Virus record (IMG/VR): IMGVR_UViG_2888103098_000001
Coordinates: 1,566 to 65,565 of that record
Direction: 5' to 3' (one strand)
Length of the DNA stretch: 64,000 bases
From: a virus
Shown here: positions 1-64,000 of the stretch, piece after piece
Numbering within the stretch: position 1 is the first letter of the stretch
How the letters are laid out: each line of letters opens with the position of its first letter
Notes under the pieces: model-generated
The model's database searches: none
What the model was told of the DNA's origin: nothing
What the model saw: the letters and a program-made list of their open reading frames with translations, nothing else
Made by a program: the position numbers and the translations under genes

Positions 1-1737
1 CAGAGCCTGCATGATCTCCATGATCCGGCTCTTGCCCGAGTGCGCGACGCCGTAGAGGCAGATCGCGACCTGCACCTCGGTCATCTTGCCGAACAGGGTC
101 ATCGCCATGACCTCGCCGAGCGCGGTCACCTTCTCGGCGTAGTCCGGGTCGTCGCCCCAGTAGTCGTTCAGCATGCGCTGGAACCGGGTGCATTTGCCGG
201 CCAGCTCGGGCTTGTACGGGTAGGGCAGGGTGTAGGTCATCCCGTAGTCGGGATGGTGCTCCTTCAGCTCCAGCTCGTCCGTCAGGTAGCCGTTCACGAA
301 GTTGATGCCGGGCTCCAGGCGCTTCTTCAGCTCGCCCTTCTGCATGCCCCGGACGGTGCGCAGGATGCCCTGGTGATCGGACGCCCGGGTGGCCGCCTTG
401 TAGCTCCCGTACTCGTTGATGATGTGCTTGAGCACGTCACCCTCGTCCATCTTCTCCCAGGCAGATCCACGCCACTGCCATAGGGTATCCAGGTGGAAAC
501 GGATTTCCCCGCCCAGGTCTTCGAGGTCGCGCACCACGGCCTTGGCGATCTCGGCGTGGTCGCCGCCCGCGATCGGCCCGGCGCGCAGCTGCGCGAGCTG
601 GCGGCGCACCGACGCCACGCTCACCCGCCGGGCGGACACGGTGGCGATGTAGTTGAGGATCTGATCCTCCTCGATCGGCTCCAGGTTGGGGTTCGAGGCG
701 ATCCGGTTCAGGACCTGCTTGACCACCGAGGTGAACTGCTCGGGGCTGTCCTTCACGCCGGCCTTCTCGATGTGGGCGTTGAAGTAGGTCATGATCTGAC
801 CGTGGTCCCAGGTCTCGTTGTCCTTCGAGAAGGCATCGAGCCCCCAGGCCGCGCGCTGCTCGTCGGTCACGCCCTCGTCCCAGCCCTTCGGCAGCGCCCG
901 CGCCTTTGGCCCGGTCACGTCGCGGATCAGGAACTCAATCAGCTTCTGCGGCCCCTTCTCCGGCGCGATCACGTCGCCGTAGGTCTTCTGCATGAAGGTG
1001 CCCACCGCCAGCTCGATCTGGGCGCAGGCCTCCAGCAGGGTCTTCTCGCCCTTGATCACGTCTCGGGCGAATAGGCCGGCCATCGACACCAGGCGCGTGT
1101 CCCGGTTGCCGGTCGAGATGTAGTCGGTGACGGCGCCGAAGGCCGCCGAGCCGACCTGGAGCCCGGCCTGGCCGAGCGCGTCGCGCAGGATCTGCTCGAT
1201 GTTCGGCGGCAGTGAGCGGATGTCGGAGAGGCAGTCGACCAGGTCCTTGTTGGCCCGGTACGGCTGCTGCGTCTTCGGGTGGATCGAGGGCGGCAGCACG
1301 ATCTGCGAGCCGGCGCCGAGCATCTCGACCAGCGACTGCAGCTTGCCATCGGCATCCTTGTACTTGATGCGGATGATCGGCTGGCCGTCGTACTTGTAGA
1401 TGACGACGTAGCCCTTCTGGCCGATACGGCGCCAGGGCGACGGTGGCAGCACCTTCTGCAGGATGCCGAGCACCACGGGATCGTCCGTGTCCACGTCGAT
1501 CGCGACGAGCCCGCTCTCCGGCCCGAGCGGCAGACCGATGTTGCCGTCACGGTGGAACGCCTTCCACGACAGGCGCTCGGCCTCGTTCGGCATCCGGCTC
1601 TGAAGCGATTGCCACTTCATGATGACCGGCTTCTTGTCCCCTCGCTGGAGGGGCATCACTGGGAGCCCAGCGGCCCAATATCGGTCGCAGTTATCTGCGA
1701 AGATATTGGAAGTCTTAAAGTTGTCGTCCGGGGACAT
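1..1737 (-). CDS. Bifunctional primase-polymerase / SF3 (D5-like) helicase, 3' end beyond window
   Basis: Hand translation from ATG at 1737 (MSPDDNFKTSNIFADNCDRYWAAGLPVMPL...GNIGLPLGPESGLVAIDVDT...QIVLPPSIHP) is typical Prim-Pol. Walker A GVAHSGKS lies near the window edge. The frame is open to base 1, so the ORF track misses it. Confidence 0.85.
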   Translation of the reverse strand, partial: MSPDDNFKTSNIFADNCDRYWAAGLPVMPLQRGDKKPVIMKWQSLQSRMPNEAERLSWKAFHRDGNIGLPLGPESGLVAIDVDTDDPVVLGILQKVLPPSPWRRIGQKGYVVIYKYDGQPIIRIKYKDADGKLQSLVEMLGAGSQIVLPPSIHPKTQQPYRANKDLVDCLSDIRSLPPNIEQILRDALGQAGLQVGSAAFGAVTDYISTGNRDTRLVSMAGLFARDVIKGEKTLLEACAQIELAVGTFMQKTYGDVIAPEKGPQKLIEFLIRDVTGPKARALPKGWDEGVTDEQRAAWGLDAFSKDNETWDHGQIMTYFNAHIEKAGVKDSPEQFTSVVKQVLNRIASNPNLEPIEEDQILNYIATVSARRVSVASVRRQLAQLRAGPIAGGDHAEIAKAVVRDLEDLGGEIRFHLDTLWQWRGSAWEKMDEGDVLKHIINEYGSYKAATRASDHQGILRTVRGMQKGELKKRLEPGINFVNGYLTDELELKEHHPDYGMTYTLPYPYKPELAGKCTRFQRMLNDYWGDDPDYAEKVTALGEVMAMTLFGKMTEVQVAICLYGVAHSGKSRIMEIMQAL

Positions 1738-1749
1738 ACGGGGAAACCC

Positions 1750-1848
1750 TCAACTCGCGCACATAGAAAAGAGATCGAACAGTAGAGAGGCCGTCAGCAT
1801 TGCTATGCTGAGCCAAATCAACTGCCGTAGTTCGTCCGGCGTGGTCAT
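1750..1848 (-). CDS. Possible 32-aa hydrophobic peptide
   Basis: MTTPDELRQLIWLSIAMLTASLLFDLFSMCAS fills the gap between two minus-strand genes; no strong RBS. Confidence 0.3.
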   Translation of the reverse strand: MTTPDELRQLIWLSIAMLTASLLFDLFSMCAS

Positions 1849-1874
1849 TTTCGTACCGTGAATTTTGCTCAAAG

Positions 1875-2384
1875 CTACGCGCTGGCGCCGTTCAGCTTTT
1901 TCAAACGCTCCTTGAAATCGAGGCGCGCATCCTTGTCGAGGACCTGCTCCATCGTGTCGACCACGAGGCGCTGGAACTCGTACATCTGCTTGAGACCATG
2001 GGCCTTTTCCTGGAGCCCCAGGTAGCGATCCATGAGGGAGGAGTAGTTCTTCAGGAAGGTCAGGCGCTCGCCGACATCGTCGCTGCTGTCGAGGTCGCGC
2101 TGCAGGCGCTTCATCGAGTTCAGCGCCGCCTTCACCTCGACGATCAGGCTGTCCGCCTCCTCGTCCAGTGTGTCGCCCGGCTTGAAGATGGCGTCGACCG
2201 TATCGTCCTGGCCAGAGCGGGTGGACGTGACCAGCCGCCGCAGGAACCCCTTAAGCTGTTCGGGATACGGGCATTTCGCGTCGACCAGGAACCCCGGGTC
2301 GAAGTCCATTTGCTGCCGGATCGCCTCCAGGCTGAGCCCGAGGGTTTGCGGAAGGCTTGGGTAGATCCGATCTTCGTCCGACAT
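1875..2384 (-). CDS. Helical hypothetical protein, possible terminase small subunit
   Basis: ATG 2384 with GAGGA RBS; helical/coiled-coil protein; lies next to, but divergent from, terL. Confidence 0.45.
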   Translation of the reverse strand: MSDEDRIYPSLPQTLGLSLEAIRQQMDFDPGFLVDAKCPYPEQLKGFLRRLVTSTRSGQDDTVDAIFKPGDTLDEEADSLIVEVKAALNSMKRLQRDLDSSDDVGERLTFLKNYSSLMDRYLGLQEKAHGLKQMYEFQRLVVDTMEQVLDKDARLDFKERLKKLNGASA

Positions 2385-2541
2385 CGTTGGTCCTCTCGGG
2401 GCACCGGATATAGTGGGCACATTTCAGCATTTCTAGGCGGGCGATAGACCTCAATCAGTGTTGATGTAGTAAAATTGACACTAAAAACTTCATCGACCAC
2501 ACCCCACATATCTGAGATCTGAGATCATCTGGCCAACCTAA

Positions 2542-2907
2542 ATGTCTGATCATGCTGCGAAAAACGCACGGTACGAAAGTGACCGTGGGCCCTGGGTGAT
2601 CAAGCACCCGGATGCGACCCCGTTGGCACCGTGGTTCGTGGCGCTGATGCCGATTGATCTCGACGACCCCGCGAGCCCCGTCAACCCGGGGTTGGTCGCC
2701 GGCAGCGAGCGCGCCCAAGAGGCGCTGCAGTTCGCCCGGGAGATCGACGCGGTTCGCTATCGCCGGGCGTATCTCCACCCGGGCATCGCCTGGGTGATCG
2801 AGGCGGTGCCGCCCCGCGTCGGACCGCCGACCTGGGCCGAGGCCGAGCCTGACCCGCTGCTCGAAGCGCTCCAGGAGATGGAAGCCGAAGCGAGCCTACG
2901 GCCGTGA
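2542..2907 (+). CDS. Hypothetical phage protein
   Basis: ORF with GC-rich codon usage; GTGA overlap with the next gene; start uncertain. Confidence 0.55.
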   Translation: MSDHAAKNARYESDRGPWVIKHPDATPLAPWFVALMPIDLDDPASPVNPGLVAGSERAQEALQFAREIDAVRYRRAYLHPGIAWVIEAVPPRVGPPTWAEAEPDPLLEALQEMEAEASLRP

Positions 2908-3425
2908 AAGCCCACCCGCTCCCCGACGCCGACTACCTGCGCGCTCGCCTGGCCTACGACCCGGCGACCGGCGTGCTGACGTGGCGTGAGAACCCTGACG
3001 CCCCGCGCCACTGGAACTCGAAGCATGCCGGCAACCCGGCCGGGTATGCCGACGAACGCTACGTGTCGGTCCGCCTGGACGGACGGCTCTACCGTGCCCA
3101 CCAGATCATTTGGAAAATGCAGACGGGCGATGATGCCCCGATGGTCGATCATGAGGATACGGACGGGCTGAACAACCGTTGGGACAATCTGCGCCTGTCA
3201 ACCAAGTCGCAGAACATGGGAAACCATGCTGGTTGGAAGAAAAAGACACTACCTCGTGGTGTCTTCGCACACCAAGGACGCTTCAAAGTCCTGATCACGG
3301 CCAACAAGAAGCCGAAATACATCGGCATGTTTGGAACCGTGGAGGAAGCTGCCGAAGCGTACGCAAAGGCAGCTCGTGAACACTACGGGGAATTTTCCCA
3401 CACTTCCTTCGGAGCCAAGTCGTGA
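2904..3425 (+). CDS. HNH homing endonuclease with AP2-like C-terminal domain
   Basis: YRAHQIIW...VDHEDTDGLNNRWDNLR HNH motif, followed by GV...F...YIGMFGTVEEAAEAY AP2-type tail. Confidence 0.9.
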   Translation: MKAHPLPDADYLRARLAYDPATGVLTWRENPDAPRHWNSKHAGNPAGYADERYVSVRLDGRLYRAHQIIWKMQTGDDAPMVDHEDTDGLNNRWDNLRLSTKSQNMGNHAGWKKKTLPRGVFAHQGRFKVLITANKKPKYIGMFGTVEEAAEAYAKAAREHYGEFSHTSFGAKS

Positions 3426-5134
3426 ACCCCCACCTGACCGGCTTCATCGGCGGCTTAGACGAGCGCTTCCCCGACGACAGCACCAGCATGTCCATGTCGG
3501 AGTGGATCCAGAAGAACACCCGACTGCGGCAGCGCCCCTTCAGCTTCAAGGGCTTCGAGTTCCAGCGGCAGATCGTGGATGACCTGCACAATGATCTGAC
3601 GTGCATTAAGATGTCGCAGATCGGCCTCACAGAAGTACAGATGCGTAAATTTTTCGGCTTCCTGAAGCGGAACGTCGGAACGGCAGGTATTTTCTCCATG
3701 CCAACCCAGCCGATGCGCGATCGGCTGTCCCAGACCCGCATCAAAACGATGATCGAGGGGGAGCCAATCTTCAATGGCCCGATGGTCGCGAAGCCAGTAC
3801 GTCAAAAAGCTTTGTACCAGGTAGACGAGAGCTACGGCTACATCACCGGCACCACCGAGGGCGAGGCCACTTCAATCTCGGCCGACATCCTGTTCGAGGA
3901 CGAGGTGGATCTCGCCGACCAGAGCATGCGCTCGCTGTTCCAGTCGCGCCTCCAGGGCTCGCAGTGGAAGATCACCCAGCGGTTCAGCACTCCCACCTAC
4001 CTGGGCTATGGAATTGATGCCGCCTACCAGGCCTCGGACAAGCACGAGTACCCGATCCGCTGCGTCTGCGGTCACTGGCAAACGCCGATCTTCCACCCCC
4101 GCTTCCTCTGCCTGCCCGGCCTGAAGGGCGATCACGAGGACCTGTCCAAGCTCGGGCAGGACGAGGTCGACGCCATCGACATGGATGGCACCTTCGTGCG
4201 CTGCGAGAAGTGCTCCCGGCCGCTCGATCTGGCCGGCGGCCAGCGGGAGTGGGTGTCGGAATACCCGTCGCGCCGCGCGCGCGGCTACCGGGTCCGGCCG
4301 TTCTCGATCGCGACCATCACCATCCCGTACATCTTCCGCCAGCTGCTGGAGTACCAGCGGAAGGACAACCTGCGCGCCTGGTTCAACACCGTCATCGGCG
4401 AGGCCTTCAACGACAGCAACGCCCGGATCTCGGAGGAGGACCTGCTCGCGATCATGAACCCGCGCCAGGTCGATCCCGGCGAGCTGCAGACGAACGACCT
4501 GTTCCTGGGCTGCGACGTGGGCCAGACCTGTCACGTCGTGATCGGCAAGGCCAGTTCGATCCTGGAGTTCCACCAGGTCCAGCAGGCTGACATCGTCGAG
4601 TTCATCAAGGGCCGCGTCTCCACCCTCGGCATCGTCCAGGGTGGCATCGACATGTACCCCTACACCCCGACCGCCGAGGCGATCCGGGAAGCGACCAATG
4701 GCGTCGTCATGCCGATGGCCTACTCGACCTCGAAGACGGCTCCCCCGATCAAGGAGAGCTACGACGAGTTCGAGACAATCACCCACTACACGATCAACCG
4801 GACCAACGCCCTCGACCTGGTCGCGAAACAGTGCCGGAACCGGACCTGGCAGCTCGCCGGCTACGGCCCCTACGCCAGCCTGGTGAAGACCCACTTCCGC
4901 GACATGATCCGTATCGAGGCTCCCGACGAGCCGCCGGTCTGGAACAAGATCAACGGAGATGATCACTTCCTGCATGCCGCCGCGCTCCAGCAAACCGCCG
5001 TCAGACTGCGTGCTGGAATAGAGTTCTCGGCCGATCAAAGAAGCAACGTTTTCTTCGGCGGCGGCTCTCGCTTGTTCATGCCGGCAGGTCGTCCCATATT
5101 TCGCGGAGCTGATCACGCCGGAGTTCTACGATAG
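3422..5134 (+). CDS. terL: Terminase large subunit
   Basis: KMSQIGLTE Walker-A-like motif, FEDEVD Walker B, FSTPT coupling motif, C-terminal DDHFLHA nuclease motif; directly upstream of portal. Confidence 0.88.
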   Translation: MNPHLTGFIGGLDERFPDDSTSMSMSEWIQKNTRLRQRPFSFKGFEFQRQIVDDLHNDLTCIKMSQIGLTEVQMRKFFGFLKRNVGTAGIFSMPTQPMRDRLSQTRIKTMIEGEPIFNGPMVAKPVRQKALYQVDESYGYITGTTEGEATSISADILFEDEVDLADQSMRSLFQSRLQGSQWKITQRFSTPTYLGYGIDAAYQASDKHEYPIRCVCGHWQTPIFHPRFLCLPGLKGDHEDLSKLGQDEVDAIDMDGTFVRCEKCSRPLDLAGGQREWVSEYPSRRARGYRVRPFSIATITIPYIFRQLLEYQRKDNLRAWFNTVIGEAFNDSNARISEEDLLAIMNPRQVDPGELQTNDLFLGCDVGQTCHVVIGKASSILEFHQVQQADIVEFIKGRVSTLGIVQGGIDMYPYTPTAEAIREATNGVVMPMAYSTSKTAPPIKESYDEFETITHYTINRTNALDLVAKQCRNRTWQLAGYGPYASLVKTHFRDMIRIEAPDEPPVWNKINGDDHFLHAAALQQTAVRLRAGIEFSADQRSNVFFGGGSRLFMPAGRPIFRGADHAGVLR

Positions 5135-6711
5135 TGGCCGACAACCTCTCCGGCAAACTGCTGTCCATCATCCCCTTCAAGAAGAAAGCGAAGGCGGGCG
5201 GCACGGCCATCACCGCGACCTACAATCCGACTGCGGCAGACCAGGTTCTGACCCAGCCGACCTATCGCGACCACCTGGACGACATCTTCACGTCGCGCCA
5301 GGCTGACAACAGCCAGACGCTGATGCGGTCGCTGATGCAGAACGACCCGGACGTGTCCGGGACGGTCAACGGCTACCTGACGCTCGCCGACACCCAGATG
5401 ATTGCCTACGTCGAGGACATCGACGGCAACGTGGACGCGGAGAAGAGCCGCGAGCTGCAGCAGCTGATCACCAAGCTGTCGAACCAGACCGACTTCACGC
5501 AGGGCTTCCAGCTGAAGCAGGGCCTGTACCGGCAGTGTGAAGAGCTGCGCTACATGCTGCTGATGCGGGGCGCGATCGGCGCCGAGCTGGTCTTCGACAA
5601 GGCCGGCCTGCCCGACGCCATCCGCAACGTCGACATGGCCGGCATCCGCTGGACCGAGAAGCAGCCCGGCCAGTACAAGCCCGGCCAGATCGTGGCCGGC
5701 CGCTCGGACCCGGTCCCCATCGACACGCCGGCCTTCATGGTCGGCTTCTATCGGCGCGACCCGACCAACATCTACACCGCGTCCCCGTTCGTCTCCGTGA
5801 TCAACACGGTGGCCGCCCGGCAGCAGGTCATCAACGACCTGTACCGGATCATGCGCGTGAACGGCTACCCGCGCATCGAGATCAAGGTGCTGGAGGAGAT
5901 CCTGCGCAAGAACATGCCGCCGGGCCTGAACGCCCCGGGGCAGGAGACCCAGCGCCAGGACTGGCTGAACGCGCGCTTCGCCGAGATCCAGACGGCCTTC
6001 GACAACCTGTCGGTCGACCAGTCCATCGTCCACTCGGACGCGATCGAGCTGAAGATCATCAACGACAAGGCCCCCGGCATGGCGGTCAACGTCGAACCGA
6101 TCATCAACGTCCTGAACGCCCAGAACCAGGCGGCGCTCAAGACGATGTCGACGATCCTCGGTCGTGGCTCCTCGGGCGTGAACACCGGCTCCGTGGAAGC
6201 ACGCCTGGCCGCGCTCTACGCCGACCAGCTCAACGAGCCCATCGCCGACCTGCTGAGCCGGATGTTCTCCTTCGTGCTGCAGCAGGGCGGCTATGCCGGC
6301 TTCGCCAAGGTCGAGTTCGACCCGGCCGAGCTGCGGCCCTGGACCGAGCTTGAGCCCCAGCTCACCCTCCGCTCGCAGCGGCTACGCCAGGACCTGTCGG
6401 ACGGGCTGATCACCGACATCGAGTACCACCTCTGGGTCTACAAGCGCCTGCCGCCTGATGGGACGCCCGAGCTGTCCGGCACCGGCTTCCTCACCCCGGC
6501 CGCGCCAGACGAGGGAACCGGCGCCGATGGCGCGTCCGGGTCCAGCACCCCGGTCAAGCCGGAGAGCGTGAGCCCGAAGACCGACAGCGTCGGCCGCGCA
6601 TCGAGCCCGGCCCGGACCCGCGCCACGGCCGGCGCCCGGAAGCAGACGCGCCGCCTCGTGAACACGCCGCTGGCCGCCGCAGCACTGGAGATGATCCGCT
6701 CCGCTTCCTAA
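5134..6711 (+). CDS. Portal protein
   Basis: 525 aa gene between terminase and protease; size and synteny. Confidence 0.8.
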   Translation: MADNLSGKLLSIIPFKKKAKAGGTAITATYNPTAADQVLTQPTYRDHLDDIFTSRQADNSQTLMRSLMQNDPDVSGTVNGYLTLADTQMIAYVEDIDGNVDAEKSRELQQLITKLSNQTDFTQGFQLKQGLYRQCEELRYMLLMRGAIGAELVFDKAGLPDAIRNVDMAGIRWTEKQPGQYKPGQIVAGRSDPVPIDTPAFMVGFYRRDPTNIYTASPFVSVINTVAARQQVINDLYRIMRVNGYPRIEIKVLEEILRKNMPPGLNAPGQETQRQDWLNARFAEIQTAFDNLSVDQSIVHSDAIELKIINDKAPGMAVNVEPIINVLNAQNQAALKTMSTILGRGSSGVNTGSVEARLAALYADQLNEPIADLLSRMFSFVLQQGGYAGFAKVEFDPAELRPWTELEPQLTLRSQRLRQDLSDGLITDIEYHLWVYKRLPPDGTPELSGTGFLTPAAPDEGTGADGASGSSTPVKPESVSPKTDSVGRASSPARTRATAGARKQTRRLVNTPLAAAALEMIRSAS

Positions 6712-6721
6712 AAGTTAGGAA
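6705..6721. promoter_or_regulatory. 17-bp dyad box TTCCTAAAAGTTAGGAA (class B) upstream of head genes
   Basis: Perfect 6-bp arms TTCCTA/TAGGAA; followed by sigma70-like TTGCAG-16-CTATCT starting near 6740. Confidence 0.55.
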
Positions 6722-6797
6722 TAATAAGAACTCGAATTGTTGCAGCATTGAGTGAGCATTCCTATCTGCTCGCAAGCAAAACAGCGGACTTCTCACA

Positions 6798-7961
6798 GTG
6801 AAGCAGCTACCCCTCAACGACGATCTCCGGGCAAAGCTCAAGGCAGCTGCGCCCGATACCGATCCCGAGAAGGTGGCTGTCTTCGAGGCGGCGGCGCTCT
6901 CGACCGCGCCGGTCCGCAAGAAGCACCCCGTCTACCAGGGCGCGGTGCATACGGTGAATTTCCTCGCCCAGATGCAGGGCGAGCTGACGAAGGAGAGCCG
7001 GCCCCTGCAGATCATGCATGGGTCGTCGGACGGGGACCAGCTGCCGATCGGGCGGGTGTTCCACGGCCAGATCTCCGAAGGAACGGGTGTCGACGGCGCG
7101 ACCGAGCTGCTGACCCTGTTCTGGATCGACAACGAGCACGAGAGCCTGATCGCCAAGGTCAACTCGGGCACCATCGACCAGGTGAGCGTCGCGATCCTGG
7201 GGAAGTCGGCCAAGTCCAACAAGACGGGCTTCGACTTCATGGGCCCGGACGCTGACCTGGAGAACATCTGGCTCGGGGTCGACGACAAGGGCAACAAGAT
7301 GGGCGTCGATGGCGCCCATGTCATCGTGGACGAGCTGGATGGCTGGTTCGAGATGAGCCTCGTCGGCCAGGGCGGCGCGCAGGGGGCCCGGATCAAGGGC
7401 AACCGGCTGCAGCTCTCCGCATCGGGTCAGGAAGTCCCCTCCCTGACCCTCGAACTTTCCACCGGGCCTGCGCCCACACCGACACCCACCCCGCCGGCCC
7501 CGGCGCCCCAGAAGGACATGTTCGACATGGACGCCACCTAGTTCGCCACCCTCATCGCTGAGCACGCCACGAAGCTCGCCAACGCCGAGGCCGCCAAGGC
7601 GACTGCCGAGGCCAGCGCCGCCGCGGAGAAGACCCGTGCCGATGCCCTGGCGACCGAGCTGACGGCCCTGAAGGGCTCCGACGCGGTGGCCAAGCTCACC
7701 GCCGCGGAGACCGAGCGCGACGCGCTCAAGACCCAGCTCTCGGCCGCCCAGGCGCTCCCGGGCAAGCTGCTCTCGCCGCTGTTCGCGATGATCGGCCAGC
7801 CGACCGCGACGCTCGACGAGGACGAGGGCAAGGCCGTCACCCAGGTGAACGGCGCGCTCGACAGCCTGAAGGCGCTGGGCGCCCGCCTCTCCGGCGGCCT
7901 CTCGCTCGGGTCGCAGCCGGTCAAGGCCGGCGGCAACTCGGCCTTCAAGCGCCGCGCCTAA
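6798..7961 (+). pseudogene. Prohead protease-scaffold gene interrupted by an in-frame TAG at 7539-7541
   Basis: ORFs 6798..7541 and 7686..7961 share a frame. The sequence reads MFDMDAT*FATLIAEHATKLANAEAAK through an Ala/Glu/Lys-rich coiled coil to TAA at 7961. Confidence 0.75.
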
Positions 7962-8000
7962 TCGCCGGCTCCACCCGATCCGAAACAGGAGACCACGGCG

Positions 8001-8429
8001 ATGTCCACGCCCTTCCACACCACCGTTCACGTCCACACCATCAAGAACGAGATGTTCAACCGGACCATGGCGTTCGCCAATCCGGGTGCTCTCTCGAAGG
8101 CCGACCTCGAAGGTCGTCTGGTGGAGCCGGATCCGGCCGTGCCGTGCGGCATGAAGCTGGTCGAGGCCGGCACCCCGATCGGCCCGCGCGTCGCCCGCAT
8201 CGACGTGTTCGAGAACCGCGGCCCCGGCGCGGGTGGCGTGATCACCGCCCAGTTCCGGTTCTCCGAGCTGGTCCCGATCCTCGACGGCGACGCCCTCGCG
8301 CAGGGTGACACCGCGGTGGGCGGTGGCAACGGCTTCGTGAAGAAGGGTGCCGCGGGTGACGCCGGTGCGTTCGTCGCCGAGGTCCTGACGATCAAGGGCG
8401 TGAAGTACGCCTCCGTCGTCAAGCTCTAA
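8001..8429 (+). CDS. Capsid decoration/cement protein (putative)
   Basis: 142 aa gene between scaffold and major capsid; GGAG RBS. Confidence 0.65.
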   Translation: MSTPFHTTVHVHTIKNEMFNRTMAFANPGALSKADLEGRLVEPDPAVPCGMKLVEAGTPIGPRVARIDVFENRGPGAGGVITAQFRFSELVPILDGDALAQGDTAVGGGNGFVKKGAAGDAGAFVAEVLTIKGVKYASVVKL

Positions 8430-8468
8430 GCTGACCTGGTCAGCGCCTGAACTACGCCCATAGCCGGC

Positions 8469-8483
8469 GGTACACTTCGTACC
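8469..8483. promoter_or_regulatory. Class A operator copy (13/15) inside a longer inverted repeat, 8463-8489
   Basis: GCCGGC-GGTACACTTCGTACC-GCCGGC. Confidence 0.7.
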
Positions 8484-8522
8484 GCCGGCCGGGGCGACAC
8501 GAATACCAGGTTCATCTTCAAC

Positions 8523-8537
8523 GGTACGTCTCGTACC
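8523..8537. promoter_or_regulatory. Class A operator copy (14/15) upstream of major capsid gene
   Basis: GGTACGTCTCGTACC. Confidence 0.75.
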
Positions 8538-8565
8538 ACCAACAGACCCCCGAGGAGTACGGGAC

Positions 8566-9780
8566 ATGGAACTGAAGCCGCTCACCACCCTGACCGCCAA
8601 CCGCAAGTCGCCCGAGGGGCTGCTCGCCGCGCTGGCCGTGCGGGACAACAAGCGTGCCAGCGGCGACGCCGGCCTGCAGCTCGTCAACGAGGCCCGTTCG
8701 TACGGCCTGGAGATGCGCGACTACCTGCGTCTGGCCATCGACCCGGCCGCCGCCGAGAAGCCCGAGCTGTACGAGGGCCTGAACGGCTACGAGAGCGCGC
8801 TGAAGTTCCTCAACCTGCCGGTCGGCAACGACTACGACAGCGGTGTGGTGCTCGACCTCGCCTCCGACACCTTCGAGTACAGCCCGGGCACCCGCGCGCT
8901 GTTCCCCGAGGTCGTGGACGACGTGGTCCGCTTCGCCTCGCGCCAGGTCGACTACGAGAACCTGGAGAGCCTGATCACGTCCACCCGGACGATCAACGGC
9001 GTCGAGATGATCTCGACCGTCGTGAACGACGAGAACGCCGACGACTTCAAGGTCTTCGGTCCGGTCTCCGAGTTCGGCCGGTTCCGCATCGGCTCCATCA
9101 AGACCAGCGAGACGCGGGTCAAGATGTGGAAGATCGGTGGCGGCTACCGCACCTCCTACGAGTTCCAGCGCCGCTCGCGCCTGGATCTGCTCACCCCGTA
9201 TGCCAACCGCATGCAGCGTGAGCTGAACCTCTCGAAGGTCGGTCTCGCCACGGGCTTGCTGATCAACGGCGACACGGTCAACGCCCCGGCCCACGTCGTG
9301 CGCCAGGACAGCTTCGACGATGCCAAGACGGTCGGCGTGTCCGAGATCGGCAAGATCTCGTACAAGCACCTCCTGAAGTGGTTCGTCGCCCGCGCCAAGG
9401 CCGGCGTGCCGATCGACACCGTCGTCGGCAACTGGGACGCCTACCTCGACTGGCTGTTCCTGTTCGCCCTCCCGGTGTCCGGCGCGGCCACCCGCACCGA
9501 CGCCGAGAACCTCGCGGCGACCGGCTTCCGCGTCGGCGGCGTGCCGATCCTGAACGGCCAGATCAACTTCGTGCTCTCGACCACGATGCCGGCCGGTCAG
9601 CTCCTGGGCTTCCGCAAGGGCGAGACCATGGAGCAGCTGATCGAGGCGGGGTCGCTGATCTCGGAGAGCGAGCGCGCGATCCAGACGCAGTCGATCACGT
9701 ACGTGAAGTCGGAAGTCTCCGGCTTCCGCCTGGTCTTCGGGGACACCCGTGAGATCTACGACTACGGCACCGCCAAGTAG
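8566..9780 (+). CDS. Major capsid protein
   Basis: 404 aa; very strong GC3 bias; GAGGAG RBS; position after scaffold and decoration genes. Confidence 0.82.
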   Translation: MELKPLTTLTANRKSPEGLLAALAVRDNKRASGDAGLQLVNEARSYGLEMRDYLRLAIDPAAAEKPELYEGLNGYESALKFLNLPVGNDYDSGVVLDLASDTFEYSPGTRALFPEVVDDVVRFASRQVDYENLESLITSTRTINGVEMISTVVNDENADDFKVFGPVSEFGRFRIGSIKTSETRVKMWKIGGGYRTSYEFQRRSRLDLLTPYANRMQRELNLSKVGLATGLLINGDTVNAPAHVVRQDSFDDAKTVGVSEIGKISYKHLLKWFVARAKAGVPIDTVVGNWDAYLDWLFLFALPVSGAATRTDAENLAATGFRVGGVPILNGQINFVLSTTMPAGQLLGFRKGETMEQLIEAGSLISESERAIQTQSITYVKSEVSGFRLVFGDTREIYDYGTAK

Positions 9781-9802
9781 TCCCTCCCGGGACTGAACCA
9801 CC

Positions 9803-9826
9803 GGCCCCCGGATCTTTCCGGGGGCC
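9803..9826 (+). terminator. GC hairpin after major capsid gene (no U-tract)
   Basis: GGCCCCCGGA-TCTT-TCCGGGGGCC. Confidence 0.45.
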
Positions 9827-9848
9827 CCTGCCGTAGGAGGCCACCACC

Positions 9849-10199
9849 ATGAAGATCCTGGTCGAGACGACCGGCGACTTCCAGCTCGTTCACACCGAGC
9901 TGAACGAGCACGTCCGCAGTCGCGGCAAGTCGGTCATCGAGAAGTCCCAGTGGGCGCAGGAGAAGGTCTCGATCGGCCAGCTCCTCGTGACGTTGCAGCT
10001 CAGCGATGAGGCGACCGATGCTGAATGGCTCGACACGCTCCGTGACAGCGACGGCGACGAGGCCCTGGCCCTGGCCAGCTTCGAGGACCGCTACCCGGTC
10101 GATGCCGACAGCGCCCGCCGGCCGGAGCCGGACCCGCTGCCGCCGACCACCGCCCAGGTGCCGCACAACCGCCGGGGCGCGCCGCATAAGCCGAAGTAG
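9849..10199 (+). CDS. Hypothetical virion-morphogenesis protein
   Basis: AGGAGG RBS; position in the head-neck block. Confidence 0.7.
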   Translation: MKILVETTGDFQLVHTELNEHVRSRGKSVIEKSQWAQEKVSIGQLLVTLQLSDEATDAEWLDTLRDSDGDEALALASFEDRYPVDADSARRPEPDPLPPTTAQVPHNRRGAPHKPK

Positions 10200-10208
10200 G
10201 GTCGAGCT

Positions 10209-10964
10209 GTGGACATCGTATCTTCAACCCCCGTGACGCTCTGGGTCGATTTCGAGGCGCCACAGGGACTGGTGATCCCCGATGTCGGCTCTGTGTCCTA
10301 CAGCCTGTATGACGGCCAGGGTGTCCCACTCGTCGTCGATCAGGCCCTGACCCCGGAGGCTGACGCCACCGGGGTCTCCATCAAGGTCCCGGCGATCAGC
10401 AACATCATTGCCCCGGACCGCTCGTTCGAGCGCCGCACCGCGCTGGTGCAGTGGACCGCCAACGGGCGGGGCTACTCGGCGCGCGAGGGCTACCGGGTCA
10501 TCGACCTGCCGAACTACGGCGTCGTGCCCGAGGATGTCCGCACCTACCTCGCCCTCAACGAGGACGAGCTGCGCGACAACGAGATCGACCTGTTCACCGC
10601 CTACCTCACCCTGGCCGGCGCGGTCGGGAAGGATCTGCTGGACGACGCGCTCGGCGCCGGCACCCTGATCGAGGTGCGCGCGAGCCGCGCCGTCATGCTG
10701 ACGGCCGCCACCGCGCTGTTCCCGTCGCTGCGCTACCGGATCGCCCAGGCGAAGACGGACGGCACGCTCAAGTTCGAGCGCCTGAAGGACGCCTCCGCGT
10801 TCGACGGGCTCGTGACGGCGACTGCTGACGAGCTGCGGCAGTTTACCCAGGACCTGACCGGCGACACCACGGCCAACGCCACGCTGCCCGTGCTGCTGGC
10901 CCTCACCACGATCTCGATCGACCCGGTCACCGGGGCTGCGCCCGCGACCAGCACCAGAGGCTAA
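10209..10964 (+). CDS. Head-tail adaptor/neck protein (putative)
   Basis: Synteny and codon usage. Confidence 0.55.
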   Translation: MDIVSSTPVTLWVDFEAPQGLVIPDVGSVSYSLYDGQGVPLVVDQALTPEADATGVSIKVPAISNIIAPDRSFERRTALVQWTANGRGYSAREGYRVIDLPNYGVVPEDVRTYLALNEDELRDNEIDLFTAYLTLAGAVGKDLLDDALGAGTLIEVRASRAVMLTAATALFPSLRYRIAQAKTDGTLKFERLKDASAFDGLVTATADELRQFTQDLTGDTTANATLPVLLALTTISIDPVTGAAPATSTRG

Positions 10965-10967
10965 GCC

Positions 10968-11528
10968 ATGCCGATGCTGCTGTCCCGGATCCAGGCTCAG
11001 AACGAGGTCTGGCTCAACAAGCTGCCGCCGTCCGCCACCCGGTTCCGCGGCGTCATCTTCCCAGTCAACCCGACCGCGCTGCCGACCAGCGTGTTCATCC
11101 TGCCGCGCCTCGGGCTGCGCACGCGCCCGCGCGAGCCGGTCCACGCCAAGGATCTGTTCCGCGACCCGGCCGGCCGGGTCATGCTCGTGGGGAACTGGGA
11201 GCTGCCGCTCGCCCTCGACGACGTTGTCTCCCGCTGCTTCGTGCTGTTCCAGATGACCGGCAAGGTCAGCTGGCGGCGGCGCAGCCAGGCCGTGAAGCAC
11301 CCGGTCACCGGCCTGCCGCAGTCCGAGGGACCGTTCGAGGAGGTCGGCCCGATCTGGGTCTCCATCGAGAGCTACACCCACGGGAACGAGGACCCAGGTG
11401 CGCGGATCACCACCGACCGCCTGCGGTGCATCACCAACGCCCCGCTGCAGTACGGCGACATGGTCAACGGCAAGACCGTGAAGCGCCTCAATCCGACGCT
11501 TGGGGTCACCATCGCCGAGATCGAGTGA
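10968..11528 (+). CDS. Head closure/neck protein (putative)
   Basis: Synteny; TGATG coupling to the next gene. Confidence 0.5.
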   Translation: MPMLLSRIQAQNEVWLNKLPPSATRFRGVIFPVNPTALPTSVFILPRLGLRTRPREPVHAKDLFRDPAGRVMLVGNWELPLALDDVVSRCFVLFQMTGKVSWRRRSQAVKHPVTGLPQSEGPFEEVGPIWVSIESYTHGNEDPGARITTDRLRCITNAPLQYGDMVNGKTVKRLNPTLGVTIAEIE

Positions 11529-12364
11529 TGGCGGCCGACCTGCAGCTCCTGTTCCGCATCGGCGGGACGAAGTCGTCCGATCCGAACGCGACCACCGAGC
11601 GTGCGGTCGCGGTGCTGCGCGAGCGTGCAGAGGCGAAGGGCATCGAGCGCGTCATGGAAGCGGTGATCGCCGACGAGAAGGCGATCGTGGCCGCGGTCAC
11701 GGCCGATGCCGCGAAGTTCGCCGGCCAGGCCGCCCGGGTGTTCACCCGCCTGAAATCCCCCAGCTCGGGCTCCGTCACGATCTCCCTCGACGACATCAGC
11801 CGGAACGCCGGGGTGCTGTCGGGCGACAGTATGTCGAAGCGGCTGCAGGGCAAGACCACCACCGAGTGGTTGGCGCTCACGAAGCAGACCGTGGCGGCCA
11901 AGCGCCGGCGCAAGGCCGGCGAGCCGGCCACGTTCTTCGTGGACACCGGAGCGCTGCGCACCCTGCTGACCGAATACCTCGGGCCGGCCACCGCCGCCCT
12001 GGTCGATCCCCGCATCGTCGTGCGGAAGGGCCCCCGGCGCGTCTCCGTCACACTGAGCCTGATGGCCCAGGCGTCCGGCCGGGAGAAGGCCGGTGTGACT
12101 GGCGCCAGCTTCCCGGGGGCGAGCGGCGGCGGCGTCGCGCGCGAGGAGAGCCTGTTCGTCCGCTACCTGAAGAAGGCCGGCGCGCCGGACCGCGATCCGA
12201 AGCACCCGCTGGCCTACAAGCTGGAGAACCCCCGCGGCTCGCACCGGCCCTTCCTGCAGAACACGCTGGTCTACTGGATCAGCCGCCGGCTGCCGCTTGT
12301 TCTCGACAAGTCGCTGCGCTCTGCGCTGGCCAAGACGAAGAAGAAGGGGAAGACCCGTGTATAA
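11528..12364 (+). CDS. Neck/tail completion protein (putative)
   Basis: Start MAADL at the TGATG overlap; basic protein; synteny. Confidence 0.5.
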   Translation: MAADLQLLFRIGGTKSSDPNATTERAVAVLRERAEAKGIERVMEAVIADEKAIVAAVTADAAKFAGQAARVFTRLKSPSSGSVTISLDDISRNAGVLSGDSMSKRLQGKTTTEWLALTKQTVAAKRRRKAGEPATFFVDTGALRTLLTEYLGPATAALVDPRIVVRKGPRRVSVTLSLMAQASGREKAGVTGASFPGASGGGVAREESLFVRYLKKAGAPDRDPKHPLAYKLENPRGSHRPFLQNTLVYWISRRLPLVLDKSLRSALAKTKKKGKTRV

Positions 12365-12791
12365 GATCGCCCGCAACTCCACTGTCCGCATGGTCGTCGA
12401 CACGATCCGTGACCTGGACGGCGTCCAGTATTACGAGTTCGACGCCCACGCCGAGGGCTTCGTCCTGCCGAACACCGACCTGGTCGGCCTGGTCGGCTTC
12501 TCCTGCGTGGAGAACGACCAGTTCCACGACCTGTCGTTCGGCATCGCCATCATGACGGTGCAGGACCCGAGCCTGACCCGCTCGACCGACTACGTGGACA
12601 CCTTCTACCGCCGGCTCCAGGCGCACAAGAAGTTCGCGATGTTCGAGGACGATGGCTCGACCACCGGCTTCGAGGCGGTGTGCTTCGACGGGATCGCGGC
12701 TTCACCGATGGGCCGGGTCGACATGCGCCCGACCGTCGAGCTGGCGGTGACCGCCCGGGTCACGCAAGCTGGGATGTGGCCTCCGGCGTGA
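12357..12791 (+). CDS. Tail terminator protein (putative)
   Basis: GTG start overlapping the previous stop; about 144 aa, last gene before major tail. Confidence 0.5.
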   Translation: MYKIARNSTVRMVVDTIRDLDGVQYYEFDAHAEGFVLPNTDLVGLVGFSCVENDQFHDLSFGIAIMTVQDPSLTRSTDYVDTFYRRLQAHKKFAMFEDDGSTTGFEAVCFDGIAASPMGRVDMRPTVELAVTARVTQAGMWPPA

Positions 12792-12987
12792 CCTCGACGC
12801 CCGCCTTATAGAGAAGGTGGATCGTCTCCCGGACGTTCTCCGACGAGCAGCCGAGCGCCGTCTCGATCAAGAACACCACCTCCTTCGTGAGGCTGCGGTG
12901 GTTCGAGGCGGCGCGGGCTCGAAGAACAGCATCGAGATCTGGCCGGACCAATACGCTGATCGGTCGCTCTGATTTCGCGGTAGCCAT
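12760..12987 (-). CDS. Arc-like ribbon-helix-helix DNA-binding protein
   Basis: ISVLVRPDLDAVLRARAASNHRSLTKEVVFLIETAL matches the Arc/RHH pattern (RS(M/L)NxE-type). Confidence 0.75.
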   Translation of the reverse strand: MATAKSERPISVLVRPDLDAVLRARAASNHRSLTKEVVFLIETALGCSSENVRETIHLLYKAGVEVTPEATSQLA

Positions 12988-13003
12988 AGTTCTTCGCCCG
13001 TCG

Positions 13004-13020
13004 TTCCTAATTTCTAGGAA
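13004..13020. promoter_or_regulatory. 17-bp dyad box TTCCTAATTTCTAGGAA (class B)
   Basis: Same arms as 6705-6721; lies between the divergent Arc-like and major tail genes. Confidence 0.6.
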
Positions 13021-13027
13021 TGTCTAT

Positions 13028-13056
13028 TTGGACAAATGGGTATCGACCCACATATT
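13028..13056 (+). promoter_or_regulatory. Sigma70-type promoter for major tail gene
   Basis: TTGGAC-17 nt-CATATT, close to the alphaproteobacterial consensus CTTGAC-17-CTATAT; the spacer contains the dyad TGGGT-ATCG-ACCCA. Confidence 0.55.
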
Positions 13057-13096
13057 GCAACCGACAGATTGCCGACCTGACAACGGAGACTTCCAC

Positions 13097-13876
13097 ATGA
13101 ACCCGGGCACCGCCAAGAGTGGACGTTTCCACTTCTCCACCGCCACCCTCTGCATCGCCCCGATGCTGGAAGGCGCCGAGATCAACCCGCTGATCCACTC
13201 GGTCGGCCTGGTGAAGAACTGCAAGGTCGACGTGACGACCTCGAAGGTCGATCTCACGCAGGGCATCCAGAACGACATCGTGGCGTCCGTCGTGAACGGC
13301 ATGCCGATGACGGGCTCGGCCGAGGTGTACGAGTACACTGCGAAGAACTTCGCCTACGGCCTCTCGCAGGATCCGACCGGCCTGGTCGACATGGCCAAGC
13401 CCGTGGGGATCACCGGCCCGGTGGCCGCTGCCGCCACGACCGTGACCACGGCGACCGCCATCGCGGGTGCCAAGGCCGGCGACTGGATCTACATCCAGGA
13501 GAACCAGGACGACCAGATCCACATCGCCAAGATCTCGGCGGTGGCGGCTGCGGCCCTCACCTTCGCCGCCTACCCGGTGCCCGAGGGCATGTCGTTCTCG
13601 GCCAACGCCCGCGTCGGCCTGCTCAACAAGATCGACAGCGATCCGGGCAAGGCGAACAACAACTTCGCTGTGCGCGTGATCGGCATCGCGCTCGACGGCA
13701 ACACTCCGGTGACGCTGCACTTCCCCAAGGCGCGCATCACCAAGGGCTTCTCGATGGGCTTCTCCTCGGACAACTTCTCGAACATGCCGTTCGAGTGGAC
13801 GCCCCTGGTTCCGGTGCCGAGCGACGAAGGCTACCAGGCCGACTTCGCCCAGAAGCTCTCGATCTTCACCCGCTAA
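13097..13876 (+). CDS. Major tail (tube) protein
   Basis: ATG 13097 with GGAG RBS; beta-rich; followed by a terminator, chaperone and tape measure. Confidence 0.8.
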   Translation: MNPGTAKSGRFHFSTATLCIAPMLEGAEINPLIHSVGLVKNCKVDVTTSKVDLTQGIQNDIVASVVNGMPMTGSAEVYEYTAKNFAYGLSQDPTGLVDMAKPVGITGPVAAAATTVTTATAIAGAKAGDWIYIQENQDDQIHIAKISAVAAAALTFAAYPVPEGMSFSANARVGLLNKIDSDPGKANNNFAVRVIGIALDGNTPVTLHFPKARITKGFSMGFSSDNFSNMPFEWTPLVPVPSDEGYQADFAQKLSIFTR

Positions 13877-13904
13877 CCCCGGGACGACAGTCGAGCCAAA
13901 GATC

Positions 13905-13934
13905 AGGCCCCGGGCAACCGGGGCCTTTTCTTTT
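13905..13934 (+). terminator. Intrinsic terminator after major tail gene
   Basis: AGGCCCCGG-GCAA-CCGGGGCCT followed by TTTCTTTT. Confidence 0.85.
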
Positions 13935-13979
13935 GGTCATCTCGAACCCACATCTCCTCCAGCCAAACGAGGGGTCGAG

Positions 13980-14381
13980 ATGCCATCCGAAGATCAGAAG
14001 CCCGACGCCCGTATCACAATCGAAGTCGGCGGTACGGAACGGACCATCTTCATGAGCTTCGGGCTCCTGAACGAGATCGCGGCACTCGTGCAGAGCCCCG
14101 AGAACGTCCCCGAGCTGTCCTTCAACTCGACCGTGTCGACCGCCGCCCTGCACCTGATGCTGGCGCCCCGGGACAAGCGCGGCAACATCCTGCCCGAGGG
14201 CGACGAGCCGGCCGTGCCGCTCGACCTCGACCCGGCCACCGCGGAGCAGCTGTTGGACTGGGCGGGCGGCCATGTGCTGGATTTTTTCGTCCGCCGGCTC
14301 GCCAAGTCGGCGCAGCTCTTCGCGACGAGGGCGGATCGGCTAGCGGCAGCCGGATCATCTCTGACTTCTTCGGTGAGCTGA
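13980..14381 (+). CDS. Tail assembly chaperone (gpG-like)
   Basis: Between major tail and tape measure; contains slippery heptamer TTTTTTC at 14282-14288. Confidence 0.8.
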   Translation: MPSEDQKPDARITIEVGGTERTIFMSFGLLNEIAALVQSPENVPELSFNSTVSTAALHLMLAPRDKRGNILPEGDEPAVPLDLDPATAEQLLDWAGGHVLDFFVRRLAKSAQLFATRADRLAAAGSSLTSSVS

Positions 14382-14635
14382 CCTGGGAAGACAGCCTGAT
14401 CCTCGTCTTCAAGTGCGCGCCCAGTGATCTACCAAAGCTCTACTGGAAGCGCACCCTAGACGATCTCCGGCGGATGACTGGTCTCTTCATCCGCTACGAG
14501 ATGGTGAAGGCGATGGCGGCGACCGAGAGCTTGCTCTTCGTCACCGGAAAGCTGTTCGGCAAAGCCGAGCCAGAGAGTGAGGCGCTCAACAGCGTCGATG
14601 ACATGATGGCGTTTGCGCGAGCGGTCAATGGCTGA
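13980..14635 (+). CDS. Tail assembly chaperone -1 frameshift product (gpGT-like)
   Basis: The -1 frame is open from the slippery site to TGA at 14633-14635 (RPPARQ...FGELTWEDSLILVFKCAPSDLPKLYWKRTLDDLRR...AFARAVNG) and has no early ATG of its own. Confidence 0.75.
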
Positions 14636-17600
14636 TGATTTGAACGTCGACATTGGGATCGGCTCGAACGAGCTGGAGAGCGATCTCCGGCGCACCTTCG
14701 ACGCGCTTCAGGCTGGCCTGCGCACCGCCCAGGAGATGCAGGTCTGGTTCGAGCGCAGCGCCAAGTCTGCGCGCGAGCTGCCGACCGTCATCCGCGACCT
14801 CAATGAGAAGCTCGCCCTGGCGAAGGGCTCGGCTGCCGAAGTCGGTCTGCAGAACCAGATCAAGGCCGCCCAGGAGCAGCAGCTCAAGCTGAACAATGAG
14901 CTGCGCACCGAGATCACGATCCAGAAGGAGCTGTCGCTCGCCCGCGGCGCCGGCCAGCGCGCCACCGAGAGCGGCACGGTTGCGGACGGCCGCACCGTCG
15001 CGCAGGTCCGGGCTACCGAGCGCGCCATGGCCGATGCCGTCACCGGCATCAACACCACTGCCGAGCAGGTCGCCGCGCGCCTGGCCATCGCCACCGGCAA
15101 GGCGATGGAGCGCCTGATCGCTGGCACCGCCCAGCAGGTCGAGCAGTCCGTGCAGCTGGCGGCGAACCGGGCCATGACCCGGAACGCCCAGCTCTCCGTG
15201 CCTGGCTATCTCGATGCCTCCGTGGTCAACGCCCGGGTCGCGTCCGAGGCCGCCGTGCGGAAGGCCGGCATGGGCTCGACGCTGGATGAGCGCGACGCCG
15301 GCCGGCGCATGTACGGCGACGCGGCCGAGGAGAACCGGCAGCGGACCCTGCAGGCCAACCGCATCCGGCGGGACGCCGAGCGGGAGAACGCCGAGCGGGA
15401 CCGGATCTCGACCCAGGCCGTGTCGAAGCTCCAGGCCGAGGCGGCCTACGAGGACGCCGAGCGCAGCCGGCGCATGTCGCAGCTCCAGACCCGGGCGGCG
15501 TGGGACAACCGGAACTTCGACCAGCTGAAGAAGGCCGCCGACGCCGAGTACCGCGCGGCCGACGCCAAGATGCGCTCCGACGCGGCCTATGAGGACCGGC
15601 AGCGGACGCTCGCCGCCAACCGGACCCGCCGGGACGCTGAGCGCGAGAACCGTGACCGGGACAACGATGCGAAGGCGTCGCAGACCCGGGTGCGCAGCTC
15701 GGCCGACTGGGACAACCGCGCCTACGATCGCGAGACGAAGACGGCTGCGCTGCGCGAGCGCAACGCGGCCGAGGAGGAGAACCGTCTCCGCACCCTGGCG
15801 GCCAACCGCATGCGGCGCGACGCTGAGCGGGAGAACAAGGAAATCGACGCCGACGCCCGGCGCGCGGCTGTGCTGAAGCAGCGTGCCGATCGAGCGGAGT
15901 ACCAGCGCTCCCCGGCGGGCCGGCAGGAGGCTGCGAAGAACAGCTTCGAGGCGCGCAGCGCCGCGTTCGACCTCAATGGCGGTGCTGACCAGTTCGCCTT
16001 CCAGACCAAGCTGACGGCGAACTACGCCATCATGGGCGGGATCGCCCTGGTGGTGCGCGGCGCCACCAGCGCGGTGATCGAGTTCGACGAGCAGCTGAAG
16101 CAGTTCCAGGCGATCACCGGCACCGCGAACGCCGAGATGGACGGCTTCCGCAAGCAGCTCCTGGACGTGGCCTCGACCAGCAAGTTCTCCGTGGGCGAGC
16201 TGACCACGGTTGCCGTTGCGCTGGGCCAGACCGGCCTGTCGGCATCCGAGGTCGGCAAGGCGCTTAAGCCCGTCGTGGATCTGGCTGCTGCCTCGGGCTC
16301 GACCCTGCAGCAGTCGGTCGAGGCGATCACCGGGGTGCTCGGAGCCTACAACCTGGAGGCCGGCCGGGCCGGTGAGGTGGCCGACGTGTTCGTCGGCGCC
16401 CTGAACGCGACCAAGCTGACCATGGACCAGCTGCAGCTGGGCATCCAGTACGCGGCCAACATCGCGCGCGACAGCGGCATCTCGTTCTCCGAGCTGACGG
16501 CGTCGATCGGCGCCGTAGCGCAGGCCGGTGTGAAGTCCGGGTCGACCATCGGCACCGGCATTCGGCAGCTGATCACCGAGTTCTCCGAGCCCTCCGACAA
16601 GCTCCGGGGCGTGCTCAAGGAGCTGAACATCGACCTGGGCGATGTGAACCTGCGCACGCAGGGTTTCTCCGGGGTGCTGAAGAACCTGAAGGAGGGCGGC
16701 TTCACCACCGCCGACGCCCTGCGCTCGCTCGACCTGCGCGCCTCGGCTGCGTTCGCCGCCCTGGCCGGCCAGTCCGACAAGATCGAGGAGCTGCAGCAGG
16801 AGTTCCTGCTGTCCTCCGCGGCGGCCGAGAGCGCCAGCACGGCGAACGAGAGCCTGTCTGCCACCTTCCAGAGGCTGAAGAACAGCCTGTTCGCGGTGGT
16901 GGACACGGGCTTCCACCCGTTCGTCACCGTGCTGACGGCGGCTATCGGCAACCTGGCCTCGTTCGCCTCGGGCCTGACCGCCCTTGGCCCGGTCCTGCCG
17001 ACCATCGCCAGTGGTGTTGCGGCCATCGCCGCGAGCGCGGCGGCGATCAAGATCGGCAGCCTGATCGGTGGACTGACCTCCCTCGGCTCGATCTCCGCTC
17101 TCCTCACCGGCCCGGTGGGCATCGGTGCGGTAGCGATCGGCGGCATCGCTGCCTTCGCCTACTGGCTGTCGAAGATCCAGGACGACGCCGCCAAGGCGGC
17201 GGTGCGGCTCGACGAGTTGAAGAAGGTCACCAACGAACTCACCAGCGAGCAGCAGACCCTGCGGCAGACCTCGGGGAGCCTCGACACCACCATCACTGGC
17301 CTCATCGACCGGCGGGCGAAGCTGAACGAGAAGGGCAACGAGGTCGGACGGCAGACCGCGATCATCGAAGCTCAGAAGGCCTTCGCGGATCTCGGCCTGG
17401 TCGTCGACAGCAACGCCACGTCGGTCGACGGTCTGATCGAGGCGCTGCAGAAGCTGCGCGGCGAGCTGAACCAGCAGGCGTCTGGGCTGCTCACCCAGCA
17501 GCTCGTCGCCATCACGGAGAAGATGGACCAGCTCGCGAAGCTGGAGGCGGCGCGCGAGGCGAAGAGCCGGGTCGCGCCCGCCGTCACTGCGGTCAGCGAG

Positions 17601-20600
17601 TACGGCACGCCCACGATCGAGAATGTCGATCCGCTGGAGCGCATGCGCGCGCTCGGGCCGGAGTTCGAACGGGCTGCCGACATCATGTCGGGCAAGACCA
17701 AGATCGACACGACCGACGTGCGCCGGCAGACGGCGTCGGTCTCGGCCGAAATGTACAGCACGCTGCTGAACCTGCGCCGCTCCCGCACCGACGTGGACGT
17801 GGACAACTCCCTGTCGGAGAGCGACCGCAAGACGATGCTGGCCGGGCTCGATGCTCAGATCGAGGGCGTCCAGAAGGCGATCAAGGATTTCGGGGACAAG
17901 GTCAGCTCGGTCCAGCAGCAGCAGGCCGTCACGGTCGAAGCTGAGCGGGTGAACCGCGAGCTGCAGGTCGCCCAGCTCAAGGCCACGCCCGTCTACGCCG
18001 GCTTCGAGAACGCGCGCGACAACATCTACCGCGACCATGACACCGCCGTCACCGCGGCCGGCCGTAGCCGGCGGGGCTACGGCGGCTACGAGGCGATGCA
18101 GGACGCTGCTCGCTCCACAGACGACCAGGTGCGCGACCAGCTCGCCAAGGTCGAGGAGGCCAAGCGCGCGGCCCTCGCCGAGGGCGTAGATCCGAAGGTG
18201 GTCAAGGAGGCCTACGACGGCATCATCGACAGCTTCAACATCCTGTTGAAGGGCACGTCGAAGGAGATCCGTGAGCGCTTCAAGACGGCCTCCGGCGACG
18301 CCAAGGCCGACCTGAACCAGCAGATCCGCACGGCCCAGTCGCAGATGGAGCTGCTGCAGCGCCAGGGCTCGACCGCGACCGACCCGGACCGGGTGACCGA
18401 CCTGCAGGGTGTCGCCGTCCACAACCAGGAGATCATCAACAAGGCTCGGGAGGCCCTGTTCAAGATCGACCTCGGCCCGAACGCCGACCAGCTCATCGCC
18501 AACTCGCCCGAGCTGCAGGACAAGGCGGCCGAGCTGAAGGAGAAGGGCCAGGCCGACCTGAACAAGCTCGCCGTCAGCTATGCCGAGCTGCACCGCCGGG
18601 TCCAGGTCCAGATGCTGTCGTTCCAGGTGGACCGGGCGACCGAGCGGAAGGACTTGCTGCAGGAACAGATCAAGGGCCTGGAGAAGGTCCGGGATGACGC
18701 GCGCTCGACCCCCGAGGCGATGCGCGCGGCTGTCCAGGAGATCAACCGGCTGCTCGGCGAGGTCGCCCGGATCGGCCAGGGCATCAACAAGCTCAACGCG
18801 GACAAGATCGACACCAAGCTTCCGACCACGCTCGGCCCCACCGTGTCGTTCGACCGGGGCTCGGCGCAGCAGGCCATCGTCGACCAGCTGAAGGCCTCGG
18901 GCGCGAGCGAGGACCGGATCCGCTACGCGCTGGCCTCCGGCCAGATCGAGAGCGGCTACGCGCCCGACGTGCTGTCGGGTGCCCGGAAGTCGTCGGCCGG
19001 CGCCGCCGGCCTGTTCCAGTTCATGCCCAAGACCTGGCAGAACATGTACGGCACCCGGGATGTCGACACCGACATCACGGCCCAGATCAAGGCGTTCCAG
19101 ACCTTCACCGATCGCAACGCCGGCTCGTTCCGCTCGAACATGGGCCGGGAGGCGACCCCGGAAGAGCTGTACCTGATGCACCAGCAGGGCGCGGCCGGCT
19201 CGATGGCGCTGCTGCGCGCCGGCTCGGGCTCGGCGCTCGATGCGCTGACCGGGGCCTACGGTGGCAATGCCGATGCCGCGCGCTCGGCGATCACCGGCAA
19301 CGGTGGCCGCGCCGACATGGCGGCCGACGAGTTCATCGCCCTGATCCAGCGGAAGTTCCGCTCGGCCCAGGCGTTGGTCGGCAACCCGTTCGGCACCACC
19401 GGGAAGGACGAGACCGACCGGATGCGGACGCTCGCCGACGACAAGACCGCGTCGGAGGCCGAGCGCCTGAAGGCCGAGAACGAGCGGAAGGCCCAGGCCA
19501 ACGAGCGGGTGCGCGAACTGGCCGAGCTGAAGCGTACGGACAAGGCCCTGTCCGAGACCTACGACACCCAGCTGGAGGCGGTGCGCCGCGCCCAGGACCC
19601 GGCGGCTGCGATGAGCGCGTCCAAGGACGCCTTCGGCACGCTGCGCCAGCTCCTGGAGACCGCGAAGAAGGAGGACGGCAACAAGACCGGCCTCGACGAC
19701 GACGCGCGCGCCGCGCAGGGCGACGCCACCCGGAAGCGCTTCGCCGGCCTGTTCCAGCAGCAGGGCCTGACCACCGCTGAGACGGTTGGGAAGGACAGCC
19801 TTAAGGCCTACGAGGACAAGCTCAACCAGCTCAAGGCCGAGCAGAAGGAGCTGGAGCGCCCTGAGAACGAGGGCCGCGCCGGCAACACCGAGCGGCTCAA
19901 CGTCCTGCGTGACGAGATCAACGAGCTGGAGAAGCAGAAGGAGCTGCAGGGCACTTACGAGGCGAACCAGGCGCGCATCGTCGCGCTGGAACAGCCCCTC
20001 AAGGAGATGAAGGACGCCGGGCTCGATGTCGATCGCGACGGCGTCGAGGTCCAGCGCCGGATCCTGGAGCTGCGCGAGCGTAACAAGGTCCTGGAGCCGA
20101 CGATGAACCTGTCCCGCCAGCAGGCGGCGACCGGGAAGTCATTCGGCGAGGCGGCCTCGGGCGCCACCGACAGCTTCCTGAAGCAGCGGGGCATCCTCGA
20201 CTTCAAAGGCCAGGTCGTCGACCCGGTCGTCCAGGCTCAGAAGACCATGACCGAGAGCCTTGGGGTGATCGGCGGGGCCTTCGACAACTTCTTCACCAAC
20301 CTGTTCAACGGGTCGATGAAGGCCGGCGATGCCCTTAAGTCGTTCGCGACCTCGATCCTGTCGGGGCTGATGAGCCAGATCTCGAAGAGCCTGACCAACT
20401 CGATCTTCCAGTCGCTGTTCACGGGCGGCACGGGCGGTGGTGGTGGCATCCTCTCTGGCATCCCGGCGCTGTTCGGCATGTACCACGGCGGCCCGATCCG
20501 CATGGCCGGTGGCGGTGGCGTGCCGGGCACGGACGCGGCCCTGTCGATGCGCGACAGCAAGCCGATCCTGGCCCAGCCGGGCGAGTACCTGCTGCGGCGC

Positions 20601-20855
20601 TCCGCGGTGGACGCGATCGGCCGGGAGAACCTTGACCAGGTGAACGCGCTGGGCGGCGCCATGGTGAACCGGGCGCCGAAGGTCGATGCCGGCCAGCGCT
20701 TCGGCGGGGCCTCGGCCCAGTCGAACGTCTACGTCGTCGACCGCGAGCAGGTCCCGCCCCCGAGCGCCAACGACGTGGTCCACATGATCGGCGACAACAT
20801 CCAGCGGGGCGGCGCGATCCGGCAGCTGATCAAGAGCGTGAGCGCGCGAGGCTGA
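14628..20855 (+). CDS. Tape measure protein with TP901-type core and lytic transglycosylase-like domain
   Basis: About 2075 aa Ala-rich helical protein; TP901-like core (EFDEQLKQFQAITG...); lysozyme-like motif QIESGY...AAGLFQFMPKTW. Confidence 0.92.
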   Translation: MADDLNVDIGIGSNELESDLRRTFDALQAGLRTAQEMQVWFERSAKSARELPTVIRDLNEKLALAKGSAAEVGLQNQIKAAQEQQLKLNNELRTEITIQKELSLARGAGQRATESGTVADGRTVAQVRATERAMADAVTGINTTAEQVAARLAIATGKAMERLIAGTAQQVEQSVQLAANRAMTRNAQLSVPGYLDASVVNARVASEAAVRKAGMGSTLDERDAGRRMYGDAAEENRQRTLQANRIRRDAERENAERDRISTQAVSKLQAEAAYEDAERSRRMSQLQTRAAWDNRNFDQLKKAADAEYRAADAKMRSDAAYEDRQRTLAANRTRRDAERENRDRDNDAKASQTRVRSSADWDNRAYDRETKTAALRERNAAEEENRLRTLAANRMRRDAERENKEIDADARRAAVLKQRADRAEYQRSPAGRQEAAKNSFEARSAAFDLNGGADQFAFQTKLTANYAIMGGIALVVRGATSAVIEFDEQLKQFQAITGTANAEMDGFRKQLLDVASTSKFSVGELTTVAVALGQTGLSASEVGKALKPVVDLAAASGSTLQQSVEAITGVLGAYNLEAGRAGEVADVFVGALNATKLTMDQLQLGIQYAANIARDSGISFSELTASIGAVAQAGVKSGSTIGTGIRQLITEFSEPSDKLRGVLKELNIDLGDVNLRTQGFSGVLKNLKEGGFTTADALRSLDLRASAAFAALAGQSDKIEELQQEFLLSSAAAESASTANESLSATFQRLKNSLFAVVDTGFHPFVTVLTAAIGNLASFASGLTALGPVLPTIASGVAAIAASAAAIKIGSLIGGLTSLGSISALLTGPVGIGAVAIGGIAAFAYWLSKIQDDAAKAAVRLDELKKVTNELTSEQQTLRQTSGSLDTTITGLIDRRAKLNEKGNEVGRQTAIIEAQKAFADLGLVVDSNATSVDGLIEALQKLRGELNQQASGLLTQQLVAITEKMDQLAKLEAAREAKSRVAPAVTAVSEYGTPTIENVDPLERMRALGPEFERAADIMSGKTKIDTTDVRRQTASVSAEMYSTLLNLRRSRTDVDVDNSLSESDRKTMLAGLDAQIEGVQKAIKDFGDKVSSVQQQQAVTVEAERVNRELQVAQLKATPVYAGFENARDNIYRDHDTAVTAAGRSRRGYGGYEAMQDAARSTDDQVRDQLAKVEEAKRAALAEGVDPKVVKEAYDGIIDSFNILLKGTSKEIRERFKTASGDAKADLNQQIRTAQSQMELLQRQGSTATDPDRVTDLQGVAVHNQEIINKAREALFKIDLGPNADQLIANSPELQDKAAELKEKGQADLNKLAVSYAELHRRVQVQMLSFQVDRATERKDLLQEQIKGLEKVRDDARSTPEAMRAAVQEINRLLGEVARIGQGINKLNADKIDTKLPTTLGPTVSFDRGSAQQAIVDQLKASGASEDRIRYALASGQIESGYAPDVLSGARKSSAGAAGLFQFMPKTWQNMYGTRDVDTDITAQIKAFQTFTDRNAGSFRSNMGREATPEELYLMHQQGAAGSMALLRAGSGSALDALTGAYGGNADAARSAITGNGGRADMAADEFIALIQRKFRSAQALVGNPFGTTGKDETDRMRTLADDKTASEAERLKAENERKAQANERVRELAELKRTDKALSETYDTQLEAVRRAQDPAAAMSASKDAFGTLRQLLETAKKEDGNKTGLDDDARAAQGDATRKRFAGLFQQQGLTTAETVGKDSLKAYEDKLNQLKAEQKELERPENEGRAGNTERLNVLRDEINELEKQKELQGTYEANQARIVALEQPLKEMKDAGLDVDRDGVEVQRRILELRERNKVLEPTMNLSRQQAATGKSFGEAASGATDSFLKQRGILDFKGQVVDPVVQAQKTMTESLGVIGGAFDNFFTNLFNGSMKAGDALKSFATSILSGLMSQISKSLTNSIFQSLFTGGTGGGGGILSGIPALFGMYHGGPIRMAGGGGVPGTDAALSMRDSKPILAQPGEYLLRRSAVDAIGRENLDQVNALGGAMVNRAPKVDAGQRFGGASAQSNVYVVDREQVPPPSANDVVHMIGDNIQRGGAIRQLIKSVSARG

Positions 20856-20856
20856 G

Positions 20857-21291
20857 ATGGCACTGAAGACCTTCGACTTCCCCTTCTCGACGCCCCAGGA
20901 CGAGTACCCCGCCGGCGCCACGGTCAAGTTCGGCCGGGGCTACCGCTTCGCGTCGGCGCCCACCGGCCCGGACGAGGTGATCCTGCACCTGAACTTCCCG
21001 GCCATGTTCGCCTACCAGGAGCGGTTCGGCGCGCCGCCCGATCCCACGGTCGAGCCCCAGCTGAACATCCACGCCCTGGAGGACTTCTACAAGGAGCACC
21101 GGATGTACCTGCCGTTCTACGTGCAGCACACCCGGCTCGGGCAGATCATCTGCCGGTTCAACAAGCCGCTCGTGGTGCCGAAGCCGATCAAGACCAGCCC
21201 GGGTGAGATCGGCGGCCGGGTGGTGGCCGGGAAGAGCTGGCGCGTCTTCCAGATGGAAGCCTTCGACCTCGAAATGCTGGTGCAGCCGTGA
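20857..21291 (+). CDS. Distal tail protein (gpM-like)
   Basis: Immediately after tape measure; lambda-like tip order. Confidence 0.65.
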   Translation: MALKTFDFPFSTPQDEYPAGATVKFGRGYRFASAPTGPDEVILHLNFPAMFAYQERFGAPPDPTVEPQLNIHALEDFYKEHRMYLPFYVQHTRLGQIICRFNKPLVVPKPIKTSPGEIGGRVVAGKSWRVFQMEAFDLEMLVQP

Positions 21292-21797
21292 CCGTACCCG
21301 TCTCCCATATCGACGAGGGCCTGAAGCTCACCGCTGACGGCGAGGTGATCCTCTACGAGATCACCCTGAAGAACGTGCCGGCCGGCGCCACCGCGGCGCT
21401 GCGCTTCCGCGACGGCCCCATGGGCTCGACCACCCAGTGGAACGGCAAGACCTGGGACCACCTGGCCGTGCAGTTCTCCGGCTGGCAGCGCTCGTCCGAG
21501 GAGGAGAAGAGCCGGCCGACGCTGCGCCTGATGAATGCAGTGGGCATCTTCAACGATGCTGCCTTCAAGGGCATGTTCGACGGCGCCATCGTGAAGCGCT
21601 CCACGGTTCTGCGTCACCACCTGAAGCAGGGCGTCGTAATCTCGAACGACGAGCTGTTCTTCATCGGTCGGGTGAAAGATCTCATCTCAGGCCAGAGCAT
21701 CTCGTTCGAGCTGCGCGCCCTGTCGGATGGCCCCGACCAGCTGATCCCCGCACGCATGTTCCTGCCGAACGAAGGCTTCCCGTTCGTGACGTTATAA
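21288..21797 (+). CDS. Minor tail protein (gpL-like)
   Basis: VILYEITL...W.G..W...P.L.L.N pattern; synteny. Confidence 0.7.
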   Translation: MTVPVSHIDEGLKLTADGEVILYEITLKNVPAGATAALRFRDGPMGSTTQWNGKTWDHLAVQFSGWQRSSEEEKSRPTLRLMNAVGIFNDAAFKGMFDGAIVKRSTVLRHHLKQGVVISNDELFFIGRVKDLISGQSISFELRALSDGPDQLIPARMFLPNEGFPFVTL

Positions 21798-21816
21798 GGG
21801 CTCCGATCTCTCAACC

Positions 21817-23343
21817 ATGGATAGTAGCAAGAGCAGTGAAGGGGTGCTAACCTTCCCAAAAAATGGGAGAAGCGCCTTGGACGTTCGGAAATCCGACATC
21901 GACAGTTTAGAAGAGCGAGTAAAAAAGCTATCTTATGAAAAATATCTCCCGACCATTCGAATGTCGAATGTAAGGAGCTTCGACAATCAAACTATCAATT
22001 TTGATTTTCCAATAACGGCAATTATTGGAACGAACGGCGGTGGAAAATCTACTGTTCTTGGCGCCGCAGCAATAGCTTATCACTCTGTAAAGCCCGGATC
22101 GTTCTTTCCAAAATCCAATATTGGCGACAACAGTATGGCAAACTGGCGGATTGACTATGATATAGTCGACCGTAAAGAGCATAAAGCAGGCATTTTTACT
22201 AGAAACGCTCGCTTCGTCGCAGCCAAATGGCGAAGAGATGGCATACCTGATCGTCAGGTCATCGTCATTCCAATCCAACGGACTGTCCCAGCGAACGAGC
22301 AGCCAAGGTTCAAACAATTTATTGGCTTAGCCCAGCGCACCGATGTGAAAGTGAACGCAATCAAACCAAGCGTTCTACAGCATGTCGGCCGTATCCTTGG
22401 AAAAGACGCCTCCGGTTATGAGAGAATATCATTAAAGAGCGATCCCAGTAGATCTATCTTTGTCGGCGTCAAGCGCCTGAACGATTATTCTCAATTTCAT
22501 TTTGGCGCAGGGGAAGCTTCAATTATTGACATGGTTACGAAGCTTGAGGAAGCTTCAGACAACGCCTTGATACTTATAGAAGAAATCGAAAACGGCCTTC
22601 ATCCTCTGGCAACGCGTAAGATGGTGGAGTATTTATTTGACGTTGCGAAGAGGAAAAAGGCCCAGATTATCTTCACGACACACTCGGAGTACGCGCTTGA
22701 CGTCTTGCCACCCAAAGCAATTTGGGGGTGTATTGATGGCGTAGCGTATCAGGGCAAACTGACGATCGAGAGCCTACGCGCTTTGACTGGAACAGTAACC
22801 AAAGACCGGGCCATATTCGTAGAAGACGATTTTGCGAAGGATCTGTGCACTGAAATTCTTAGGCAATACTCACCGGACTTATTGGACCAGGTAGAAATTC
22901 ATAAGGCCGGTGGTTTTCCGTACGTTGTCGAAGTGCTTAAATTTCACAATGCCAATCCCACAATAAGCACTAAGGCCGTTGCCGTGATCGATGGAGACAA
23001 TCCCGCTTTGGCAGAGCCCAACGACTACGTTCTAGAGTTGCCGCCGGGCGCACCAGAGGCAATTGTGTTTGGCTATATTCTTGATAACGCGGATCAGGTA
23101 GCAGCATTGGTGCAACAGCGCTGTCAATGTCCATCCATAGCGCAAGACAAAATTGTCAAAGCCCTTCAATCAGTATCTCTAGACACGACCGATCATCATC
23201 TGTATTTCGCGAAACTTGGAGAAAAACTTGGATTTATATCTGAGATTATCGTCCGGCGCGGCCTGTGCTCGATCTACGTTCAGAACTCAAAGGTCGAATT
23301 GGAACCGCTGGTAACGAACTTGTCTGAGAAACTGAAGTCATAA
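21817..23343 (+). CDS. ABC/AAA_21-type ATPase fused to TOPRIM-like domain (OLD/PARIS-like); candidate defence moron
   Basis: Walker A GTNGGGKS, signature-like HFGAGE, Walker B ILIEEIENGLHP, H-loop IFTTHS, then FVEDD...AGG...VIDGD TOPRIM motifs; markedly AT-rich compared with flanks. Confidence 0.8.
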   Translation: MDSSKSSEGVLTFPKNGRSALDVRKSDIDSLEERVKKLSYEKYLPTIRMSNVRSFDNQTINFDFPITAIIGTNGGGKSTVLGAAAIAYHSVKPGSFFPKSNIGDNSMANWRIDYDIVDRKEHKAGIFTRNARFVAAKWRRDGIPDRQVIVIPIQRTVPANEQPRFKQFIGLAQRTDVKVNAIKPSVLQHVGRILGKDASGYERISLKSDPSRSIFVGVKRLNDYSQFHFGAGEASIIDMVTKLEEASDNALILIEEIENGLHPLATRKMVEYLFDVAKRKKAQIIFTTHSEYALDVLPPKAIWGCIDGVAYQGKLTIESLRALTGTVTKDRAIFVEDDFAKDLCTEILRQYSPDLLDQVEIHKAGGFPYVVEVLKFHNANPTISTKAVAVIDGDNPALAEPNDYVLELPPGAPEAIVFGYILDNADQVAALVQQRCQCPSIAQDKIVKALQSVSLDTTDHHLYFAKLGEKLGFISEIIVRRGLCSIYVQNSKVELEPLVTNLSEKLKS

Positions 23344-23351
23344 GTCCCGAC

Positions 23352-23388
23352 GTTATCGCGGGAGGGCATGCGACACCCCGCGATAACC
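23352..23388 (+). terminator. Inverted repeat after the ATPase moron
   Basis: GTTATCGCGGG ... CCCGCGATAAC. Confidence 0.45.
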
Positions 23389-23399
23389 ACTAGCAGTCA

Positions 23400-23414
23400 G
23401 GTACGTTTCGTACC
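23400..23414. promoter_or_regulatory. Class A operator, perfect copy, in the spacer of a putative promoter TAGCAG-17-CATATT
   Basis: GGTACGTTTCGTACC; -35 at 23391-23396, -10 at 23414-23419, ATG at 23426. Confidence 0.8.
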
Positions 23415-23425
23415 ATATTCGAGGC

Positions 23426-23935
23426 ATGCAGACGGCAGGCCTCCTGGGTCGGAAATTCAAGCACGGGGAGCATGACTGCTTCTCCCTGATGCGCGAGTTC
23501 TACGCGACGAACTTCGGCATCCAGGTGCCGGATGTCGCACGCCCGAATGATTGGTGGGAGCCAGACGCCGAGGGCAAGACGCTTAACCTATATCTCGACC
23601 TCTACCACGAGGTCGGGTTCGGGCTGTTCACCGGACACCCACGCAACCGCCTGCCGGGCGACGTGATCCTGATGGCGATCCGCTCGCCGGTCGCCAACCA
23701 CGGCGCGATCCTGCTGCCAGGTGAGATGATCCTCCACCACCTGGCCGGCCAAGTCTCCACCATCGAGAGCTACAACCGGCCCCTGTTCCGCGACACCACC
23801 GTCGCCGTGCTCCGGCACCCCGAGGTCGATGGCGCCAAACTGGTGCAGGAGACCGAGATCGACGCCTGGGACCTGGTCCCGCAGCGCGTCCGCGACCAGC
23901 TCGAAGAGGCCCGGCAGGGGCGGCTCGATGTCTGA
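23426..23935 (+). CDS. NlpC/P60 tail tip protein (C-terminal half of gpK)
   Basis: HDCFSLMREFY catalytic Cys motif, PGDVILM, NHGAI, ILHH. Confidence 0.85.
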   Translation: MQTAGLLGRKFKHGEHDCFSLMREFYATNFGIQVPDVARPNDWWEPDAEGKTLNLYLDLYHEVGFGLFTGHPRNRLPGDVILMAIRSPVANHGAILLPGEMILHHLAGQVSTIESYNRPLFRDTTVAVLRHPEVDGAKLVQETEIDAWDLVPQRVRDQLEEARQGRLDV

Positions 23936-24383
23936 GCTGACCATAGCCGATATGGCTGCCCGCTTCGTCGATGACCTGGACGCCCCGGAGCGCTGCGGCT
24001 TCGTCCTGACGGACGGCTCGGTGGTCGAGGTGGTGAACCAGTGCCACGACCCGGCCAATGGTTTCGACATCTCGGGAGAAGATCTCCTGTTGCACGAAGA
24101 TCTCGCGGTCGGATCCTGGCACACCCACACCGGAACCGATAGTAATCTCACCCGAGATGATCTTGTCAGTTTCTTGAACTACCCAGACCTCACGCACTAT
24201 ATTGTCGGATCGGACGGCGTCGCCTGCTACGTCGTGAACAAGGGGCAGGTCATCCGTGCTGCGACGCATCCATCTCCACGGAAGCCTGAAGAGCATCCAC
24301 CCCGAGCCGATCGTGGTCCACGCCGCAACCGTCGCCGAGGCGGTCAAGGCGGTGACGCGCCAGCTGCCGGGGCTCCGCGGTAA
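23928..24383 (+). CDS. MPN/JAB-domain tail tip protein (N-terminal half of gpK)
   Basis: ERCGFV...WHTHTGTDSNLTRDD JAMM-like motif. Confidence 0.8.
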   Translation: MSELTIADMAARFVDDLDAPERCGFVLTDGSVVEVVNQCHDPANGFDISGEDLLLHEDLAVGSWHTHTGTDSNLTRDDLVSFLNYPDLTHYIVGSDGVACYVVNKGQVIRAATHPSPRKPEEHPPRADRGPRRNRRRGGQGGDAPAAGAPR

Positions 24384-24810
24384 CGCCGCCACCGGCCCGC
24401 TGCGCATCAAGGTCGCCGGTCACGAGACCGTCGAGGACCTGATCGCCCCGACCCAGAGCCAGGACCTGCACGTCTTCCCGCAGCTCAACGGCGGCAAGAA
24501 CGGCGGCTTCTTCCAGGTGCTGATCGGCGCCGTGCTGGTGGCCGCCTCGTTCATCCCGGGCGTCGGCCAGGTGTTCGCGCCGATCCTGCTGAAGCTCGGC
24601 ATCATGATGGTGCTCGGGGGCATCCTGCAGATGTTCAACACGCCCAAGCGGGACAACAAGGACCAGGTGGAGAAGAAGAGCCACTACCTGGGCACGCCGC
24701 ACAACACCGTCGACATCGGCACCCGCATCCCGATCCTCTGCGGCGAGGACAAGATCGGCGGCCAGTACCTGTCGTTCCAGATCGACGCCGTCGACACCGG
24801 AGGCATCTGA
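24256..24810 (+). CDS. Tail assembly protein (gpI-like)
   Basis: MLRRIHLHGSL...VAEAVKA ubiquitin-like N-terminus, hydrophobic segment, IPILCGE. Confidence 0.82.
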   Translation: MLRRIHLHGSLKSIHPEPIVVHAATVAEAVKAVTRQLPGLRGNAATGPLRIKVAGHETVEDLIAPTQSQDLHVFPQLNGGKNGGFFQVLIGAVLVAASFIPGVGQVFAPILLKLGIMMVLGGILQMFNTPKRDNKDQVEKKSHYLGTPHNTVDIGTRIPILCGEDKIGGQYLSFQIDAVDTGGI

Positions 24811-27800
24811 TGGCCCTGCCTCTGAAGGGCCGGAAGAGCGCGTCGTCGCAGCCGAAGTCCGCCACCCGCTATGACGACAACCTGTTCGGCGCCGACACCG
24901 TCGAGCTGGTGCTCGCCTTGTCCGAGGGCCCGATCCAGGGCCTGAAGGACGGCGCGTCGAGCTTCTACGTCGGCGACGTGCCGCTGCTCGATAAGGGCAC
25001 CGGCACCCCGAACATCTCCAACTTCGAGCTGCGGATGCTGAAGGGGACCAACCCCGCCGACAGCATCCGGCCGAACCTCGGTGGCTTCGCCTCGTCGAAG
25101 AACGTCGGGCTGCCGCTGCGCACCGAGAACCAGAGCATCGTCGCGCAGGGCGACAAGACCCAGATCGACTACATCGACATCCGGTTCGTGGTGAACCGGC
25201 TGCTGGTCGTGAGCACGACCGGGGGCGAGTTCGCCAACGGCATGACGCTCAAGCTGGAGATCAAGCCGCGCTCGTCCGCGGTGTGGCAGATCCCGTTCGA
25301 CAACCAGCCGGCGCCGCCGCCCGACACCTCGGGCGCCTCGAACTACCGGCCCGGCACGGCCACGGCCGGGTCGCTGGTGAACGCCGCTCTGCACGAGACC
25401 TACCTCGCGCCCGACACCGATCCGCCGCTCCAGGCCAATGAGCAGGGGGCGATGTGGTTCATCACCACCGACGCCCACTGGGCGCCGCGGATCTGGGACG
25501 GCGCAGCCTGGCAGGTCCCGAACGGCCTGACCAACTCGATCATCGACGGCTTCTGGGTGTGGAGCTGGGTCGACCACGTCGGCGATCCCCGGCGCGCCTG
25601 GTTCTCCCCGGCCGGCGCCGCGCCGCCGGCTGGCAGCATCACGTCGTTCGACTGGCTGCTCACGCCCGAGAGCGGCGAGATCGTCTACTCGTTCAACGAC
25701 ACCAGCTGGGTCGGCACGCAGACCTTCCCGGACACGCCCGTGGCTGCCCCCGGCAACGTGGTCATCTCCGGCCTGACGCGCTCGAACTACCCGAAGGAGT
25801 ACCGGATCCCGGTCGCGCGGATCAACGAGCCCTACGACGTGCGCGTCACCCGGCTCGATCCGCCCTCGACCAAGGACAATTTCAAGGATGTCACCTTCGA
25901 GAGCATCCAGGAGGTCGTGGCCCAGGTCTACAGCTTCCCGGACCTGGCGCTCGCCTGGCTGACGATCCGCGCCACCGACACCTTCACCTCCCTGCCGGAG
26001 TTCACCGGCATCTACCGGGGCGTCATCATCCCGGTGCCGTCGAACCACGTCTTCAACGAGGACACCCAGCTGTCCGAGTTCCCGGGGCTGTGGGACGGCA
26101 CGTTCAAGATGGCCTACACCAACAACCCGGGGTGGCACGCCTACAACCTGATCAAGAACAGCCGCTACGGCAAGAACGCCTACTATCCCGAGGTCCCGGA
26201 CCAGTGGGACTACTATGAGTTCGGTAAGCACTGCTCGCTGCACGGCTTCCGGTTCAACGAATACATCTCGGAAGCTCGGTCGCTGAACGAGCTGATCAAC
26301 TACGTCGTGGGCATCGCCGGCGGTCGGTACGTCGACCGGGGCGACGGCTACTCGACCGTGATCTGGGATGCCGACGACCAGCAGGCGGTGGCGATCTTCG
26401 CGCCCGAGAACACGATCGAGGGGAGCTTCAACTACAGCTTCACCGACATCACCGAACGCAAGAACGACTTCAAGGTCTCGTTCAAGAACCCGCAGCTGGA
26501 GTACCGCGAGGATCGGGTCCGGGTCTGGGACCAGAACGCCATCGACGTGCAGGGCCGGAACCCCGAGGAGTTCGTGGCGGTCGGCTGCCGCGATGCCGCC
26601 GAGGCGGTGAAGCGCGGCCGGCTGCGGCTGGCCACCTCGCTGACCGAGAAAATCATCGTCAACTTCAAGACGAACCGGCTCGGCCGCTACCTCCAGCCGT
26701 TCCAGGTGATCCTGGTCGCCGACGACCAGTCCACCAACGTCATCTCCGGGCGCGTGCGCAATCCCGACGCGCTGCCGGCCGGCACCACGCGGCTACCCCT
26801 GCGCGACCAGATCTACCTCGAAGCCGGGGTCGACTACGCCGCCCAATTCACCCTGGCGGCGGACGGCGGCGGCCTGCGCGTCGTGACCTACCAGCTCACC
26901 GTGGCCCAGCCAGGCCTGCAGAGCGAGCTGGTGCTTGCCCAGCCGCTTGCCGACGAGCTGCCGGAATACGCCGTGTTCTCCATCGGTGCGCCGAAGGCGT
27001 TCCGCATCACCTCGATCAGCCAGGCCGACGAGCCGGACCAGCTCGACATCACCGCGATCGAGGTGAACCGGCTGAAGTGGGCCTTCGTGGACGGCGCCGT
27101 CGAGCTGCGGGACCTCACCGGCCTCCAGACCGGCACCCCCTCGAACTACGTCTTCCCGGTCACCGAGGCCCGGGTGACGCCCGACCTCGCGCCGGACGGG
27201 ACGTTCAGCCTGAACGTGACCTGGGAGGAGAGCGACACCAAGCTCATCAAGGGCTACCGGGTCCGGCAGTCGATCAACGGCCAGCCGGCCACCGTGCTGG
27301 CTGAGCCCGCCGAGCCGTCCACCCGGATCGTGTCGCCGCTGGCCGCCGTCTACTCGATCGCCATCACGGCGGTGAGCCTGGACGGCAGGACCGAGAGCGC
27401 CCCGGTGACGGTGCAGTACACCGTGGCCGACACCACCACGGTGCGCTCGGTGGTCCCGCCCGCGGACCTGGTGCTGGTCGACGAGGCCGAAGCCCCGCTG
27501 TTCCGGGCGGTCAACCCGCGCTTCGCCTGGACGCCCTCGACCGACCCCATGCTGAAGGACCACCTGGTCGAGGTGCTGAGCCCGGCCGGCCTGCTGGTCC
27601 ACAGCGAAGCCGTGCCCGGCCTGCCCCAGTTCTCCTACACGCTCGCCCAGAACCTGGCCGAGAACGGCGCGGCGCTGCGCGCCTTCACCGTGCGCGTGCG
27701 GGCCCGGGACACGACCGGCCAGCTGTCGGAGCCGGTCACTGTGTCGGTGACCCACCCGGCGCCGGCCCGGATCACCCCGGTGATCGACACGATCTCCGAG

Positions 27801-30080
27801 ACGATCTTCATCTCCTACGACGCACCGGCCGGCGATTTCGCGGGCGTGCTCATCTGGATGGAGACCGGCACCGGCTACGACCCGCTCGTGGTGCCCCCGG
27901 CCTACGACGGCCCGAACACGTCGGTCGCCCTGCCGGCGGTGCCGGAGACGACCTACTTCATCCGCATCGCGGGCTACGACGCCTACGGAAAGACCGGGCT
28001 GAACATCGGGCCGGAGATCGCCGCCAAGGCCACCGTCACCCTGTTCGACGGCACGCCCCCGCCGCTGCCGACCAAGCCCGTGCTCACGACCGACGCCGAG
28101 ATCGCAGCGGACGGCACCCTCACGGCTGTCCTGCGCGCCACCTGGTCCAACACGACCGGCAACTTCGCCGGCCGCTACACGGTGGCGGTGGCGCAGGATG
28201 GCGGCAGCTTCCTGGAGTTCCCCTACAGCGTCGCGGACGGCGCCCAGCCGGCCTTCGAGCTGCACGGGCTCCGGCCGGCCGTCGCGCTCCAGGTGCGGGT
28301 CCGCGCCGTCGCCGCGTCCGGGCTCGGCCAGTCCGACTGGTCGTCGGTGGCCACCATCACCACGGCTGCGAGCAAGGCCAAGCCCGACAACCCGACCGGG
28401 GTCGCCGCGGTCGGCACCTACCAGGGCGTCACGGTGAGCTGGACGGCCCCTGTGGCCAAGGACCTGGCCTGGATTGAGGTGTGGTCGATCGACCGCGTGT
28501 CGGCCGCCCAGGCCCCGCCCAGCGGCGCTGTGATGCGCAAGGTCGGGAAGGGATCCACCTTCGTCTACGACGGCACGGTGCCGGTGGGCGGCACCCGCAC
28601 GTTCTGGCTGCGCTCGGTCTCCACCTCCGGCGTGATGGCGGACGGCTATACCGCGCCGGCTGGCGCCGTGAACGCGCAGATCGGCGGCGCCCAGCTGGCC
28701 GATGGCGCGGTCACCGGGGTGAAGATCGCCGAGGGCACCATCACGGGTGACCGGATCCAGGCCGGCACGATCGAGGGCGACCGGATCAAGGCCAACTCGA
28801 TCACCACCGACCAGCTCGCCGCCGACGCCATCACGGCCGACAAGATCACGGTCGGCTCGGCCAAGCTGTCCTCGTGGGTGTCGGGCTCCGACACCACGAA
28901 GATCGAGGGCGGCAAGCTCTCGGCCAATTCGGTCACGGCCAACAGCCTGAAGATCGGTGCCCGGGGCGTGCAGCTCGTGGGCGTGTCCTTCTACGCCGAG
29001 CGCGGCGCGGCCGGCGCGCTCACCAACAAGTTCGGCTGGACCGCCGGCCAGATCCTGGTCACGGCCGACGACGGCTCGCCCAAGGCGTACGACATCCCGG
29101 CCGGGGCGGCGATCATCGACGCTGGCTACTGGTACGTGTGGTGGAGCAAGGCCCAGACTGGGAAGCTCCAGCTCGCCAAGGACAACTGGCCCGCCATCTC
29201 GAACGATGCCGAGAGCATCCTGATCGCCACCGTGTCGGGGGTGACCGGGCTGTCGGTGCTCGTCGGTGGCACCATCATCGACGGCACCCGGATCCAGACC
29301 GGCTCGATCCAGGCGGCGCAGATCGCGGCGGGCGCCATCCAGGCTGAGAAGATCGCGGCCGGGGCCATCACCGCGGACAAGATCGGCGCCGGCACGATCA
29401 CGGCCGACTTCATCTTCCTGGGGGGCAACAGCTTCCAGCTGAACGCCGCCAACCAGCTGATCCGCGTCTACGGCAAAACCAACGGCATCGAGCACGTCTC
29501 GATCGGTCAGGTCGGGGTGTTCGACGGCGACGACGCCTATGGCATCACCGTCCGTGACGGGCAGGGCCGGAACGTCCTGAAGGTCACCGATAAAGAAGCC
29601 ACGATCGAGGGCGCGTTCATCCGCGACGCCACCATCACCAACGCCAAGATCGGTGACCTCCAGGTCGACACGATCAAGATCGCTGGCAAGGCGGTTTCCC
29701 AGACCGTGTCGGCCACCTCGGATGGGCCGATTGCACAGCTCGGTATCGAGGCGCGTTCTGAGACCAGTGCCTTTCAGATCCTCGCCTTTCGGCGAGGCGA
29801 CGGCGGCCGGCCACATCCGGCGCTGGCTTCGAACGGCGAGCTGTACGTCGACTTCTCTGACAACGGCGGTCAAGCCTGGGGTAATATTGCAGGCATCGTC
29901 AACGTCTTCTCGTACCTCTATCAGCCGAACGTCAGTGGCAGTTCGCTGTTTATGATGCCTACAACTCTGGTGTTCAGCTGGGCTCCGGGGGTGAAGAAGC
30001 CGTTTCTCTTGCGAGTACGCGATAGCAACGGCGAGAACGTAGGCGGTGTCTATCTCTCTGTTACGGAGCTAGCGAAGTGA
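24810..30080 (+). CDS. Central tail fibre / host-specificity protein (gpJ-like) with Fn3 domains
   Basis: LSEGPIQGL, YTNNPGW, GRNPEE...VGC gpJ motifs; Fn3-like repeats; GxIxxxxI pentapeptide repeats. Confidence 0.9.
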   Translation: MALPLKGRKSASSQPKSATRYDDNLFGADTVELVLALSEGPIQGLKDGASSFYVGDVPLLDKGTGTPNISNFELRMLKGTNPADSIRPNLGGFASSKNVGLPLRTENQSIVAQGDKTQIDYIDIRFVVNRLLVVSTTGGEFANGMTLKLEIKPRSSAVWQIPFDNQPAPPPDTSGASNYRPGTATAGSLVNAALHETYLAPDTDPPLQANEQGAMWFITTDAHWAPRIWDGAAWQVPNGLTNSIIDGFWVWSWVDHVGDPRRAWFSPAGAAPPAGSITSFDWLLTPESGEIVYSFNDTSWVGTQTFPDTPVAAPGNVVISGLTRSNYPKEYRIPVARINEPYDVRVTRLDPPSTKDNFKDVTFESIQEVVAQVYSFPDLALAWLTIRATDTFTSLPEFTGIYRGVIIPVPSNHVFNEDTQLSEFPGLWDGTFKMAYTNNPGWHAYNLIKNSRYGKNAYYPEVPDQWDYYEFGKHCSLHGFRFNEYISEARSLNELINYVVGIAGGRYVDRGDGYSTVIWDADDQQAVAIFAPENTIEGSFNYSFTDITERKNDFKVSFKNPQLEYREDRVRVWDQNAIDVQGRNPEEFVAVGCRDAAEAVKRGRLRLATSLTEKIIVNFKTNRLGRYLQPFQVILVADDQSTNVISGRVRNPDALPAGTTRLPLRDQIYLEAGVDYAAQFTLAADGGGLRVVTYQLTVAQPGLQSELVLAQPLADELPEYAVFSIGAPKAFRITSISQADEPDQLDITAIEVNRLKWAFVDGAVELRDLTGLQTGTPSNYVFPVTEARVTPDLAPDGTFSLNVTWEESDTKLIKGYRVRQSINGQPATVLAEPAEPSTRIVSPLAAVYSIAITAVSLDGRTESAPVTVQYTVADTTTVRSVVPPADLVLVDEAEAPLFRAVNPRFAWTPSTDPMLKDHLVEVLSPAGLLVHSEAVPGLPQFSYTLAQNLAENGAALRAFTVRVRARDTTGQLSEPVTVSVTHPAPARITPVIDTISETIFISYDAPAGDFAGVLIWMETGTGYDPLVVPPAYDGPNTSVALPAVPETTYFIRIAGYDAYGKTGLNIGPEIAAKATVTLFDGTPPPLPTKPVLTTDAEIAADGTLTAVLRATWSNTTGNFAGRYTVAVAQDGGSFLEFPYSVADGAQPAFELHGLRPAVALQVRVRAVAASGLGQSDWSSVATITTAASKAKPDNPTGVAAVGTYQGVTVSWTAPVAKDLAWIEVWSIDRVSAAQAPPSGAVMRKVGKGSTFVYDGTVPVGGTRTFWLRSVSTSGVMADGYTAPAGAVNAQIGGAQLADGAVTGVKIAEGTITGDRIQAGTIEGDRIKANSITTDQLAADAITADKITVGSAKLSSWVSGSDTTKIEGGKLSANSVTANSLKIGARGVQLVGVSFYAERGAAGALTNKFGWTAGQILVTADDGSPKAYDIPAGAAIIDAGYWYVWWSKAQTGKLQLAKDNWPAISNDAESILIATVSGVTGLSVLVGGTIIDGTRIQTGSIQAAQIAAGAIQAEKIAAGAITADKIGAGTITADFIFLGGNSFQLNAANQLIRVYGKTNGIEHVSIGQVGVFDGDDAYGITVRDGQGRNVLKVTDKEATIEGAFIRDATITNAKIGDLQVDTIKIAGKAVSQTVSATSDGPIAQLGIEARSETSAFQILAFRRGDGGRPHPALASNGELYVDFSDNGGQAWGNIAGIVNVFSYLYQPNVSGSSLFMMPTTLVFSWAPGVKKPFLLRVRDSNGENVGGVYLSVTELAK

Positions 30081-30523
30081 GCGACCAGCGCGACTACAGT
30101 ACCGTTGTCGAGGCTGCGACCTACGACGAGACCGGCCGCATCACGGGTGTGGTGAAGCAGGGGATCGGCTTCACCGAGGACGCGCTCGCGCGCGGTGAGC
30201 GGCTGTTGCTCGGTGATGCCGGCTGGGATCCGGTGGGCTTCAAGACGACCCGCTACGTCGACCTGTCATCCGGGGATCCCATGATCCAGGATCGTCCGGT
30301 CCTGGCTCAGACCTTCGACCGCCCCACGCTGCCGGTGCGCCAGGAGGCGACGCTGGAGAACGTGCCGGCCTGCCGGGTCACGTTCGTGGGCCCGGTGAGC
30401 GGCACGCACGATCACCCGGGCGGCGACCTGGAAGTCGGGTTCACCGTGTCCGGCGACTACCTCATCTCGTTCGAGGCGTTCCCGAACCTGCCCTGCACCC
30501 ACCAGCTGACGGTGACGCCGTGA
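30077..30523 (+). CDS. Tail tip accessory protein (putative)
   Basis: GTGA overlap with gpJ-like gene. Confidence 0.55.
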   Translation: MSDQRDYSTVVEAATYDETGRITGVVKQGIGFTEDALARGERLLLGDAGWDPVGFKTTRYVDLSSGDPMIQDRPVLAQTFDRPTLPVRQEATLENVPACRVTFVGPVSGTHDHPGGDLEVGFTVSGDYLISFEAFPNLPCTHQLTVTP

Positions 30524-30885
30524 TCTTCGGACCCGATCTCACCGCCATCCGCGAGGCGGCCAAGAACCAGGTGATGCGCTTCTTCGTGGCGCAGGCCGAG
30601 AGCGACGGCACGCCGGCCACGCTGCGCGCCCTGTACGTGATGAAGGCCGCCGAGGCCGAGAAGGTCCTGGCCGGTGGCAGCTCGCCGCTGATCGAGGGCG
30701 AGGCGGCGATGCGCGACGTGGCGCCGGTCGTCCTGGCCCAGACCATATCGGATATGGCCAAGCAGTCGGCCGACCTCGAACTGGCTCGGATGCAGGCCAA
30801 CGTCGACATCGAGAACGCCGGGTCCGAGGCTGACGTGGTGAAGATCTTGAATAAGTTCGGACTTCTTCTTGAGATTTCCCAGTAA
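30520..30885 (+). CDS. Tail fibre assembly-type small protein (putative)
   Basis: GTGA overlap; helical protein after the tail tip genes. Confidence 0.5.
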   Translation: MIFGPDLTAIREAAKNQVMRFFVAQAESDGTPATLRALYVMKAAEAEKVLAGGSSPLIEGEAAMRDVAPVVLAQTISDMAKQSADLELARMQANVDIENAGSEADVVKILNKFGLLLEISQ

Positions 30886-30888
30886 AAG

Positions 30889-30905
30889 TTCATAAAAGTT
30901 ATGAC
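30889..30905. promoter_or_regulatory. 17-bp dyad box TTCATAAAAGTTATGAC (class B variant) upstream of RHH and lysis genes
   Basis: 14/17 identical to the 6705 box, with symmetric compensatory changes (C>A at position 4, G>T at position 14); CTATAT at 30934-30939. Confidence 0.55.
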
Positions 30906-30945
30906 TGGCCATACCGTTTACTAGCACGCATGCCTATATCCGGGC

Positions 30946-31128
30946 ATGCCCCGCGAGAAAGCAATCATGGCCTACGGCACGCAGTCAGATCGACTGCGTG
31001 CGGCTGCCATGGCGAAGCTCTCTGGTAAGTCGACCAGCGAGTGGCTGCTGAAGCAGATCCGGGACCAATACGCCGCCGTCTTTGGCGATGCTGACCCGGA
31101 GAAGATCAATGCCGGCCTCAAGCGCTGA
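30946..31128 (+). CDS. Small RHH/CopG-like DNA-binding protein (putative)
   Basis: 60 aa; LRAAAMAKLSGKSTSEWLLKQI resembles RHH helices. Confidence 0.5.
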   Translation: MPREKAIMAYGTQSDRLRAAAMAKLSGKSTSEWLLKQIRDQYAAVFGDADPEKINAGLKR

Positions 31129-31873
31129 GCGTCTGGAGAAGTGCCTGCCGTACATCTTCGCGGGTGAGGGCGGCTACACCAAGAACTCCAAAGATCCCGG
31201 CAACTGGACCGGCGGCAAGGTCGGCAAGGGTGTCCTGAAGGGCACCAAGTACGGCATCGCGGCCTCGTCGTTCCCGACGCTCGACATCGCCAACCTGACG
31301 ATGGCGCAGGCGGCCGACATCTACCGTGCGAAATACTGGACCACCGCCGGCTGCGATACGCTCCCGGATGGCGTCGACCTGCCGATCTTCGATAGCTCGG
31401 TGAACTCCGGCCCGAGCCGGGGCAAGAAGTTCGCGACCGCCACGGCGGCCATCGCCGACGCGGTGGCGCGCATCAAGGCGATCTCGGTCCAGCGCCGGTC
31501 CTTCTACCAGGGCCTCTCCACCTTCAAGACCTTCGGCAAGGGCTGGCTCTCCCGGGTCAGCACCATCGAGGCCGCCGCGGTGAAGATGGCGCTCGCTGCC
31601 GTGGGCATGAGCCCGGTGGCGGTGAACACCGCCCTCAAGGGCGAGGCCGCCGTCTCCCAGAAGAAGGTCACCACCGGCACCACCGTCGCCACCACCACGG
31701 CAGCCGGTGGCGGCGGTGGTGTGGTCACGGCCGCCACCCAGCCCGGCATCGACTGGCTGGCCATCGGGGTGTCGGCCGCAGCAGTCGGCCTCGCTCTCTT
31801 CGTCGCCCTCCACTTCATCCGTGCCCACCAGGAGCGCGCCAGCGCCTTCCTCGCCGAAGCAGCAAAGGTCTGA
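31109..31873 (+). CDS. Endolysin, glycoside hydrolase family 108 with PG-binding domain and C-terminal hydrophobic segment
   Basis: EGGY...DPGNWTGG...GTKYGI catalytic motif; FGKGWLSRV; GGAGA RBS before ATG 31109. Confidence 0.9.
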   Translation: MPASSAERLEKCLPYIFAGEGGYTKNSKDPGNWTGGKVGKGVLKGTKYGIAASSFPTLDIANLTMAQAADIYRAKYWTTAGCDTLPDGVDLPIFDSSVNSGPSRGKKFATATAAIADAVARIKAISVQRRSFYQGLSTFKTFGKGWLSRVSTIEAAAVKMALAAVGMSPVAVNTALKGEAAVSQKKVTTGTTVATTTAAGGGGGVVTAATQPGIDWLAIGVSAAAVGLALFVALHFIRAHQERASAFLAEAAKV

Positions 31874-31876
31874 GCC

Positions 31877-32494
31877 ATGAACTTCGATGGGCTGAAGAAC
31901 GTGGAGTGGGGCCCGGTTGCTGGCCAGCTCATGCGGATCGGCGCGCCGATCCTCGGCACAGTGATCGGTGGCGTCCCGGGCGCCATCGCCGGCGACCTGA
32001 TCGGCTCGCTGGCTGGCGCCATCGGTGCGCCGGACACGACGCCCGAGGCCATCTCGTCGACCCTCCAGACCCCGGCCGGCATGGCAGCCGCGGTCCAGTT
32101 CGAGGCGGACAACAAGGAGAAGCTGGAGAGCCTGGTCGAGCAGACCAAGCAGGTCCAGATCGAGCAGGAGAACCTGTCGCTGCGTGCCGAGATCACCGCG
32201 GGTGATCGGTTCCAGCGCTGGGCGCGGCCATTCAACATGTACTGCGTCGGCGCGGTCACGCTCAGCTACGGCTTCGTGTGCGTGGCCGCTGCGATCAACA
32301 CGATCGTCACCAAAGACCCGACCGCGCTCTCGCAGGTCACGGGCCTCGGTGCCTCGCTCACGACCGTGCTGATCCCGGCCGGTGCCGTGGCCGGCGTGAC
32401 GGCCTGGCAGCAGACCAAGGAGAAGCTGGCCGGCGTCATCCAGCACCCGGCGCCGGCAGCCCTCGTGCCCGGGAAGCCGGTCAAGAAGGGCTAG
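31877..32494 (+). CDS. Holin-like membrane protein (3-TM, gene-transfer-agent type)
   Basis: APILGTVIGG...GDRFQRWARP pattern with hydrophobic segments; follows endolysin. Confidence 0.7.
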   Translation: MNFDGLKNVEWGPVAGQLMRIGAPILGTVIGGVPGAIAGDLIGSLAGAIGAPDTTPEAISSTLQTPAGMAAAVQFEADNKEKLESLVEQTKQVQIEQENLSLRAEITAGDRFQRWARPFNMYCVGAVTLSYGFVCVAAAINTIVTKDPTALSQVTGLGASLTTVLIPAGAVAGVTAWQQTKEKLAGVIQHPAPAALVPGKPVKKG

Positions 32495-32531
32495 TCCAGT
32501 GGCGAGCAAGTCGCGCTACCAGCGCGGCAGC

Positions 32532-32915
32532 ATGCCCGATGTCCCTCACCACGAGCGTGAGCCGGATGTCGAGTTGCTGTCGGGCGGCCACTTCGGACCG
32601 CGGGTGGCTCAGCCCCAGCGGATCGAGTTCGATCAGGTCCATCCCCTGCTGCAGGAGATCCTTCTTAGGATCGACGATGAGGAGGCTCACAACCTCAAGC
32701 AGGGGATCAACATTCTGGTTCGCTTCGAGCCAACAGATTTCGCTCGGCTCAAGACTGTCCTGAAGCTGATCAACATCCTTTTTGGCATCGGGAGGGTTAT
32801 CAAATGGTCAGTGGCATCTTTCTTGGCCGGTCTGGCGGCGGTCGTACTGGCGGGAGAACAGCTCCAGAAAGTTTGGGGCTGGGTTTTGAACGCTCTGAAG
32901 ATGGTGAAGCCGTGA
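32532..32915 (+). CDS. Lysis-region membrane protein
   Basis: C-terminal hydrophobic segment WSVASFLAGLAAVVLAG. Confidence 0.55.
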   Translation: MPDVPHHEREPDVELLSGGHFGPRVAQPQRIEFDQVHPLLQEILLRIDDEEAHNLKQGINILVRFEPTDFARLKTVLKLINILFGIGRVIKWSVASFLAGLAAVVLAGEQLQKVWGWVLNALKMVKP

Positions 32916-33451
32916 GGCATACGGTGAATAGGGTCGCGTTCTGGACGTTCATCGCGCTCGTCGGCGGCTGCGGCGGCTGGATGGGCACGAAGATCTCGAA
33001 GAAGAGCTATCCGCTCTCGATGATCGAGCGCGTCAATCTCACGCCCGAGGTCAAGCCGGGTGATCCGATCCTGCTTGCGCAGCATGTCGACCGCCGGGAC
33101 CAGTGCGATGTGGTGGTGAAGCGCACCATCCGCACCTCGTCCGGGCAACGGATGCCGGTCAAGCAGACGTTCGAGGAGGACTTCGGTCCGCTCGGCGGTG
33201 ACAAGTATGTCTTGCCGATCCCGACCGATCCGGCTTCCGCCCTCGGCGACGCAACCATGTACTCGAAGGCCTACAGCTGGTGCTCGTGGCTCGATTACGT
33301 CGTGCCGTCCGAGGCCGAAAGCTGGACGCTCAGCTTCAGGTTCGCCGAGAACACGGTCACCGAGCCGACCCCGGCGAGCTTCACCGGCATCGGGGTCAAG
33401 GCGTCGGCCAGAAAGTCTGGTCACCAGGGGCCGGCAGCCGAAGCTCCTTAG
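32912..33451 (+). CDS. Membrane-anchored or lipoprotein-like lysis-region protein
   Basis: N-terminal TM VAFWTFIALVGGC with a weak lipobox; GTGA overlap. Confidence 0.55.
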   Translation: MRHTVNRVAFWTFIALVGGCGGWMGTKISKKSYPLSMIERVNLTPEVKPGDPILLAQHVDRRDQCDVVVKRTIRTSSGQRMPVKQTFEEDFGPLGGDKYVLPIPTDPASALGDATMYSKAYSWCSWLDYVVPSEAESWTLSFRFAENTVTEPTPASFTGIGVKASARKSGHQGPAAEAP

Positions 33452-33513
33452 ATCTTAATCACTGGCAGTAAGATCTGCTCAAGCCCATATACTTACCGAG
33501 CTTCGAGAAGATC

Positions 33514-33846
33514 ATGGCTACTAGTGCTGTCGACTACCTGATCCTCAACGTCGTGCATCGGACAAACGAGGACTGGAGCCTCGTGCTGCCGCTCGACATG
33601 AATGATCTGACCGATGCCACCGCGATCTGCACGCTGGTAAGCACCAACGGCGCCCGGATCGAGCTGCCGGTGACGGTGGACGCCGCGCAGCGGCAGCTGG
33701 TGACGGCGGCCGAGAGCGAGGTGTTCGAGGTCATGCAGCCCGGGAATTACTCCGGCGATGTGCTGGTGACGCTGTCCGGTGGGCGGGACCTGGTCACGCA
33801 CATCATCAACCTGGAGCTGAAGCGGGGGATCTCCCAGCGTGGTTGA
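33514..33846 (+). CDS. Small virion/fibre-associated protein (BppU-N-like, putative)
   Basis: Beta-rich 110 aa ending in YSGDVLVT...G; begins the fibre block. Confidence 0.5.
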   Translation: MATSAVDYLILNVVHRTNEDWSLVLPLDMNDLTDATAICTLVSTNGARIELPVTVDAAQRQLVTAAESEVFEVMQPGNYSGDVLVTLSGGRDLVTHIINLELKRGISQRG

Positions 33847-34030
33847 GATCGTCTCCACCAGCATCCAGCGCCGCGTCACGGTCAAGCGCGTCACGCGGTC
33901 GACCGCCGGTCAGGCGCCGCCGCCGGTGGCGCCGATCGAATACGTCGTCGCGAAGGTCGGGGTGCCCGGCCGGGACGGCCACGACGGACTGCCGGGTGGC
34001 CTGCCCCCATTCGGTGGCCCAGGTTCGAAG

Positions 34031-34870
34031 TTAGTGCATCGTCGGTCGCGTGACGATGGCGGGGTGAGCGAGCGGCCCTGAGCCGCTCGGTTCGGTTGGC
34101 CAGATGACGACCTCGGGCGCAGGTGGCTGGTAGCCGAGTGAGGAGTGTGGCCGGATGCTGTTGTAGTGCCTCCGCCATTGCTCGATCACGACGCTGGCCT
34201 CTTTGAGGGTGTAGAACACCTCGCCGTTGAGAAGTTCATCCCGCAGCTTCGCGTTGAAGCTCTCGCAATAGCCGTTCTCCCACGGACTGCCCGGCTCGAT
34301 GTAGGCGGTCGCTGATCCAACCGCCGCGATCCAGTCCTGAACGGCCTTGGCGATGAACTCCGGCCCGTTGTCCGAGCGGATATGCCCTGGCACCCCGCGC
34401 AGGCTGAACAGGTCCGAGAGTACATCGATCACGTCCAATGCCTTCAGCTTACGAGATACGCGGATGGCCAGGCACTCGCGTGTGAACTCGTCGATGACGT
34501 TCAGCATCCGGTACTTGCGTCCATTGTGCGTGCGGTGCTCGACGAAGTCGTAGGACCAGACGTGGTCGGGACGCTCGGGCCGTAAGCGAAGGCAGGAGCC
34601 GTCGTTGAGCCAGAGGCGCGACCGCTTCGGCTGGCGAGCGGGAACCTTGAGGCCCTCGCGGCGCCAGATCCGTTCGACCCGCTTCACGTTCACCGTCCAG
34701 CCATCGCGCCGGAGCATCGCGGTGATCCGACGGTAGCCGTAGCGCCCATACTGCAGAGCCAGGGCGACGATAGCAGCCGTCAAAGCAGCCTCGTCCTCGA
34801 CCATCACGGCGACTTTGCGCTGCGTCGAACGATGCTGACCCAGGACACGGCAAGCGAAGCGTTCGGACAC
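34031..34870 (-). CDS. IS3 transposase OrfB (rve/DDE integrase core)
   Basis: WSYDF...IDEFTRE...RSDNGPEF...NGYCESFNAKLRDE...YNSIRPHSSLGY. Confidence 0.95.
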   Translation of the reverse strand: MSERFACRVLGQHRSTQRKVAVMVEDEAALTAAIVALALQYGRYGYRRITAMLRRDGWTVNVKRVERIWRREGLKVPARQPKRSRLWLNDGSCLRLRPERPDHVWSYDFVEHRTHNGRKYRMLNVIDEFTRECLAIRVSRKLKALDVIDVLSDLFSLRGVPGHIRSDNGPEFIAKAVQDWIAAVGSATAYIEPGSPWENGYCESFNAKLRDELLNGEVFYTLKEASVVIEQWRRHYNSIRPHSSLGYQPPAPEVVIWPTEPSGSGPLAHPAIVTRPTMH

Positions 34871-34920
34871 ACCGTGCTCGGCAACGACGTAGTCGACACA
34901 AGCCCGGCGGCGAGCCGGGC

Positions 34921-35199
34921 TCAGAAGTTTCCCGAAGCTGCCTCCTTCAAAATGAGCTTCTCCAGCGTCAGGTCCGAGATCGCCCGACGCAGACGCAGGT
35001 TCTCCGTCTCCAAGGACTTCAGCCGCTTGACCTGATCACCCTTCAGACCGCCGTACTCGGAACGCCAACGGTAATACGTAACCTCGGTCACCTCGATCGA
35101 CCGGATTGCTTCAGCAACCTTGCGACCCTGCGAGACCAGGACATCGACCTGCCGCAGCTTAGCGACGATCTCTTCAGCCGTATGCTTCTTCCGTCCCAT
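34921..35199 (-). CDS. IS3 transposase OrfA (HTH)
   Basis: MGRKKHTAEEIVAKLRQVD...YYRWRSEYGG...LKSLETENLRLRR; ends at slippery GGGAAAC (34927-34933) followed by hairpin GCCCGGC-TCGCC-GCCGGGC. Confidence 0.9.
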   Translation of the reverse strand: MGRKKHTAEEIVAKLRQVDVLVSQGRKVAEAIRSIEVTEVTYYRWRSEYGGLKGDQVKRLKSLETENLRLRRAISDLTLEKLILKEAASGNF

Positions 35200-35352
35200 A
35201 AAAACATCCTCCAAATGGCCCAAAGCCATACATCAGGGAGGACCACTTTTCAGGGGGCAGGCCACGGGGACACCCGGACCGCCGGGTGACGGCGCCAACG
35301 ACCCTGGCGACCTCACCCTGCTCTTCGACAACCAGCTCATCTGAGGACCGTC

Positions 35353-36027
35353 ATGGCCAGCCTAACCACCCGCCTCTCCGATCTGACCACTCGGATCGCC
35401 ACCGAGTTCAAGTCGCTCCGCACGCTGGTCAACGGCAACGCGAGCACGAACGCCGCGCTAAAGACCACCGCCAAGGGCAACCTGGTGGCGGCGATCAATG
35501 AGATCTTCGACCGCGTGACCGGCGCCGGCACCGGCGACATGCAGAAGGCGACCTACGACGCCAATGGCGACGGCGTCGTCGACCGGGCGTCGTCGGCCGC
35601 CTCGGCGGATGCGGTCGCCTGGGGCAACGTCTCGGGCAAGCCCGCCAGCTACCCGCCGAGCGCGTTCGACGCCGCGCTGATCACCTCGGGCACCATCGAC
35701 CCGGCCCGCATCCCGGTGATGGGCTCCGGGGTCCAGGTGATGTCCCCGGGCGGCATCGCCGACCTGACGGCCGCCAACCAGAACAAGATCACTGCGGGCA
35801 CCATCGTCACGACCACGGACGGCCAGCGCTGGGTCTACTCCGGCACCGGCACGAAGACGCTGGAGGCCAGCTACGTCGTCCTGGCGGACGTGACCCCGGA
35901 GTGGGCCGCCATCGCCAACAAGCCCACCAGCATCGCGGGCTACGGCATCACCGACGCCTACACGAAGACGGACATTGGCAACCCCGACACCAACTTCGTG
36001 AGCGTGTTCGAGGCGGGGATCGCGTGA
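35353..36027 (+). CDS. Tail/head fibre protein
   Basis: MASLTTRLSDLTTRIATEFKSL N-terminus, LKTTAKGNLVAAINE motif, WAAIANKPTSIAGYGITD fibre repeat. Confidence 0.75.
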   Translation: MASLTTRLSDLTTRIATEFKSLRTLVNGNASTNAALKTTAKGNLVAAINEIFDRVTGAGTGDMQKATYDANGDGVVDRASSAASADAVAWGNVSGKPASYPPSAFDAALITSGTIDPARIPVMGSGVQVMSPGGIADLTAANQNKITAGTIVTTTDGQRWVYSGTGTKTLEASYVVLADVTPEWAAIANKPTSIAGYGITDAYTKTDIGNPDTNFVSVFEAGIA

Positions 36028-36028
36028 C

Positions 36029-36637
36029 ATGGCTTCGCTCGCGTCACGGGTGAGCGACGGCTTCGCGCGCGTCGCATCCGAGATCAAGAACAGCATCCGC
36101 CCACGGCTTCTCCCGTCAGGAGGGGGAGGGGGCATGATGCTGGTCAGGGCGAGCGATGCCGTCAATTCCTTCGGCTGGGCCATCCCCCCGCAGGGTGCGC
36201 CGCTGTCGCACTTCTGCGATGTGTCGGCCCAGAACACGACGCCCTACGGAACTGGCACCGAGAACAACGGCACCTGGCCTCGGGTGCCGATGAACCAGAA
36301 GAGCACGGACAACGACAACTGCTGGGACAGCGCCAACAATTGGTATGTCGTTCCTGAGACCGGCCTCTACCTCATCAACGCATCCTTTCGCCCACCGGAC
36401 AATGGATCCGGTCGGCAATACGAATTTGGATTTGGTGTCAACTTCGAGCAGAACGACGGACCATTCTTCCTCTGGCATTTTCGCCCGAATGCTCTGCGCT
36501 ACACGATGCACTATACGCGTATCGTGAAACTAACGGCGGGCCAGCACATCCGAATGTTCATCTACCAGGACTACCTGGTCTGGGAGCAGGTCGTGAACGC
36601 GGCCGGGCTGCAAATCGGCATGATCGCCCGGGGCTGA
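36029..36637 (+). CDS. Fibre / receptor-binding protein with C1q/TNF-like C-terminal jelly roll
   Basis: Paralogous N-terminus MASLASRVSDGF; YVVPETGLYLINAS...LTAGQHI C1q-like pattern. Confidence 0.6.
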   Translation: MASLASRVSDGFARVASEIKNSIRPRLLPSGGGGGMMLVRASDAVNSFGWAIPPQGAPLSHFCDVSAQNTTPYGTGTENNGTWPRVPMNQKSTDNDNCWDSANNWYVVPETGLYLINASFRPPDNGSGRQYEFGFGVNFEQNDGPFFLWHFRPNALRYTMHYTRIVKLTAGQHIRMFIYQDYLVWEQVVNAAGLQIGMIARG

Positions 36638-36686
36638 TGGGATCGAGCGATTGGACGAAACGGACCATCGCGACTAAGAAGTCGGG

Positions 36687-36905
36687 ATGAGCGAGACAGG
36701 AAAGATCATCCCGTTCCGTGGCCGTAAGCCGGCCCCTATGCCACCGGAGGCCGTCCGGCAGCACCCGCTGCCCTGGCGCACCGAGAATGGCTTCGTCTGG
36801 GACGCCAACGATCGGCTGGTGGGCTCCACCGTCCGGCACGAGGCGGCCGAGTGGGTCACCCGCGTGGTGAACTCGCAGCTGGAGCCGGACAAGCTCGACA
36901 GCTGA
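36687..36905 (+). CDS. Hypothetical protein, last gene of the plus arm
   Basis: 72 aa ORF; preceded by a degenerate class A site at 36652-36666. Confidence 0.5.
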   Translation: MSETGKIIPFRGRKPAPMPPEAVRQHPLPWRTENGFVWDANDRLVGSTVRHEAAEWVTRVVNSQLEPDKLDS

Positions 36906-36913
36906 AACGAAGA

Positions 36914-36935
36914 GGCCGGCGGTTTCCCGCCGGCC
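36914..36935. terminator. Hairpin between the convergent genome arms
   Basis: GGCCGGCGG-TTTC-CCGCCGGCC. Confidence 0.55.
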
Positions 36936-36941
36936 CCTGTG

Positions 36942-37187
36942 TCAGGCCTCGCTGTCCACCTCGACCCCGAGGGCGACGAGCTGGCGGTCCAGCTCGGCCA
37001 GTCGGGCCTCGAAGAACGGGACCAGGCCGGCGGCTGCCGCCTCCGCGACCTCCATCGGCTGAGCGGTGCCGTGGAAGTGGACGTTGAAGTAGGAGGTGTT
37101 CGGGTTGCGCACCGAGTGCAGCTTCGAGACCACGTCGCTGCGGTCCTTCGCCAGCTGCGAGACGGCGTAGATGTTTTCGAGCTTCAT
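36942..37187 (-). CDS. Hypothetical protein
   Basis: GGAG RBS; ATGA coupling. Confidence 0.65.
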   Translation of the reverse strand: MKLENIYAVSQLAKDRSDVVSKLHSVRNPNTSYFNVHFHGTAQPMEVAEAAAAGLVPFFEARLAELDRQLVALGVEVDSEA

Positions 37188-37474
37188 GACATCTTCTCCG
37201 TCACCAACACACCGCGCATCGGCCGGGCCGGCTTGACCGGCCCGTCGTCCACGTCGATCCCGAGCTTCTCCAGGGCCTTGGTGTTCACCAGGAGCTGGTC
37301 GTCGTAGAGCATGCGGATCGCCCGCAGGCAGGCCTGCCGGACGTTGCCCTGCGCCTAGCGCCCCTGGATCTCGACCTTGATGTCCTCGTCGCCGAGCGCG
37401 GCGGCGATGCTGGTGCGCAGCCGCTCGCGCTCCTTCAGCAGGGTGTCGAGCCCGTATCGGTCAGAGAGCTTCAT
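37184..37474 (-). pseudogene. 96-aa hypothetical gene interrupted by an in-frame TAG (37355-37357)
   Basis: MKLSDRYG...VEIQGR*AQGNVRQACL...LEKLGIDVDD...EKMS; ATGA overlaps with neighbours at both ends. Confidence 0.7.
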
Positions 37475-37959
37475 CGCGTCGCTCCCTGCGCCTTGGCCTC
37501 GGCCGCCTTGTCGGGGTTGGCCGCCCGGTTCGCCGAGAAGCTGAGACCCTGGAAGCGCTCCAGGAGCTTCGCGACGTTCTTGCGGATCACCTCCAGCACC
37601 GGCACCCGGATTGAGTTGGCGTAGAGCTGCGCGTACCAGGCCAGGTCGCCGGCTTCGTCGATCTGGTCCGCGACATCGACCTGGCCACCGCACAGGATGG
37701 TCAGCTCGTGGCGCAGGATCTCGTCCGCCTCGGTGCGCAGCCCGAGCGCCGCATGGAGCCGGGCGAGCCCGTCCTCCATGTCGATCTCTGGGTACGCGGT
37801 GGCCACCGGGCGCAGCTCGGTGACCGCCATGACGCTGTTGCGGAAGGCGGCGATCGTCGGCTTGTCCTTGCCGTAGAACAGCGCCTTCTTGGCCTGGTCG
37901 ACCAGGTCGGCGTCAGCCAGCGCTCGGAGCAGCAGCGCCCGCATCACTCGCGGCGGCAT
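37471..37959 (-). CDS. MazG-like nucleotide pyrophosphohydrolase
   Basis: LHAALGLRTEADE...DEAGDLAWY...KNVAKLLERF; start uncertain (frame open to 38073). Confidence 0.75.
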   Translation of the reverse strand: MPPRVMRALLLRALADADLVDQAKKALFYGKDKPTIAAFRNSVMAVTELRPVATAYPEIDMEDGLARLHAALGLRTEADEILRHELTILCGGQVDVADQIDEAGDLAWYAQLYANSIRVPVLEVIRKNVAKLLERFQGLSFSANRAANPDKAAEAKAQGATR

Positions 37960-38524
37960 CAGCTCCGTCTTCGGGCTTCGGCTGCACAGGCGGCTGACGA
38001 AATTCGAGTACCCGGCCGGGGAGGAGTGCGTCGCCAGGTTGTCCTGCGTAGCGGAAGCGGTCGTCATTGCCAAAACCCTTGTCGAAGAACTCGATGAGGA
38101 CCATCAAGTTGAATGCTGCGTGAGACAGGTGAGGAAGTCCGCTCTCGGGATCTAGGTCTTCACCCTCCCGGAAGCTGTCGACGTGGCGCTGGAGGCTCTC
38201 GTAGATCTCCGACCAGTTGCCGCCCTTCCGCCAGTTGTTGGCGGAATACTTGATCGCGCCGTAGGCAAGGACGGCGGCCGTATATCGGCCGAGCGATGCC
38301 GGCACGAGGCTCATGCGGAGCTTGCCGGCGTTGTGGCGCTCCATTGTACTTTTCGTACCGTCAGCTTCGGGCACAAGAAGACCGGCCATGATCTTCTCAG
38401 CGTGCTCCTGGCTGATCGAGCTGGTGTCCACCAGCTGCTTGACCCGCTCCAGGGCCGGGTCCGGGCCGCAGGTTGCGCCATCCACCGGCGGTGGCCGCAC
38501 CACGAAATCGGGTTCGTCTGACAT
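37913..38524 (-). CDS. dATP/dGTP diphosphohydrolase domain protein (DUF5664-type)
   Basis: GKLRMSLVP...VLAYGAIKYSANNWRKG...SLQRH...DPESGLPHLSHAAFNL. Confidence 0.85.
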   Translation of the reverse strand: MSDEPDFVVRPPPVDGATCGPDPALERVKQLVDTSSISQEHAEKIMAGLLVPEADGTKSTMERHNAGKLRMSLVPASLGRYTAAVLAYGAIKYSANNWRKGGNWSEIYESLQRHVDSFREGEDLDPESGLPHLSHAAFNLMVLIEFFDKGFGNDDRFRYAGQPGDALLPGRVLEFRQPPVQPKPEDGADAAASDAGAAAPSAG

Positions 38525-39102
38525 CAGCTGAGATCCTCTCTGAAGAGCTGGTAGAACCGCCTCGTCCAGGCCACGCCCGCGATGTCGGGGGTGACCGGCA
38601 CGATGTGGATGCCGAGCTTCATCTCCTCGGCGACCTCGCGGTCGGCCGGGTCCATGTGCTCGAACATGAAGAGCCGCTCGTCGTACGAGATGCGGCTGTC
38701 GGCATCCTTGATGGCCTCGAAGGCCCATGCCGGGATGCCGTAGACCTCGCCGAGCCGGGCGATCATGCAGGCGTCGGCCGCCTCGATCCCCGGGCACAGC
38801 ACCTTGATCGGCCGGGGGATTTCACCCGTCCACATCTCCGGCACGTCGTGCATGAGCGCGGCGCGCTGCCGGTGCCGGCAGTCGCCGACCAGGTGCGAGA
38901 GCAGCGTGGAGTGGGTGGCGACGCTGACGGCGCGCTCACCGGCACCGCCGAAGCGGTTCAGGCGGGACAGCGCGCGGCCGATCAGGGGCGGCGGCAGGTC
39001 GTCGGCCTCGAAGTGGTAGGCGTCGATACGCCGGCCGGAGCCGAAGTAGACCATCGGGCCCGGGAACGGGCAGGCGGGGGCAGGGGATGTCATCTGGAAC
39101 AT
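38524..39102 (-). CDS. HD-domain phosphohydrolase (YfbR/5'-deoxynucleotidase-like)
   Basis: LSRLNRFGG...SVATHS...LMHDVPEMWTGEIPRPIK...IKDAD. Confidence 0.85.
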   Translation of the reverse strand: MFQMTSPAPACPFPGPMVYFGSGRRIDAYHFEADDLPPPLIGRALSRLNRFGGAGERAVSVATHSTLLSHLVGDCRHRQRAALMHDVPEMWTGEIPRPIKVLCPGIEAADACMIARLGEVYGIPAWAFEAIKDADSRISYDERLFMFEHMDPADREVAEEMKLGIHIVPVTPDIAGVAWTRRFYQLFREDLS

Positions 39103-39425
39103 CACACCGCCCCCACGGAGAAGTACGGCCGGTGTCCGGCGGGCACCCGGCGGGGCCGGCTGTAGAGCTGGGTCCAGCCGTCCTTCGTGGTGCAGCTGAC
39201 CATCTCGTGCGTGCCGGCCTCGTAGCGCTGGCGCGCCAGGCAGATGGCGGGACGGGACCGGGCCGGCCACGGCTCGCCCACCGGCTTCGAGGCCACCAGG
39301 TAGGCCTCCCAGCCGGTCTTGGCCGGCGCCGGCTTCCCCGAGGGGCGGCGGACGTCGTCCGTTGGTGGTGGCGGGGCCGGGCTGCGCAGGCGCAGTCCCA
39401 TCTCCTGCAATCGCTGCTCGACCAC
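39102..39425 (-). CDS. Hypothetical protein
   Basis: GTG start right after the SbcC-like stop; TGATG coupling downstream. Confidence 0.55.
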   Translation of the reverse strand: MVEQRLQEMGLRLRSPAPPPPTDDVRRPSGKPAPAKTGWEAYLVASKPVGEPWPARSRPAICLARQRYEAGTHEMVSCTTKDGWTQLYSRPRRVPAGHRPYFSVGAV

Positions 39426-39426
39426 G

Positions 39427-41367
39427 TCAGTTCTCCAGCGTGATGACCCGCGCGCAGGCGGGACGCTTGTGGGTGATGACCAGGATCTGGGTGAGCTTGC
39501 CCTCCAGGGCGCAAAGCGCGTCGTGGAGGTGACCAGCCCGGTCGGCGTCCATGGACGCATCCATCTCGTCACCCATGAAGACCGGGAAGACGCCGTTGGT
39601 GAGGATGCGGCCTAGTCCCAGGCGGACAGCCAGGTTCGCGCACACCTTGCCGGAGCCCGACAGGGTGTTGAGCGGCTGACCGTCAACCTGGATCTCGAAG
39701 TCCTCGTCGACCGCGATCCGCCCGCGCGCGCCGCCGGTCATCTGGCTGAGCATGTGCGAAGCGACGCGCGAGAGCGCGGGCACGAGGTACGTCTTGGTGT
39801 CGGCGCGCAGGTCGTTCATCGCCTGCTTGCCGTTGCGCCAGCTCGCCAGCTCGCGCCGGAGATCGGTGAGCCGGTCGCGGCCCTGCGCCCAGTCGAGGAA
39901 GGAGCGCTGGTAGGTCGCGAGCTGGGCGTCGCAGATCGTGACGGCCGACAGCAGCTGCTCGGTCTGCATCAGCCGGTCCGCGGAGAACGCCTTGCGGGCG
40001 AGCGACACCGCGGTGCGGGTTGCCTTCGCCGACAGCTCCCAGGTCGCGTGGCGGGCCGCGCAGCCATCCCGGGCGGCACAGACCGCCTGGTAGGCCCGCA
40101 GCTCGCCGGTCAGCGCCTGGATCTCGGCGCGGGACATCGTGCTGACGCCCAGCTCGGCGAGCGCCTTGCGGATCTCGTCGACGTGGACGGCACTCTTGGC
40201 GTCGCGCGGGTCGTGCTTGGGCTCGGCCGCCTCGGGCGCATCGCACACCGCCGCCCAGCCTTCGGCCACCTTGCCCTGCGACCACCACCGCCGCAGTGCC
40301 TCGCGCTCGGTCTCCAGGTCACAGCGCTCGGGGAAGTCCGGGAACTGGGAGATCAGCGCCTGCAGCCGGGCGATCTCAGCGTCGGCCGTGGTGAACGGTT
40401 TCCCGCAGGGGCACAGGATCTCCGGCGTCTGCTGGAGCCGGGCCAGGTCACGGATCAGGTCGAGCCGGGTCGTCTCGTCGTCGGCCTGCTGCTGGGTGAC
40501 CTTGGGCTGGGCGAAGTAGCGGTCGACGAAGAGCTTCCGCTGCTGCCACAGGGTGTAGGCGGCCTCCTGCGTCTTGGCGGCCTCCAAGTCGAAGTCGTAG
40601 GTGCGCAGCCCGAGGACCTGGTCGGCCTTCGTCAGGGTCTCCAGCGACAGCAGGGTCGGCGCCTCGCCGACCTCGGGCACCACCGGCTCATTGGCCAGGA
40701 AGGCATCGCCCCGGGTGATGGTGTCCTGCAGCGAGCGCAGGTTGGTGATCTCTTCGCGCAGCTCGTCGGCCGGGCGGTAGCCCTCCGGCTTCTCCGGCTT
40801 CACCGGCTCCGCGCCCAGGCCCGCCTCCAGGCCGGCGATCTCGCGCGACAGGCCCAGCGCCTGCTCGGCGCACCAGGCGCCGATGGCCTCGATCTGGTCG
40901 GCGCCGATCAGCTTGTCGACCATGGCCTTCCTCTCGGTCGGCAGCATCTTCGACAGCCGCTCGGCATCGCCCTGGTTGGCGACGTTCGCCACCCGGAACA
41001 CCTCCAGGCCGTAGCCCAGGATCTGGAGGATCCGCGCGTTGACCGGCTTGGTGCCGACCGCGATCGGGTCGACGCCGTCGCCGAGTAGGGCGTTCTTGGC
41101 CGTGCGCTCGATGCGGTAGCGCTTGCCCCGGATCAGCACCGACCCGTGGGCCTTCAGGTGCTTGTAGTCGCCGACCGCGCCGCGGAGCGCCTTGTTCCCG
41201 AACAGCAAGAACTCGATCATCTCCAGGCACAGGGATTTGCCGACCTCGTTCGGGCCGACGATGCCGGTCATGCCGGTGGTGAAGTCGATGCTGCGGTCGA
41301 AGTGTCGGCCCATGGGGTAGTGATCGGTGGGCGGAAACCTAACCGTGAACGCGATTTGCTCGATCAT
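39427..41367 (-). CDS. SbcC/Rad50-like SMC ATPase (recombination nuclease subunit)
   Basis: GPNEVGKS Walker A, NQGD Q-loop, coiled coil with CPCG zinc hook, LSGSGK signature, FMGDEMD Walker B, ITHK. Confidence 0.9.
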   Translation of the reverse strand: MIEQIAFTVRFPPTDHYPMGRHFDRSIDFTTGMTGIVGPNEVGKSLCLEMIEFLLFGNKALRGAVGDYKHLKAHGSVLIRGKRYRIERTAKNALLGDGVDPIAVGTKPVNARILQILGYGLEVFRVANVANQGDAERLSKMLPTERKAMVDKLIGADQIEAIGAWCAEQALGLSREIAGLEAGLGAEPVKPEKPEGYRPADELREEITNLRSLQDTITRGDAFLANEPVVPEVGEAPTLLSLETLTKADQVLGLRTYDFDLEAAKTQEAAYTLWQQRKLFVDRYFAQPKVTQQQADDETTRLDLIRDLARLQQTPEILCPCGKPFTTADAEIARLQALISQFPDFPERCDLETEREALRRWWSQGKVAEGWAAVCDAPEAAEPKHDPRDAKSAVHVDEIRKALAELGVSTMSRAEIQALTGELRAYQAVCAARDGCAARHATWELSAKATRTAVSLARKAFSADRLMQTEQLLSAVTICDAQLATYQRSFLDWAQGRDRLTDLRRELASWRNGKQAMNDLRADTKTYLVPALSRVASHMLSQMTGGARGRIAVDEDFEIQVDGQPLNTLSGSGKVCANLAVRLGLGRILTNGVFPVFMGDEMDASMDADRAGHLHDALCALEGKLTQILVITHKRPACARVITLEN

Positions 41368-41560
41368 AGTGCGCCTGCAGGATGGGGGCTTTGTCCAGCG
41401 AGCGGAACGTGTCTTTCAGACGGTTCAACGCTTTGGTCGCGCCCAGGTCATTGTGGATCACGTCGAGCGCAGCTTCGAACTCTGCGTCTCCGCGATTGGC
41501 ATGCTTGCAGAGGAAGGACAGGAGCGCCTTCTCTTCTTCGGTGAACTGGACATCCTTCAT
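41339..41560 (-). CDS. Small hypothetical protein
   Basis: ORF between the SbcD-like and SbcC-like genes. Confidence 0.45.
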   Translation of the reverse strand: MKDVQFTEEEKALLSFLCKHANRGDAEFEAALDVIHNDLGATKALNRLKDTFRSLDKAPILQAHYDRANRVHG

Positions 41561-41588
41561 CAGGAGCCCCAGACCGACCTGATAAAAG

Positions 41589-42563
41589 TTACCCGTCACG
41601 ACCGAACACCTCGGAAAGGCGCTCGTCGATCTGAGCGCGGACCTCTGGGATGATGTCGTGGGCATCGAGCGCGTCGCGCGCGGCGGCGCGGGTGTCGAAG
41701 CCCTCCATCGAGATGTCGGCCGGAGCCTCCTCGGCCTGGTCCTTCACGCGCTCGACGTTCCAGGACAGGCAGGCCGGGGGCTCGCCATCGAACTGCTCAC
41801 CGGGGGCCAGCTGCAGCCGGACGACGGTGTTCGCGAGGTCGCCGGCAGCCTCCAGCTCGGCCAGCGTCAGGGTGGCATATCGGATATGGCCCTGGCCGCC
41901 GTCCTCACCCTGGGCGTAGGGCTGCATGCTCCCCACGACTTCCACCTGGACACCATCCCGTTTGAAGAGGGAGGGCAGATGGACGTGCCCGGTGTAGGCC
42001 TCGGTGATCCCGGCGGCGGCCAGCGCCTTGGTGGGGATCAGGTTGTGGGTGGCCGTCCGGGGATCGACGTCCCAGTGGCCGTAGGCGGTGGTGCAGCCCT
42101 GCTCCCGGATGAACCAGGACGCCTTCTCCACCATGGCCTCGGCCGTCTCGATCGGATCCCAGGGGAACAGAGCGAAGTGCGGCCCGACGATCGGGCTGAT
42201 CACCGGGGTGATGTTCGGGATGCCTTCAACCAGCTCGACGAACAGGTCCCAGGCGGTGACCTCGTCGAGGTCCCGGCTGTCGTCGTGGTTGCCCTGGAGG
42301 ATGTAGTAGGTGGTGCCGGGGTTCAGCTCGGCCGCCGTGCGGTAGGCGCGGTAGGCGAACAGCACGGTGGCGTAGTCGACCTGCGGCGCATCGAAGAGGT
42401 CGCCCATGGTGATGTGCGCGGCATAGCCGTCGAACGACAGGTGCCGGTTCAGGTCGGCACGGACGAGCGCCTCGCGCTCGCCACGGCGATCGAGGGGCAC
42501 GCCCTTGGTGAAGCGGCGACCCAGATGCGGGTCGCCGAGGCGATAGATCTGATGGGGGTTCAT
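41589..42563 (-). CDS. SbcD/Mre11-like metallophosphoesterase nuclease
   Basis: GDPHLG, GDLFD, GNHD, GHVH motifs. Confidence 0.92.
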   Translation of the reverse strand: MNPHQIYRLGDPHLGRRFTKGVPLDRRGEREALVRADLNRHLSFDGYAAHITMGDLFDAPQVDYATVLFAYRAYRTAAELNPGTTYYILQGNHDDSRDLDEVTAWDLFVELVEGIPNITPVISPIVGPHFALFPWDPIETAEAMVEKASWFIREQGCTTAYGHWDVDPRTATHNLIPTKALAAAGITEAYTGHVHLPSLFKRDGVQVEVVGSMQPYAQGEDGGQGHIRYATLTLAELEAAGDLANTVVRLQLAPGEQFDGEPPACLSWNVERVKDQAEEAPADISMEGFDTRAAARDALDAHDIIPEVRAQIDERLSEVFGRDG

Positions 42564-43216
42564 GCTGCGAAGACCGCGCGGATCTGATAGAGGCAGTCGT
42601 GCAGCGCGTTGTGGGCGTCCCCGACCGGCTCAATGGTTTTCCAGAAGTCGCGACGGTTCTCATGCCCCCGGCCCAGCAAGTAGCTGTTCAGGTCGATCGC
42701 CTCGCGATAGTGAAACGGCTGCATCAGACCGTACTGACGGAAGTACGATGCGATGAAGTTGTAGTCGAACGTCGTTGGCTTGCCCCAGAATGCTCGGGGG
42801 CACAGGCTGGAACCATCAGCGACCCAGTTCCAGAACGCCTTGATCACGATCTCCGGCGGCTCAGCGCGCGAGAGGATGCCGCGCAGCACGTCGGGCTTCC
42901 CCATCCACCAGTCGCGGGTGTCCTCGGCCCAGTACCGGCCGGGCGGGACGTGCAGCGCGCGGTCGAAGAAGTTGTGGTCGATCTCCTTGGTGTGCCGGTT
43001 GAAGCGCACGGCGGCGATCTGGATGAGCGCGTTCTCCCCCGGGTTGGTCCCGGTGGTCTCCACGTCGATCATGTAGTCGAACATCGGCGCGCCCGGCTGC
43101 GGCTGGAAGGCCGCCCGGTCCTTGCGCTCCACCGGCACCTCGTAGGCGCCGACCTGAACCAGCTCGGTGCTCACCACCTGGGGCGGCTTCCCGCGGGGGT
43201 CTGCTCCGTCGTACAT
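42560..43216 (-). CDS. DEDD 3'-5' exonuclease
   Basis: IDVETTG...FDY...HNALHDC. Confidence 0.85.
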   Translation of the reverse strand: MYDGADPRGKPPQVVSTELVQVGAYEVPVERKDRAAFQPQPGAPMFDYMIDVETTGTNPGENALIQIAAVRFNRHTKEIDHNFFDRALHVPPGRYWAEDTRDWWMGKPDVLRGILSRAEPPEIVIKAFWNWVADGSSLCPRAFWGKPTTFDYNFIASYFRQYGLMQPFHYREAIDLNSYLLGRGHENRRDFWKTIEPVGDAHNALHDCLYQIRAVFAA

Positions 43217-43629
43217 TGGAAGGCCCTCATCTCGTCCCAGGACAGCGACTTGCGCCCGGTGTCAGCTTCGTGGGCCCGGATCCGAGACATGGCGAGCAGA
43301 TACCAGTCGTCGGTCTCCAGGCGGTGGACCAGCACCAAGTATCCGCCGCCAGCCGCCACGATGCGGGCGCCGTGAGCATTCTGCCCCTTCTTGAGGAGCT
43401 TGAACTCGAACAGCGATGGGTGCTGGGTCGACTTGACTTCGCAGAAGAAGGTCTGACCTTTCACTGCGCAGATGTAATCCGATGGTGTGGCGTCCACACC
43501 GGCTCCAACCCGTCCTGTCAGACCCCGGATCGCCGCAGCGTCCTTGATCCGGTAGAAGTAGCCCTGCTTGCCGAGCGCCGTGAGGGACTGCTCGAAGCGG
43601 GCCTCGGTTGGCTTGCCTGTGTTCTTCAT
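43171..43629 (-). CDS. RecU-like Holliday junction resolvase (PD-(D/E)xK)
   Basis: TPSDYI...FFCEVKST; start ATG 43629, 3 nt from a class A operator. Confidence 0.8.
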   Translation of the reverse strand: MKNTGKPTEARFEQSLTALGKQGYFYRIKDAAAIRGLTGRVGAGVDATPSDYICAVKGQTFFCEVKSTQHPSLFEFKLLKKGQNAHGARIVAAGGGYLVLVHRLETDDWYLLAMSRIRAHEADTGRKSLSWDEMRAFQCTTEQTPAGSRPRW

Positions 43630-43632
43630 GAT

Positions 43633-43647
43633 GGTACGTTTCGTACC
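43633..43647. promoter_or_regulatory. Class A operator, perfect copy
   Basis: GGTACGTTTCGTACC immediately upstream of the resolvase start codon. Confidence 0.8.
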
Positions 43648-43870
43648 TAATGCGCTCGACATCAGCAAGACGTCCAAGACCCTTTTTCGCCTTTTGGCGA
43701 CCCTGTCGTCGTTCAGACTGCCCTTCGCCGCGTCCGATCGTTTGCGCGGCCTGAACGGGGAGGGTTGCCCAAAAGCATCATTCGCACGGCGAGCGAATTT
43801 CAACCAAAGGTAGATGTGGCGCACTATCTAGTTGCATGGTAAATAGGAAATATATGAAGCAATCGTAGCA

Positions 43871-44203
43871 GTGAGCAGCGCAGTGAACTCGGAAATTGTA
43901 AGCAATCAGACAGACAGACTGGAATTCCAGTTAGCCAGACTTTCAAAGATCCTTGATGTTCCCATAAGTCGGTTTCATTCACCTCTTCTAAAGAATTTGT
44001 ATCCGCAAGAAAAAACAACAGAAGCAGAAAACTTGTTGGCGCTGATTGAAGCATATCTCAATATTAATGATGCATCTGCACGAATGTTAACAATAAATAT
44101 GGTTCGATCCCTCGGCCGTATTCCTAGACAAGAGAAGAAAATGGTCAATGAATGCGATCATATCGATGAGCTAAACTCGCAATCCATCGACCACATCGCT
44201 TAG
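43871..44203 (+). CDS. AT-rich moron; resembles the C-terminal part of alphaproteobacterial XRE regulators
   Basis: LARLSKILDVPISRF...LLALIEAYLNINDASARMLTINMVRSL; antisense to flanking genes; low GC. Confidence 0.55.
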   Translation: MSSAVNSEIVSNQTDRLEFQLARLSKILDVPISRFHSPLLKNLYPQEKTTEAENLLALIEAYLNINDASARMLTINMVRSLGRIPRQEKKMVNECDHIDELNSQSIDHIA

Positions 44204-44276
44204 CGTATTGCTGCCATTCAGCACCATGGAGCGTTCTCAACGGTCGGCATTGCGGCGTCGATCGGGTCCGGTGTGT

Positions 44277-45209
44277 TCACGCTCGTTCTCCTGCCAATGT
44301 TTTGCGGTACTGCATCCACCCTTCGAGGTTGCCGTGCAGCTCGGGGTAGAGCCAGTGCCCATCCGGGTCCCGCCGATCGGGCATAGCCTGGTGCTCGGCC
44401 GGCGAGGCGTGCATCGGCCGGGCGCTGACCAGCGCGTCGTGCCGGGCCACCTCCTGCTCGATCGTCAGCTTCGCCTCGTGGAACGGGGTGTAGCTGACCT
44501 GGGCGCACCGGGTGACGGACACCATGATGGCGGTGGCCGCGTCCAGGATCCGCTCACCTGGTCGGGCGAAGCGCACCCGCTTCTCACCGGGCTCCGCGGA
44601 GTAGCCGATCACGCCGACCGCCTTGTCCTGGATCTCGGTGATGTAGGGGAGGTGCCAACCGCTCTCGCTGACGAAGTCCGGCTCCCCGTACGCCTCGACC
44701 GCCTCGCGCATTGCGATGGCTAGGTCCCGGATGTGGGGCTCGGACGCCGGGTCGATCCGCAGAGCGTTCCAGTTGGCCAGGTCGACCGTGGTGAGCACGG
44801 TGTCGATGTGCAGGAACGGGGCGAGGAGCCGGTTGGCGACCTGCTTGTGGTAGCCGGCGTCGGCGAAGGCGCCGGCCGCCTCCACGGCTCGATCCCGGGC
44901 CCAGAGCCAGGCCTCCTCGTTCAGCATGAAGTCGTCGGCGAGGTCGACCAGCTCGGTGCATTCCTCGGTGGCCTGCATGCCCTTCTGGTTGGCGCCCCAG
45001 TGGCGGGGGATGAACGGGGAGGTTCGCACCTCCTCGATCATCCGGGCGGTCGGGACCGCTCGGCTGGACCGGGCGTTCCGGGAGAACATCCTGTGGGTCA
45101 TCAGCTCCGCGTGGATCTGCAAAGGATACCGGAGCTGGAAGGTGGTGAGGGGAGGGGCGTCCTGGCCCACCGATCGGGCGAGCACCTTGGCTGAGGTCTG
45201 GCAGCTCAT
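44277..45209 (-). CDS. thyX: Flavin-dependent thymidylate synthase (phage ThyX-like)
   Basis: HAELMTHRMFSRNARSSRA motif, HKQVANRLL, ASPAEHQA. Confidence 0.85.
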   Translation of the reverse strand: MSCQTSAKVLARSVGQDAPPLTTFQLRYPLQIHAELMTHRMFSRNARSSRAVPTARMIEEVRTSPFIPRHWGANQKGMQATEECTELVDLADDFMLNEEAWLWARDRAVEAAGAFADAGYHKQVANRLLAPFLHIDTVLTTVDLANWNALRIDPASEPHIRDLAIAMREAVEAYGEPDFVSESGWHLPYITEIQDKAVGVIGYSAEPGEKRVRFARPGERILDAATAIMVSVTRCAQVSYTPFHEAKLTIEQEVARHDALVSARPMHASPAEHQAMPDRRDPDGHWLYPELHGNLEGWMQYRKTLAGERA

Positions 45210-45472
45210 TCGCGAAATCCTGCGAGGGTTTCCGAGACACGACCACCGTTCACACCGAAGTGGCGGCCGATCTCAGCGTAGGGGATGGTCGGGTTGTCCG
45301 AAGCGTACCGGCGAATGTCGCCACGCAGCTGCGGGGTCATCCGGCGGGATGTGATGGGCGCCCGGCGAACCGGGGCCCGGCGGCGCAGCTCGTCGGCCAG
45401 GCTGGCCAACTCGCTGTCACCGTCTTCTTGCGACTTCGCCCGCAGGCGGGCGGCGATCTCCGGGATGGTCAT
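45206..45472 (-). CDS. Small HTH protein
   Basis: C-terminal PYAEIGRHFGVNGGRVSETL helix-turn-helix; ATGA coupling with RNR. Confidence 0.65.
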   Translation of the reverse strand: MTIPEIAARLRAKSQEDGDSELASLADELRRRAPVRRAPITSRRMTPQLRGDIRRYASDNPTIPYAEIGRHFGVNGGRVSETLAGFRE

Positions 45473-47523
45473 CGGATGGGGCATGCTCCAGTGGCGCAGT
45501 CTTCGACCTCAAGCAGCTCAGCAGACTTGTCCGCCTCGATGTCGATCGGAAGAAGTTTTGCAGTGTACGTTTCGTACCGTTTGCGGGAGACACACTCCTG
45601 CGGCAAGTATTTGAAGCCGAGATCCTCCGCTGTTGCCAGCGGGTTGTTACGCCGGAGGAAGCTGACCCCGACGTATTCGTCCCAGTGCTCCATGAACCAG
45701 TCGACCATGGCCGGGATCTCGGCCTCGTCGAAGGACACCGTGATCGAGCAGTTGTGCTCGACGTAGTGGTTCATGAGCAGGCGGTAGCGCTCCAGCTGGC
45801 TGATCGCGCTCTCCTGGTTCACCTCCAGGTGCTCGCCAGCCGGCGACACCACCTCGGTGAACTTCGAGCTGGCTGGGTACTCGACCGGCCAGCACACCAA
45901 CATCCCGGTGGGGTCGTTGGGGTTGGGCTTCATCCGGTAGTTGGCGTTGTAGAAGTTCTGCAGCATGGGGTCGTTCACCGGGAAGTTCACCCAGTTGAAG
46001 ATCCACCGCGACAGGGCCAAGTGCGCGCCCTCGTGGACCTCGTCGCCCATCAGCCCGAGGGCCTTGGACGACGTGCCGGCTGGCTGCACCTGGGTGACGC
46101 GCCGCGCGCGCGGCGTGCCGAAGTCGTCGGCCATGCTGTTGGCCCCGGCGATGGCAGCATCGCGCACGGCCTCCAGCATCTCCGGGTTCTCGATGCCCTC
46201 CCAGGCCACGGCGCCGGTCGGCGACACGCCGCAGAGGCGCAGCAGCTTCTGCATGTCGTTCCACTGCAGCTGCAGCACGCCGTCGCGCATCGAGACGCAG
46301 GTCTGCCGGTAGTTGGCCCGGCCGGCCAGGTACTGCGCCCGCATCAGGCCCTTCAGGTCACCGTTGAAGCGGTGCCAGACGGTCTGCATCAGGTTGCAGA
46401 ACCCCTTGTTGGACAGGAGGATCTCGGCGCAGGGGTTGAGCCCCTCCATCTCCGGCGCGCGGCGCAGGGCGTGCTCCACGTTGACGAAGCCGGGCTCGCC
46501 GGTCGGCAGGATGCGGCGCAGCAGCTGCTCGATCACCTCGGCGGTCGGCTTCTTCAGGAAGCCGATCGAGTTGTTCGACTGCTCGCGCTGGCCCTCCCCC
46601 CGCTCCCAGCGGTCGGTCTTGAAGTCGATGTACCAGCCCAGCTCGGCCAGCAGCTCGTCCCAGCCGGTCGCCTCGGTGTTGATGAGGCAGATCTGCGCCG
46701 AGCGGCGCGAGCTGAGCACGGTGCCGAGCCAGTTGATCACGTCGATCAGCTCGCCCTTGGACAGCGTCCGGTGCGCGGCCGTCTGCATGATGGCGGCGAT
46801 GGCGGCCATGGCCTTCGCCAGCGGCTCCCAGCCGGACGAGATCCAACCGTAGCCGCGCAGGCGCTTGCCGCCGGGGCGCAGCTCGCTGAAGTCGAGGATC
46901 AGCTCGGACACCCGGGGCTTCTCCCCGAACAGCATGCCGATCGCCTTGGCCCAGCCCTTGGCGCTGTCGCCGAAGACGATGCGCCAGGTCCCAGCCTCCA
47001 TGTCGATGTGCTCGGAGCTGTGCTCCTGGCCGCCGCGCTCGGTGCGGAAGGACGGCGCCACCGTGACCTTGGTGAGCGAGCTGGGGAAGCCCGAGAGCAG
47101 GCCGGTCACCGGCTTGAAGCCGACGCCACAGCCGTTGAGCAGCAGCCAGAAGATGTCGACCAGGTCGGCCGGGGTGTAGGCGACGGAGAAGGAGCAGTTG
47201 AAGGCACCGGCAGCGCGCTCGCGCACCAGGGCGGTGCCGCCCATCCACTTCACCCGGCCGGAGACCGAGGCGCGCTTGGCTTCCATCAGCCCGCGCAGCT
47301 CGTGCAGCTCGTCTTCCTCGTCCTCGTTCAGGGCTCGCTGCAGCTGGGTCTCCCACAGCCAGCGCTGGTGCCCGACGACGCGGTCCATGGCCTGGTCGGG
47401 GGTCTCGAAGAGGTCTCCCTCCTCGTTCAGGGGGCGCAGGTAGGTACGCCGATGCACGAACTGAGCGCGCACCGATGGGGTGGTGTTGGTCAACATGATG
47501 CTCTGGGCGTTCTTACGGGCCAC
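45469..47523 (-). CDS. nrdJ: Class II (B12-dependent) ribonucleotide reductase
   Basis: AFNCSF, GCGVG, LNPCAEI..FCNL, QPAGTSS, C-terminal DCATGACPIR; no R2 subunit gene nearby; start may be ATG 47496. Confidence 0.9.
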   Translation of the reverse strand: MARKNAQSIMLTNTTPSVRAQFVHRRTYLRPLNEEGDLFETPDQAMDRVVGHQRWLWETQLQRALNEDEEDELHELRGLMEAKRASVSGRVKWMGGTALVRERAAGAFNCSFSVAYTPADLVDIFWLLLNGCGVGFKPVTGLLSGFPSSLTKVTVAPSFRTERGGQEHSSEHIDMEAGTWRIVFGDSAKGWAKAIGMLFGEKPRVSELILDFSELRPGGKRLRGYGWISSGWEPLAKAMAAIAAIMQTAAHRTLSKGELIDVINWLGTVLSSRRSAQICLINTEATGWDELLAELGWYIDFKTDRWERGEGQREQSNNSIGFLKKPTAEVIEQLLRRILPTGEPGFVNVEHALRRAPEMEGLNPCAEILLSNKGFCNLMQTVWHRFNGDLKGLMRAQYLAGRANYRQTCVSMRDGVLQLQWNDMQKLLRLCGVSPTGAVAWEGIENPEMLEAVRDAAIAGANSMADDFGTPRARRVTQVQPAGTSSKALGLMGDEVHEGAHLALSRWIFNWVNFPVNDPMLQNFYNANYRMKPNPNDPTGMLVCWPVEYPASSKFTEVVSPAGEHLEVNQESAISQLERYRLLMNHYVEHNCSITVSFDEAEIPAMVDWFMEHWDEYVGVSFLRRNNPLATAEDLGFKYLPQECVSRKRYETYTAKLLPIDIEADKSAELLEVEDCATGACPIR

Positions 47524-47532
47524 AAGATATGG

Positions 47533-47563
47533 GAGCGCACGGTACGAATTTGACCGTGCGCTC
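47533..47563. promoter_or_regulatory. Extended inverted repeat containing a degenerate class A site, upstream of RNR
   Basis: GAGCGCACGGT-ACGAATTTG-ACCGTGCGCTC. Confidence 0.6.
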
Positions 47564-47571
47564 GGGACAAA

Positions 47572-48672
47572 TCAGGCCGCCTCGGCGACCTGGTCGGGAC
47601 GGTCGAAGTCGATCGCCACGGGGAAGCGGGGCATGCCGTCCGGGGTCGGGGTGAAGAACCGCACCGTTACGGATGTGCCCACCAGCTCGCTGGCGCGGGC
47701 CAGGAGCGCCTTCGCCTGCTCGGCGGTGCCACGGATGCCGCCGCCGCACTCGCGACCGTCAGCGAGCTTGAAGCGGACGCGCTTGGCCAGGCCGGCCCAG
47801 TTGCCATTGCCGGCCTCGATCGCGACCAGCTCGAACTCCGCGGTCTCGAACTCCTTCCGCTTCAGCAGGTTCTTCGAGCGCTTGCGCTCGTACTCGCCGT
47901 CGAGCCGGACGATCTGGCCCTCGTAGCCGTCCTCCAGGTAGGTAGCGTAGGCCCGGTCGAGCTGCTCCTGCGACGTGACCTCGACGGTGGGGACCAGCAC
48001 GATCTCCTTGGCCCCGAGGCTCTCGACGAACAGCTCCAGGGTGTTGAACCGCTGCCCGAAAGTCTTCCCCGGACGGTACAAATCGTACACATGGAACTGG
48101 GCAACAGAAGCCGCCTCAGCGATGTCTGCATCGGTCGGCTTCGACTTGCGCAGGACCGACATCAGCTTGTTGAAGTTGTCGTGCAGCTCGTGGTTATACA
48201 GCTCGCCGTCGATCTCCAGGTCCGGGGTGCTCACGAACGCCGGCGCCAGGATGGCGAAGATGTGCGGGCACGACAGGATCGGCTTGCCAGTCCGGCTCCA
48301 CATGCCGTGGCGGTTCATCTTGCAGCGCATGCCGTCGAGCTTGGGCTGGGAGAAGCAGGCGCCCGGGAAGGTCTCGTACTTGTGGGCGAGCATCACCTTG
48401 CCACCGCTGTCGCGGACGTCATCCACGCCGCCAACCGTGAGCGAATAGTCCTTGTCGAGCTTCTTCCCCATCTCGGCCTCGGCCTCGAACAGCGCCTGCT
48501 CGGCAGCGGTCGGCTTCGACTTCGGGTTGCAGGTCGTCCAGCCGGAGGTGACGAGCTGGCCGCCGACGATGCCACTCTGCGAGCACCAGGCGCCGTCAGT
48601 CTGGTCGACCTGGTACTGCCAACTGCGGATGTTGCCGTTGGTGTCGCGCTTGTATATGCGAGGACCGTGCAT
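47572..48672 (-). CDS. ATP-dependent DNA ligase
   Basis: QPKLDGMRC (KxDG), IDGELY, FHVYDL, YEGQIVR, NLLKRK, RFPV. Confidence 0.93.
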   Translation of the reverse strand: MHGPRIYKRDTNGNIRSWQYQVDQTDGAWCSQSGIVGGQLVTSGWTTCNPKSKPTAAEQALFEAEAEMGKKLDKDYSLTVGGVDDVRDSGGKVMLAHKYETFPGACFSQPKLDGMRCKMNRHGMWSRTGKPILSCPHIFAILAPAFVSTPDLEIDGELYNHELHDNFNKLMSVLRKSKPTDADIAEAASVAQFHVYDLYRPGKTFGQRFNTLELFVESLGAKEIVLVPTVEVTSQEQLDRAYATYLEDGYEGQIVRLDGEYERKRSKNLLKRKEFETAEFELVAIEAGNGNWAGLAKRVRFKLADGRECGGGIRGTAEQAKALLARASELVGTSVTVRFFTPTPDGMPRFPVAIDFDRPDQVAEAA

Positions 48673-48681
48673 GTTGATCTC

Positions 48682-49176
48682 CTAGAACCTGGCGAATTTG
48701 CCCGCGTGTTTCACTGCAGCTTCTTGGTAACAGGCAGATGCTTCTTGAGGCGTACGGAATGAACCGAGATAAGTTGATTTCTTGTCTATCCGTATCTTTG
48801 CAACCCAGCCGTGACGACCTCGAGTGACGCCTTTGAAGCCTGATTTATTTTGACCAAGCTTCCTGTTGTATTGGTTTTGCGACTTGGTAGCCTCCCGTAA
48901 ATTCTCAATCCAGTTGTGACTTTTGACGGTGTCCTCGTGATCAATGTCCAGCGTGGGCCATTCACCGTAGGTCATGTACCAAGCCAGATGATGTTCTTTG
49001 TAGATCACACCATCAATTCGGATCTGCCGGTAGTCATTACTCGGCGTTCCTGCTCTCGCTCCGGCCTGTGCTCGACTACCTCGCGTCACCTTCCAGGTGA
49101 AGATCCCGGTGAGCGGATCATAAGCGAGCAGGTCATTGACCCGCGCCAGGTTCGGAGCAGCCTGCGTTCTACTCAT
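48682..49176 (-). CDS. HNH homing endonuclease (AP2-like tail)
   Basis: YKEHHLAW...IDHEDTVKSHNWIENLR; SGFKGV...YLGSFRT. Confidence 0.9.
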   Translation of the reverse strand: MSRTQAAPNLARVNDLLAYDPLTGIFTWKVTRGSRAQAGARAGTPSNDYRQIRIDGVIYKEHHLAWYMTYGEWPTLDIDHEDTVKSHNWIENLREATKSQNQYNRKLGQNKSGFKGVTRGRHGWVAKIRIDKKSTYLGSFRTPQEASACYQEAAVKHAGKFARF

Positions 49177-52094
49177 GCCGCCTCCTTCATGCGGGTGCGC
49201 TGCTGCTTCAGGTACTCGACCACGTCGAGGATGCCCTGGTCGTCGAGGCGCTTGCCGGCGCGCTCTTTGCCGACCACGGCCGCTTCCGGCTCGAACAGCT
49301 CGATCTGTCCGCCGTAGGCCTTCTTCTCGTTCCACGGCTCAAAGGTCACGCCGATGGCCGGCGAGCTATCGAGCTTGCAGTTCTTGAAGATGTCACCGTG
49401 GTCGATCATGATCCGGTGCGCGTTCCTGATGAACGGCACCGCAAGATCCTGGTGAACCGACCAGACAAGCTCGTCGTGGATCGGGACCAGGAAGCGGAAC
49501 TCGCGATTGGTCCAGCCGAGCGACTGGAAATACTGGATCGTGCGGACGATCGAGCGCTTCGCGAGGGTGGCGCACGTCCCCTGAATGAGGGCGTTCACCG
49601 TCTGGTTGCCGGCGCGCTTCTGGATCTTGCGCATGACCCAGCGGATGACCTGGTTGTAGTTCTCGGCCCCCAGCGTGGTGAGCATGAACTTGTCACACCA
49701 GTCCGAGGCCCAGAGGTTGGTGGCCTCATAGCGGACGTAGCGGTGGCCATCCGGCAGGGTGACGTAGCCGAGCGCGTTCACGTCCGAGATCTGCTGGACG
49801 CGCCAGGCCTCGGCCACCGGGAACTGCCCGCGGTAGGCCTCGGTGGCGTCGGCGGTCTTCTGCTGCGACCACCCGGCCCGCTCGCCGATCGTGGCCAGCC
49901 AGCCGGAGTAGAAGTAGTTGAAGTTCGCCTCCTTGCCGAAGACCGTCCGCCAGTAGCCGTAGGCCTTGGCGGCATCGAGCAGCTCGCCCTTCAGGTTGGT
50001 CATCAGGCGCGGCAGCCGATCCGCCTTGCCCTCGCTGGCCTTGAGCCAGTCCTGCCAGCTCGACATGCCCTTGAGCGTCTTGAACAGCTCCAGGTTCATG
50101 CCGGGGCAGTCGAGCGCGAGGAGCGCGGTGGCGGTGCCGGCGTGCAGATCCTGGTGCGGGATCTGTCCGAAGGCCTTTAAGAACTCCGGGTCACCGGAGA
50201 ACTCGCCGATCTCCACCAGCTCCACGCCCGACCAGTCGAGCGAGCAGAGCAGGTGGTCGTCGTAGTCGCCGACGTAGAAGCCGCGGACGTAGGCGGCCTC
50301 GCCGCGCTTGCCGAGCTGCATGGCGTTCGGGAACGAACACGCCATCCGGCGGGTGGCCAGCATGCTGGTGACCTGCGGGTACATACGGCCCGTCTCCGGG
50401 TCGGTCAGCATCCCGTAGGGGGTGAGGAACAGCTTCATGCGCTGCTCGACGCCCGACAGCCGGTTCAGGCAGTCGACCACCTTCAGGGCGTAGCGGTTGT
50501 GGTAAACGGCGAAGGGCTCCAGGTCCTCGCGCGCCGGCTTCTCAGCCGCCTCGATCCGGGCCCAGCGCGCGTCGTTCTCCTCGAACACCACGCCCGCGGC
50601 CAGACCATCCTCGCCGCCCGCGCTCATGCGGATGGCCAGCTCGCCCTGCACGCCGTTGAAGGCATCGACCAGCTGGTCCTTGGTGAGGTGCTTGCCGTCC
50701 TTCAGCCGGTCGACGATGCGCCCGCGGGCCTCACCGTCCGACGCCACCTTGCCCTTCGACACCACGACGTGGCAGCCGAGCAGGTCGTAGAGCACTGACC
50801 GGACCGGCATGAAGTGGGAGAGGTTGACCCCCTTCAGGGTCTTCTCGTTGACGCCCTGCTCGGCCGCCCAGCCGTTGGTGACGGGGCCGCGGACCTGGAG
50901 CAGCTGCTGGTAGTCGTCCTCACTGTCAGGGGCGTCGAGCCAGGCTTGAACGCGGTCGCGATAGACCTGGGCGTTCTTCACGTACCAGCTCTCGTACTTC
51001 AGGAGCTGGGGGACGAGCGCGGTGGGCCAGTCGAACCAGCGTGCGGCCTCCTTCATCTCGCGGAGGATCTGCGAGGCGTTGGCCCGCTCGGCCTCCGTGC
51101 GCTGCCGGATGGCCGGGACGTTCACCCGCATGCCGTGGATGGCAATCGAAGAGAACACCTGGGGCATCACGTTCTCCTGGGTGAAGAACGTGTTGACCAG
51201 CGCGCTGCCGCCGTTGCGCAGCATGTAGGTGAGCAGCAGGCGGAACAGGCGGACGGCCCAGTACGCATCGTCGGCGCCGTAGGCGGCGACCTGCTCACCC
51301 GACACCATGCCCATGTGGGCCTCGCCGTCGAGCGTCTCCTCGAACGTCCGCATCTGGACGCCGAAGTGGGAGCGCACCGCCTGCTTCAAGCCGTAGCCGT
51401 AGGCGATCGAGGAGACGAAGCCGTTCCAGCTGAAGCTCGCTTTGCTGGACTTGCCGATGATCTTGAAGACCAGCTCGGTTAGGGCCGGCGACATCTCGCC
51501 GGTCTCCTTGTTCCAGCCGGTCGTGGATGCGTGGATGAGCTGGTTCACCAGCTGGCCGATGTCACCCTGGCCTGCGGCCTGCCAGGCATCCATCGAATAG
51601 GTGTCCGGGCCATAGGCCGAGACCGCCTGGGTCATCGTGCAGATGATCGACCCGGGACGGAAGTCGAAGTCGAGGGCCGCCTTGCAGACGGTCTGCTCGA
51701 AGGCGCTGTTGTGAGCTACGAAATACGCACCCTCGGGCAGGCTCTCCAGGAGGCTCTTCAGCAGCTCGACCGGCAGCCGGTTCTCCACATCACTGTGGCC
51801 GAAATTCACATAGTAAGCACGGTCGGGCGCCTCTTCCGAGTAGAACGACGCGCCGCAGATGACTGTCCGGCGCCAGTCGAACACAGTCTTGCTGGTCTTC
51901 GACTTGTAGCCTTCGTCATTATACTTACAGAAGCGATTGAGACCCTCGTGACGCTTGCTGTCCTCGGTCTCCAGATCGAAGCCGACGAACTCTGACCGCT
52001 GGATGAGAGCGCGGATCTCCTCGATCACCTCGGGGTTGCGGGCGTCCACCAGGACGGTGCGCGGCTCGACCGCGACTGGCTTGTGCATGTTCAT
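49173..52094 (-). CDS. polA: Family A DNA polymerase with 3'-5' exonuclease domain
   Basis: FDLETED (Exo I), AHNSAFE (Exo II), YGADDA (Exo III), motif A SLDWSGVEL, motif B KEANFNYFY, motif C VPIHDELV. Confidence 0.93.
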   Translation of the reverse strand: MNMHKPVAVEPRTVLVDARNPEVIEEIRALIQRSEFVGFDLETEDSKRHEGLNRFCKYNDEGYKSKTSKTVFDWRRTVICGASFYSEEAPDRAYYVNFGHSDVENRLPVELLKSLLESLPEGAYFVAHNSAFEQTVCKAALDFDFRPGSIICTMTQAVSAYGPDTYSMDAWQAAGQGDIGQLVNQLIHASTTGWNKETGEMSPALTELVFKIIGKSSKASFSWNGFVSSIAYGYGLKQAVRSHFGVQMRTFEETLDGEAHMGMVSGEQVAAYGADDAYWAVRLFRLLLTYMLRNGGSALVNTFFTQENVMPQVFSSIAIHGMRVNVPAIRQRTEAERANASQILREMKEAARWFDWPTALVPQLLKYESWYVKNAQVYRDRVQAWLDAPDSEDDYQQLLQVRGPVTNGWAAEQGVNEKTLKGVNLSHFMPVRSVLYDLLGCHVVVSKGKVASDGEARGRIVDRLKDGKHLTKDQLVDAFNGVQGELAIRMSAGGEDGLAAGVVFEENDARWARIEAAEKPAREDLEPFAVYHNRYALKVVDCLNRLSGVEQRMKLFLTPYGMLTDPETGRMYPQVTSMLATRRMACSFPNAMQLGKRGEAAYVRGFYVGDYDDHLLCSLDWSGVELVEIGEFSGDPEFLKAFGQIPHQDLHAGTATALLALDCPGMNLELFKTLKGMSSWQDWLKASEGKADRLPRLMTNLKGELLDAAKAYGYWRTVFGKEANFNYFYSGWLATIGERAGWSQQKTADATEAYRGQFPVAEAWRVQQISDVNALGYVTLPDGHRYVRYEATNLWASDWCDKFMLTTLGAENYNQVIRWVMRKIQKRAGNQTVNALIQGTCATLAKRSIVRTIQYFQSLGWTNREFRFLVPIHDELVWSVHQDLAVPFIRNAHRIMIDHGDIFKNCKLDSSPAIGVTFEPWNEKKAYGGQIELFEPEAAVVGKERAGKRLDDQGILDVVEYLKQQRTRMKEAA

Positions 52095-52609
52095 TGGAAA
52101 TGTCCCATGCTCTCGTTGGTGGGGAAGCGGCCCTCTCCGAAGGTCGCGACGACATAGGTATCGTATGCACGCGCCGCGTCGGCGGCTGTGTCGAATGTTC
52201 CCAAGTATTTGTACTTCTTGTCGACGACTATCTGTCCGGTAAACCGCTTGCCGTTCCGCATCACACCTTTGAAGCCCGTCGAATTTCGGCTCACTCTGTT
52301 CCGAGCGTTGGCGCCTTTATCCGTGTCGATGAGGTTCTCGTAGATGTTGTTGCTGGTGTTGCGGTCGTGGTGATCCACGATCCCCGCCGGCCACTCGCCT
52401 TTGACCAGGGCCACCGCGATGATGTGGCCGTAGTAGATCTTCGAGCTGATCTGGATCTGCAGGTAGCCGGCCGAGTTCCAGCTACCGGCCGGGGCGCCGG
52501 CCGGGATCCCGTAGTTGGGCGAGACCTTCCAGAAGATCTCACCCGTCTGCGGGTTGTAGTCGAGCAGCTCGCGCAGGCGGGCCACCGAGATGCGGGGACG
52601 CCTGGCCAT
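52094..52609 (-). CDS. HNH homing endonuclease (AP2-like tail)
   Basis: YYGHIIA...VDHHDRNTSNNIYENL; STGFKGV...YLGTFDTAADAARAYD. Confidence 0.9.
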
Positions 52610-53421
52610 CAGTGCATGAACCTCCGCAGCACGGCGTCGCCGGCCGCTGCGTTCTCGGTCCCGGTGGCGAGGTTTCGGTGCCAGTCGTCCGGCATCGGCA
52701 GGAAGCCGACGATCTGCCAGAAGGCGCGGAGCTGCTCGGCCTGGTCGGGCTCGCACATGCGGCCGGCCATCGCCTCCTTCACGCCGGCCTCGACGAACAG
52801 CGCCGGCCGGGGGCGGCCGTCGACCAGCTCCTGCATGGCGGCCTGGAGCAGGTCCGGCAGGCAGCGGGCGAAGGCCTTGCCGCCGAAGCCCGGCATCCCG
52901 GGGATCTTGTCCGAGGGATCGCCGCAGAGCGCCTTGAACAGGCGGATGTGGCAGGGCTCGACGAGCACGTCCTTGGTGTGGTCCGCCGGATCCATGACGA
53001 TCTTGAGCGGCTTCACGTCGACCCGGACCCGGTCGCGTTGGAGCGCGAGCAGGTCGCGGTCGATGGTGTGGACCAGCACGTCCTGCGTGCTGCCGTAGGT
53101 GTCGCAGAGGTGGGCGATCACGTCGTCCGCCTCACGGCCCGGGACCGCCACCTGGATCGCCCGGGTGTGGGCGAGGGCGTCCCGGGTCAGGTCGATCAGG
53201 GCGCGCAGGCCGTCCGTCAGGGAGGAGGGGCGGTCCTTGTAGCCGGGGTAGATTGCCCGGCGGGCCTTGATCGAGCCGGTGCCCTCGAAGCACCACACGG
53301 CCACGTCACCGGGCCGGAGCTGGAGCATCTCGCTGAACACCGTCCTCGGCCCGCGGCCGAGGTGGTCCGTATCGAAGCGGCGCCGGAGCACGGCCATGCC
53401 GTCGAAGATCTGGATGCTCAT
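52609..53421 (-). CDS. 5'-3' (flap) exonuclease
   Basis: IFDG, YPGYK, EADDVI, TIDRDL, GDPSDKIPG.PGFGGK helix-3-turn-helix motif. Confidence 0.9.
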   Translation of the reverse strand: MSIQIFDGMAVLRRRFDTDHLGRGPRTVFSEMLQLRPGDVAVWCFEGTGSIKARRAIYPGYKDRPSSLTDGLRALIDLTRDALAHTRAIQVAVPGREADDVIAHLCDTYGSTQDVLVHTIDRDLLALQRDRVRVDVKPLKIVMDPADHTKDVLVEPCHIRLFKALCGDPSDKIPGMPGFGGKAFARCLPDLLQAAMQELVDGRPRPALFVEAGVKEAMAGRMCEPDQAEQLRAFWQIVGFLPMPDDWHRNLATGTENAAAGDAVLRRFMH

Positions 53422-53828
53422 CAGTAGTCGGTCCAGCGTGCGGGCGGCTGCCGGAAGCGCGCGTCCTGGCGCGCATCCAGGCGGCGCGCGGCGCCACGGC
53501 GCTCGACGAACTCGACGACACCCCACCAGATCAGGGCGCAGATGATGCTGACCGTGCCGGCGTAGAGGAAGAAGATGCCCAGCTTGGCCAGCAGCCAGCC
53601 GGTGAGCGGGACCGGCCAGGCGAGCAGGTAGGCCCAGGACCAGAGGTCGTCGCTCTCGAAGCGCGGGCTCAGTAGCCAGGCGTGGACCAGGGCGCCGACG
53701 CCCAGGTACTTCGCGACGCTGAACAGATGCCGCACCAGGGGGCGGCGGTTGAAATTGGCCTCCTGGCAGAGGGTGGTGAAGGTCTCACGGTCGACGGAGA
53801 TCTGGGATGGCTTCTCGTTCTCGTTCAC
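53421..53828 (-). CDS. Membrane protein
   Basis: Two hydrophobic segments; GAGGT RBS before GTG 53828. Confidence 0.6.
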   Translation of the reverse strand: MNENEKPSQISVDRETFTTLCQEANFNRRPLVRHLFSVAKYLGVGALVHAWLLSPRFESDDLWSWAYLLAWPVPLTGWLLAKLGIFFLYAGTVSIICALIWWGVVEFVERRGAARRLDARQDARFRQPPARWTDY

Positions 53829-53856
53829 AGGGCACCTCGGTACGAAACGGACGGAC

Positions 53857-53889
53857 AAAAAAGCCCGTGCCTCGGGCGAGACACGGGCT
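53857..53889 (-). terminator. Intrinsic terminator (minus strand)
   Basis: AGCCCGTG...CACGGGCT followed by TTTTT on the minus strand; abuts the class A site at 53839-53853. Confidence 0.8.
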
Positions 53890-53918
53890 GGAAGTCAGGG
53901 CCTAGGCCCGGGTGGCGC

Positions 53919-54608
53919 TTAGGCGGCCTTCTTGCCGCTCTTGGCCGAGGCGGCCTCGTCGATCACCTCGTAGCCGAAGACGCCGTAGTCCTGGCCCGAG
54001 CCCTTCTTCGCGACCGCGACGAGCCGGACCGGGAACGCCTTCTCCGCACCGACCTTCGGGTACTGCTCCTTCAGGAAGGCGCCGAACGCCTTGGAGTTCA
54101 TGTACGAGATCGAGAGGCCGACGATGGTGCCGGCCGGGACCGGGCCACCCTCCTTGCGGTTGTAGTCCTGGAGCAGCCGGACGGGCAGCTCGATCAGGTC
54201 GGACGGGTAGGAGTTGCCGTCCATCTTCTTGCCGTCCGCGATGACGGCGGACCAGTTCTGACGCGACCGGGCCTCGGTCACACCGTCCCAGGAGGTGAGG
54301 TACTGCACGCCCGAGGGCGTGTTCACGCGGAGGACGTAGCCGGCCTTGGCGTCCTTGAAGGCCATCTCGACCTCGATGGCGTCGTGGAGCTGCTTGTCCT
54401 TGCCGAAGCGGATGCCGAGGTCGGAGACGGAGAGGTAGACCTCGACGTTCATGGACGCGCTGTCCATGAAGTCCATCAGGGAGCGCGACTGCCCGGCGGC
54501 GACGGGGGCGCTGGCGGCCGGGGCAGCAGCCACGGCGGTCGAGGTGGCGGGGGTCTGGTCAGCGGCCTCGGAAGCGGCGGCGAGGGCGCGAGCGATAGCG
54601 TCGGTCAT
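53919..54608 (-). CDS. Replication-associated protein, possible ssDNA-binding protein
   Basis: Highly biased codons; own promoter and terminator; lies between helicase and flap nuclease. Confidence 0.5.
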   Translation of the reverse strand: MTDAIARALAAASEAADQTPATSTAVAAAPAASAPVAAGQSRSLMDFMDSASMNVEVYLSVSDLGIRFGKDKQLHDAIEVEMAFKDAKAGYVLRVNTPSGVQYLTSWDGVTEARSRQNWSAVIADGKKMDGNSYPSDLIELPVRLLQDYNRKEGGPVPAGTIVGLSISYMNSKAFGAFLKEQYPKVGAEKAFPVRLVAVAKKGSGQDYGVFGYEVIDEAASAKSGKKAA

Positions 54609-54676
54609 TTCAATTCCTAACTTGACTGGGACTTGGACTGGGAAATCGGTAGTACGTTTCTGACCACCGAGCATCG

Positions 54677-54705
54677 AGATAGAGGGAGATCTGCTAGTTG
54701 TCCAG
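54677..54705 (-). promoter_or_regulatory. Sigma70-like promoter CTGGAC-17-CTATCT flanked by two class A sites
   Basis: -35 at 54700-54705, -10 at 54677-54682; operator-like sites at 54651-54665 and 54740-54754. Confidence 0.55.
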
Positions 54706-54757
54706 ACCCTCTACCGCGATTGGGGAGGCTGCGGCATTCTGTCCGTTTCGTACAGAG

Positions 54758-56167
54758 CTACCACGGCAAAGCGACACGACCGCGCTCGACCAGCGTGGCA
54801 TCTTGCGACTTCCGCTTGGTGAGCCGCATGATGTGCTGGTCGATGCTGTCGGTGTAGGTGTAGACCTTGATGCGGAGCGCGGCCTGCCGGGCCTGGCGCA
54901 TGGCGCGCTTGTAGGCCTGGAAGAACGCGGTGTCCTGGTAGTCCATGCTGACGAACAGCACGTCCTGGACCTCGCGGCGCCCGCAGAACTGCCAGTTGTA
55001 GCCGCAGTCGGCGACCTGCGGCGAGCCGATGATCGTGTCCAGCTCGCCCGACCGGAAGGCGCGATCGACCTTCGCCGCCTGGGCAGGGGTGACCTCGCCG
55101 TTGATGATGCCAGCGCGCCGGCCGGCGTGCGTGGCTGCGTCGAGCAATTGGCGCTGCTGCGGGACGAGGGCGGCGTACGCCAGCATCGGCCGGCCGAGCG
55201 CAGTCATCTTCTCGCAGTCGCTGATGAACTCGGACAGCTTGCCCGGGGTCTCACCCCGGCAGATGTCCACGGTGCCGATCCCGCCCTCCATCAGGTTCGG
55301 GAACACGTTCGGGTGCTCCATGATCTGGCGGGCCCGGGTGAACGCCACGCCGGGCTTGGTGCCGTCGATGAAGAAGTTCTCCAGCTCCAGGATCGCCTCG
55401 TCGCGGAAGCGATCGTAGGCCTGGCGCTGGCGCTCGTTCATCGCCGTGCGGTGGACCTCGACGACGATCTCCTCGGGCCCATGCACGTCGGTCCAGAGGC
55501 GCTTGATCGAGTGCTTGGAGAGGATCGCCTCCAGGCGGTCGAAATTGCAGTGGCCGGTGACCTTGCCGGTCCACGGATCCACGATGTCGTGCATCTGGCT
55601 GAAGGCCTCGGGCGTGCCATAGTAGCGGGGCTCGATGATCTGCAGCGCCGGGTAGATGGTGCTCGGCCGGCCGTTGTAGACGGTGCCGGTCATCGGCACG
55701 AACCACAGGTCGTCGCCACGCTGGCGGCACCAGCGATAGAGCGCCTGGGTGCGCCGGCTCTCGTGGCCGCCAAACGCCTTGTGCCACTCGTCGATGTCGA
55801 TCCCCTTATAGTCGGCTGGGATGATGTCGGCGGTCAGCTCGAAGCGCTTGTAGCCCATGAGCAGGAGCTTCACCCGCGGGTCGGCGATGATCGCCGCGCA
55901 CTCGGCGGCCGTGCCATCGACGATCGCGACCTCGCCCGGGGCCCACTCGCCCCAGAGCATGGCCTCGTCATAGTTCTTGTCGAGCAGCTTCTTGGGCTGC
56001 AGCCATAGGGATTTGTGACCGTGCTTATCCCAGCGGGCACGCTGGAGCACGCAGATGGTCGGCGTCTTGCCGGTGCCGGGCTCGCCGCCGTGGATCGTGC
56101 GGCGCTCCTTGAAGAACAGCCGCCCCAGATCCTGGATTTGGTCGGGTCGAAGTTCTCGATCTGACAT
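54758..56167 (-). CDS. SF2 (SNF2-like) DNA helicase
   Basis: GEPGTGKT Walker A, IDEWH Walker B variant, MTGT, GYNWQ, QAYKRAMR. Confidence 0.85.
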   Translation of the reverse strand: MSDRELRPDQIQDLGRLFFKERRTIHGGEPGTGKTPTICVLQRARWDKHGHKSLWLQPKKLLDKNYDEAMLWGEWAPGEVAIVDGTAAECAAIIADPRVKLLLMGYKRFELTADIIPADYKGIDIDEWHKAFGGHESRRTQALYRWCRQRGDDLWFVPMTGTVYNGRPSTIYPALQIIEPRYYGTPEAFSQMHDIVDPWTGKVTGHCNFDRLEAILSKHSIKRLWTDVHGPEEIVVEVHRTAMNERQRQAYDRFRDEAILELENFFIDGTKPGVAFTRARQIMEHPNVFPNLMEGGIGTVDICRGETPGKLSEFISDCEKMTALGRPMLAYAALVPQQRQLLDAATHAGRRAGIINGEVTPAQAAKVDRAFRSGELDTIIGSPQVADCGYNWQFCGRREVQDVLFVSMDYQDTAFFQAYKRAMRQARQAALRIKVYTYTDSIDQHIMRLTKRKSQDATLVERGRVALPW

Positions 56168-56198
56168 GCTATGCTCCTAGATAGCTAGGGAGATAAAA

Positions 56199-56558
56199 AT
56201 GGACTTGAATATAGTCAGCATACATAATCATGGTGATGCAGATAACGAATATGTACTCTTGAAGGCCAGCGCTGATATAGACTTAAAGCATTGGGCGCTA
56301 TGCGATACTACTTACGTGTCAGACACAACAATCTCCAATACTCTGCGCCATTTTTACTGGTTCATATCCACCGAGGTAAGATCCGGAGAGTATGTTGTAC
56401 TATTCACTAAGAAAGGTAAATACATAAAGGATAAAGATGTAAATAATAACGTGATGCACAAATTTTATTGGAATTCAAACCAAGCAATTTGGAATAATAG
56501 TGGTGATGCAGCTGTGCTGTTTAATATGCGAACTTGGGCAGTCAAAAGGGCGAGATGA
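56199..56558 (+). CDS. AT-rich moron, lamin-tail-domain-like Ig fold (putative)
   Basis: NEYVLL...GEYVVLFTKKG...IWNNSGDAAVL resembles the LTD pattern; antisense to flanks; low GC. Confidence 0.55.
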   Translation: MDLNIVSIHNHGDADNEYVLLKASADIDLKHWALCDTTYVSDTTISNTLRHFYWFISTEVRSGEYVVLFTKKGKYIKDKDVNNNVMHKFYWNSNQAIWNNSGDAAVLFNMRTWAVKRAR

Positions 56559-56563
56559 CCTCA

Positions 56564-57082
56564 CTACTCTGGAACCAGGTCGGCCTCGACCGTGCCCGGC
56601 AGCGGCCCGCGACCGTGCCGGCGCGAGCGCTTCCCGCGGATCTTTTCGATGACGGCGGGATCCCACACGCGGGCCAGCTCGGTCTCGCCGCAGGCCAGCA
56701 TGTCGTGGCCAGTGTACTCGGCCAGCACGGCGAGTGTGGTCGCGACACCGCCGAACTCCTGCGCCGGCACGCCGACCGGGCGGTCGAAGACGTAGTGGAC
56801 GAGCTGCAGCGCTGCGTTGCGCCCCAACCCAAGCGACTGGGCCAGCTCCAGGCTCTCCTCGACGAAGCGAGCGACCCGCTCCTCGGTATCGGTGGGATCG
56901 TCCTTGGTGACCACATCGAGCCAAGCCTGGCAGCGGGCTTGGAAGGTGTCTTTGAGCTTCTCGACCTCGACGGCGATGCGTTCGAGCAGCTCGGCATAGC
57001 GTGGCAGGATACGGGGCACGATGTCCCGCGCCTTGCGGATCGCGGTCGCGAGCCTGGTCGGATCGTAGGGAACGGCGGTCAT
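56564..57082 (-). CDS. All-alpha NTP pyrophosphohydrolase-like (MazG superfamily) phage protein
   Basis: ERVARFVEESLELAQSLG...QEFGGV...GETELARVW. Confidence 0.55.
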   Translation of the reverse strand: MTAVPYDPTRLATAIRKARDIVPRILPRYAELLERIAVEVEKLKDTFQARCQAWLDVVTKDDPTDTEERVARFVEESLELAQSLGLGRNAALQLVHYVFDRPVGVPAQEFGGVATTLAVLAEYTGHDMLACGETELARVWDPAVIEKIRGKRSRRHGRGPLPGTVEADLVPE

Positions 57083-57663
57083 GGCTGCCTCCTGACGAGG
57101 TGATGGAGCTGGCGACGGCCTTCGGCCGCCCAGTCGTGGTCGGGGTCGAGACCCTCGGGGGTGAGGAGCGTGGCGCCGGGCAGCTTGATCGGCCCGGAGA
57201 GGATCAGGTTGCGGGAGCGCGGCAGGGCGGCCAGCGTCTCCATCTCGACCAGGTCGCTGGGCTCCAGGTCGGTGAGGACCTGCGGCGCGGCGTTGGTGAG
57301 GGTGAGCAGCGGCACGACGCGCTGCGCCTTCGGCCGCCTGAGCCCGAGCAGGCTTTCGATGATGCGGCCAGTCGATGGCGTCATCCGCACAAGCCGGTAC
57401 AACCAGGCCTGGTCCTGCGGGCGGACATGGTAGAGGCCGCCGTCCTGGTCCGGGCTCATCGCCCGGACGAAAGGGTGATCGAGGATCGGGCCCGGCTCGG
57501 GTTGGCCGAGTTGGTGCGGACAGATTAGCCAGCGTGGGGCGACGATCTGGAAGGGGCTCGTGAGCCCCTCCAGGCGAGCGTTGAGGCACCGGGCGCCGGC
57601 CCGCTCGTGCAAGAAGACGAGGTTGTCGTGCCGATGGAGGCCGTAGCCCGGTGCCGGGATCAT
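57079..57663 (-). CDS. Hypothetical protein
   Basis: ATGA-coupled on both sides. Confidence 0.6.
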   Translation of the reverse strand: MIPAPGYGLHRHDNLVFLHERAGARCLNARLEGLTSPFQIVAPRWLICPHQLGQPEPGPILDHPFVRAMSPDQDGGLYHVRPQDQAWLYRLVRMTPSTGRIIESLLGLRRPKAQRVVPLLTLTNAAPQVLTDLEPSDLVEMETLAALPRSRNLILSGPIKLPGATLLTPEGLDPDHDWAAEGRRQLHHLVRRQP

Positions 57664-57872
57664 GCAACACCCTGAGTGGTAGAGGAGGACTGGAGGCGCC
57701 TCGCGAGGAACCGGGTCAGGCACTGCCTGGTGAGCGGGTCGACGCGCATGCGGTCGTTGGCGGGGTCCGCCATGGTGCTGAGCCGGCCGAGCAGATCGTT
57801 GAAGCGATGCTTGGACGGCAGCTTGTGGTGGACTTGGATCAGCTGGAAATAAGGTTTGAGGTCTACGATCAT
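57660..57872 (-). CDS. Hypothetical protein
   Basis: ATGA-coupled. Confidence 0.55.
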   Translation of the reverse strand: MIVDLKPYFQLIQVHHKLPSKHRFNDLLGRLSTMADPANDRMRVDPLTRQCLTRFLARRLQSSSTTQGVA

Positions 57873-58327
57873 GCGGCTAGGTCCCTGTCGCGTGCTGCAG
57901 TGAGCAGCTCCTCCACGTTTATCTGGAGCAAGTCTGCGATCTTCTGGATCTCTGTTACTGTGAAATCGTGGTAACCCTGCTCCATGAGTGAGAGCTTGGC
58001 CCGGTTGGCGAAGGCGTGCTGCTTGCAGAACTCTTCGCTCTTCATCTCTGAGTTCAGCCGCGCCTCGGCGAGCTTGCGGCCGATGCGGACCTGGACCGGG
58101 CCGAGGATGGTCCGCTCCTGGTACTTCCGGTGGTAGTCGTGGCGCTGTCGTGGTCGTTGGGCGCGGCTGGCGTCGCGTTGCTTGCGCTCAGCCTCGGTCA
58201 GCGAGGCTGTGATGCGGGCCACATAGGTCCGCAGCGTGCTCTGCGTGTAGTTCGGCAATTCGTGGAAGATGTCATTGAGGCAATGACCCTTGAGGATCAT
58301 CGCCTTGACGTTTTGTTTCGCGCTCAT
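57869..58327 (-). CDS. XRE-family HTH transcription regulator
   Basis: IGRKLAEARL...LSLMEQG...TVTEIQKIADLLQINVEELL; possible second N-terminal HTH. Confidence 0.75.
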   Translation of the reverse strand: MSAKQNVKAMILKGHCLNDIFHELPNYTQSTLRTYVARITASLTEAERKQRDASRAQRPRQRHDYHRKYQERTILGPVQVRIGRKLAEARLNSEMKSEEFCKQHAFANRAKLSLMEQGYHDFTVTEIQKIADLLQINVEELLTAARDRDLAA

Positions 58328-58983
58328 GCTTCAGCGAGCCTCCGGTCGATCATGCGCTTGCGCGTGCCGTGGGCCGGGAAGCCGACGATGACCCCACGGG
58401 GCCGGGCGCGAGAGCACAGGTTGCAGGTCGAGCAGGTGACCTGCTCGGCGTAGGTGGCCGGGCAGACCGCGATCTCGCGGCCGGCCGGGGTGCGGTGGCG
58501 GCCACGGCCGGCGTCGGACGGCAGGACCGTCACGACGCTCATGTCCGGGGCCTCATCGAGCAGGGCGTCCGCATGGGCCGCGCTGTCGGTGGAGCAGTTG
58601 ATGTGGAAGCCGAGCTTCCGAGCTTCTCGGTACGTTTCGTACTGACGGCCGTGGGTAAAGACAATCGCCTCGCGACCGCCATTGGCGCGGGCCAGGGCAA
58701 GCACGTCGTCGTGCGCCGGCGGCAGGTCGCCAGCGGTGCCGTAGCGCCAGCGGATCCGCTTCGGCAGCGCGCGGATCAAGTGGCACAGCTGCTCCAGCGT
58801 GACCTGGTTGACGGCGGTGCCGGCGGTTAAGGAGCGCCAGAAGATCGAGCCCGGACCGTGCTCGGCGTAGCAGCCGGCACCGCGCAGGCCGCAGGAGGTG
58901 GGGCAGGTCGCGGCAGAGGCCATGACGGAAGGCATTGGTCCGAGCTTGCGGTTCTGGGATGCACGGCGGAAGTGGAAGAACAT
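58324..58983 (-). CDS. Cysteine-rich phage protein (gp88-like / radical-SAM-related, putative)
   Basis: CPTSC...GCYA cluster, GDL motif, C-terminal CPA...CSTCNLC. Confidence 0.5.
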   Translation of the reverse strand: MFFHFRRASQNRKLGPMPSVMASAATCPTSCGLRGAGCYAEHGPGSIFWRSLTAGTAVNQVTLEQLCHLIRALPKRIRWRYGTAGDLPPAHDDVLALARANGGREAIVFTHGRQYETYREARKLGFHINCSTDSAAHADALLDEAPDMSVVTVLPSDAGRGRHRTPAGREIAVCPATYAEQVTCSTCNLCSRARPRGVIVGFPAHGTRKRMIDRRLAEA

Positions 58984-59116
58984 GGTGATCCTCGCGAGCT
59001 GGCGGTACGTTTCGGACCGCGGGATTTGGAGGTGTGTCGGCCGCTGGGCTAACGGCGCTTGCTTGGCCTACCTATTTTTTCTAGTCTCTTGTATTAGCTA
59101 CAATTGAGGGGTCGAA

Positions 59117-60100
59117 GTGGATACAAATATACCGAACCCCGACGAACTTGAACAAACGGCACTCCGCATATACTTTGTCGCATTCCACCAAGTACTAAAT
59201 ATTATTGATGACCTATTGAATAAACATCAATTGCTTCGGGCTAAATTGGACGGACGATCAATAGTTGCCATTTCGGATGCCGAAAATTCCCGAACAACCG
59301 AAGATAACAGCGATGATATCGCAGAATACATTCGCTTGGCTCAGCCTGATTTGCAATTAAGCTACACTCTGATTCAGCAAAGTCAAGAACTTGGCCTAAA
59401 GTCTATTATCTGCAGAGAAAGCCCTTTTCTTCTTTTACTTGGTTCCGATGTTCGCAGCTGGGGGCACGACAAAGATTTTGCTGATCTGAGAACAATTGAT
59501 GCGGGCGATTTAATAAAAGTCGTGAATGCCATAAAACCAAACAAACTTGATGAAAAATTTTCGAATACGTTCAACGCTCTGCGACGAGGCCGGAACAAAA
59601 TCAGCCACCTGGGGCAATTCCGGGACCAGATTGATCCAATTTATCTGCTCGATATTTTGATCGATCAATATAGATCTCTCTATACCGATCGAACCTGGAT
59701 CCAAGATTTATTATTGTTTGAAAGCTCCCATCGCCATACCATTTTTACCTCCGCCCACCTATCTGACCAGAATAGTGCTCTATCCACATACGCATCAGTC
59801 GAGGATGCAACCACTCTTGCACAGCAAAAATTCTTACTAGGGGCAAGCAAAAATTGCAAACTCTACCGCTGCCCCAAGTGTCATTCCGGTGATTATATGG
59901 GGTTAGAAATGGGTATTGGAAGGACCCTTGCAGTCGAACGGCGCTCAACCAAAGCAAGTTGTCTGATATGCCTCGAAGAATTCTCTATCAAATATAGGCA
60001 ATGCATTTTCTGCCGTGAGCGCGTTGCTTTTATTGATAGAGGCGGCGACGAAGACATGTGTGGTTATTGTGGCGAGAAGTGGCGTGACCATCAGCCTTAA
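59117..60100 (+). CDS. AT-rich moron: HEPN-motif protein with C-terminal zinc ribbons (candidate Abi/RNase)
   Basis: QELGLK helix plus RNKISH (RX4H), then four CxxC pairs (CPKC, CLIC, CIFC, CGYC); antisense to flanks; low GC. Confidence 0.65.
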   Translation: MDTNIPNPDELEQTALRIYFVAFHQVLNIIDDLLNKHQLLRAKLDGRSIVAISDAENSRTTEDNSDDIAEYIRLAQPDLQLSYTLIQQSQELGLKSIICRESPFLLLLGSDVRSWGHDKDFADLRTIDAGDLIKVVNAIKPNKLDEKFSNTFNALRRGRNKISHLGQFRDQIDPIYLLDILIDQYRSLYTDRTWIQDLLLFESSHRHTIFTSAHLSDQNSALSTYASVEDATTLAQQKFLLGASKNCKLYRCPKCHSGDYMGLEMGIGRTLAVERRSTKASCLICLEEFSIKYRQCIFCRERVAFIDRGGDEDMCGYCGEKWRDHQP

Positions 60101-60108
60101 CCTACTTT

Positions 60109-60131
60109 CCCCGCCCGGACACCGGGCGGGG
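60109..60131. terminator. Hairpin between the convergent HEPN-like and rIIB genes
   Basis: CCCCGCCCGG-ACA-CCGGGCGGGG. Confidence 0.5.
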
Positions 60132-60142
60132 TGCTGCGCCGG

Positions 60143-61237
60143 TCAGACCTCGTCGGCGAAGACGATGCGCTTGACGTAGCTGTTGAGGACGCCCTGCTCG
60201 CCGTCGTGCTCGGTCTGCAGGATCAGGCGGTAGTTGCAGCCCTCATCGACCCGGACAACCGGGTAGATGCCGGCCGGCGGCCAGCCGCCCTCGACGGTCT
60301 CGACCAGGTCGCCGACCTGGGCCAGGAGCGCCGGCTGCTCGACCAAAGCCTCCTCCCGCTCGTCTTCCTCCTCGGGTAGGTCGTCCGGCTCCTGCTCGTC
60401 CTCGACACCCTGGTCTTGATCGACCTCGTCGAGCGCGGCGTCGTTCGGCGCCGGGAGCTGCGAGCGGGGCGTGAGGACCGGGCGGCCGAGGATGGTGGCC
60501 GCGTAGTCCTCGTCCAGCTCGTCGATCACCTCGTAGGCGCAGATCCGCATCTTGGTGCCCTGGTAGGAGAAGGGCACGGAGACCACGTCGTGCGGCCACA
60601 CGGCGATCAGCATGACCCGGTGCGCGTCCGAGCCGTAGTGGCTCTTCACGTAGTCCGGGGTGCCGACGTGCAGGCCGGTCGAGCAGCAGGCGTTCGGGTT
60701 GGCGTCGACCTTGTCCCGGTCCATGGCCGGCTTGTCGCCGATCATGTTTCGGAAGGTGCGGCCGGTGTGGCAGTCCATGTAGTCCTGGTTGACTGCCTTG
60801 TAGGCGACGAAGCGGCCGTCCTCCAGGAAGCCGAGCTGGCTCTTGTCGAGAAACACCGGCAGGCGCTCGATGGCGGCCTGGGTCGGGTTCTGCATGAGCG
60901 AGCCGAGCGCGTTCCAGAGCGGCGCGAAGGGCTCGCCGGCACGCTGGAACTCCAGAATGCGATCGACCCAGAGGCCGGTGAGCACCTGGCCCTTGAACAC
61001 GATGTCCTGGCCGATGAACGTGATGGCGCCGTAGCTGTCGCGCAGCAGCGCCTTGCGAACGTCGACCAGCGCCATGAGGTGCTCGGCGTCGTGGTCGCCC
61101 GGGGCCTGCAGCAGCTTGCGGGCCTCGTCGAAGCGCTCGTGCTCGCGGGTCAGCGAGTAGGGCTTGCCCTTCACGAAGAAGGTCAGCGACTGGTTGCAGA
61201 TGGTGAAGGGAAGACGAGCAAGCGAGGTCATAGCCAT
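60143..61237 (-). CDS. rIIB: rIIB-like protein
   Basis: LMQNPT...LPVFL...EDGRFVAYKAV...DCHTG...VDANPNACCSTGLHVG; directly downstream of rIIA. Confidence 0.85.
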   Translation of the reverse strand: MAMTSLARLPFTICNQSLTFFVKGKPYSLTREHERFDEARKLLQAPGDHDAEHLMALVDVRKALLRDSYGAITFIGQDIVFKGQVLTGLWVDRILEFQRAGEPFAPLWNALGSLMQNPTQAAIERLPVFLDKSQLGFLEDGRFVAYKAVNQDYMDCHTGRTFRNMIGDKPAMDRDKVDANPNACCSTGLHVGTPDYVKSHYGSDAHRVMLIAVWPHDVVSVPFSYQGTKMRICAYEVIDELDEDYAATILGRPVLTPRSQLPAPNDAALDEVDQDQGVEDEQEPDDLPEEEDEREEALVEQPALLAQVGDLVETVEGGWPPAGIYPVVRVDEGCNYRLILQTEHDGEQGVLNSYVKRIVFADEV

Positions 61238-61313
61238 ATCCTGTATGGTTGGTGGTACGAAATGGACAATGGAAGGCGGGCGCACCTGTCCCGTGGGACA
61301 GGTGCATTTGAGA

Positions 61314-63446
61314 CTACTTGGCGATCAAACCGAAGTAGTGATCGATGGCCTTTTGACCTTCCTTTGTGAAGGTATAGCCGCCGTAACCGTGCCGGGCGTA
61401 CTGCTGCCACTCGTTGTTGTTGAGGATCAGCGGCAGCATCGGATGGGTCTTCACGACGGCGTACCAGGCGTTCCGAACCGGCAGGGTCGGATCCTTGGCG
61501 ACCGTCTTGAGATCGGTGCCGGTCAGTTCGAGGAGCACGGCCGCCAGGCGGTCGTGATCGTTGTCGTCGCGGACCAGGGTCTCACGAGCCTTCGACAGCG
61601 CGATCATCTCGTAGAAGGCGTCGCGCAGCTGCTGCGGAGCCATGCCGAGATCGACCTTGCGGTCGCGGATCTGGCGCAGCAGCTGCGGGAAGCTGCTGTC
61701 GTTCCAGGGGATCGTCGGGGCGACCTGGGTCGGGTCGATCGCCTCGTCGAGCAACTCGACCAGGTGGTCTCCAAGGGAGATCCAATGGTCCAGCGGAGCC
61801 TCGTCCTCGCCCAGCACGACGCAGGTCATGCCGCTGCCGATCTTGTCTTCGAGGCCGTTCTTGCGCATCCGCCGCAGGATGCTCAGCAGCGGGTCGTTGT
61901 AGCGGTCGTTGAACTCACGGGTCTCACCCTCGAAGGACAGGGTGTAGGTGAGCTTCTTCCCGCGGCCGGCGATCCGCACGTAGAGCAGCTCGTCGTCGTG
62001 ATCGACCAGCTCCTGCCAGGTGGCGCAGGACGCCAGGTCCATGACCTTGCGGCGCTTGACGCTCTCGGGCCGCTTCTCCCGCTTGCCACGCTCCTGCTTC
62101 GGCAGCTTGATGTCGTCGAGCAGGACGTAGTCCGGGTTGCCCATCCGCTGCAGGGCGTAGGGCAGCTCGGGACGCTTGCACCGGACCCACAGCAGCTTCT
62201 GGTCGATGAGGCCAGCCAGCTCCAGGCGCTCCAGGGAGCGGCTGGTGTTGTGCTGAATGACGATCGTGCGATCCTGCAGCTCGGCCGGGTTGATGGTCCA
62301 GTCCGCCTTGAACGGCACCGGGGCGCCCGGGAAGGTGTTCCGGCCGCGCATCTCCGGCCATTTGGCCGCCTTCACGCAGCCGCTCGGGAACAGCTCGTCC
62401 TCGAAGCTGAAGCCGCGCCAGCCCAGCTCGCGGGCGACGTACCACTGGTTGCCGGGCAGCGTGCTGGCGATGTCGGTCGCCTTCCAGCGCGCCTGGAAGT
62501 AGGTATCGCAGGCGTCGATCTGAGCCTTGGCCGACCGGGTCCAGTCGACCTTGTAGGCGTCGAACAGCGCCTGCAGCCCGGACTGGGTGCGGTCGTCGTA
62601 CTGCAGGTTCTCACGCGAGGCGGACACCGAGATGGTGCCGATCTTGGCCTCGAACACGATGCAGGTCCCGGCGTCGATCATGTTCGTCGAGGGCATGTTG
62701 TAGGGGTCGATCGGGTACATGACCGGGCCGAGCATGACCTGCGGGCCGTCGAACGGCACGCTCTCCTTGCGGTAGACGGTCCAGCCATCGCCCTTGCTCA
62801 GCACCCGCGGAGTGCCGAAGTCGACGGCCGGGGTGATGACCGGCCGGGGGTGGAACGACCACAGCACGGCCTTGGCGTGCTCGTGGAAGCGGTTGATGTC
62901 GCTCTCGCGGACCGGGAAGGAGATCTCCAGGCCGGTGCCGCGATCCTCGGCATCGAGCACCCACTCACCCAGGAACGAGATCTGGATTTTGCCGGCTTCG
63001 GACACGCCGATCGAGTAGACCCGGCGGAACCCGCGGAAGCGGGAGATGACGGTGAAGGAGCCGGCGCCGTCCGAGCGCATGAGGTAGGCGAGCGCGGCCT
63101 TCGAGCCGAAGCCCCAGCCGCCCACGGCGTCATCGTCGCCGTCCTTCGTGCTCTCGCCGATCTTGGCGTACTTGTTCATCATGAACGAGTGCGGCAGGCC
63201 CGGCCCGAAGTCGCGGATCGTATACTGCGGGTTGAAGCGGGTCGGCAGCTCGATCTCGAACGGCTTCTTGGGGGGCGACACCTCCCAGGCGTTCGTGGCG
63301 TATTCCCGGACCGGGTAGACGATCTTGTCGGACACCATGCCGGTGAGCAGGGCGTAGACGATCTTCGCGTCGCCGCCGACGCCGGTCTGTTTGACCTGTT
63401 GCGCGCCTTCGCCAACGGTCTCGTTGAGAGCATGAACCATACGCAT
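61314..63446 (-). CDS. rIIA: rIIA-like protein (N-terminal GHKL/HSP90-type ATPase)
   Basis: PVREYATNAWE, IRDFGPGL, ESTK...GGWGFGSK GHKL motifs. Confidence 0.88.
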   Translation of the reverse strand: MRMVHALNETVGEGAQQVKQTGVGGDAKIVYALLTGMVSDKIVYPVREYATNAWEVSPPKKPFEIELPTRFNPQYTIRDFGPGLPHSFMMNKYAKIGESTKDGDDDAVGGWGFGSKAALAYLMRSDGAGSFTVISRFRGFRRVYSIGVSEAGKIQISFLGEWVLDAEDRGTGLEISFPVRESDINRFHEHAKAVLWSFHPRPVITPAVDFGTPRVLSKGDGWTVYRKESVPFDGPQVMLGPVMYPIDPYNMPSTNMIDAGTCIVFEAKIGTISVSASRENLQYDDRTQSGLQALFDAYKVDWTRSAKAQIDACDTYFQARWKATDIASTLPGNQWYVARELGWRGFSFEDELFPSGCVKAAKWPEMRGRNTFPGAPVPFKADWTINPAELQDRTIVIQHNTSRSLERLELAGLIDQKLLWVRCKRPELPYALQRMGNPDYVLLDDIKLPKQERGKREKRPESVKRRKVMDLASCATWQELVDHDDELLYVRIAGRGKKLTYTLSFEGETREFNDRYNDPLLSILRRMRKNGLEDKIGSGMTCVVLGEDEAPLDHWISLGDHLVELLDEAIDPTQVAPTIPWNDSSFPQLLRQIRDRKVDLGMAPQQLRDAFYEMIALSKARETLVRDDNDHDRLAAVLLELTGTDLKTVAKDPTLPVRNAWYAVVKTHPMLPLILNNNEWQQYARHGYGGYTFTKEGQKAIDHYFGLIAK

Positions 63447-63469
63447 TGGAGATCTCCTGAGAGCTGAGT

Positions 63470-63484
63470 GGTACGTTTCGTACC
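63470..63484. promoter_or_regulatory. Class A operator, perfect copy, overlapping the putative rIIA promoter TTGACC-17-TACCAC (minus strand)
   Basis: GGTACGTTTCGTACC; -35 at 63491-63496, -10 at 63468-63473. Confidence 0.8.
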
Positions 63485-63537
63485 GCTTGGGGTCAACACA
63501 AATCAGTGCTGATGTATGGGTTATTTGCAGTTGACGG

Positions 63538-63792
63538 TCAGATTTCGACCGTATCTAATGCGGCGCGCCGCGCTTTGAGTTCGCGGAGAGCCTGGTTGCG
63601 AGCGAACAGCGCCAGTCTTTGGTCGCGCGGAGCCTCGGGCTTATTTGCCCCTTGCTCGCGTAACTCTGCGATGTTGCGGGAAATGCGGCGGATATAGTTC
63701 TCGCACTCTTCGAGTGTTTCGACATCCGCCGCCGTCTTCGTGCGAGCACGGTCGATCCAGAAGACCTGCGCTTTACCCAAGACCGTCCCCAT
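63538..63792 (-). CDS. Hypothetical coiled-coil protein
   Basis: MGTVLGKAQVFWIDRAR...; ORF track. Confidence 0.5.
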   Translation of the reverse strand: MGTVLGKAQVFWIDRARTKTAADVETLEECENYIRRISRNIAELREQGANKPEAPRDQRLALFARNQALRELKARRAALDTVEI

Positions 63793-64000
63793 CTCGATAC
63801 GTGATCGGGAAGACCGCGCGGACGCCCTGGAGCGACGCACGGGCTTCCGCCTCGGTGTCGAACAGATACAGGAACAGCCCGCGCTCCGCAGCATACTCCT
63901 TGCCGCCGACGACCTGCTTGCCGGCCTCGTTGAGCTTGCGGTCGTACATCCGCAGCCACTTCGTGACCTCGGGGTTCACCTCGAACACGTCGATCGCCCA
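63773..64000 (-). CDS. Hypothetical protein, 5' end beyond window
   Basis: Open frame ...WAIDVFEVNPEVTKWLRMYDRK... Confidence 0.5.
   Translation of the reverse strand, partial: WAIDVFEVNPEVTKWLRMYDRKLNEAGKQVVGGKEYAAERGLFLYLFDTEAEARASLQGVRAVFPITYRDGDGLG

Follow-up and report, generated by a model that had tools for sequence, protein, structure and literature searches.

In the Cluster O mycobacteriophages, siphoviruses with genomes of ~70 kb, a 17-bp dyad repeat, TGTTCGG-NNN-CCGAACA (TGTTCGGNNNCCGAACA), is present in more than 30 copies throughout the genome; about 40% of the copies are intergenic, about 30% are situated at gene 5' ends, and the leftward early arm is enriched in them (PMC4351075, PMC6439249). 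The authors proposed a dimeric regulator, yet doubted that the repeat has a transcriptional role (PMC4351075, PMC6439249). The stoperators of Cluster A phages (L5, Bxb1) are asymmetric sites of 13-14 bp, oriented with transcription and recognized by a monomeric repressor that uses two domains (PMC9283540, PMC6550527). When bound by the repressor they act beyond the classical promoter operators and stop elongation. In lambda, cI and Cro, dimers of the XRE helix-turn-helix (HTH) family, bind odd-length dyads, and the two promoters they control have six operators in all. The repressor of the temperate phage phiC31 binds a 17-bp palindrome of which there are several intergenic copies; phiC31 is an actinophage and its repressor a large, multi-isoform protein, which sets it apart from the system described below.

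We analysed a 64-kb stretch of viral DNA (the window), in which a 15-bp palindrome, GGTACG-TTT-CGTACC, scored as GGTACGTTTCGTACC, was searched for on both strands; 100 dinucleotide shuffles served as the background for its matches. At up to three mismatches the window had 23 matches compared to 0.66 expected, with a shuffle maximum of 3. Three copies were perfect (23400, 43633 and 63470) and four had one mismatch (8523, 45564, 58629 and 59004), exactly the numbers given in a preliminary description of the window. In a search of the 6.25-Mb genome, all 13 copies with at most one mismatch fell within C1:357309-429350, inside one integrated prophage of 89.9 kb, and the host genome outside the prophage had no such copy. 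A reversed control pattern gave 0 and 1 matches genome-wide. With a weight matrix at a threshold of at least 12 bits, we found 36 sites (class A) in the prophage (~90 kb) compared to 28 in 6.1 Mb of the host (0.45 per 100 kb). Motif density, set against the host and shuffled sequence as the preliminary description had proposed, thus bore out its claim, and we confirm that the repeats are one dispersed family of sites specific to this prophage. The network extends past the window in both directions, from -15848 to 67977 in window coordinates, and a 45-bp direct repeat, with copies at -21850 and 68005, bounds the prophage. A search for near-identical phage records found none.

The sites are found mainly between genes or closely 5' of start codons. 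While the surrounding region is 89% coding, 17 of the 36 sites are intergenic, 11 are within the 5' extension of a longest ORF, and only about 6 are truly intragenic, which leaves about 30 non-coding; most copies do lie upstream of a start codon, as had been claimed. Class A sites precede replication, head and tail units, in agreement with the earlier account, and partition and integration units as well. Outside the window, three of them occupy a divergent 170-bp region adjoining the integrase gene, one contains the ATG of the ParA gene, and one, at -2467, is positioned between convergent gene ends. For conservation we used two comparison genomes, G2 (~84% nucleotide identity) and G1 (~74%), with an overall range of 68-87%. 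The sites of the window are as follows (no strand is assigned to the sites).

1843-1857: site 5' of the primase gene, with one half degenerate (GGTCATTTTCGTACC); G2 and G1 have perfect copies at the orthologous positions.
2570-2584: site in the divergent region separating the leftward arm from the packaging/structural arm; kept in G2.
8469-8483: first site of a tandem pair 5' of the major capsid gene, within a 27-bp palindrome.
8523-8537: site 28 nt 5' of the major capsid start (8566); kept in G2 and G1.
14031-14045: site 6 nt 5' of the tail assembly chaperone gene, counted to its conserved ATG (14052).
23400-23414: perfect site 11 nt 5' of a tail gene start (23426), right after a low-GC inserted gene.
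36652-36666: weak site 20 nt 5' of a 72-aa gene.
38345-38359: site touching the ATG of a dATP/dGTP diphosphohydrolase-like gene (gene on the minus strand).
43633-43647: perfect site 0-3 nt 5' of the RecU-like resolvase ATG, an arrangement common to all three genomes.
45295-45309: weak site within a 92-aa gene.
45564-45578: site within the 3' end of a 684-aa gene, 79 nt 5' of the 92-aa gene; kept in G2 and G1.
47541-47555: half-site only, GGTACGAATTTGACC, 18 nt 5' of the 684-aa gene start.
48075-48089: weak intragenic site.
53839-53853: site 4 nt past an intrinsic terminator; 10 nt after it comes a GTG start that has a GAGG ribosome-binding site.
53889-53862: the intrinsic terminator adjoining the 53839 site, found by the terminator scan.
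54651-54665: site 5' of the SSB-like gene, with a perfect copy in G2.
54740-54754: site at the helicase gene 3' end, 89 bp from the 54651 site.
58629-58643: site within the DUF7227 gene, ~300 bp 5' of the XRE gene; kept in G2 and G1.
59004-59018: site 20 nt 5' of the DUF7227-XRE operon.
61254-61268: site flanked by the rIIA terminator-like hairpin and the rIIB start, adjoining a class B dyad.
63470-63484: perfect site in the rIIA promoter spacer.

Of 18 starts listed in the preliminary description, 17 were recovered; the one at 47541, with 4-5 mismatches, is under the matrix threshold, though its distance from a start is typical, and the sites at 45295 and 48075 had been missed. The centres of the tandem pair at the capsid gene are 54 bp apart. 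The centre of the 23400 site is flipped in G2, and G1 keeps this site though it has no inserted gene.

The network resembles the Cluster O repeat in its inverted arms, its 3-bp A/T-rich centre (mostly TTT or AAA), an orientation that carries no meaning, a copy number above 30 (36 here), a placement largely between genes or at gene 5' ends, absence from the host, positions common to relatives, insertions and deletions beside copies, and a dimeric regulator as the proposed binder. Of the systems described so far the Cluster O repeat is the closest, but our network is an analogue, not a member, of that family: the sequence and the arm length are different (6 + 3 + 6 here, extending to 19 bp), the host is proteobacterial, and the phage belongs to an unrelated group. 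Unlike Cluster O, we have here an integrated prophage with sites at the integrase/excisionase switch and with arms that vary (A4/C, T12/G). With the Cluster A stoperators the network shares many dispersed, prophage-specific sites in short intergenic spaces of both early and late genes. Unlike stoperators, it is a dyad with a flipping centre and no fixed orientation to transcription; the palindromic form had been recognized earlier as a difference from L5 and Bxb1. The odd-length dyad, three sites in a divergent switch and an operator overlapping a core promoter recall lambda, where operators stand at two promoters, compared to ~36 sites over every module here.

Since the arms vary naturally, RNA pairing could be tested. 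The dyad symmetry reaches ~19 bp (A-y-core-r-T), since 16 of the 36 sites have A at -2 and 15 have T at +2. Both orientations are found on either arm. The centre is T-rich, at 57-58 of 67 sites for each of the three positions. We also observed a strand bias of the TTT centre in this prophage, 24 plus to 12 minus, which G1 does not keep (17 forward, 13 reverse).

A 6-bp stem with a triloop 5' of start codons could act in RNA, whether as an operator for translation, as a processing site or as a stabiliser, an explanation that would account for the closeness of the sites to start codons in every lineage and for the ribosome-binding site inside the dyad in Seuss and Lumi. Five of the 36 sites form palindromes of 25-27 bp, and one flank change, at 64938, is compensated. 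In the core, however, compensated changes were not in excess and the half-sites varied independently among 98 sites: for pair 4-12 there were 36 left and 19 right variants, with both changed in 6 sites compared to 7.0 expected under independence, and stem changes included 36 uncompensated singles compared to 5 compensated. At least one stem mismatch was present in 63 of the 98 sites, and just 3-4 pairs were left in 31. The loop would flip between UUU and AAA, since the TTT/AAA centre flips between orthologous sites; moreover, sites are also found in divergent and convergent spacers and beside attP. We found no Rfam match for the region, no T-run after the stem in the site flanks, and no match of the terminator scan at the dyads, with only the neighbouring hairpin at 53889-53862 reported. 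The RNA explanation is therefore very improbable. The pattern of variation fits a symmetric protein dimer on DNA rather than an RNA hairpin, and action at the DNA level had been favoured in the preliminary description too.

Conservation in related phages, a check suggested earlier, points the same way for the sites as a set: G2 retains every one of the 19 window sites at its position, and G1 ~12 of 19. Such positional conservation at 68-87% identity indicates that the sites are under selection. Two Methylobacterium/Methylorubrum prophages have 10-12 sites per 20 kb. Among public runs, no RNA run contained the stretch; the four runs compared were DNA contigs of relatives with 90-95% identity.

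By capsid protein the nearest phages are Seuss, JWF and Lumi. These three and phage 2-1 have neither an integrase nor a serine recombinase, and they have homologous 15-bp dyads of their own just 5' of early starts: GGTTCGTNACGAACC in JWF and 2-1, TTACT-N5-AGTAA in Lumi and TTTACCTNAGGTAAA in Seuss. Because integrase-free relatives carry their own dyads at early genes, the dyad system is older than lysogeny and not an invention of it. The dyads of these relatives are confined to early regions, so the ancestral role was probably early-gene control during lytic growth. The temperate Methylobacterium-type lineage is peculiar only in that the dyads have spread into its middle, late and integration modules.

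The same comparisons bear on whether the repeats could be recombination sites or mobile regulatory cassettes that shuffle modules, or else centromere-like sites for a ParA system. The PeSL cassettes of T4-type phages are an analogue of the former. The alignment blocks of G1 and G2 end exactly at dyads, with inserted genes directly adjoining them, and the Cluster O repeats flank insertions and deletions (PMC4351075); for the centromere version, the ParA ATG inside a site is suggestive. Against both, position and sequence are conserved at 70-85% identity, which speaks for a role of the sites where they stand. In any phage, inserted genes collect at the boundaries of units, relatives without ParA still have dyads, and no ParB-like partner was recognized, the 109-aa gene directly 3' of ParA having no Pfam family. 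We consider either version scarcely credible.

Two sites belong to promoters that are clearly of sigma-70 type, one of them that of rIIA.

63468-63496, minus strand: sigma-70-like rIIA promoter, with -35 TTGACC, a 17-bp spacer containing the dyad, and -10 TACCAC (TACCGT in G2).

In this promoter and in that of the excisionase-like gene (beside integrase, outside the window, also with a TTGACC -35 in register), the dyad takes up the spacer and reaches the -10. The arrangement TTGACC + 6 nt + dyad + TACC + 2 nt is kept in relatives at these two loci. We observed no overall enrichment of a -35 in register (6 observed compared to 4.2 in controls; two loci, each in three genomes), and a strict sigma-70 consensus scan of 53000-64000 found no promoter at the sites, the rIIA promoter included. 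The sigma70-like promoters claimed earlier at the sites are thus weaker than described: rIIA does have the TTGACC -35 in register, but the strict scan did not recover them. With a good -35 at two loci and an empty strict scan, classical promoter occlusion cannot explain most sites. Several sites touch the ATG, leaving no space for a ribosome-binding site, and a purely transcriptional role does not explain these. TACC + 2 nt as a general -10 was dropped: its T at +2 has a counterpart in the A at -2, which makes it part of the dyad.

Alternatively, the dyads could be positive elements, the core of a phage-specific promoter used by a phage activator or by a phage-modified RNA polymerase. This would explain a dyad just ahead of nearly every unit's start, including highly expressed late genes such as the capsid gene, and the absence of a host-type -35 at most sites; the sites at 53839 and 61254 stand after terminators and ahead of short leaders, places that call for a new promoter. 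However, a perfect dyad with a freely flipping centre is unlike directional promoters, and sites 0-28 nt from the ATG are too near it to serve an activator whose centre is at -41 or farther upstream. In both good sigma-70 promoters the dyad takes the position of a repressor, in the spacer and -10, and in the integrase-free relatives the dyads mark early genes, which are necessarily read by unmodified host polymerase. Positive elements are thus an unlikely explanation.

If a protein binds the dyads, as we favour, two encoded in the prophage are candidates.

57869-58327, minus strand: 152-aa protein, the best candidate binder, with two HTHs, one sigma-70-region-4-like at the N terminus and one of Cro/C1 (XRE) type at the C terminus.
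12760-12987, minus strand: 75-aa ribbon-helix-helix protein, encoded antisense within the late operon, the second candidate binder.

The XRE-type protein is syntenic and is kept wherever the motif is kept; its choice as a candidate in the preliminary description was reasonable. Its recognition helix, NR..L(S/A).MEQGYHDF, is common to four lineages sharing the motif, while the proteins are only 39-49% identical. In the orthologues of Seuss, JWF and Lumi the first helix residues differ (SR, TT and SV), in step with the differing dyads. On the other side, positions 3-4 of the helix are not constant across the lineages that share the motif, and the JWF orthologue is a weak match (E = 0.055). When the XRE profile was used to look for more lineages, the only ones with the same motif were two Methylobacterium-type prophages; across 400 genomes of the order there were two distant matches, one of which (G376) had no repeated dyad. 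The link between the XRE protein and the motif is correlative and confounded by shared descent. We tentatively name this two-HTH protein, whose own operon starts with a site, as the most likely binder; the 59004 site is possibly one of autoregulation of the DUF7227-XRE operon.

The same operator network could instead be bound by the ribbon-helix-helix protein, or by an unrecognised small protein. The ribbon-helix-helix gene has the same antisense place in this prophage, G1, G2, JWF (gp017, annotated Arc-like) and Seuss (unannotated), and the protein is conserved across the group as well as the XRE protein is. Two GTAC subsites 9 bp apart, or the two inverted heptads of JWF, may suit two dimers, as in the Arc and omega operators. 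Its gene, however, has no class A site nearby; a different dyad, TTCCTA-N5-TAGGAA, is found just upstream of it, at 13004, at the gene's own promoter. The predicted DNA-facing strand residues are S, L and R here compared to T, M and K in G1 and G2, where the motif is identical. A binder of this kind is rather unlikely.

Other candidates were rejected. A Pfam and PHROGs search of ~45 small proteins around the sites detected no DNA-binding domain in the 92-aa (45206-45484), 99-aa (65634-65933), 61-aa (66147-66332) and DUF7227 proteins; the first of these had been proposed as an HTH regulator, which we do not uphold. Two Crp/FNR-type proteins of the left arm were set aside because Crp sites have even spacing and because G1 encodes a weak relative of one (25% identity) and none of the other. 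As site networks, CTGCTAGCAG and TTCCTA-N5-TAGGAA were too rare.

Taken with the symmetry and placement of the sites, these results make it probable that the repeats are operators for one phage-encoded symmetric (dimeric) DNA-binding protein, which would act as a repressor and may silence the prophage. A protein bound at the rIIA or excisionase-like promoter, where the dyad covers the spacer as far as the -10, would shut out RNA polymerase. At many other sites, which have a stop codon or terminator on one side and the next start on the other, binding may block initiation or, as with stoperators, elongation into the next unit. An ancestral system of the Seuss, JWF and Lumi type would have controlled early genes; in the temperate lineage, genes for replication, head, tail, partition and integration would have acquired dyads as well, so that one protein could hold the whole prophage quiet in the lysogen.

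A more speculative version, possible though we would not count on it, is that the early-gene shutoff set of the integrase-free Seuss/JWF/Lumi group was co-opted and multiplied in a temperate descendant, where dyads came to stand before replication, capsid, tail, partition and integrase/excisionase units. One small protein would then serve as a genome-wide silencer acting largely outside classical promoters, a symmetric counterpart of the stoperator system, with the dyads also being seams for gene insertion.

Dispersed dyad repeats are known in phages, as in Cluster O, and their role was never explained. The prophage is a case from the proteobacteria in which natural variation suffices to rule out an RNA stem. 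The related phages, each pairing its own dyad with its own version of one candidate regulator, provide a ready-made specificity swap, and the sites of the integrase-free relatives, at early genes only, can be contrasted directly with those of the temperate lineage, which are everywhere. The function of such dyad networks becomes testable in this system, which is relevant to how latency is possible for a phage that has a lytic-type replication set.

For the 15-bp dyad GGTACG-TTT-CGTACC (class A sites), we found 23 matches to the 15-mer GGTACGTTTCGTACC with up to three mismatches in the window, compared to 0.66 expected from shuffled sequences. The three perfect and four one-mismatch copies counted in the preliminary description agree with our counts; 17 of its 18 starts hold, 47541 being a mere half-site, and the class A sites at 45295 and 48075 were absent from its list. 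The window corresponds to C1:362984-426983 of a 6.25-Mb host genome with 69% G+C, and all 13 copies with at most one mismatch in this whole genome fell inside C1:357309-429350. A weight matrix made from the class A sites (threshold of at least 12 bits) detected 36 copies in the element and 28 in the other 6.1 Mb, or 0.45 per 100 kb. A similar density in the host chromosome, which the preliminary description named as a refutation of an operator network, was therefore not observed.

The element is an 89.9-kb prophage (window -21850 to 68049, coordinates that are negative or above 64,000 lying outside the window), delimited by a 45-bp direct repeat at C1:341133-341177 and C1:430988-431032. The repeat resembles the 3' end of a tRNA or tmRNA; ARAGORN found no such gene in C1:343001-362983 and C1:426984-440000, two stretches of which the second takes in the right repeat. 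At the right end are a tyrosine integrase gene and, convergent with it, a 69-aa HTH_17 excisionase-like gene. The gene order (primase leftward; packaging, head, tail and lysis rightward; then replication, rIIB, rIIA and small early genes leftward) is the same as in four siphoviruses of 81-85 kb. Capsid protein identity was 54% for Caulobacter phage Seuss, 51-52% for Achromobacter phages JWF and 2-1, and 44% for Xylophilus phage Lumi. A tyrosine integrase or serine recombinase was found in none of the four. Lumi forms clear plaques and is without temperate-phage genes, and JWF is termed temperate in the same paper (PMC9959647).

Close relatives are the IMG/VR records G1 (84 kb) and G2 (a 71-kb provirus), with 68-81% and 72-87% nucleotide identity to the prophage, respectively, as well as prophages of Methylorubrum suomiense and Methylobacterium jeotgali, which makes a host from the Methylobacterium/Methylorubrum group probable. 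One study, probably of metagenomic DNA, contributed four public runs with contigs 90-95% identical to parts of window 44001-64000, so more relatives exist in the environment. We also observed that the gene at 38000-38344 (minus strand) matched the dATP/dGTP diphosphohydrolase N-terminal domain (PF18909, E = 4.5e-30), a hint that phages of this group may modify a base or have an unusual nucleotide metabolism. The left arm carries two Crp/FNR-type regulators, at L066:10440-11150 (minus) and L066:11422-12555 (plus), one of them fused with a response-regulator receiver domain; together with the DUF6894 gene and the two SAM-dependent methyltransferase genes beside them, they are probably cargo.

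At the same matrix threshold, G1 and G2 had 31 and 27 class A sites, respectively, and two Methylobacterium-type loci had 10-12 per 20 kb. Conservation of site positions, proposed earlier as a check, was borne out: every one of the 19 window sites had a homologous site in G2, and about 12 had one in G1. The intergenic DNA around the sites was strongly diverged, and alignment blocks with the relatives often stopped exactly at the dyad. Segments variable among the prophage, G1 and G2 start exactly at class A sites (window 21790-23400, 43650-44630 and 59020-60400); they include a low-GC ABC-ATPase/TOPRIM gene and an antisense low-GC gene.

The prophage region is 89% coding. Seventeen class A sites were intergenic and 11 were located in the 5' extension of the longest ORF; three-way alignments placed 14031 and 43633 likewise just upstream of true starts, and about six sites were truly intragenic. 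The distance from site to start codon ranged from 0 to about 30 nt. For example, ATG abuts the dyad at 43633, 38345, 65934 and -896, and the ATG of a ParA-like gene is within a degenerate class A half (GGTCAT):

L066:13201-13950, minus strand, ParA/MinD-type ATPase gene, then a 109-aa gene without a recognised family

At 53839 and 61254, a terminator or hairpin is followed by the dyad, the ribosome-binding site and the start. The first early gene and the excisionase-like gene diverge from a 170-bp region with three class A sites, whose centres are spaced by 72 and 54 bp; another class A site is situated 14 bp from the attachment core.

The arms of 98 class A sites pooled from the prophage, G1 and G2 varied chiefly at positions 4 and 12 (A to C, T to G), next at 6/10 and 1/15. 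For the pair 4-12 there were 36 left-arm and 19 right-arm variants; both positions were changed in 6 sites compared to 7.0 expected under independence, and single uncompensated changes (36) far outnumbered compensated ones (5). The stem of a would-be RNA hairpin had at least one mismatch in 63 of the 98 sites and kept merely 3-4 pairs in 31. The dyad had no match in Rfam, and no T-run was seen 3' of the stem. The preliminary argument for a DNA-binding dimer over an RNA hairpin is thus confirmed numerically. Positions G2, T3, A13 and C14 are near-invariant, and the A/T-rich centre is exchanged between TTT and AAA in orthologous sites (e.g., 23400, 59004 and 65934). The flanks are symmetric as well: of the 36 sites, 16 have A at -2 and 15 have T at +2, which extends the recognised unit to about 19 bp. 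Judged from sequence, the pattern is the signature of a putative two-fold symmetric protein reading two half-sites. Perfect palindromes of 25-27 bp with site-specific outer arms surround five of the 36 sites, those of 27 bp with a class A core being:

window 8463-8489
L067:932-958 (window 64932-64958)

A compensated outer-arm change between the prophage and G2 at the 64938 palindrome is a loose end for the DNA reading.

In the promoter of the excisionase-like gene, TTGACC is followed after 6 nt by the dyad, whose last four bases with GT form the -10 TACCGT at a 17-bp spacing; both G2 and G1 have the same layout. The ATG is 6 nt past the -10, and the transcript is therefore probably leaderless. 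The same register was found at rIIA (TTGACC, 17 bp, TACCAC; TACCGT in G2). This is the promoter proposed earlier at 63468-63496. A strict consensus scan of 53000-64000 returned no promoter at this or any other class A site in that range. A weaker version can be read at 23400 (-10 CATATT, 6 nt, ATG). Across all sites a -35 in register was not enriched (6 compared to 4.2 in controls). Given both null results, only rIIA and the excisionase-like gene make a good case for occlusion of a host-type promoter; the other sites may act as a roadblock, at weak promoters or in some other way.

Each of the integrase-free relatives has a repeated dyad of its own. Exact copies of GGTTCGT-N-ACGAACC numbered 12 in JWF and 11 in 2-1; every JWF copy precedes a start by 12-24 nt and belongs to either the rightmost early region or the terminal repeat. 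In Lumi, 21 copies of TTACT-N5-AGTAA occupy the terminal repeat and the stretch at 58-82 kb, and they are often 2-3 nt ahead of ATG with the ribosome-binding site in the dyad centre. The Seuss dyad TTTACCT-N-AGGTAAA has five distinct exact sites (seven matches including terminal-repeat copies) ahead of early genes including rIIA, again with the ribosome-binding site within the dyad. None of the dyads of the four phages was found in replication or structural modules, compared to 6 sites in the structural arm, 8 in the replication module and 10 in the left arm of the temperate lineage. The dyads of Seuss, JWF and Lumi are not described in PMC4591317 and PMC9959647. As far as these genomes indicate, the putative operator network is a trait of the phage group, with early-gene control as its probable ancestral role; the genome-wide spread of sites goes with lysogeny. 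The more distant relative Pseudoalteromonas phage KB12-38 is without an XRE orthologue and a 15-bp dyad; it has about 10 copies of an 18-bp palindrome, CGGGGTAACGTTACCCCG, most of them followed by a conserved box, TTAATTAAACTAAAACT.

A host factor is unlikely as the binder because the host is without the sites. Across the group, two genes for DNA-binding proteins keep their syntenic positions. The XRE protein (57869-58327, about 150 aa) has an N-terminal sigma-70-region-4-like HTH and a C-terminal Cro/C1 HTH; it matched HTH_26 (weakly) and PHROGs transcriptional regulators, and its Atlas neighbours combine HTH_3 with Sigma70_r4. Orthologues were found in G1, G2, M. suomiense, Seuss (gp077) and Lumi, and weakly in JWF (gp066). 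The XRE proteins of four lineages with the same motif have the helix NR..L(S/A).MEQGYHDF in common at 39-49% overall identity, and the orthologues of Seuss, JWF and Lumi have divergent first helix residues alongside divergent dyads. A class A site at the start of the DUF7227-XRE operon (59004) and a second inside it (58629) would give autoregulation and, with it, steady XRE expression in the lysogen. A distant element with an XRE relative and no dyad network calls for mild caution. The second protein, a ribbon-helix-helix protein of 75 aa (12760-12987), is encoded antisense within the late operon with no class A site nearby; another dyad, TTCCTA-N5-TAGGAA, is at its own promoter. This dyad has just two copies, one (6705-6721) upstream of the protease/scaffold gene and the other (13004-13020) 14-30 nt upstream of the antisense gene, is not in G1 or G2, and is probably the protein's own operator. 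We tentatively give the XRE protein a nearly even chance of being the class A binder and consider the ribbon-helix-helix protein an unlikely candidate; the remaining probability falls to an unrecognised protein.

The prophage has other palindromes. A second 15-bp dyad, CCATATC-N-GATATGG, has 14 copies with at most two mismatches and is present in G1 too; the copies include:

window 23941-23955, 30743-30757, 41875-41889 and 61234-61248
L066:958-6852 (window -19025 to -13145), nine copies

Seven copies are packed into 1.7 kb of the left arm, 210-375 bp apart, and those at 61234 and 64957 directly adjoin a class A site. A perfect 16-bp palindrome, GATCTGCTAGCAGATC, at L067:2447-2462 (window 66447-66462) belongs to the switch region, where it is flanked by the second and third class A sites; it is conserved in G2, and partial copies of it (CTAGCAG) adjoin sites 23400, 54651 and -6038.

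The closest system described so far is a 17-bp repeat, TGTTCGG-NNN-CCGAACA, of which Cluster O mycobacteriophages have more than 30 copies (PMC4351075); Ryadel has 31 (PMC6439249). Its centre is mostly TTT or AAA without orientation, about 40% of copies are intergenic, the leftward arm is enriched, the repeat is absent from the host and its positions are common to relatives; insertions and deletions are sometimes flanked by copies, and the authors proposed a dimeric regulator, with function unknown (PMC4351075). Stoperators, which are asymmetric, oriented and monomer-bound (PMC9283540), have dispersal in common with class A sites, but the class A dyad is neither asymmetric nor oriented. The reading of class A sites as DNA operators of a putative binder is well supported by the sequence comparisons, while the silencing of the whole genome by a single repressor is a plausible hypothesis. 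The silencing idea fits as an evolutionary extension of early-gene control; the system did not arise for lysogeny. The network belongs to a known, as yet unexplained kind of dispersed repeat, and the class A dyad family comes with natural variants unusually well suited to tests of such networks.

Follow-up and report, generated by a model that had tools for sequence, protein, structure and literature searches.

Four hallmarks mark out catalytic HEPN domains: helix 3 ends in an Rx4-6H motif, the arginine of this motif is followed by a polar residue, helix 2 bears Ex3[KR], and an insert separates helices 2 and 3 (PMC3710099). The fusion of such a domain to zinc ribbons in a single protein has been known as a design since 2013 and was put to the test in 2024. 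The earlier description is that of the EC042_2821 family, which has a conserved Rx4-6H motif, overlaps DUF3644, includes zinc-ribbon fusions and occurs in R-M operons (Anantharaman et al. 2013, PMC3710099). The tested example is HEC-08 (Hma-embedded candidate 08; PADLOC PDLC04162), a single-gene HEPN and zinc-ribbon defence that protects E. coli from phages and loses this capacity when the histidine of the Rx4-6H motif is mutated (H128A); its HEPN domain was matched by its authors to the toxin SO_3166 (5yep) (Payne et al. 2024, bioRxiv 10.1101/2024.01.29.577857). Another set of monogenic HEPN proteins, named Ishtar, acts against plasmids and clears plasmid RP4. Ishtar proteins combine an N-terminal HEPN domain (DUF4145 or DUF3644) with a C-terminal domain of five to seven strands and three helices, of unknown function, and are often encoded near defence genes (bioRxiv 10.64898/2026.07.06.735840).

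We found a gene of comparable design in the window, by which we mean the whole 64,000-nucleotide stretch of DNA analysed. The window is a prophage or phage-like element within a 6.2-Mb chromosome. It encodes a large terminase, a portal, a major head protein, a 2080-aa tape measure and a tail fibre J, together with DNA polymerase, ligase and ribonucleotide reductase, and the carrier is a large siphovirus-like prophage. The gene starts with GTG and runs on the plus strand over 327 codons. From 54.7 to 63.4 kb, every other gene except a low-GC ORF at 56199-56558 lies on the minus strand, and the neighbours 3' of it, rIIB and then rIIA (61314-63446), are convergent with it. A preliminary description, made from the letters alone, had presented it as an AT-rich 327-aa gene antisense to its neighbours and adjacent to rIIB, and this is what we observe: its GC content is 0.44 and its GC3 0.42, against 0.66-0.70 and 0.87-0.93 in the flanking genes. 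It is likely, in our opinion, that the gene is horizontally acquired prophage cargo encoding a free-standing immune effector of the HEC-08 kind. The protein would probably guard the lysogen when other phages superinfect it or other mobile elements enter. The gene and its surroundings are laid out as follows.

58324..58983, minus strand: DUF7227 gene, left border of the cargo slot, 5' of the gene under study (Pfam PF23872, E 4.6e-61; 79-94% identical in three related phages).
59057..59116, plus strand: AT-rich leader 5' of the GTG, part of the cassette; GAGGGG at 59107-59112 resembles a Shine-Dalgarno sequence (read from the sequence).
59117..60100, plus strand: the whole low-GC gene, encoding the predicted HEPN and double zinc-ribbon protein of 327 aa (ORF list, GC and GC3, 28 close clusters, 730 profile-search clusters).
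60109..60131, no strand assigned: perfect 10-bp GC stem with a 3-nt loop, between the stop codons of the gene and of the convergent rIIB (inverted repeat I11; fold energy -25.2 kcal/mol, z -2.2).
60143..61285, minus strand: rIIB, right border of the cargo slot (PHROG 609, E 1.4e-56; 69-77% identical in three IMG/VR phages).

The cassette begins about 60 bp 5' of the GTG codon, at the switch to AT-rich sequence, and ends before the 10-bp GC hairpin, which is possibly a two-way terminator, though one without a U tract. A consensus scan of the plus strand upstream of the gene found no sigma-70 promoter, and around the gene we saw no convincing flanking direct repeats or target-site duplication. 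The ORF list of the window contains no co-oriented small ORF adjoining the gene.

All the motifs first read from the sequence (QELGLK, RNKISH, CPKC, CLIC, CIFC and CGYC) are present in the translation. QQSQELGLK is encoded at 59375-59401, RRGRNKISH at 59582-59608, and the four CxxC pairs are all inside 59870-60070. They fall within the following parts of the protein.

59138..59680, plus strand: predicted HEPN domain, about residues 8-188 (AF2 model and VIA-align).
59387..59401, plus strand: E91-x3-K95 (ELGLK), second HEPN active-site motif, in helix 2 (invariant in 66 members).
59591..59608, plus strand: R159-N160-K-I-S-H164, putative Rx4H catalytic motif, at the end of helix 3 (conservation in 66 members, HEC-08 alignment).
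59696..59839, plus strand: helical linker, residues 194-241, three helices joining the HEPN domain to the zinc module (secondary structure of the model).
59870..60070, plus strand: Cys-rich module with C252/255, C282/285, C296/299 and C315/318 on five beta-strands (conservation, HEC-08 alignment, domain model).

In the AF2 model built on the family alignment (pLDDT 86, pTM 0.87), helix 1 (residues 8-36) is followed by a variable beta-hairpin insert (37-75), helix 2 (76-101), a further insert (102-145), helix 3 (146-165) and helix 4 (174-188). We compared this model exhaustively with 48,161 PDB representatives using VIA-align, and the top 11 matches were all HEPN (Z 8.5-10.5, rmsd about 3 A, 113-134 residues aligned), with the tool's warning that a Z below about 13 can also occur between unrelated helical bundles. 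SO_3166, a Shewanella toxin, came first (5yep_B; Z 10.5 over 129 residues, rmsd 3.1 A, covering model residues 8-191). Against the PDB, Foldseek gave only weak matches for the full model, among them a Csm6 HEPN at E 0.15, and nothing at E <= 1e-3 in either the PDB or BFVD. The fold match alone is supportive, not decisive. It becomes convincing in combination with the four hallmarks, all of which are found here (R159-H164, N160, E91-K95 and the insert at residues 102-145), so that the HEPN fold anticipated in the preliminary description is also the one that the predicted structure indicates.

The Cys-rich module probably forms two Cys4 sites that would bind two zinc ions. Modelled alone, the C-terminal part (residues 208-327; pLDDT 81) shows two helices and then five strands bearing the four CxxC pairs. 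We found no fold match for this domain in the PDB (Foldseek E >= 0.5, best VIA Z 2.7), the weak Foldseek rows including YfgJ and CHY-type zinc proteins. A profile search of PDB sequences returned chance Cys-rich matches only, and the ESM Atlas unnamed clusters only.

By a word-indexed search we identified 28 clusters with identities of 30-47%, which come from Methylorubrum, Azospirillum, Bradyrhizobium and metagenomes. The family grew considerably in a profile search of 1.84 billion representatives, with 730 clusters at E <= 1e-3, 578 at E <= 1e-10 and 322 at E <= 1e-30, almost all of them full length (300-330 aa). Pfam and PHROGs gave nothing meaningful for the protein, and no family in either collection recognises it or 22 of its homologs. 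In these 22 close homologs, R156, R159, N160, I162, H164 and all eight cysteines are invariant. In a set of 66 members reaching down to 21% identity, E91, K95, R156, N160, H164 and six of the eight cysteines are still invariant, while R159, C252 and C296 are at least 90% conserved; all eight cysteines are again invariant in 13 genome homologs, including one from a Desulfobacterium MAG. The RNKISH motif is thus conserved in close and diverse members alike. Conservation in both the 22 and the 66 homologs shows that the motifs are not due to chance: the family is real and its motifs are under selection.

How does this family relate to HEC-08? The gene had first been presented as belonging to no recognised named system, a statement that has to be qualified: HEC-08, with the same design, already bears a name, but the present family is related to it only remotely. 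The PADLOC HEC-08 model matches the protein at E 3.5e-6 (24 bits), over residues 137-321 and profile positions 95-270 of 358 only, and it matches 17 of the 66 family members at E <= 0.01 (best 7.9e-12). We retrieved two genuine HEC-08 genes and, for a comparison of profiles, used a HEC-08 alignment (A2) of 16 sequences. One of the two retrieved genes has a large gene upstream and a putative DNA methylase gene on its other side, a setting that looks like the described Hma-embedded position, the identities of both flanking genes being putative. With hhalign, the present family (66 sequences, A4) and A2 aligned at 96.3% probability (E 1.8e-9, 237 columns); a smaller 22-sequence profile of the family gave 89%. 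The superposition places E91/K95 on the invariant E41/K45 of HEC-08, R159/N160/H164 on R108/N109/H113, and the four CxxC pairs on the first four of the eight invariant pairs of HEC-08. The family is thus remotely homologous to HEC-08 across both domains.

On the other hand, an HMM built from A2 (as distinct from the PADLOC model) scores the present family at a median of 9 bits, with 2 of 172 sequences significant, and the reciprocal search of HEC-08 with the HMM of our family gives a median of 10 bits and 1 significant sequence of 120. Within-family scores are 300-640 bits, versus about 10 bits across the two families, and conserved CxxC pairs number exactly four here versus eight in HEC-08. 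Judged by their HMMs, the two are clearly separate sister families. Pfam DUF3644 (PF12358) matched none of 22 members at E <= 1, while PADLOC's own DUF3644 model gave E 0.032 for the prophage protein and matched 15 of 66 members (best 5e-5).

The resemblance to HEC-08 is one of overall plan. In both cases a single gene encodes an N-terminal DUF3644-type HEPN domain with RNxxxH and Ex3K motifs, followed by CxxC zinc-ribbon units without a known fold; both are located in defence islands, and both HEPN domains match SO_3166 (5yep) best. The prophage protein differs by the additional variable beta-hairpin insert between HEPN helices 1 and 2, and its gene is prophage-borne, not Hma-embedded.

The zinc part of the HEC-08 match is not specific. 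The PADLOC HEC-08 model also weakly matches (E about 1e-4) an unrelated 329-aa protein with four CxxC pairs (G000:C1:1068453-1068767; L048 546-1535, minus strand), which we take to resemble FdhE. In many genomes, open frames about 300-330 aa long receive similar matches confined to the zinc region, and the profile finds matches in two control genomes as well (E. coli and Lactococcus lactis).

A relative is found on pKpQIL-D2 and similar conjugative plasmids of Klebsiella or E. coli (L049 6052-6954). This 300-aa hypothetical protein, next to a DUF2971 gene and an integrase, has a related HEPN head (29% identity) that retains Ex3K and RNxxxH, and only two CxxC pairs. The number of zinc units thus varies (eight, four or two pairs) around a conserved HEPN head, and these relatives constitute a natural series in which the role of the zinc module could be probed.

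The comparison with EC042_2821 is by description only: three homologs of the prophage gene stand beside type I R-M systems, as in that family, whereas its described wHTH and REase fusions are absent from the prophage protein. The MNT-HEPN toxins (SO_3166, PDB 5yep) and HEPN-T proteins provide the best structural matches to the HEPN domain and have the Rx4H chemistry in common with it. However, these toxins measure about 130 aa, come with an MNT antitoxin, have no zinc module and share 7-12% identity with the domain, and neither MNT nor any other conserved partner is present beside members of our family.

To characterise the genomic context of the family, we scanned one genome per species, which gave 14 loci, mostly from Alphaproteobacteria, and identified neighbours by HMM. 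The three closest homologs are likewise in low-GC patches. The loci with informative neighbours are these.

L022: homolog flanked by a type III-A retron and, on its other side, by a type II CBASS (E1-E2, cyclase, phospholipase).
L023: complete type I R-M system (HsdR/S/M) adjoining the homolog.
L027: class II pAgo with a DpnII-like nuclease near the homolog.
L029 (Hyphomicrobium MAG): IetA/IetS beside the homolog.
L030: homolog directly 3' of HsdR.
L031: HsdS/M 4 kb from the homolog.
L033 (contig labelled Leptospira interrogans): same IetAS arrangement as in L029; 59% GC, IetA/IetS 97-98% identical to those of L029.
L034: truncated homolog copy beside an efflux pump.

L033 is probably a contaminant contig in a Leptospira assembly and not independent of L029. 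An Agrobacterium conjugative plasmid carries a homolog flanked by repABC and an integrase, and QatC/QatD are encoded 4 kb from it. A PADLOC tally pooled over seven further neighbourhoods, hence not attributable to single loci, contains matches to IetA, a GajB-like helicase and DRT-type systems. The family is associated with defence islands, which is what a neighbourhood analysis had been expected to reveal if the gene served in defence. An all-against-all comparison of the three neighbours on either side in 13 loci detected no conserved partner or antitoxin gene. The proposal of a stand-alone effector is borne out in this respect, since the lack of any gene common to these neighbourhoods suggests that the protein works alone or with host factors.

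We observed that the low-GC island carrying one homolog, near uvrB in a Beijerinckiaceae MAG (L024 11094-12716, minus strand), has three more small low-GC genes (93, 210 and 231 aa).

Are phages the adversary? Relatives of the gene are carried by 19 plasmids, mostly conjugative, and the three helices and five strands that follow the HEPN domain in our model resemble the strands and helices of the Ishtar C-terminal domain. Ishtar proteins are also encoded by single genes and have a mixed beta/alpha domain C-terminal to the HEPN domain, but this likeness is drawn from a verbal description only, and the Ishtar paper mentions neither cysteines nor zinc (bioRxiv 10.64898/2026.07.06.735840). The same enzyme could then act mainly on plasmids or other non-phage mobile elements rather than on phages. 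We consider this unlikely, as HEC-08, the sole tested relative, is anti-phage and the systems neighbouring the homologs are anti-phage too. The two roles are, in any case, compatible with one another.

The gene qualifies as a moron, as it had initially been labelled. Searches for the family in IMG/VR (pattern scan) and in 50,697 GenBank phage records (tblastn) found none, which indicates that carriage by a phage is unusual. A megablast of 12 kb of the window against phages gave no match. We also looked for an empty site, but 200 genomes of the order contained no matching DNA and 400 genomes of the class no matching rIIB. Three contigs from IMG/VR (L045, L046 and L047; 71-86 kb), however, have a rIIB 69-77% identical to that of the window and the gene order rIIA-rIIB-[gap]-DUF7227-HTH-p368-SNF2 in common, with the gene under study absent from all three. 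Given its foreign GC3 and its absence from three syntenic relatives, it is a horizontally acquired moron.

What these relatives hold in the gap differs from one to the next. In L047 there is one high-GC small gene only. L045 has in addition an antisense low-GC ORF of 144 aa (8022-8456, minus strand) that is hydrophobic and membrane-protein-like, and L046 an additional 1.8 kb or so (8376-10140, plus strand) with genes of 285, 100 and 159 aa, the first of which is low in GC. Two small genes are conserved in L045 and L046, and one of them in L047 too; the window lacks both, and the moron occupies the interval. These differences in content identify the rIIB-DUF7227 junction as a variable cargo slot. 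The slot genes of L045 and L046 have no Pfam or PADLOC match and are candidates for unknown accessory genes. Besides, rIIB itself differs in length: 380 aa in the window versus 505-590 aa in the three relatives (L045 6031-7548, L046 5992-7716, L047 5971-7743), which have an extra central and C-terminal segment.

This arrangement bears on a further explanation, in which the RNase would serve the phage's own cycle, through shut-off of host RNA, rIIA/rIIB-linked timing of lysis or stabilisation of the prophage as an addiction toxin. The position directly beside rIIB in a prophage speaks for such a role, as does the occurrence of HEPN toxins in toxin-antitoxin modules (PMC3710099). But the gene is antisense to the entire replication and early block and has a foreign GC content, the three syntenic relatives do without it and hold other cargo in the same place, the family is found in chromosomal and plasmid defence islands and not in phage records, and an antitoxin-like conserved partner is absent; we therefore regard an own-cycle role as very improbable.

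Cys4 ribbons often bind nucleic acids, which could be taken to favour a catalytically silent protein, nucleic-acid-binding or regulatory. Such a protein, for which the MtlR and NT-associated HEPN families, which are not nucleases, would be precedents, is the least credible of these alternatives and hardly to be expected, as non-catalytic HEPN domains typically lose Rx4-6H (PMC3710099), whereas 66 members at 21-45% identity all retain E91, K95, N160 and H164.

Returning to the immune effector that we favour, its action would most likely comprise three steps. The lysogen would transcribe the gene independently of the antisense lytic genes. The protein would stay inactive until an incoming phage or other mobile element brings a trigger or an RNA substrate, to be recognised by the zinc module. 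The HEPN site would then cut RNA, and translation and replication of the invader would halt, resulting in superinfection exclusion or abortive infection. We infer that the protein cuts RNA, binds zinc and confers defence, that the lysogen expresses it and that its zinc module acts as a sensor. RNA cleavage at the E/K and R-N-H site, with the zinc module gating the activity or choosing the substrate, is suggested by the chemistry of the family (PMC3710099) and by the HEC-08 mutant.

What is new here is a sister family to HEC-08 that has half its zinc module, is missed by current models and was found in an unusual carrier. It adds a sizeable unannotated group to the HEC-08-type one-gene HEPN defences and uncovers a gap in annotation, with Pfam missing the family and PADLOC finding about one quarter of its members. 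The general picture of prophage-borne defence is unchanged. A bolder view, which we offer tentatively and would lean slightly against, is that the family (at least 578 clusters at E <= 1e-10, no Pfam model) represents unrecognised, widespread single-protein HEPN effectors that are functionally distinct from HEC-08, with a minimal two-zinc module having its own trigger or RNA target, and that the rIIB-DUF7227 junction is a cargo hotspot in which the low-GC genes of L045 and L046 that lack an annotation represent new defence or counter-defence genes.

Other low-GC genes are scattered over the window. In the replication module, a fourth gene of low GC (0.41) is an antisense ORF of 110 aa (43871-44203, plus strand), for which Pfam, PHROG and PADLOC give no match. 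The low-GC (0.39) antisense ORF of 119 aa at 56199-56558 (plus strand) contains a Lamin Tail Domain (PF00932, E 4.6e-9) and sits between the SNF2-like helicase and the p368 gene; tblastn did not detect it in L046 or L047, and L045 has a 46% identical copy in the same position and orientation (11222-11557). A 508-aa low-GC (0.46) gene at 21817-23343 (plus strand) is inserted among the tail genes, 3' of the tape measure and of two small ORFs, and PADLOC HEC-04 (ATPase-TOPRIM) matches it over nearly the full length (E 1.3e-201). With this match, the prophage carries at least two single-gene defence morons, and one temperate phage thus combines HEC-04 and the HEPN gene with a variable slot beside rIIB.
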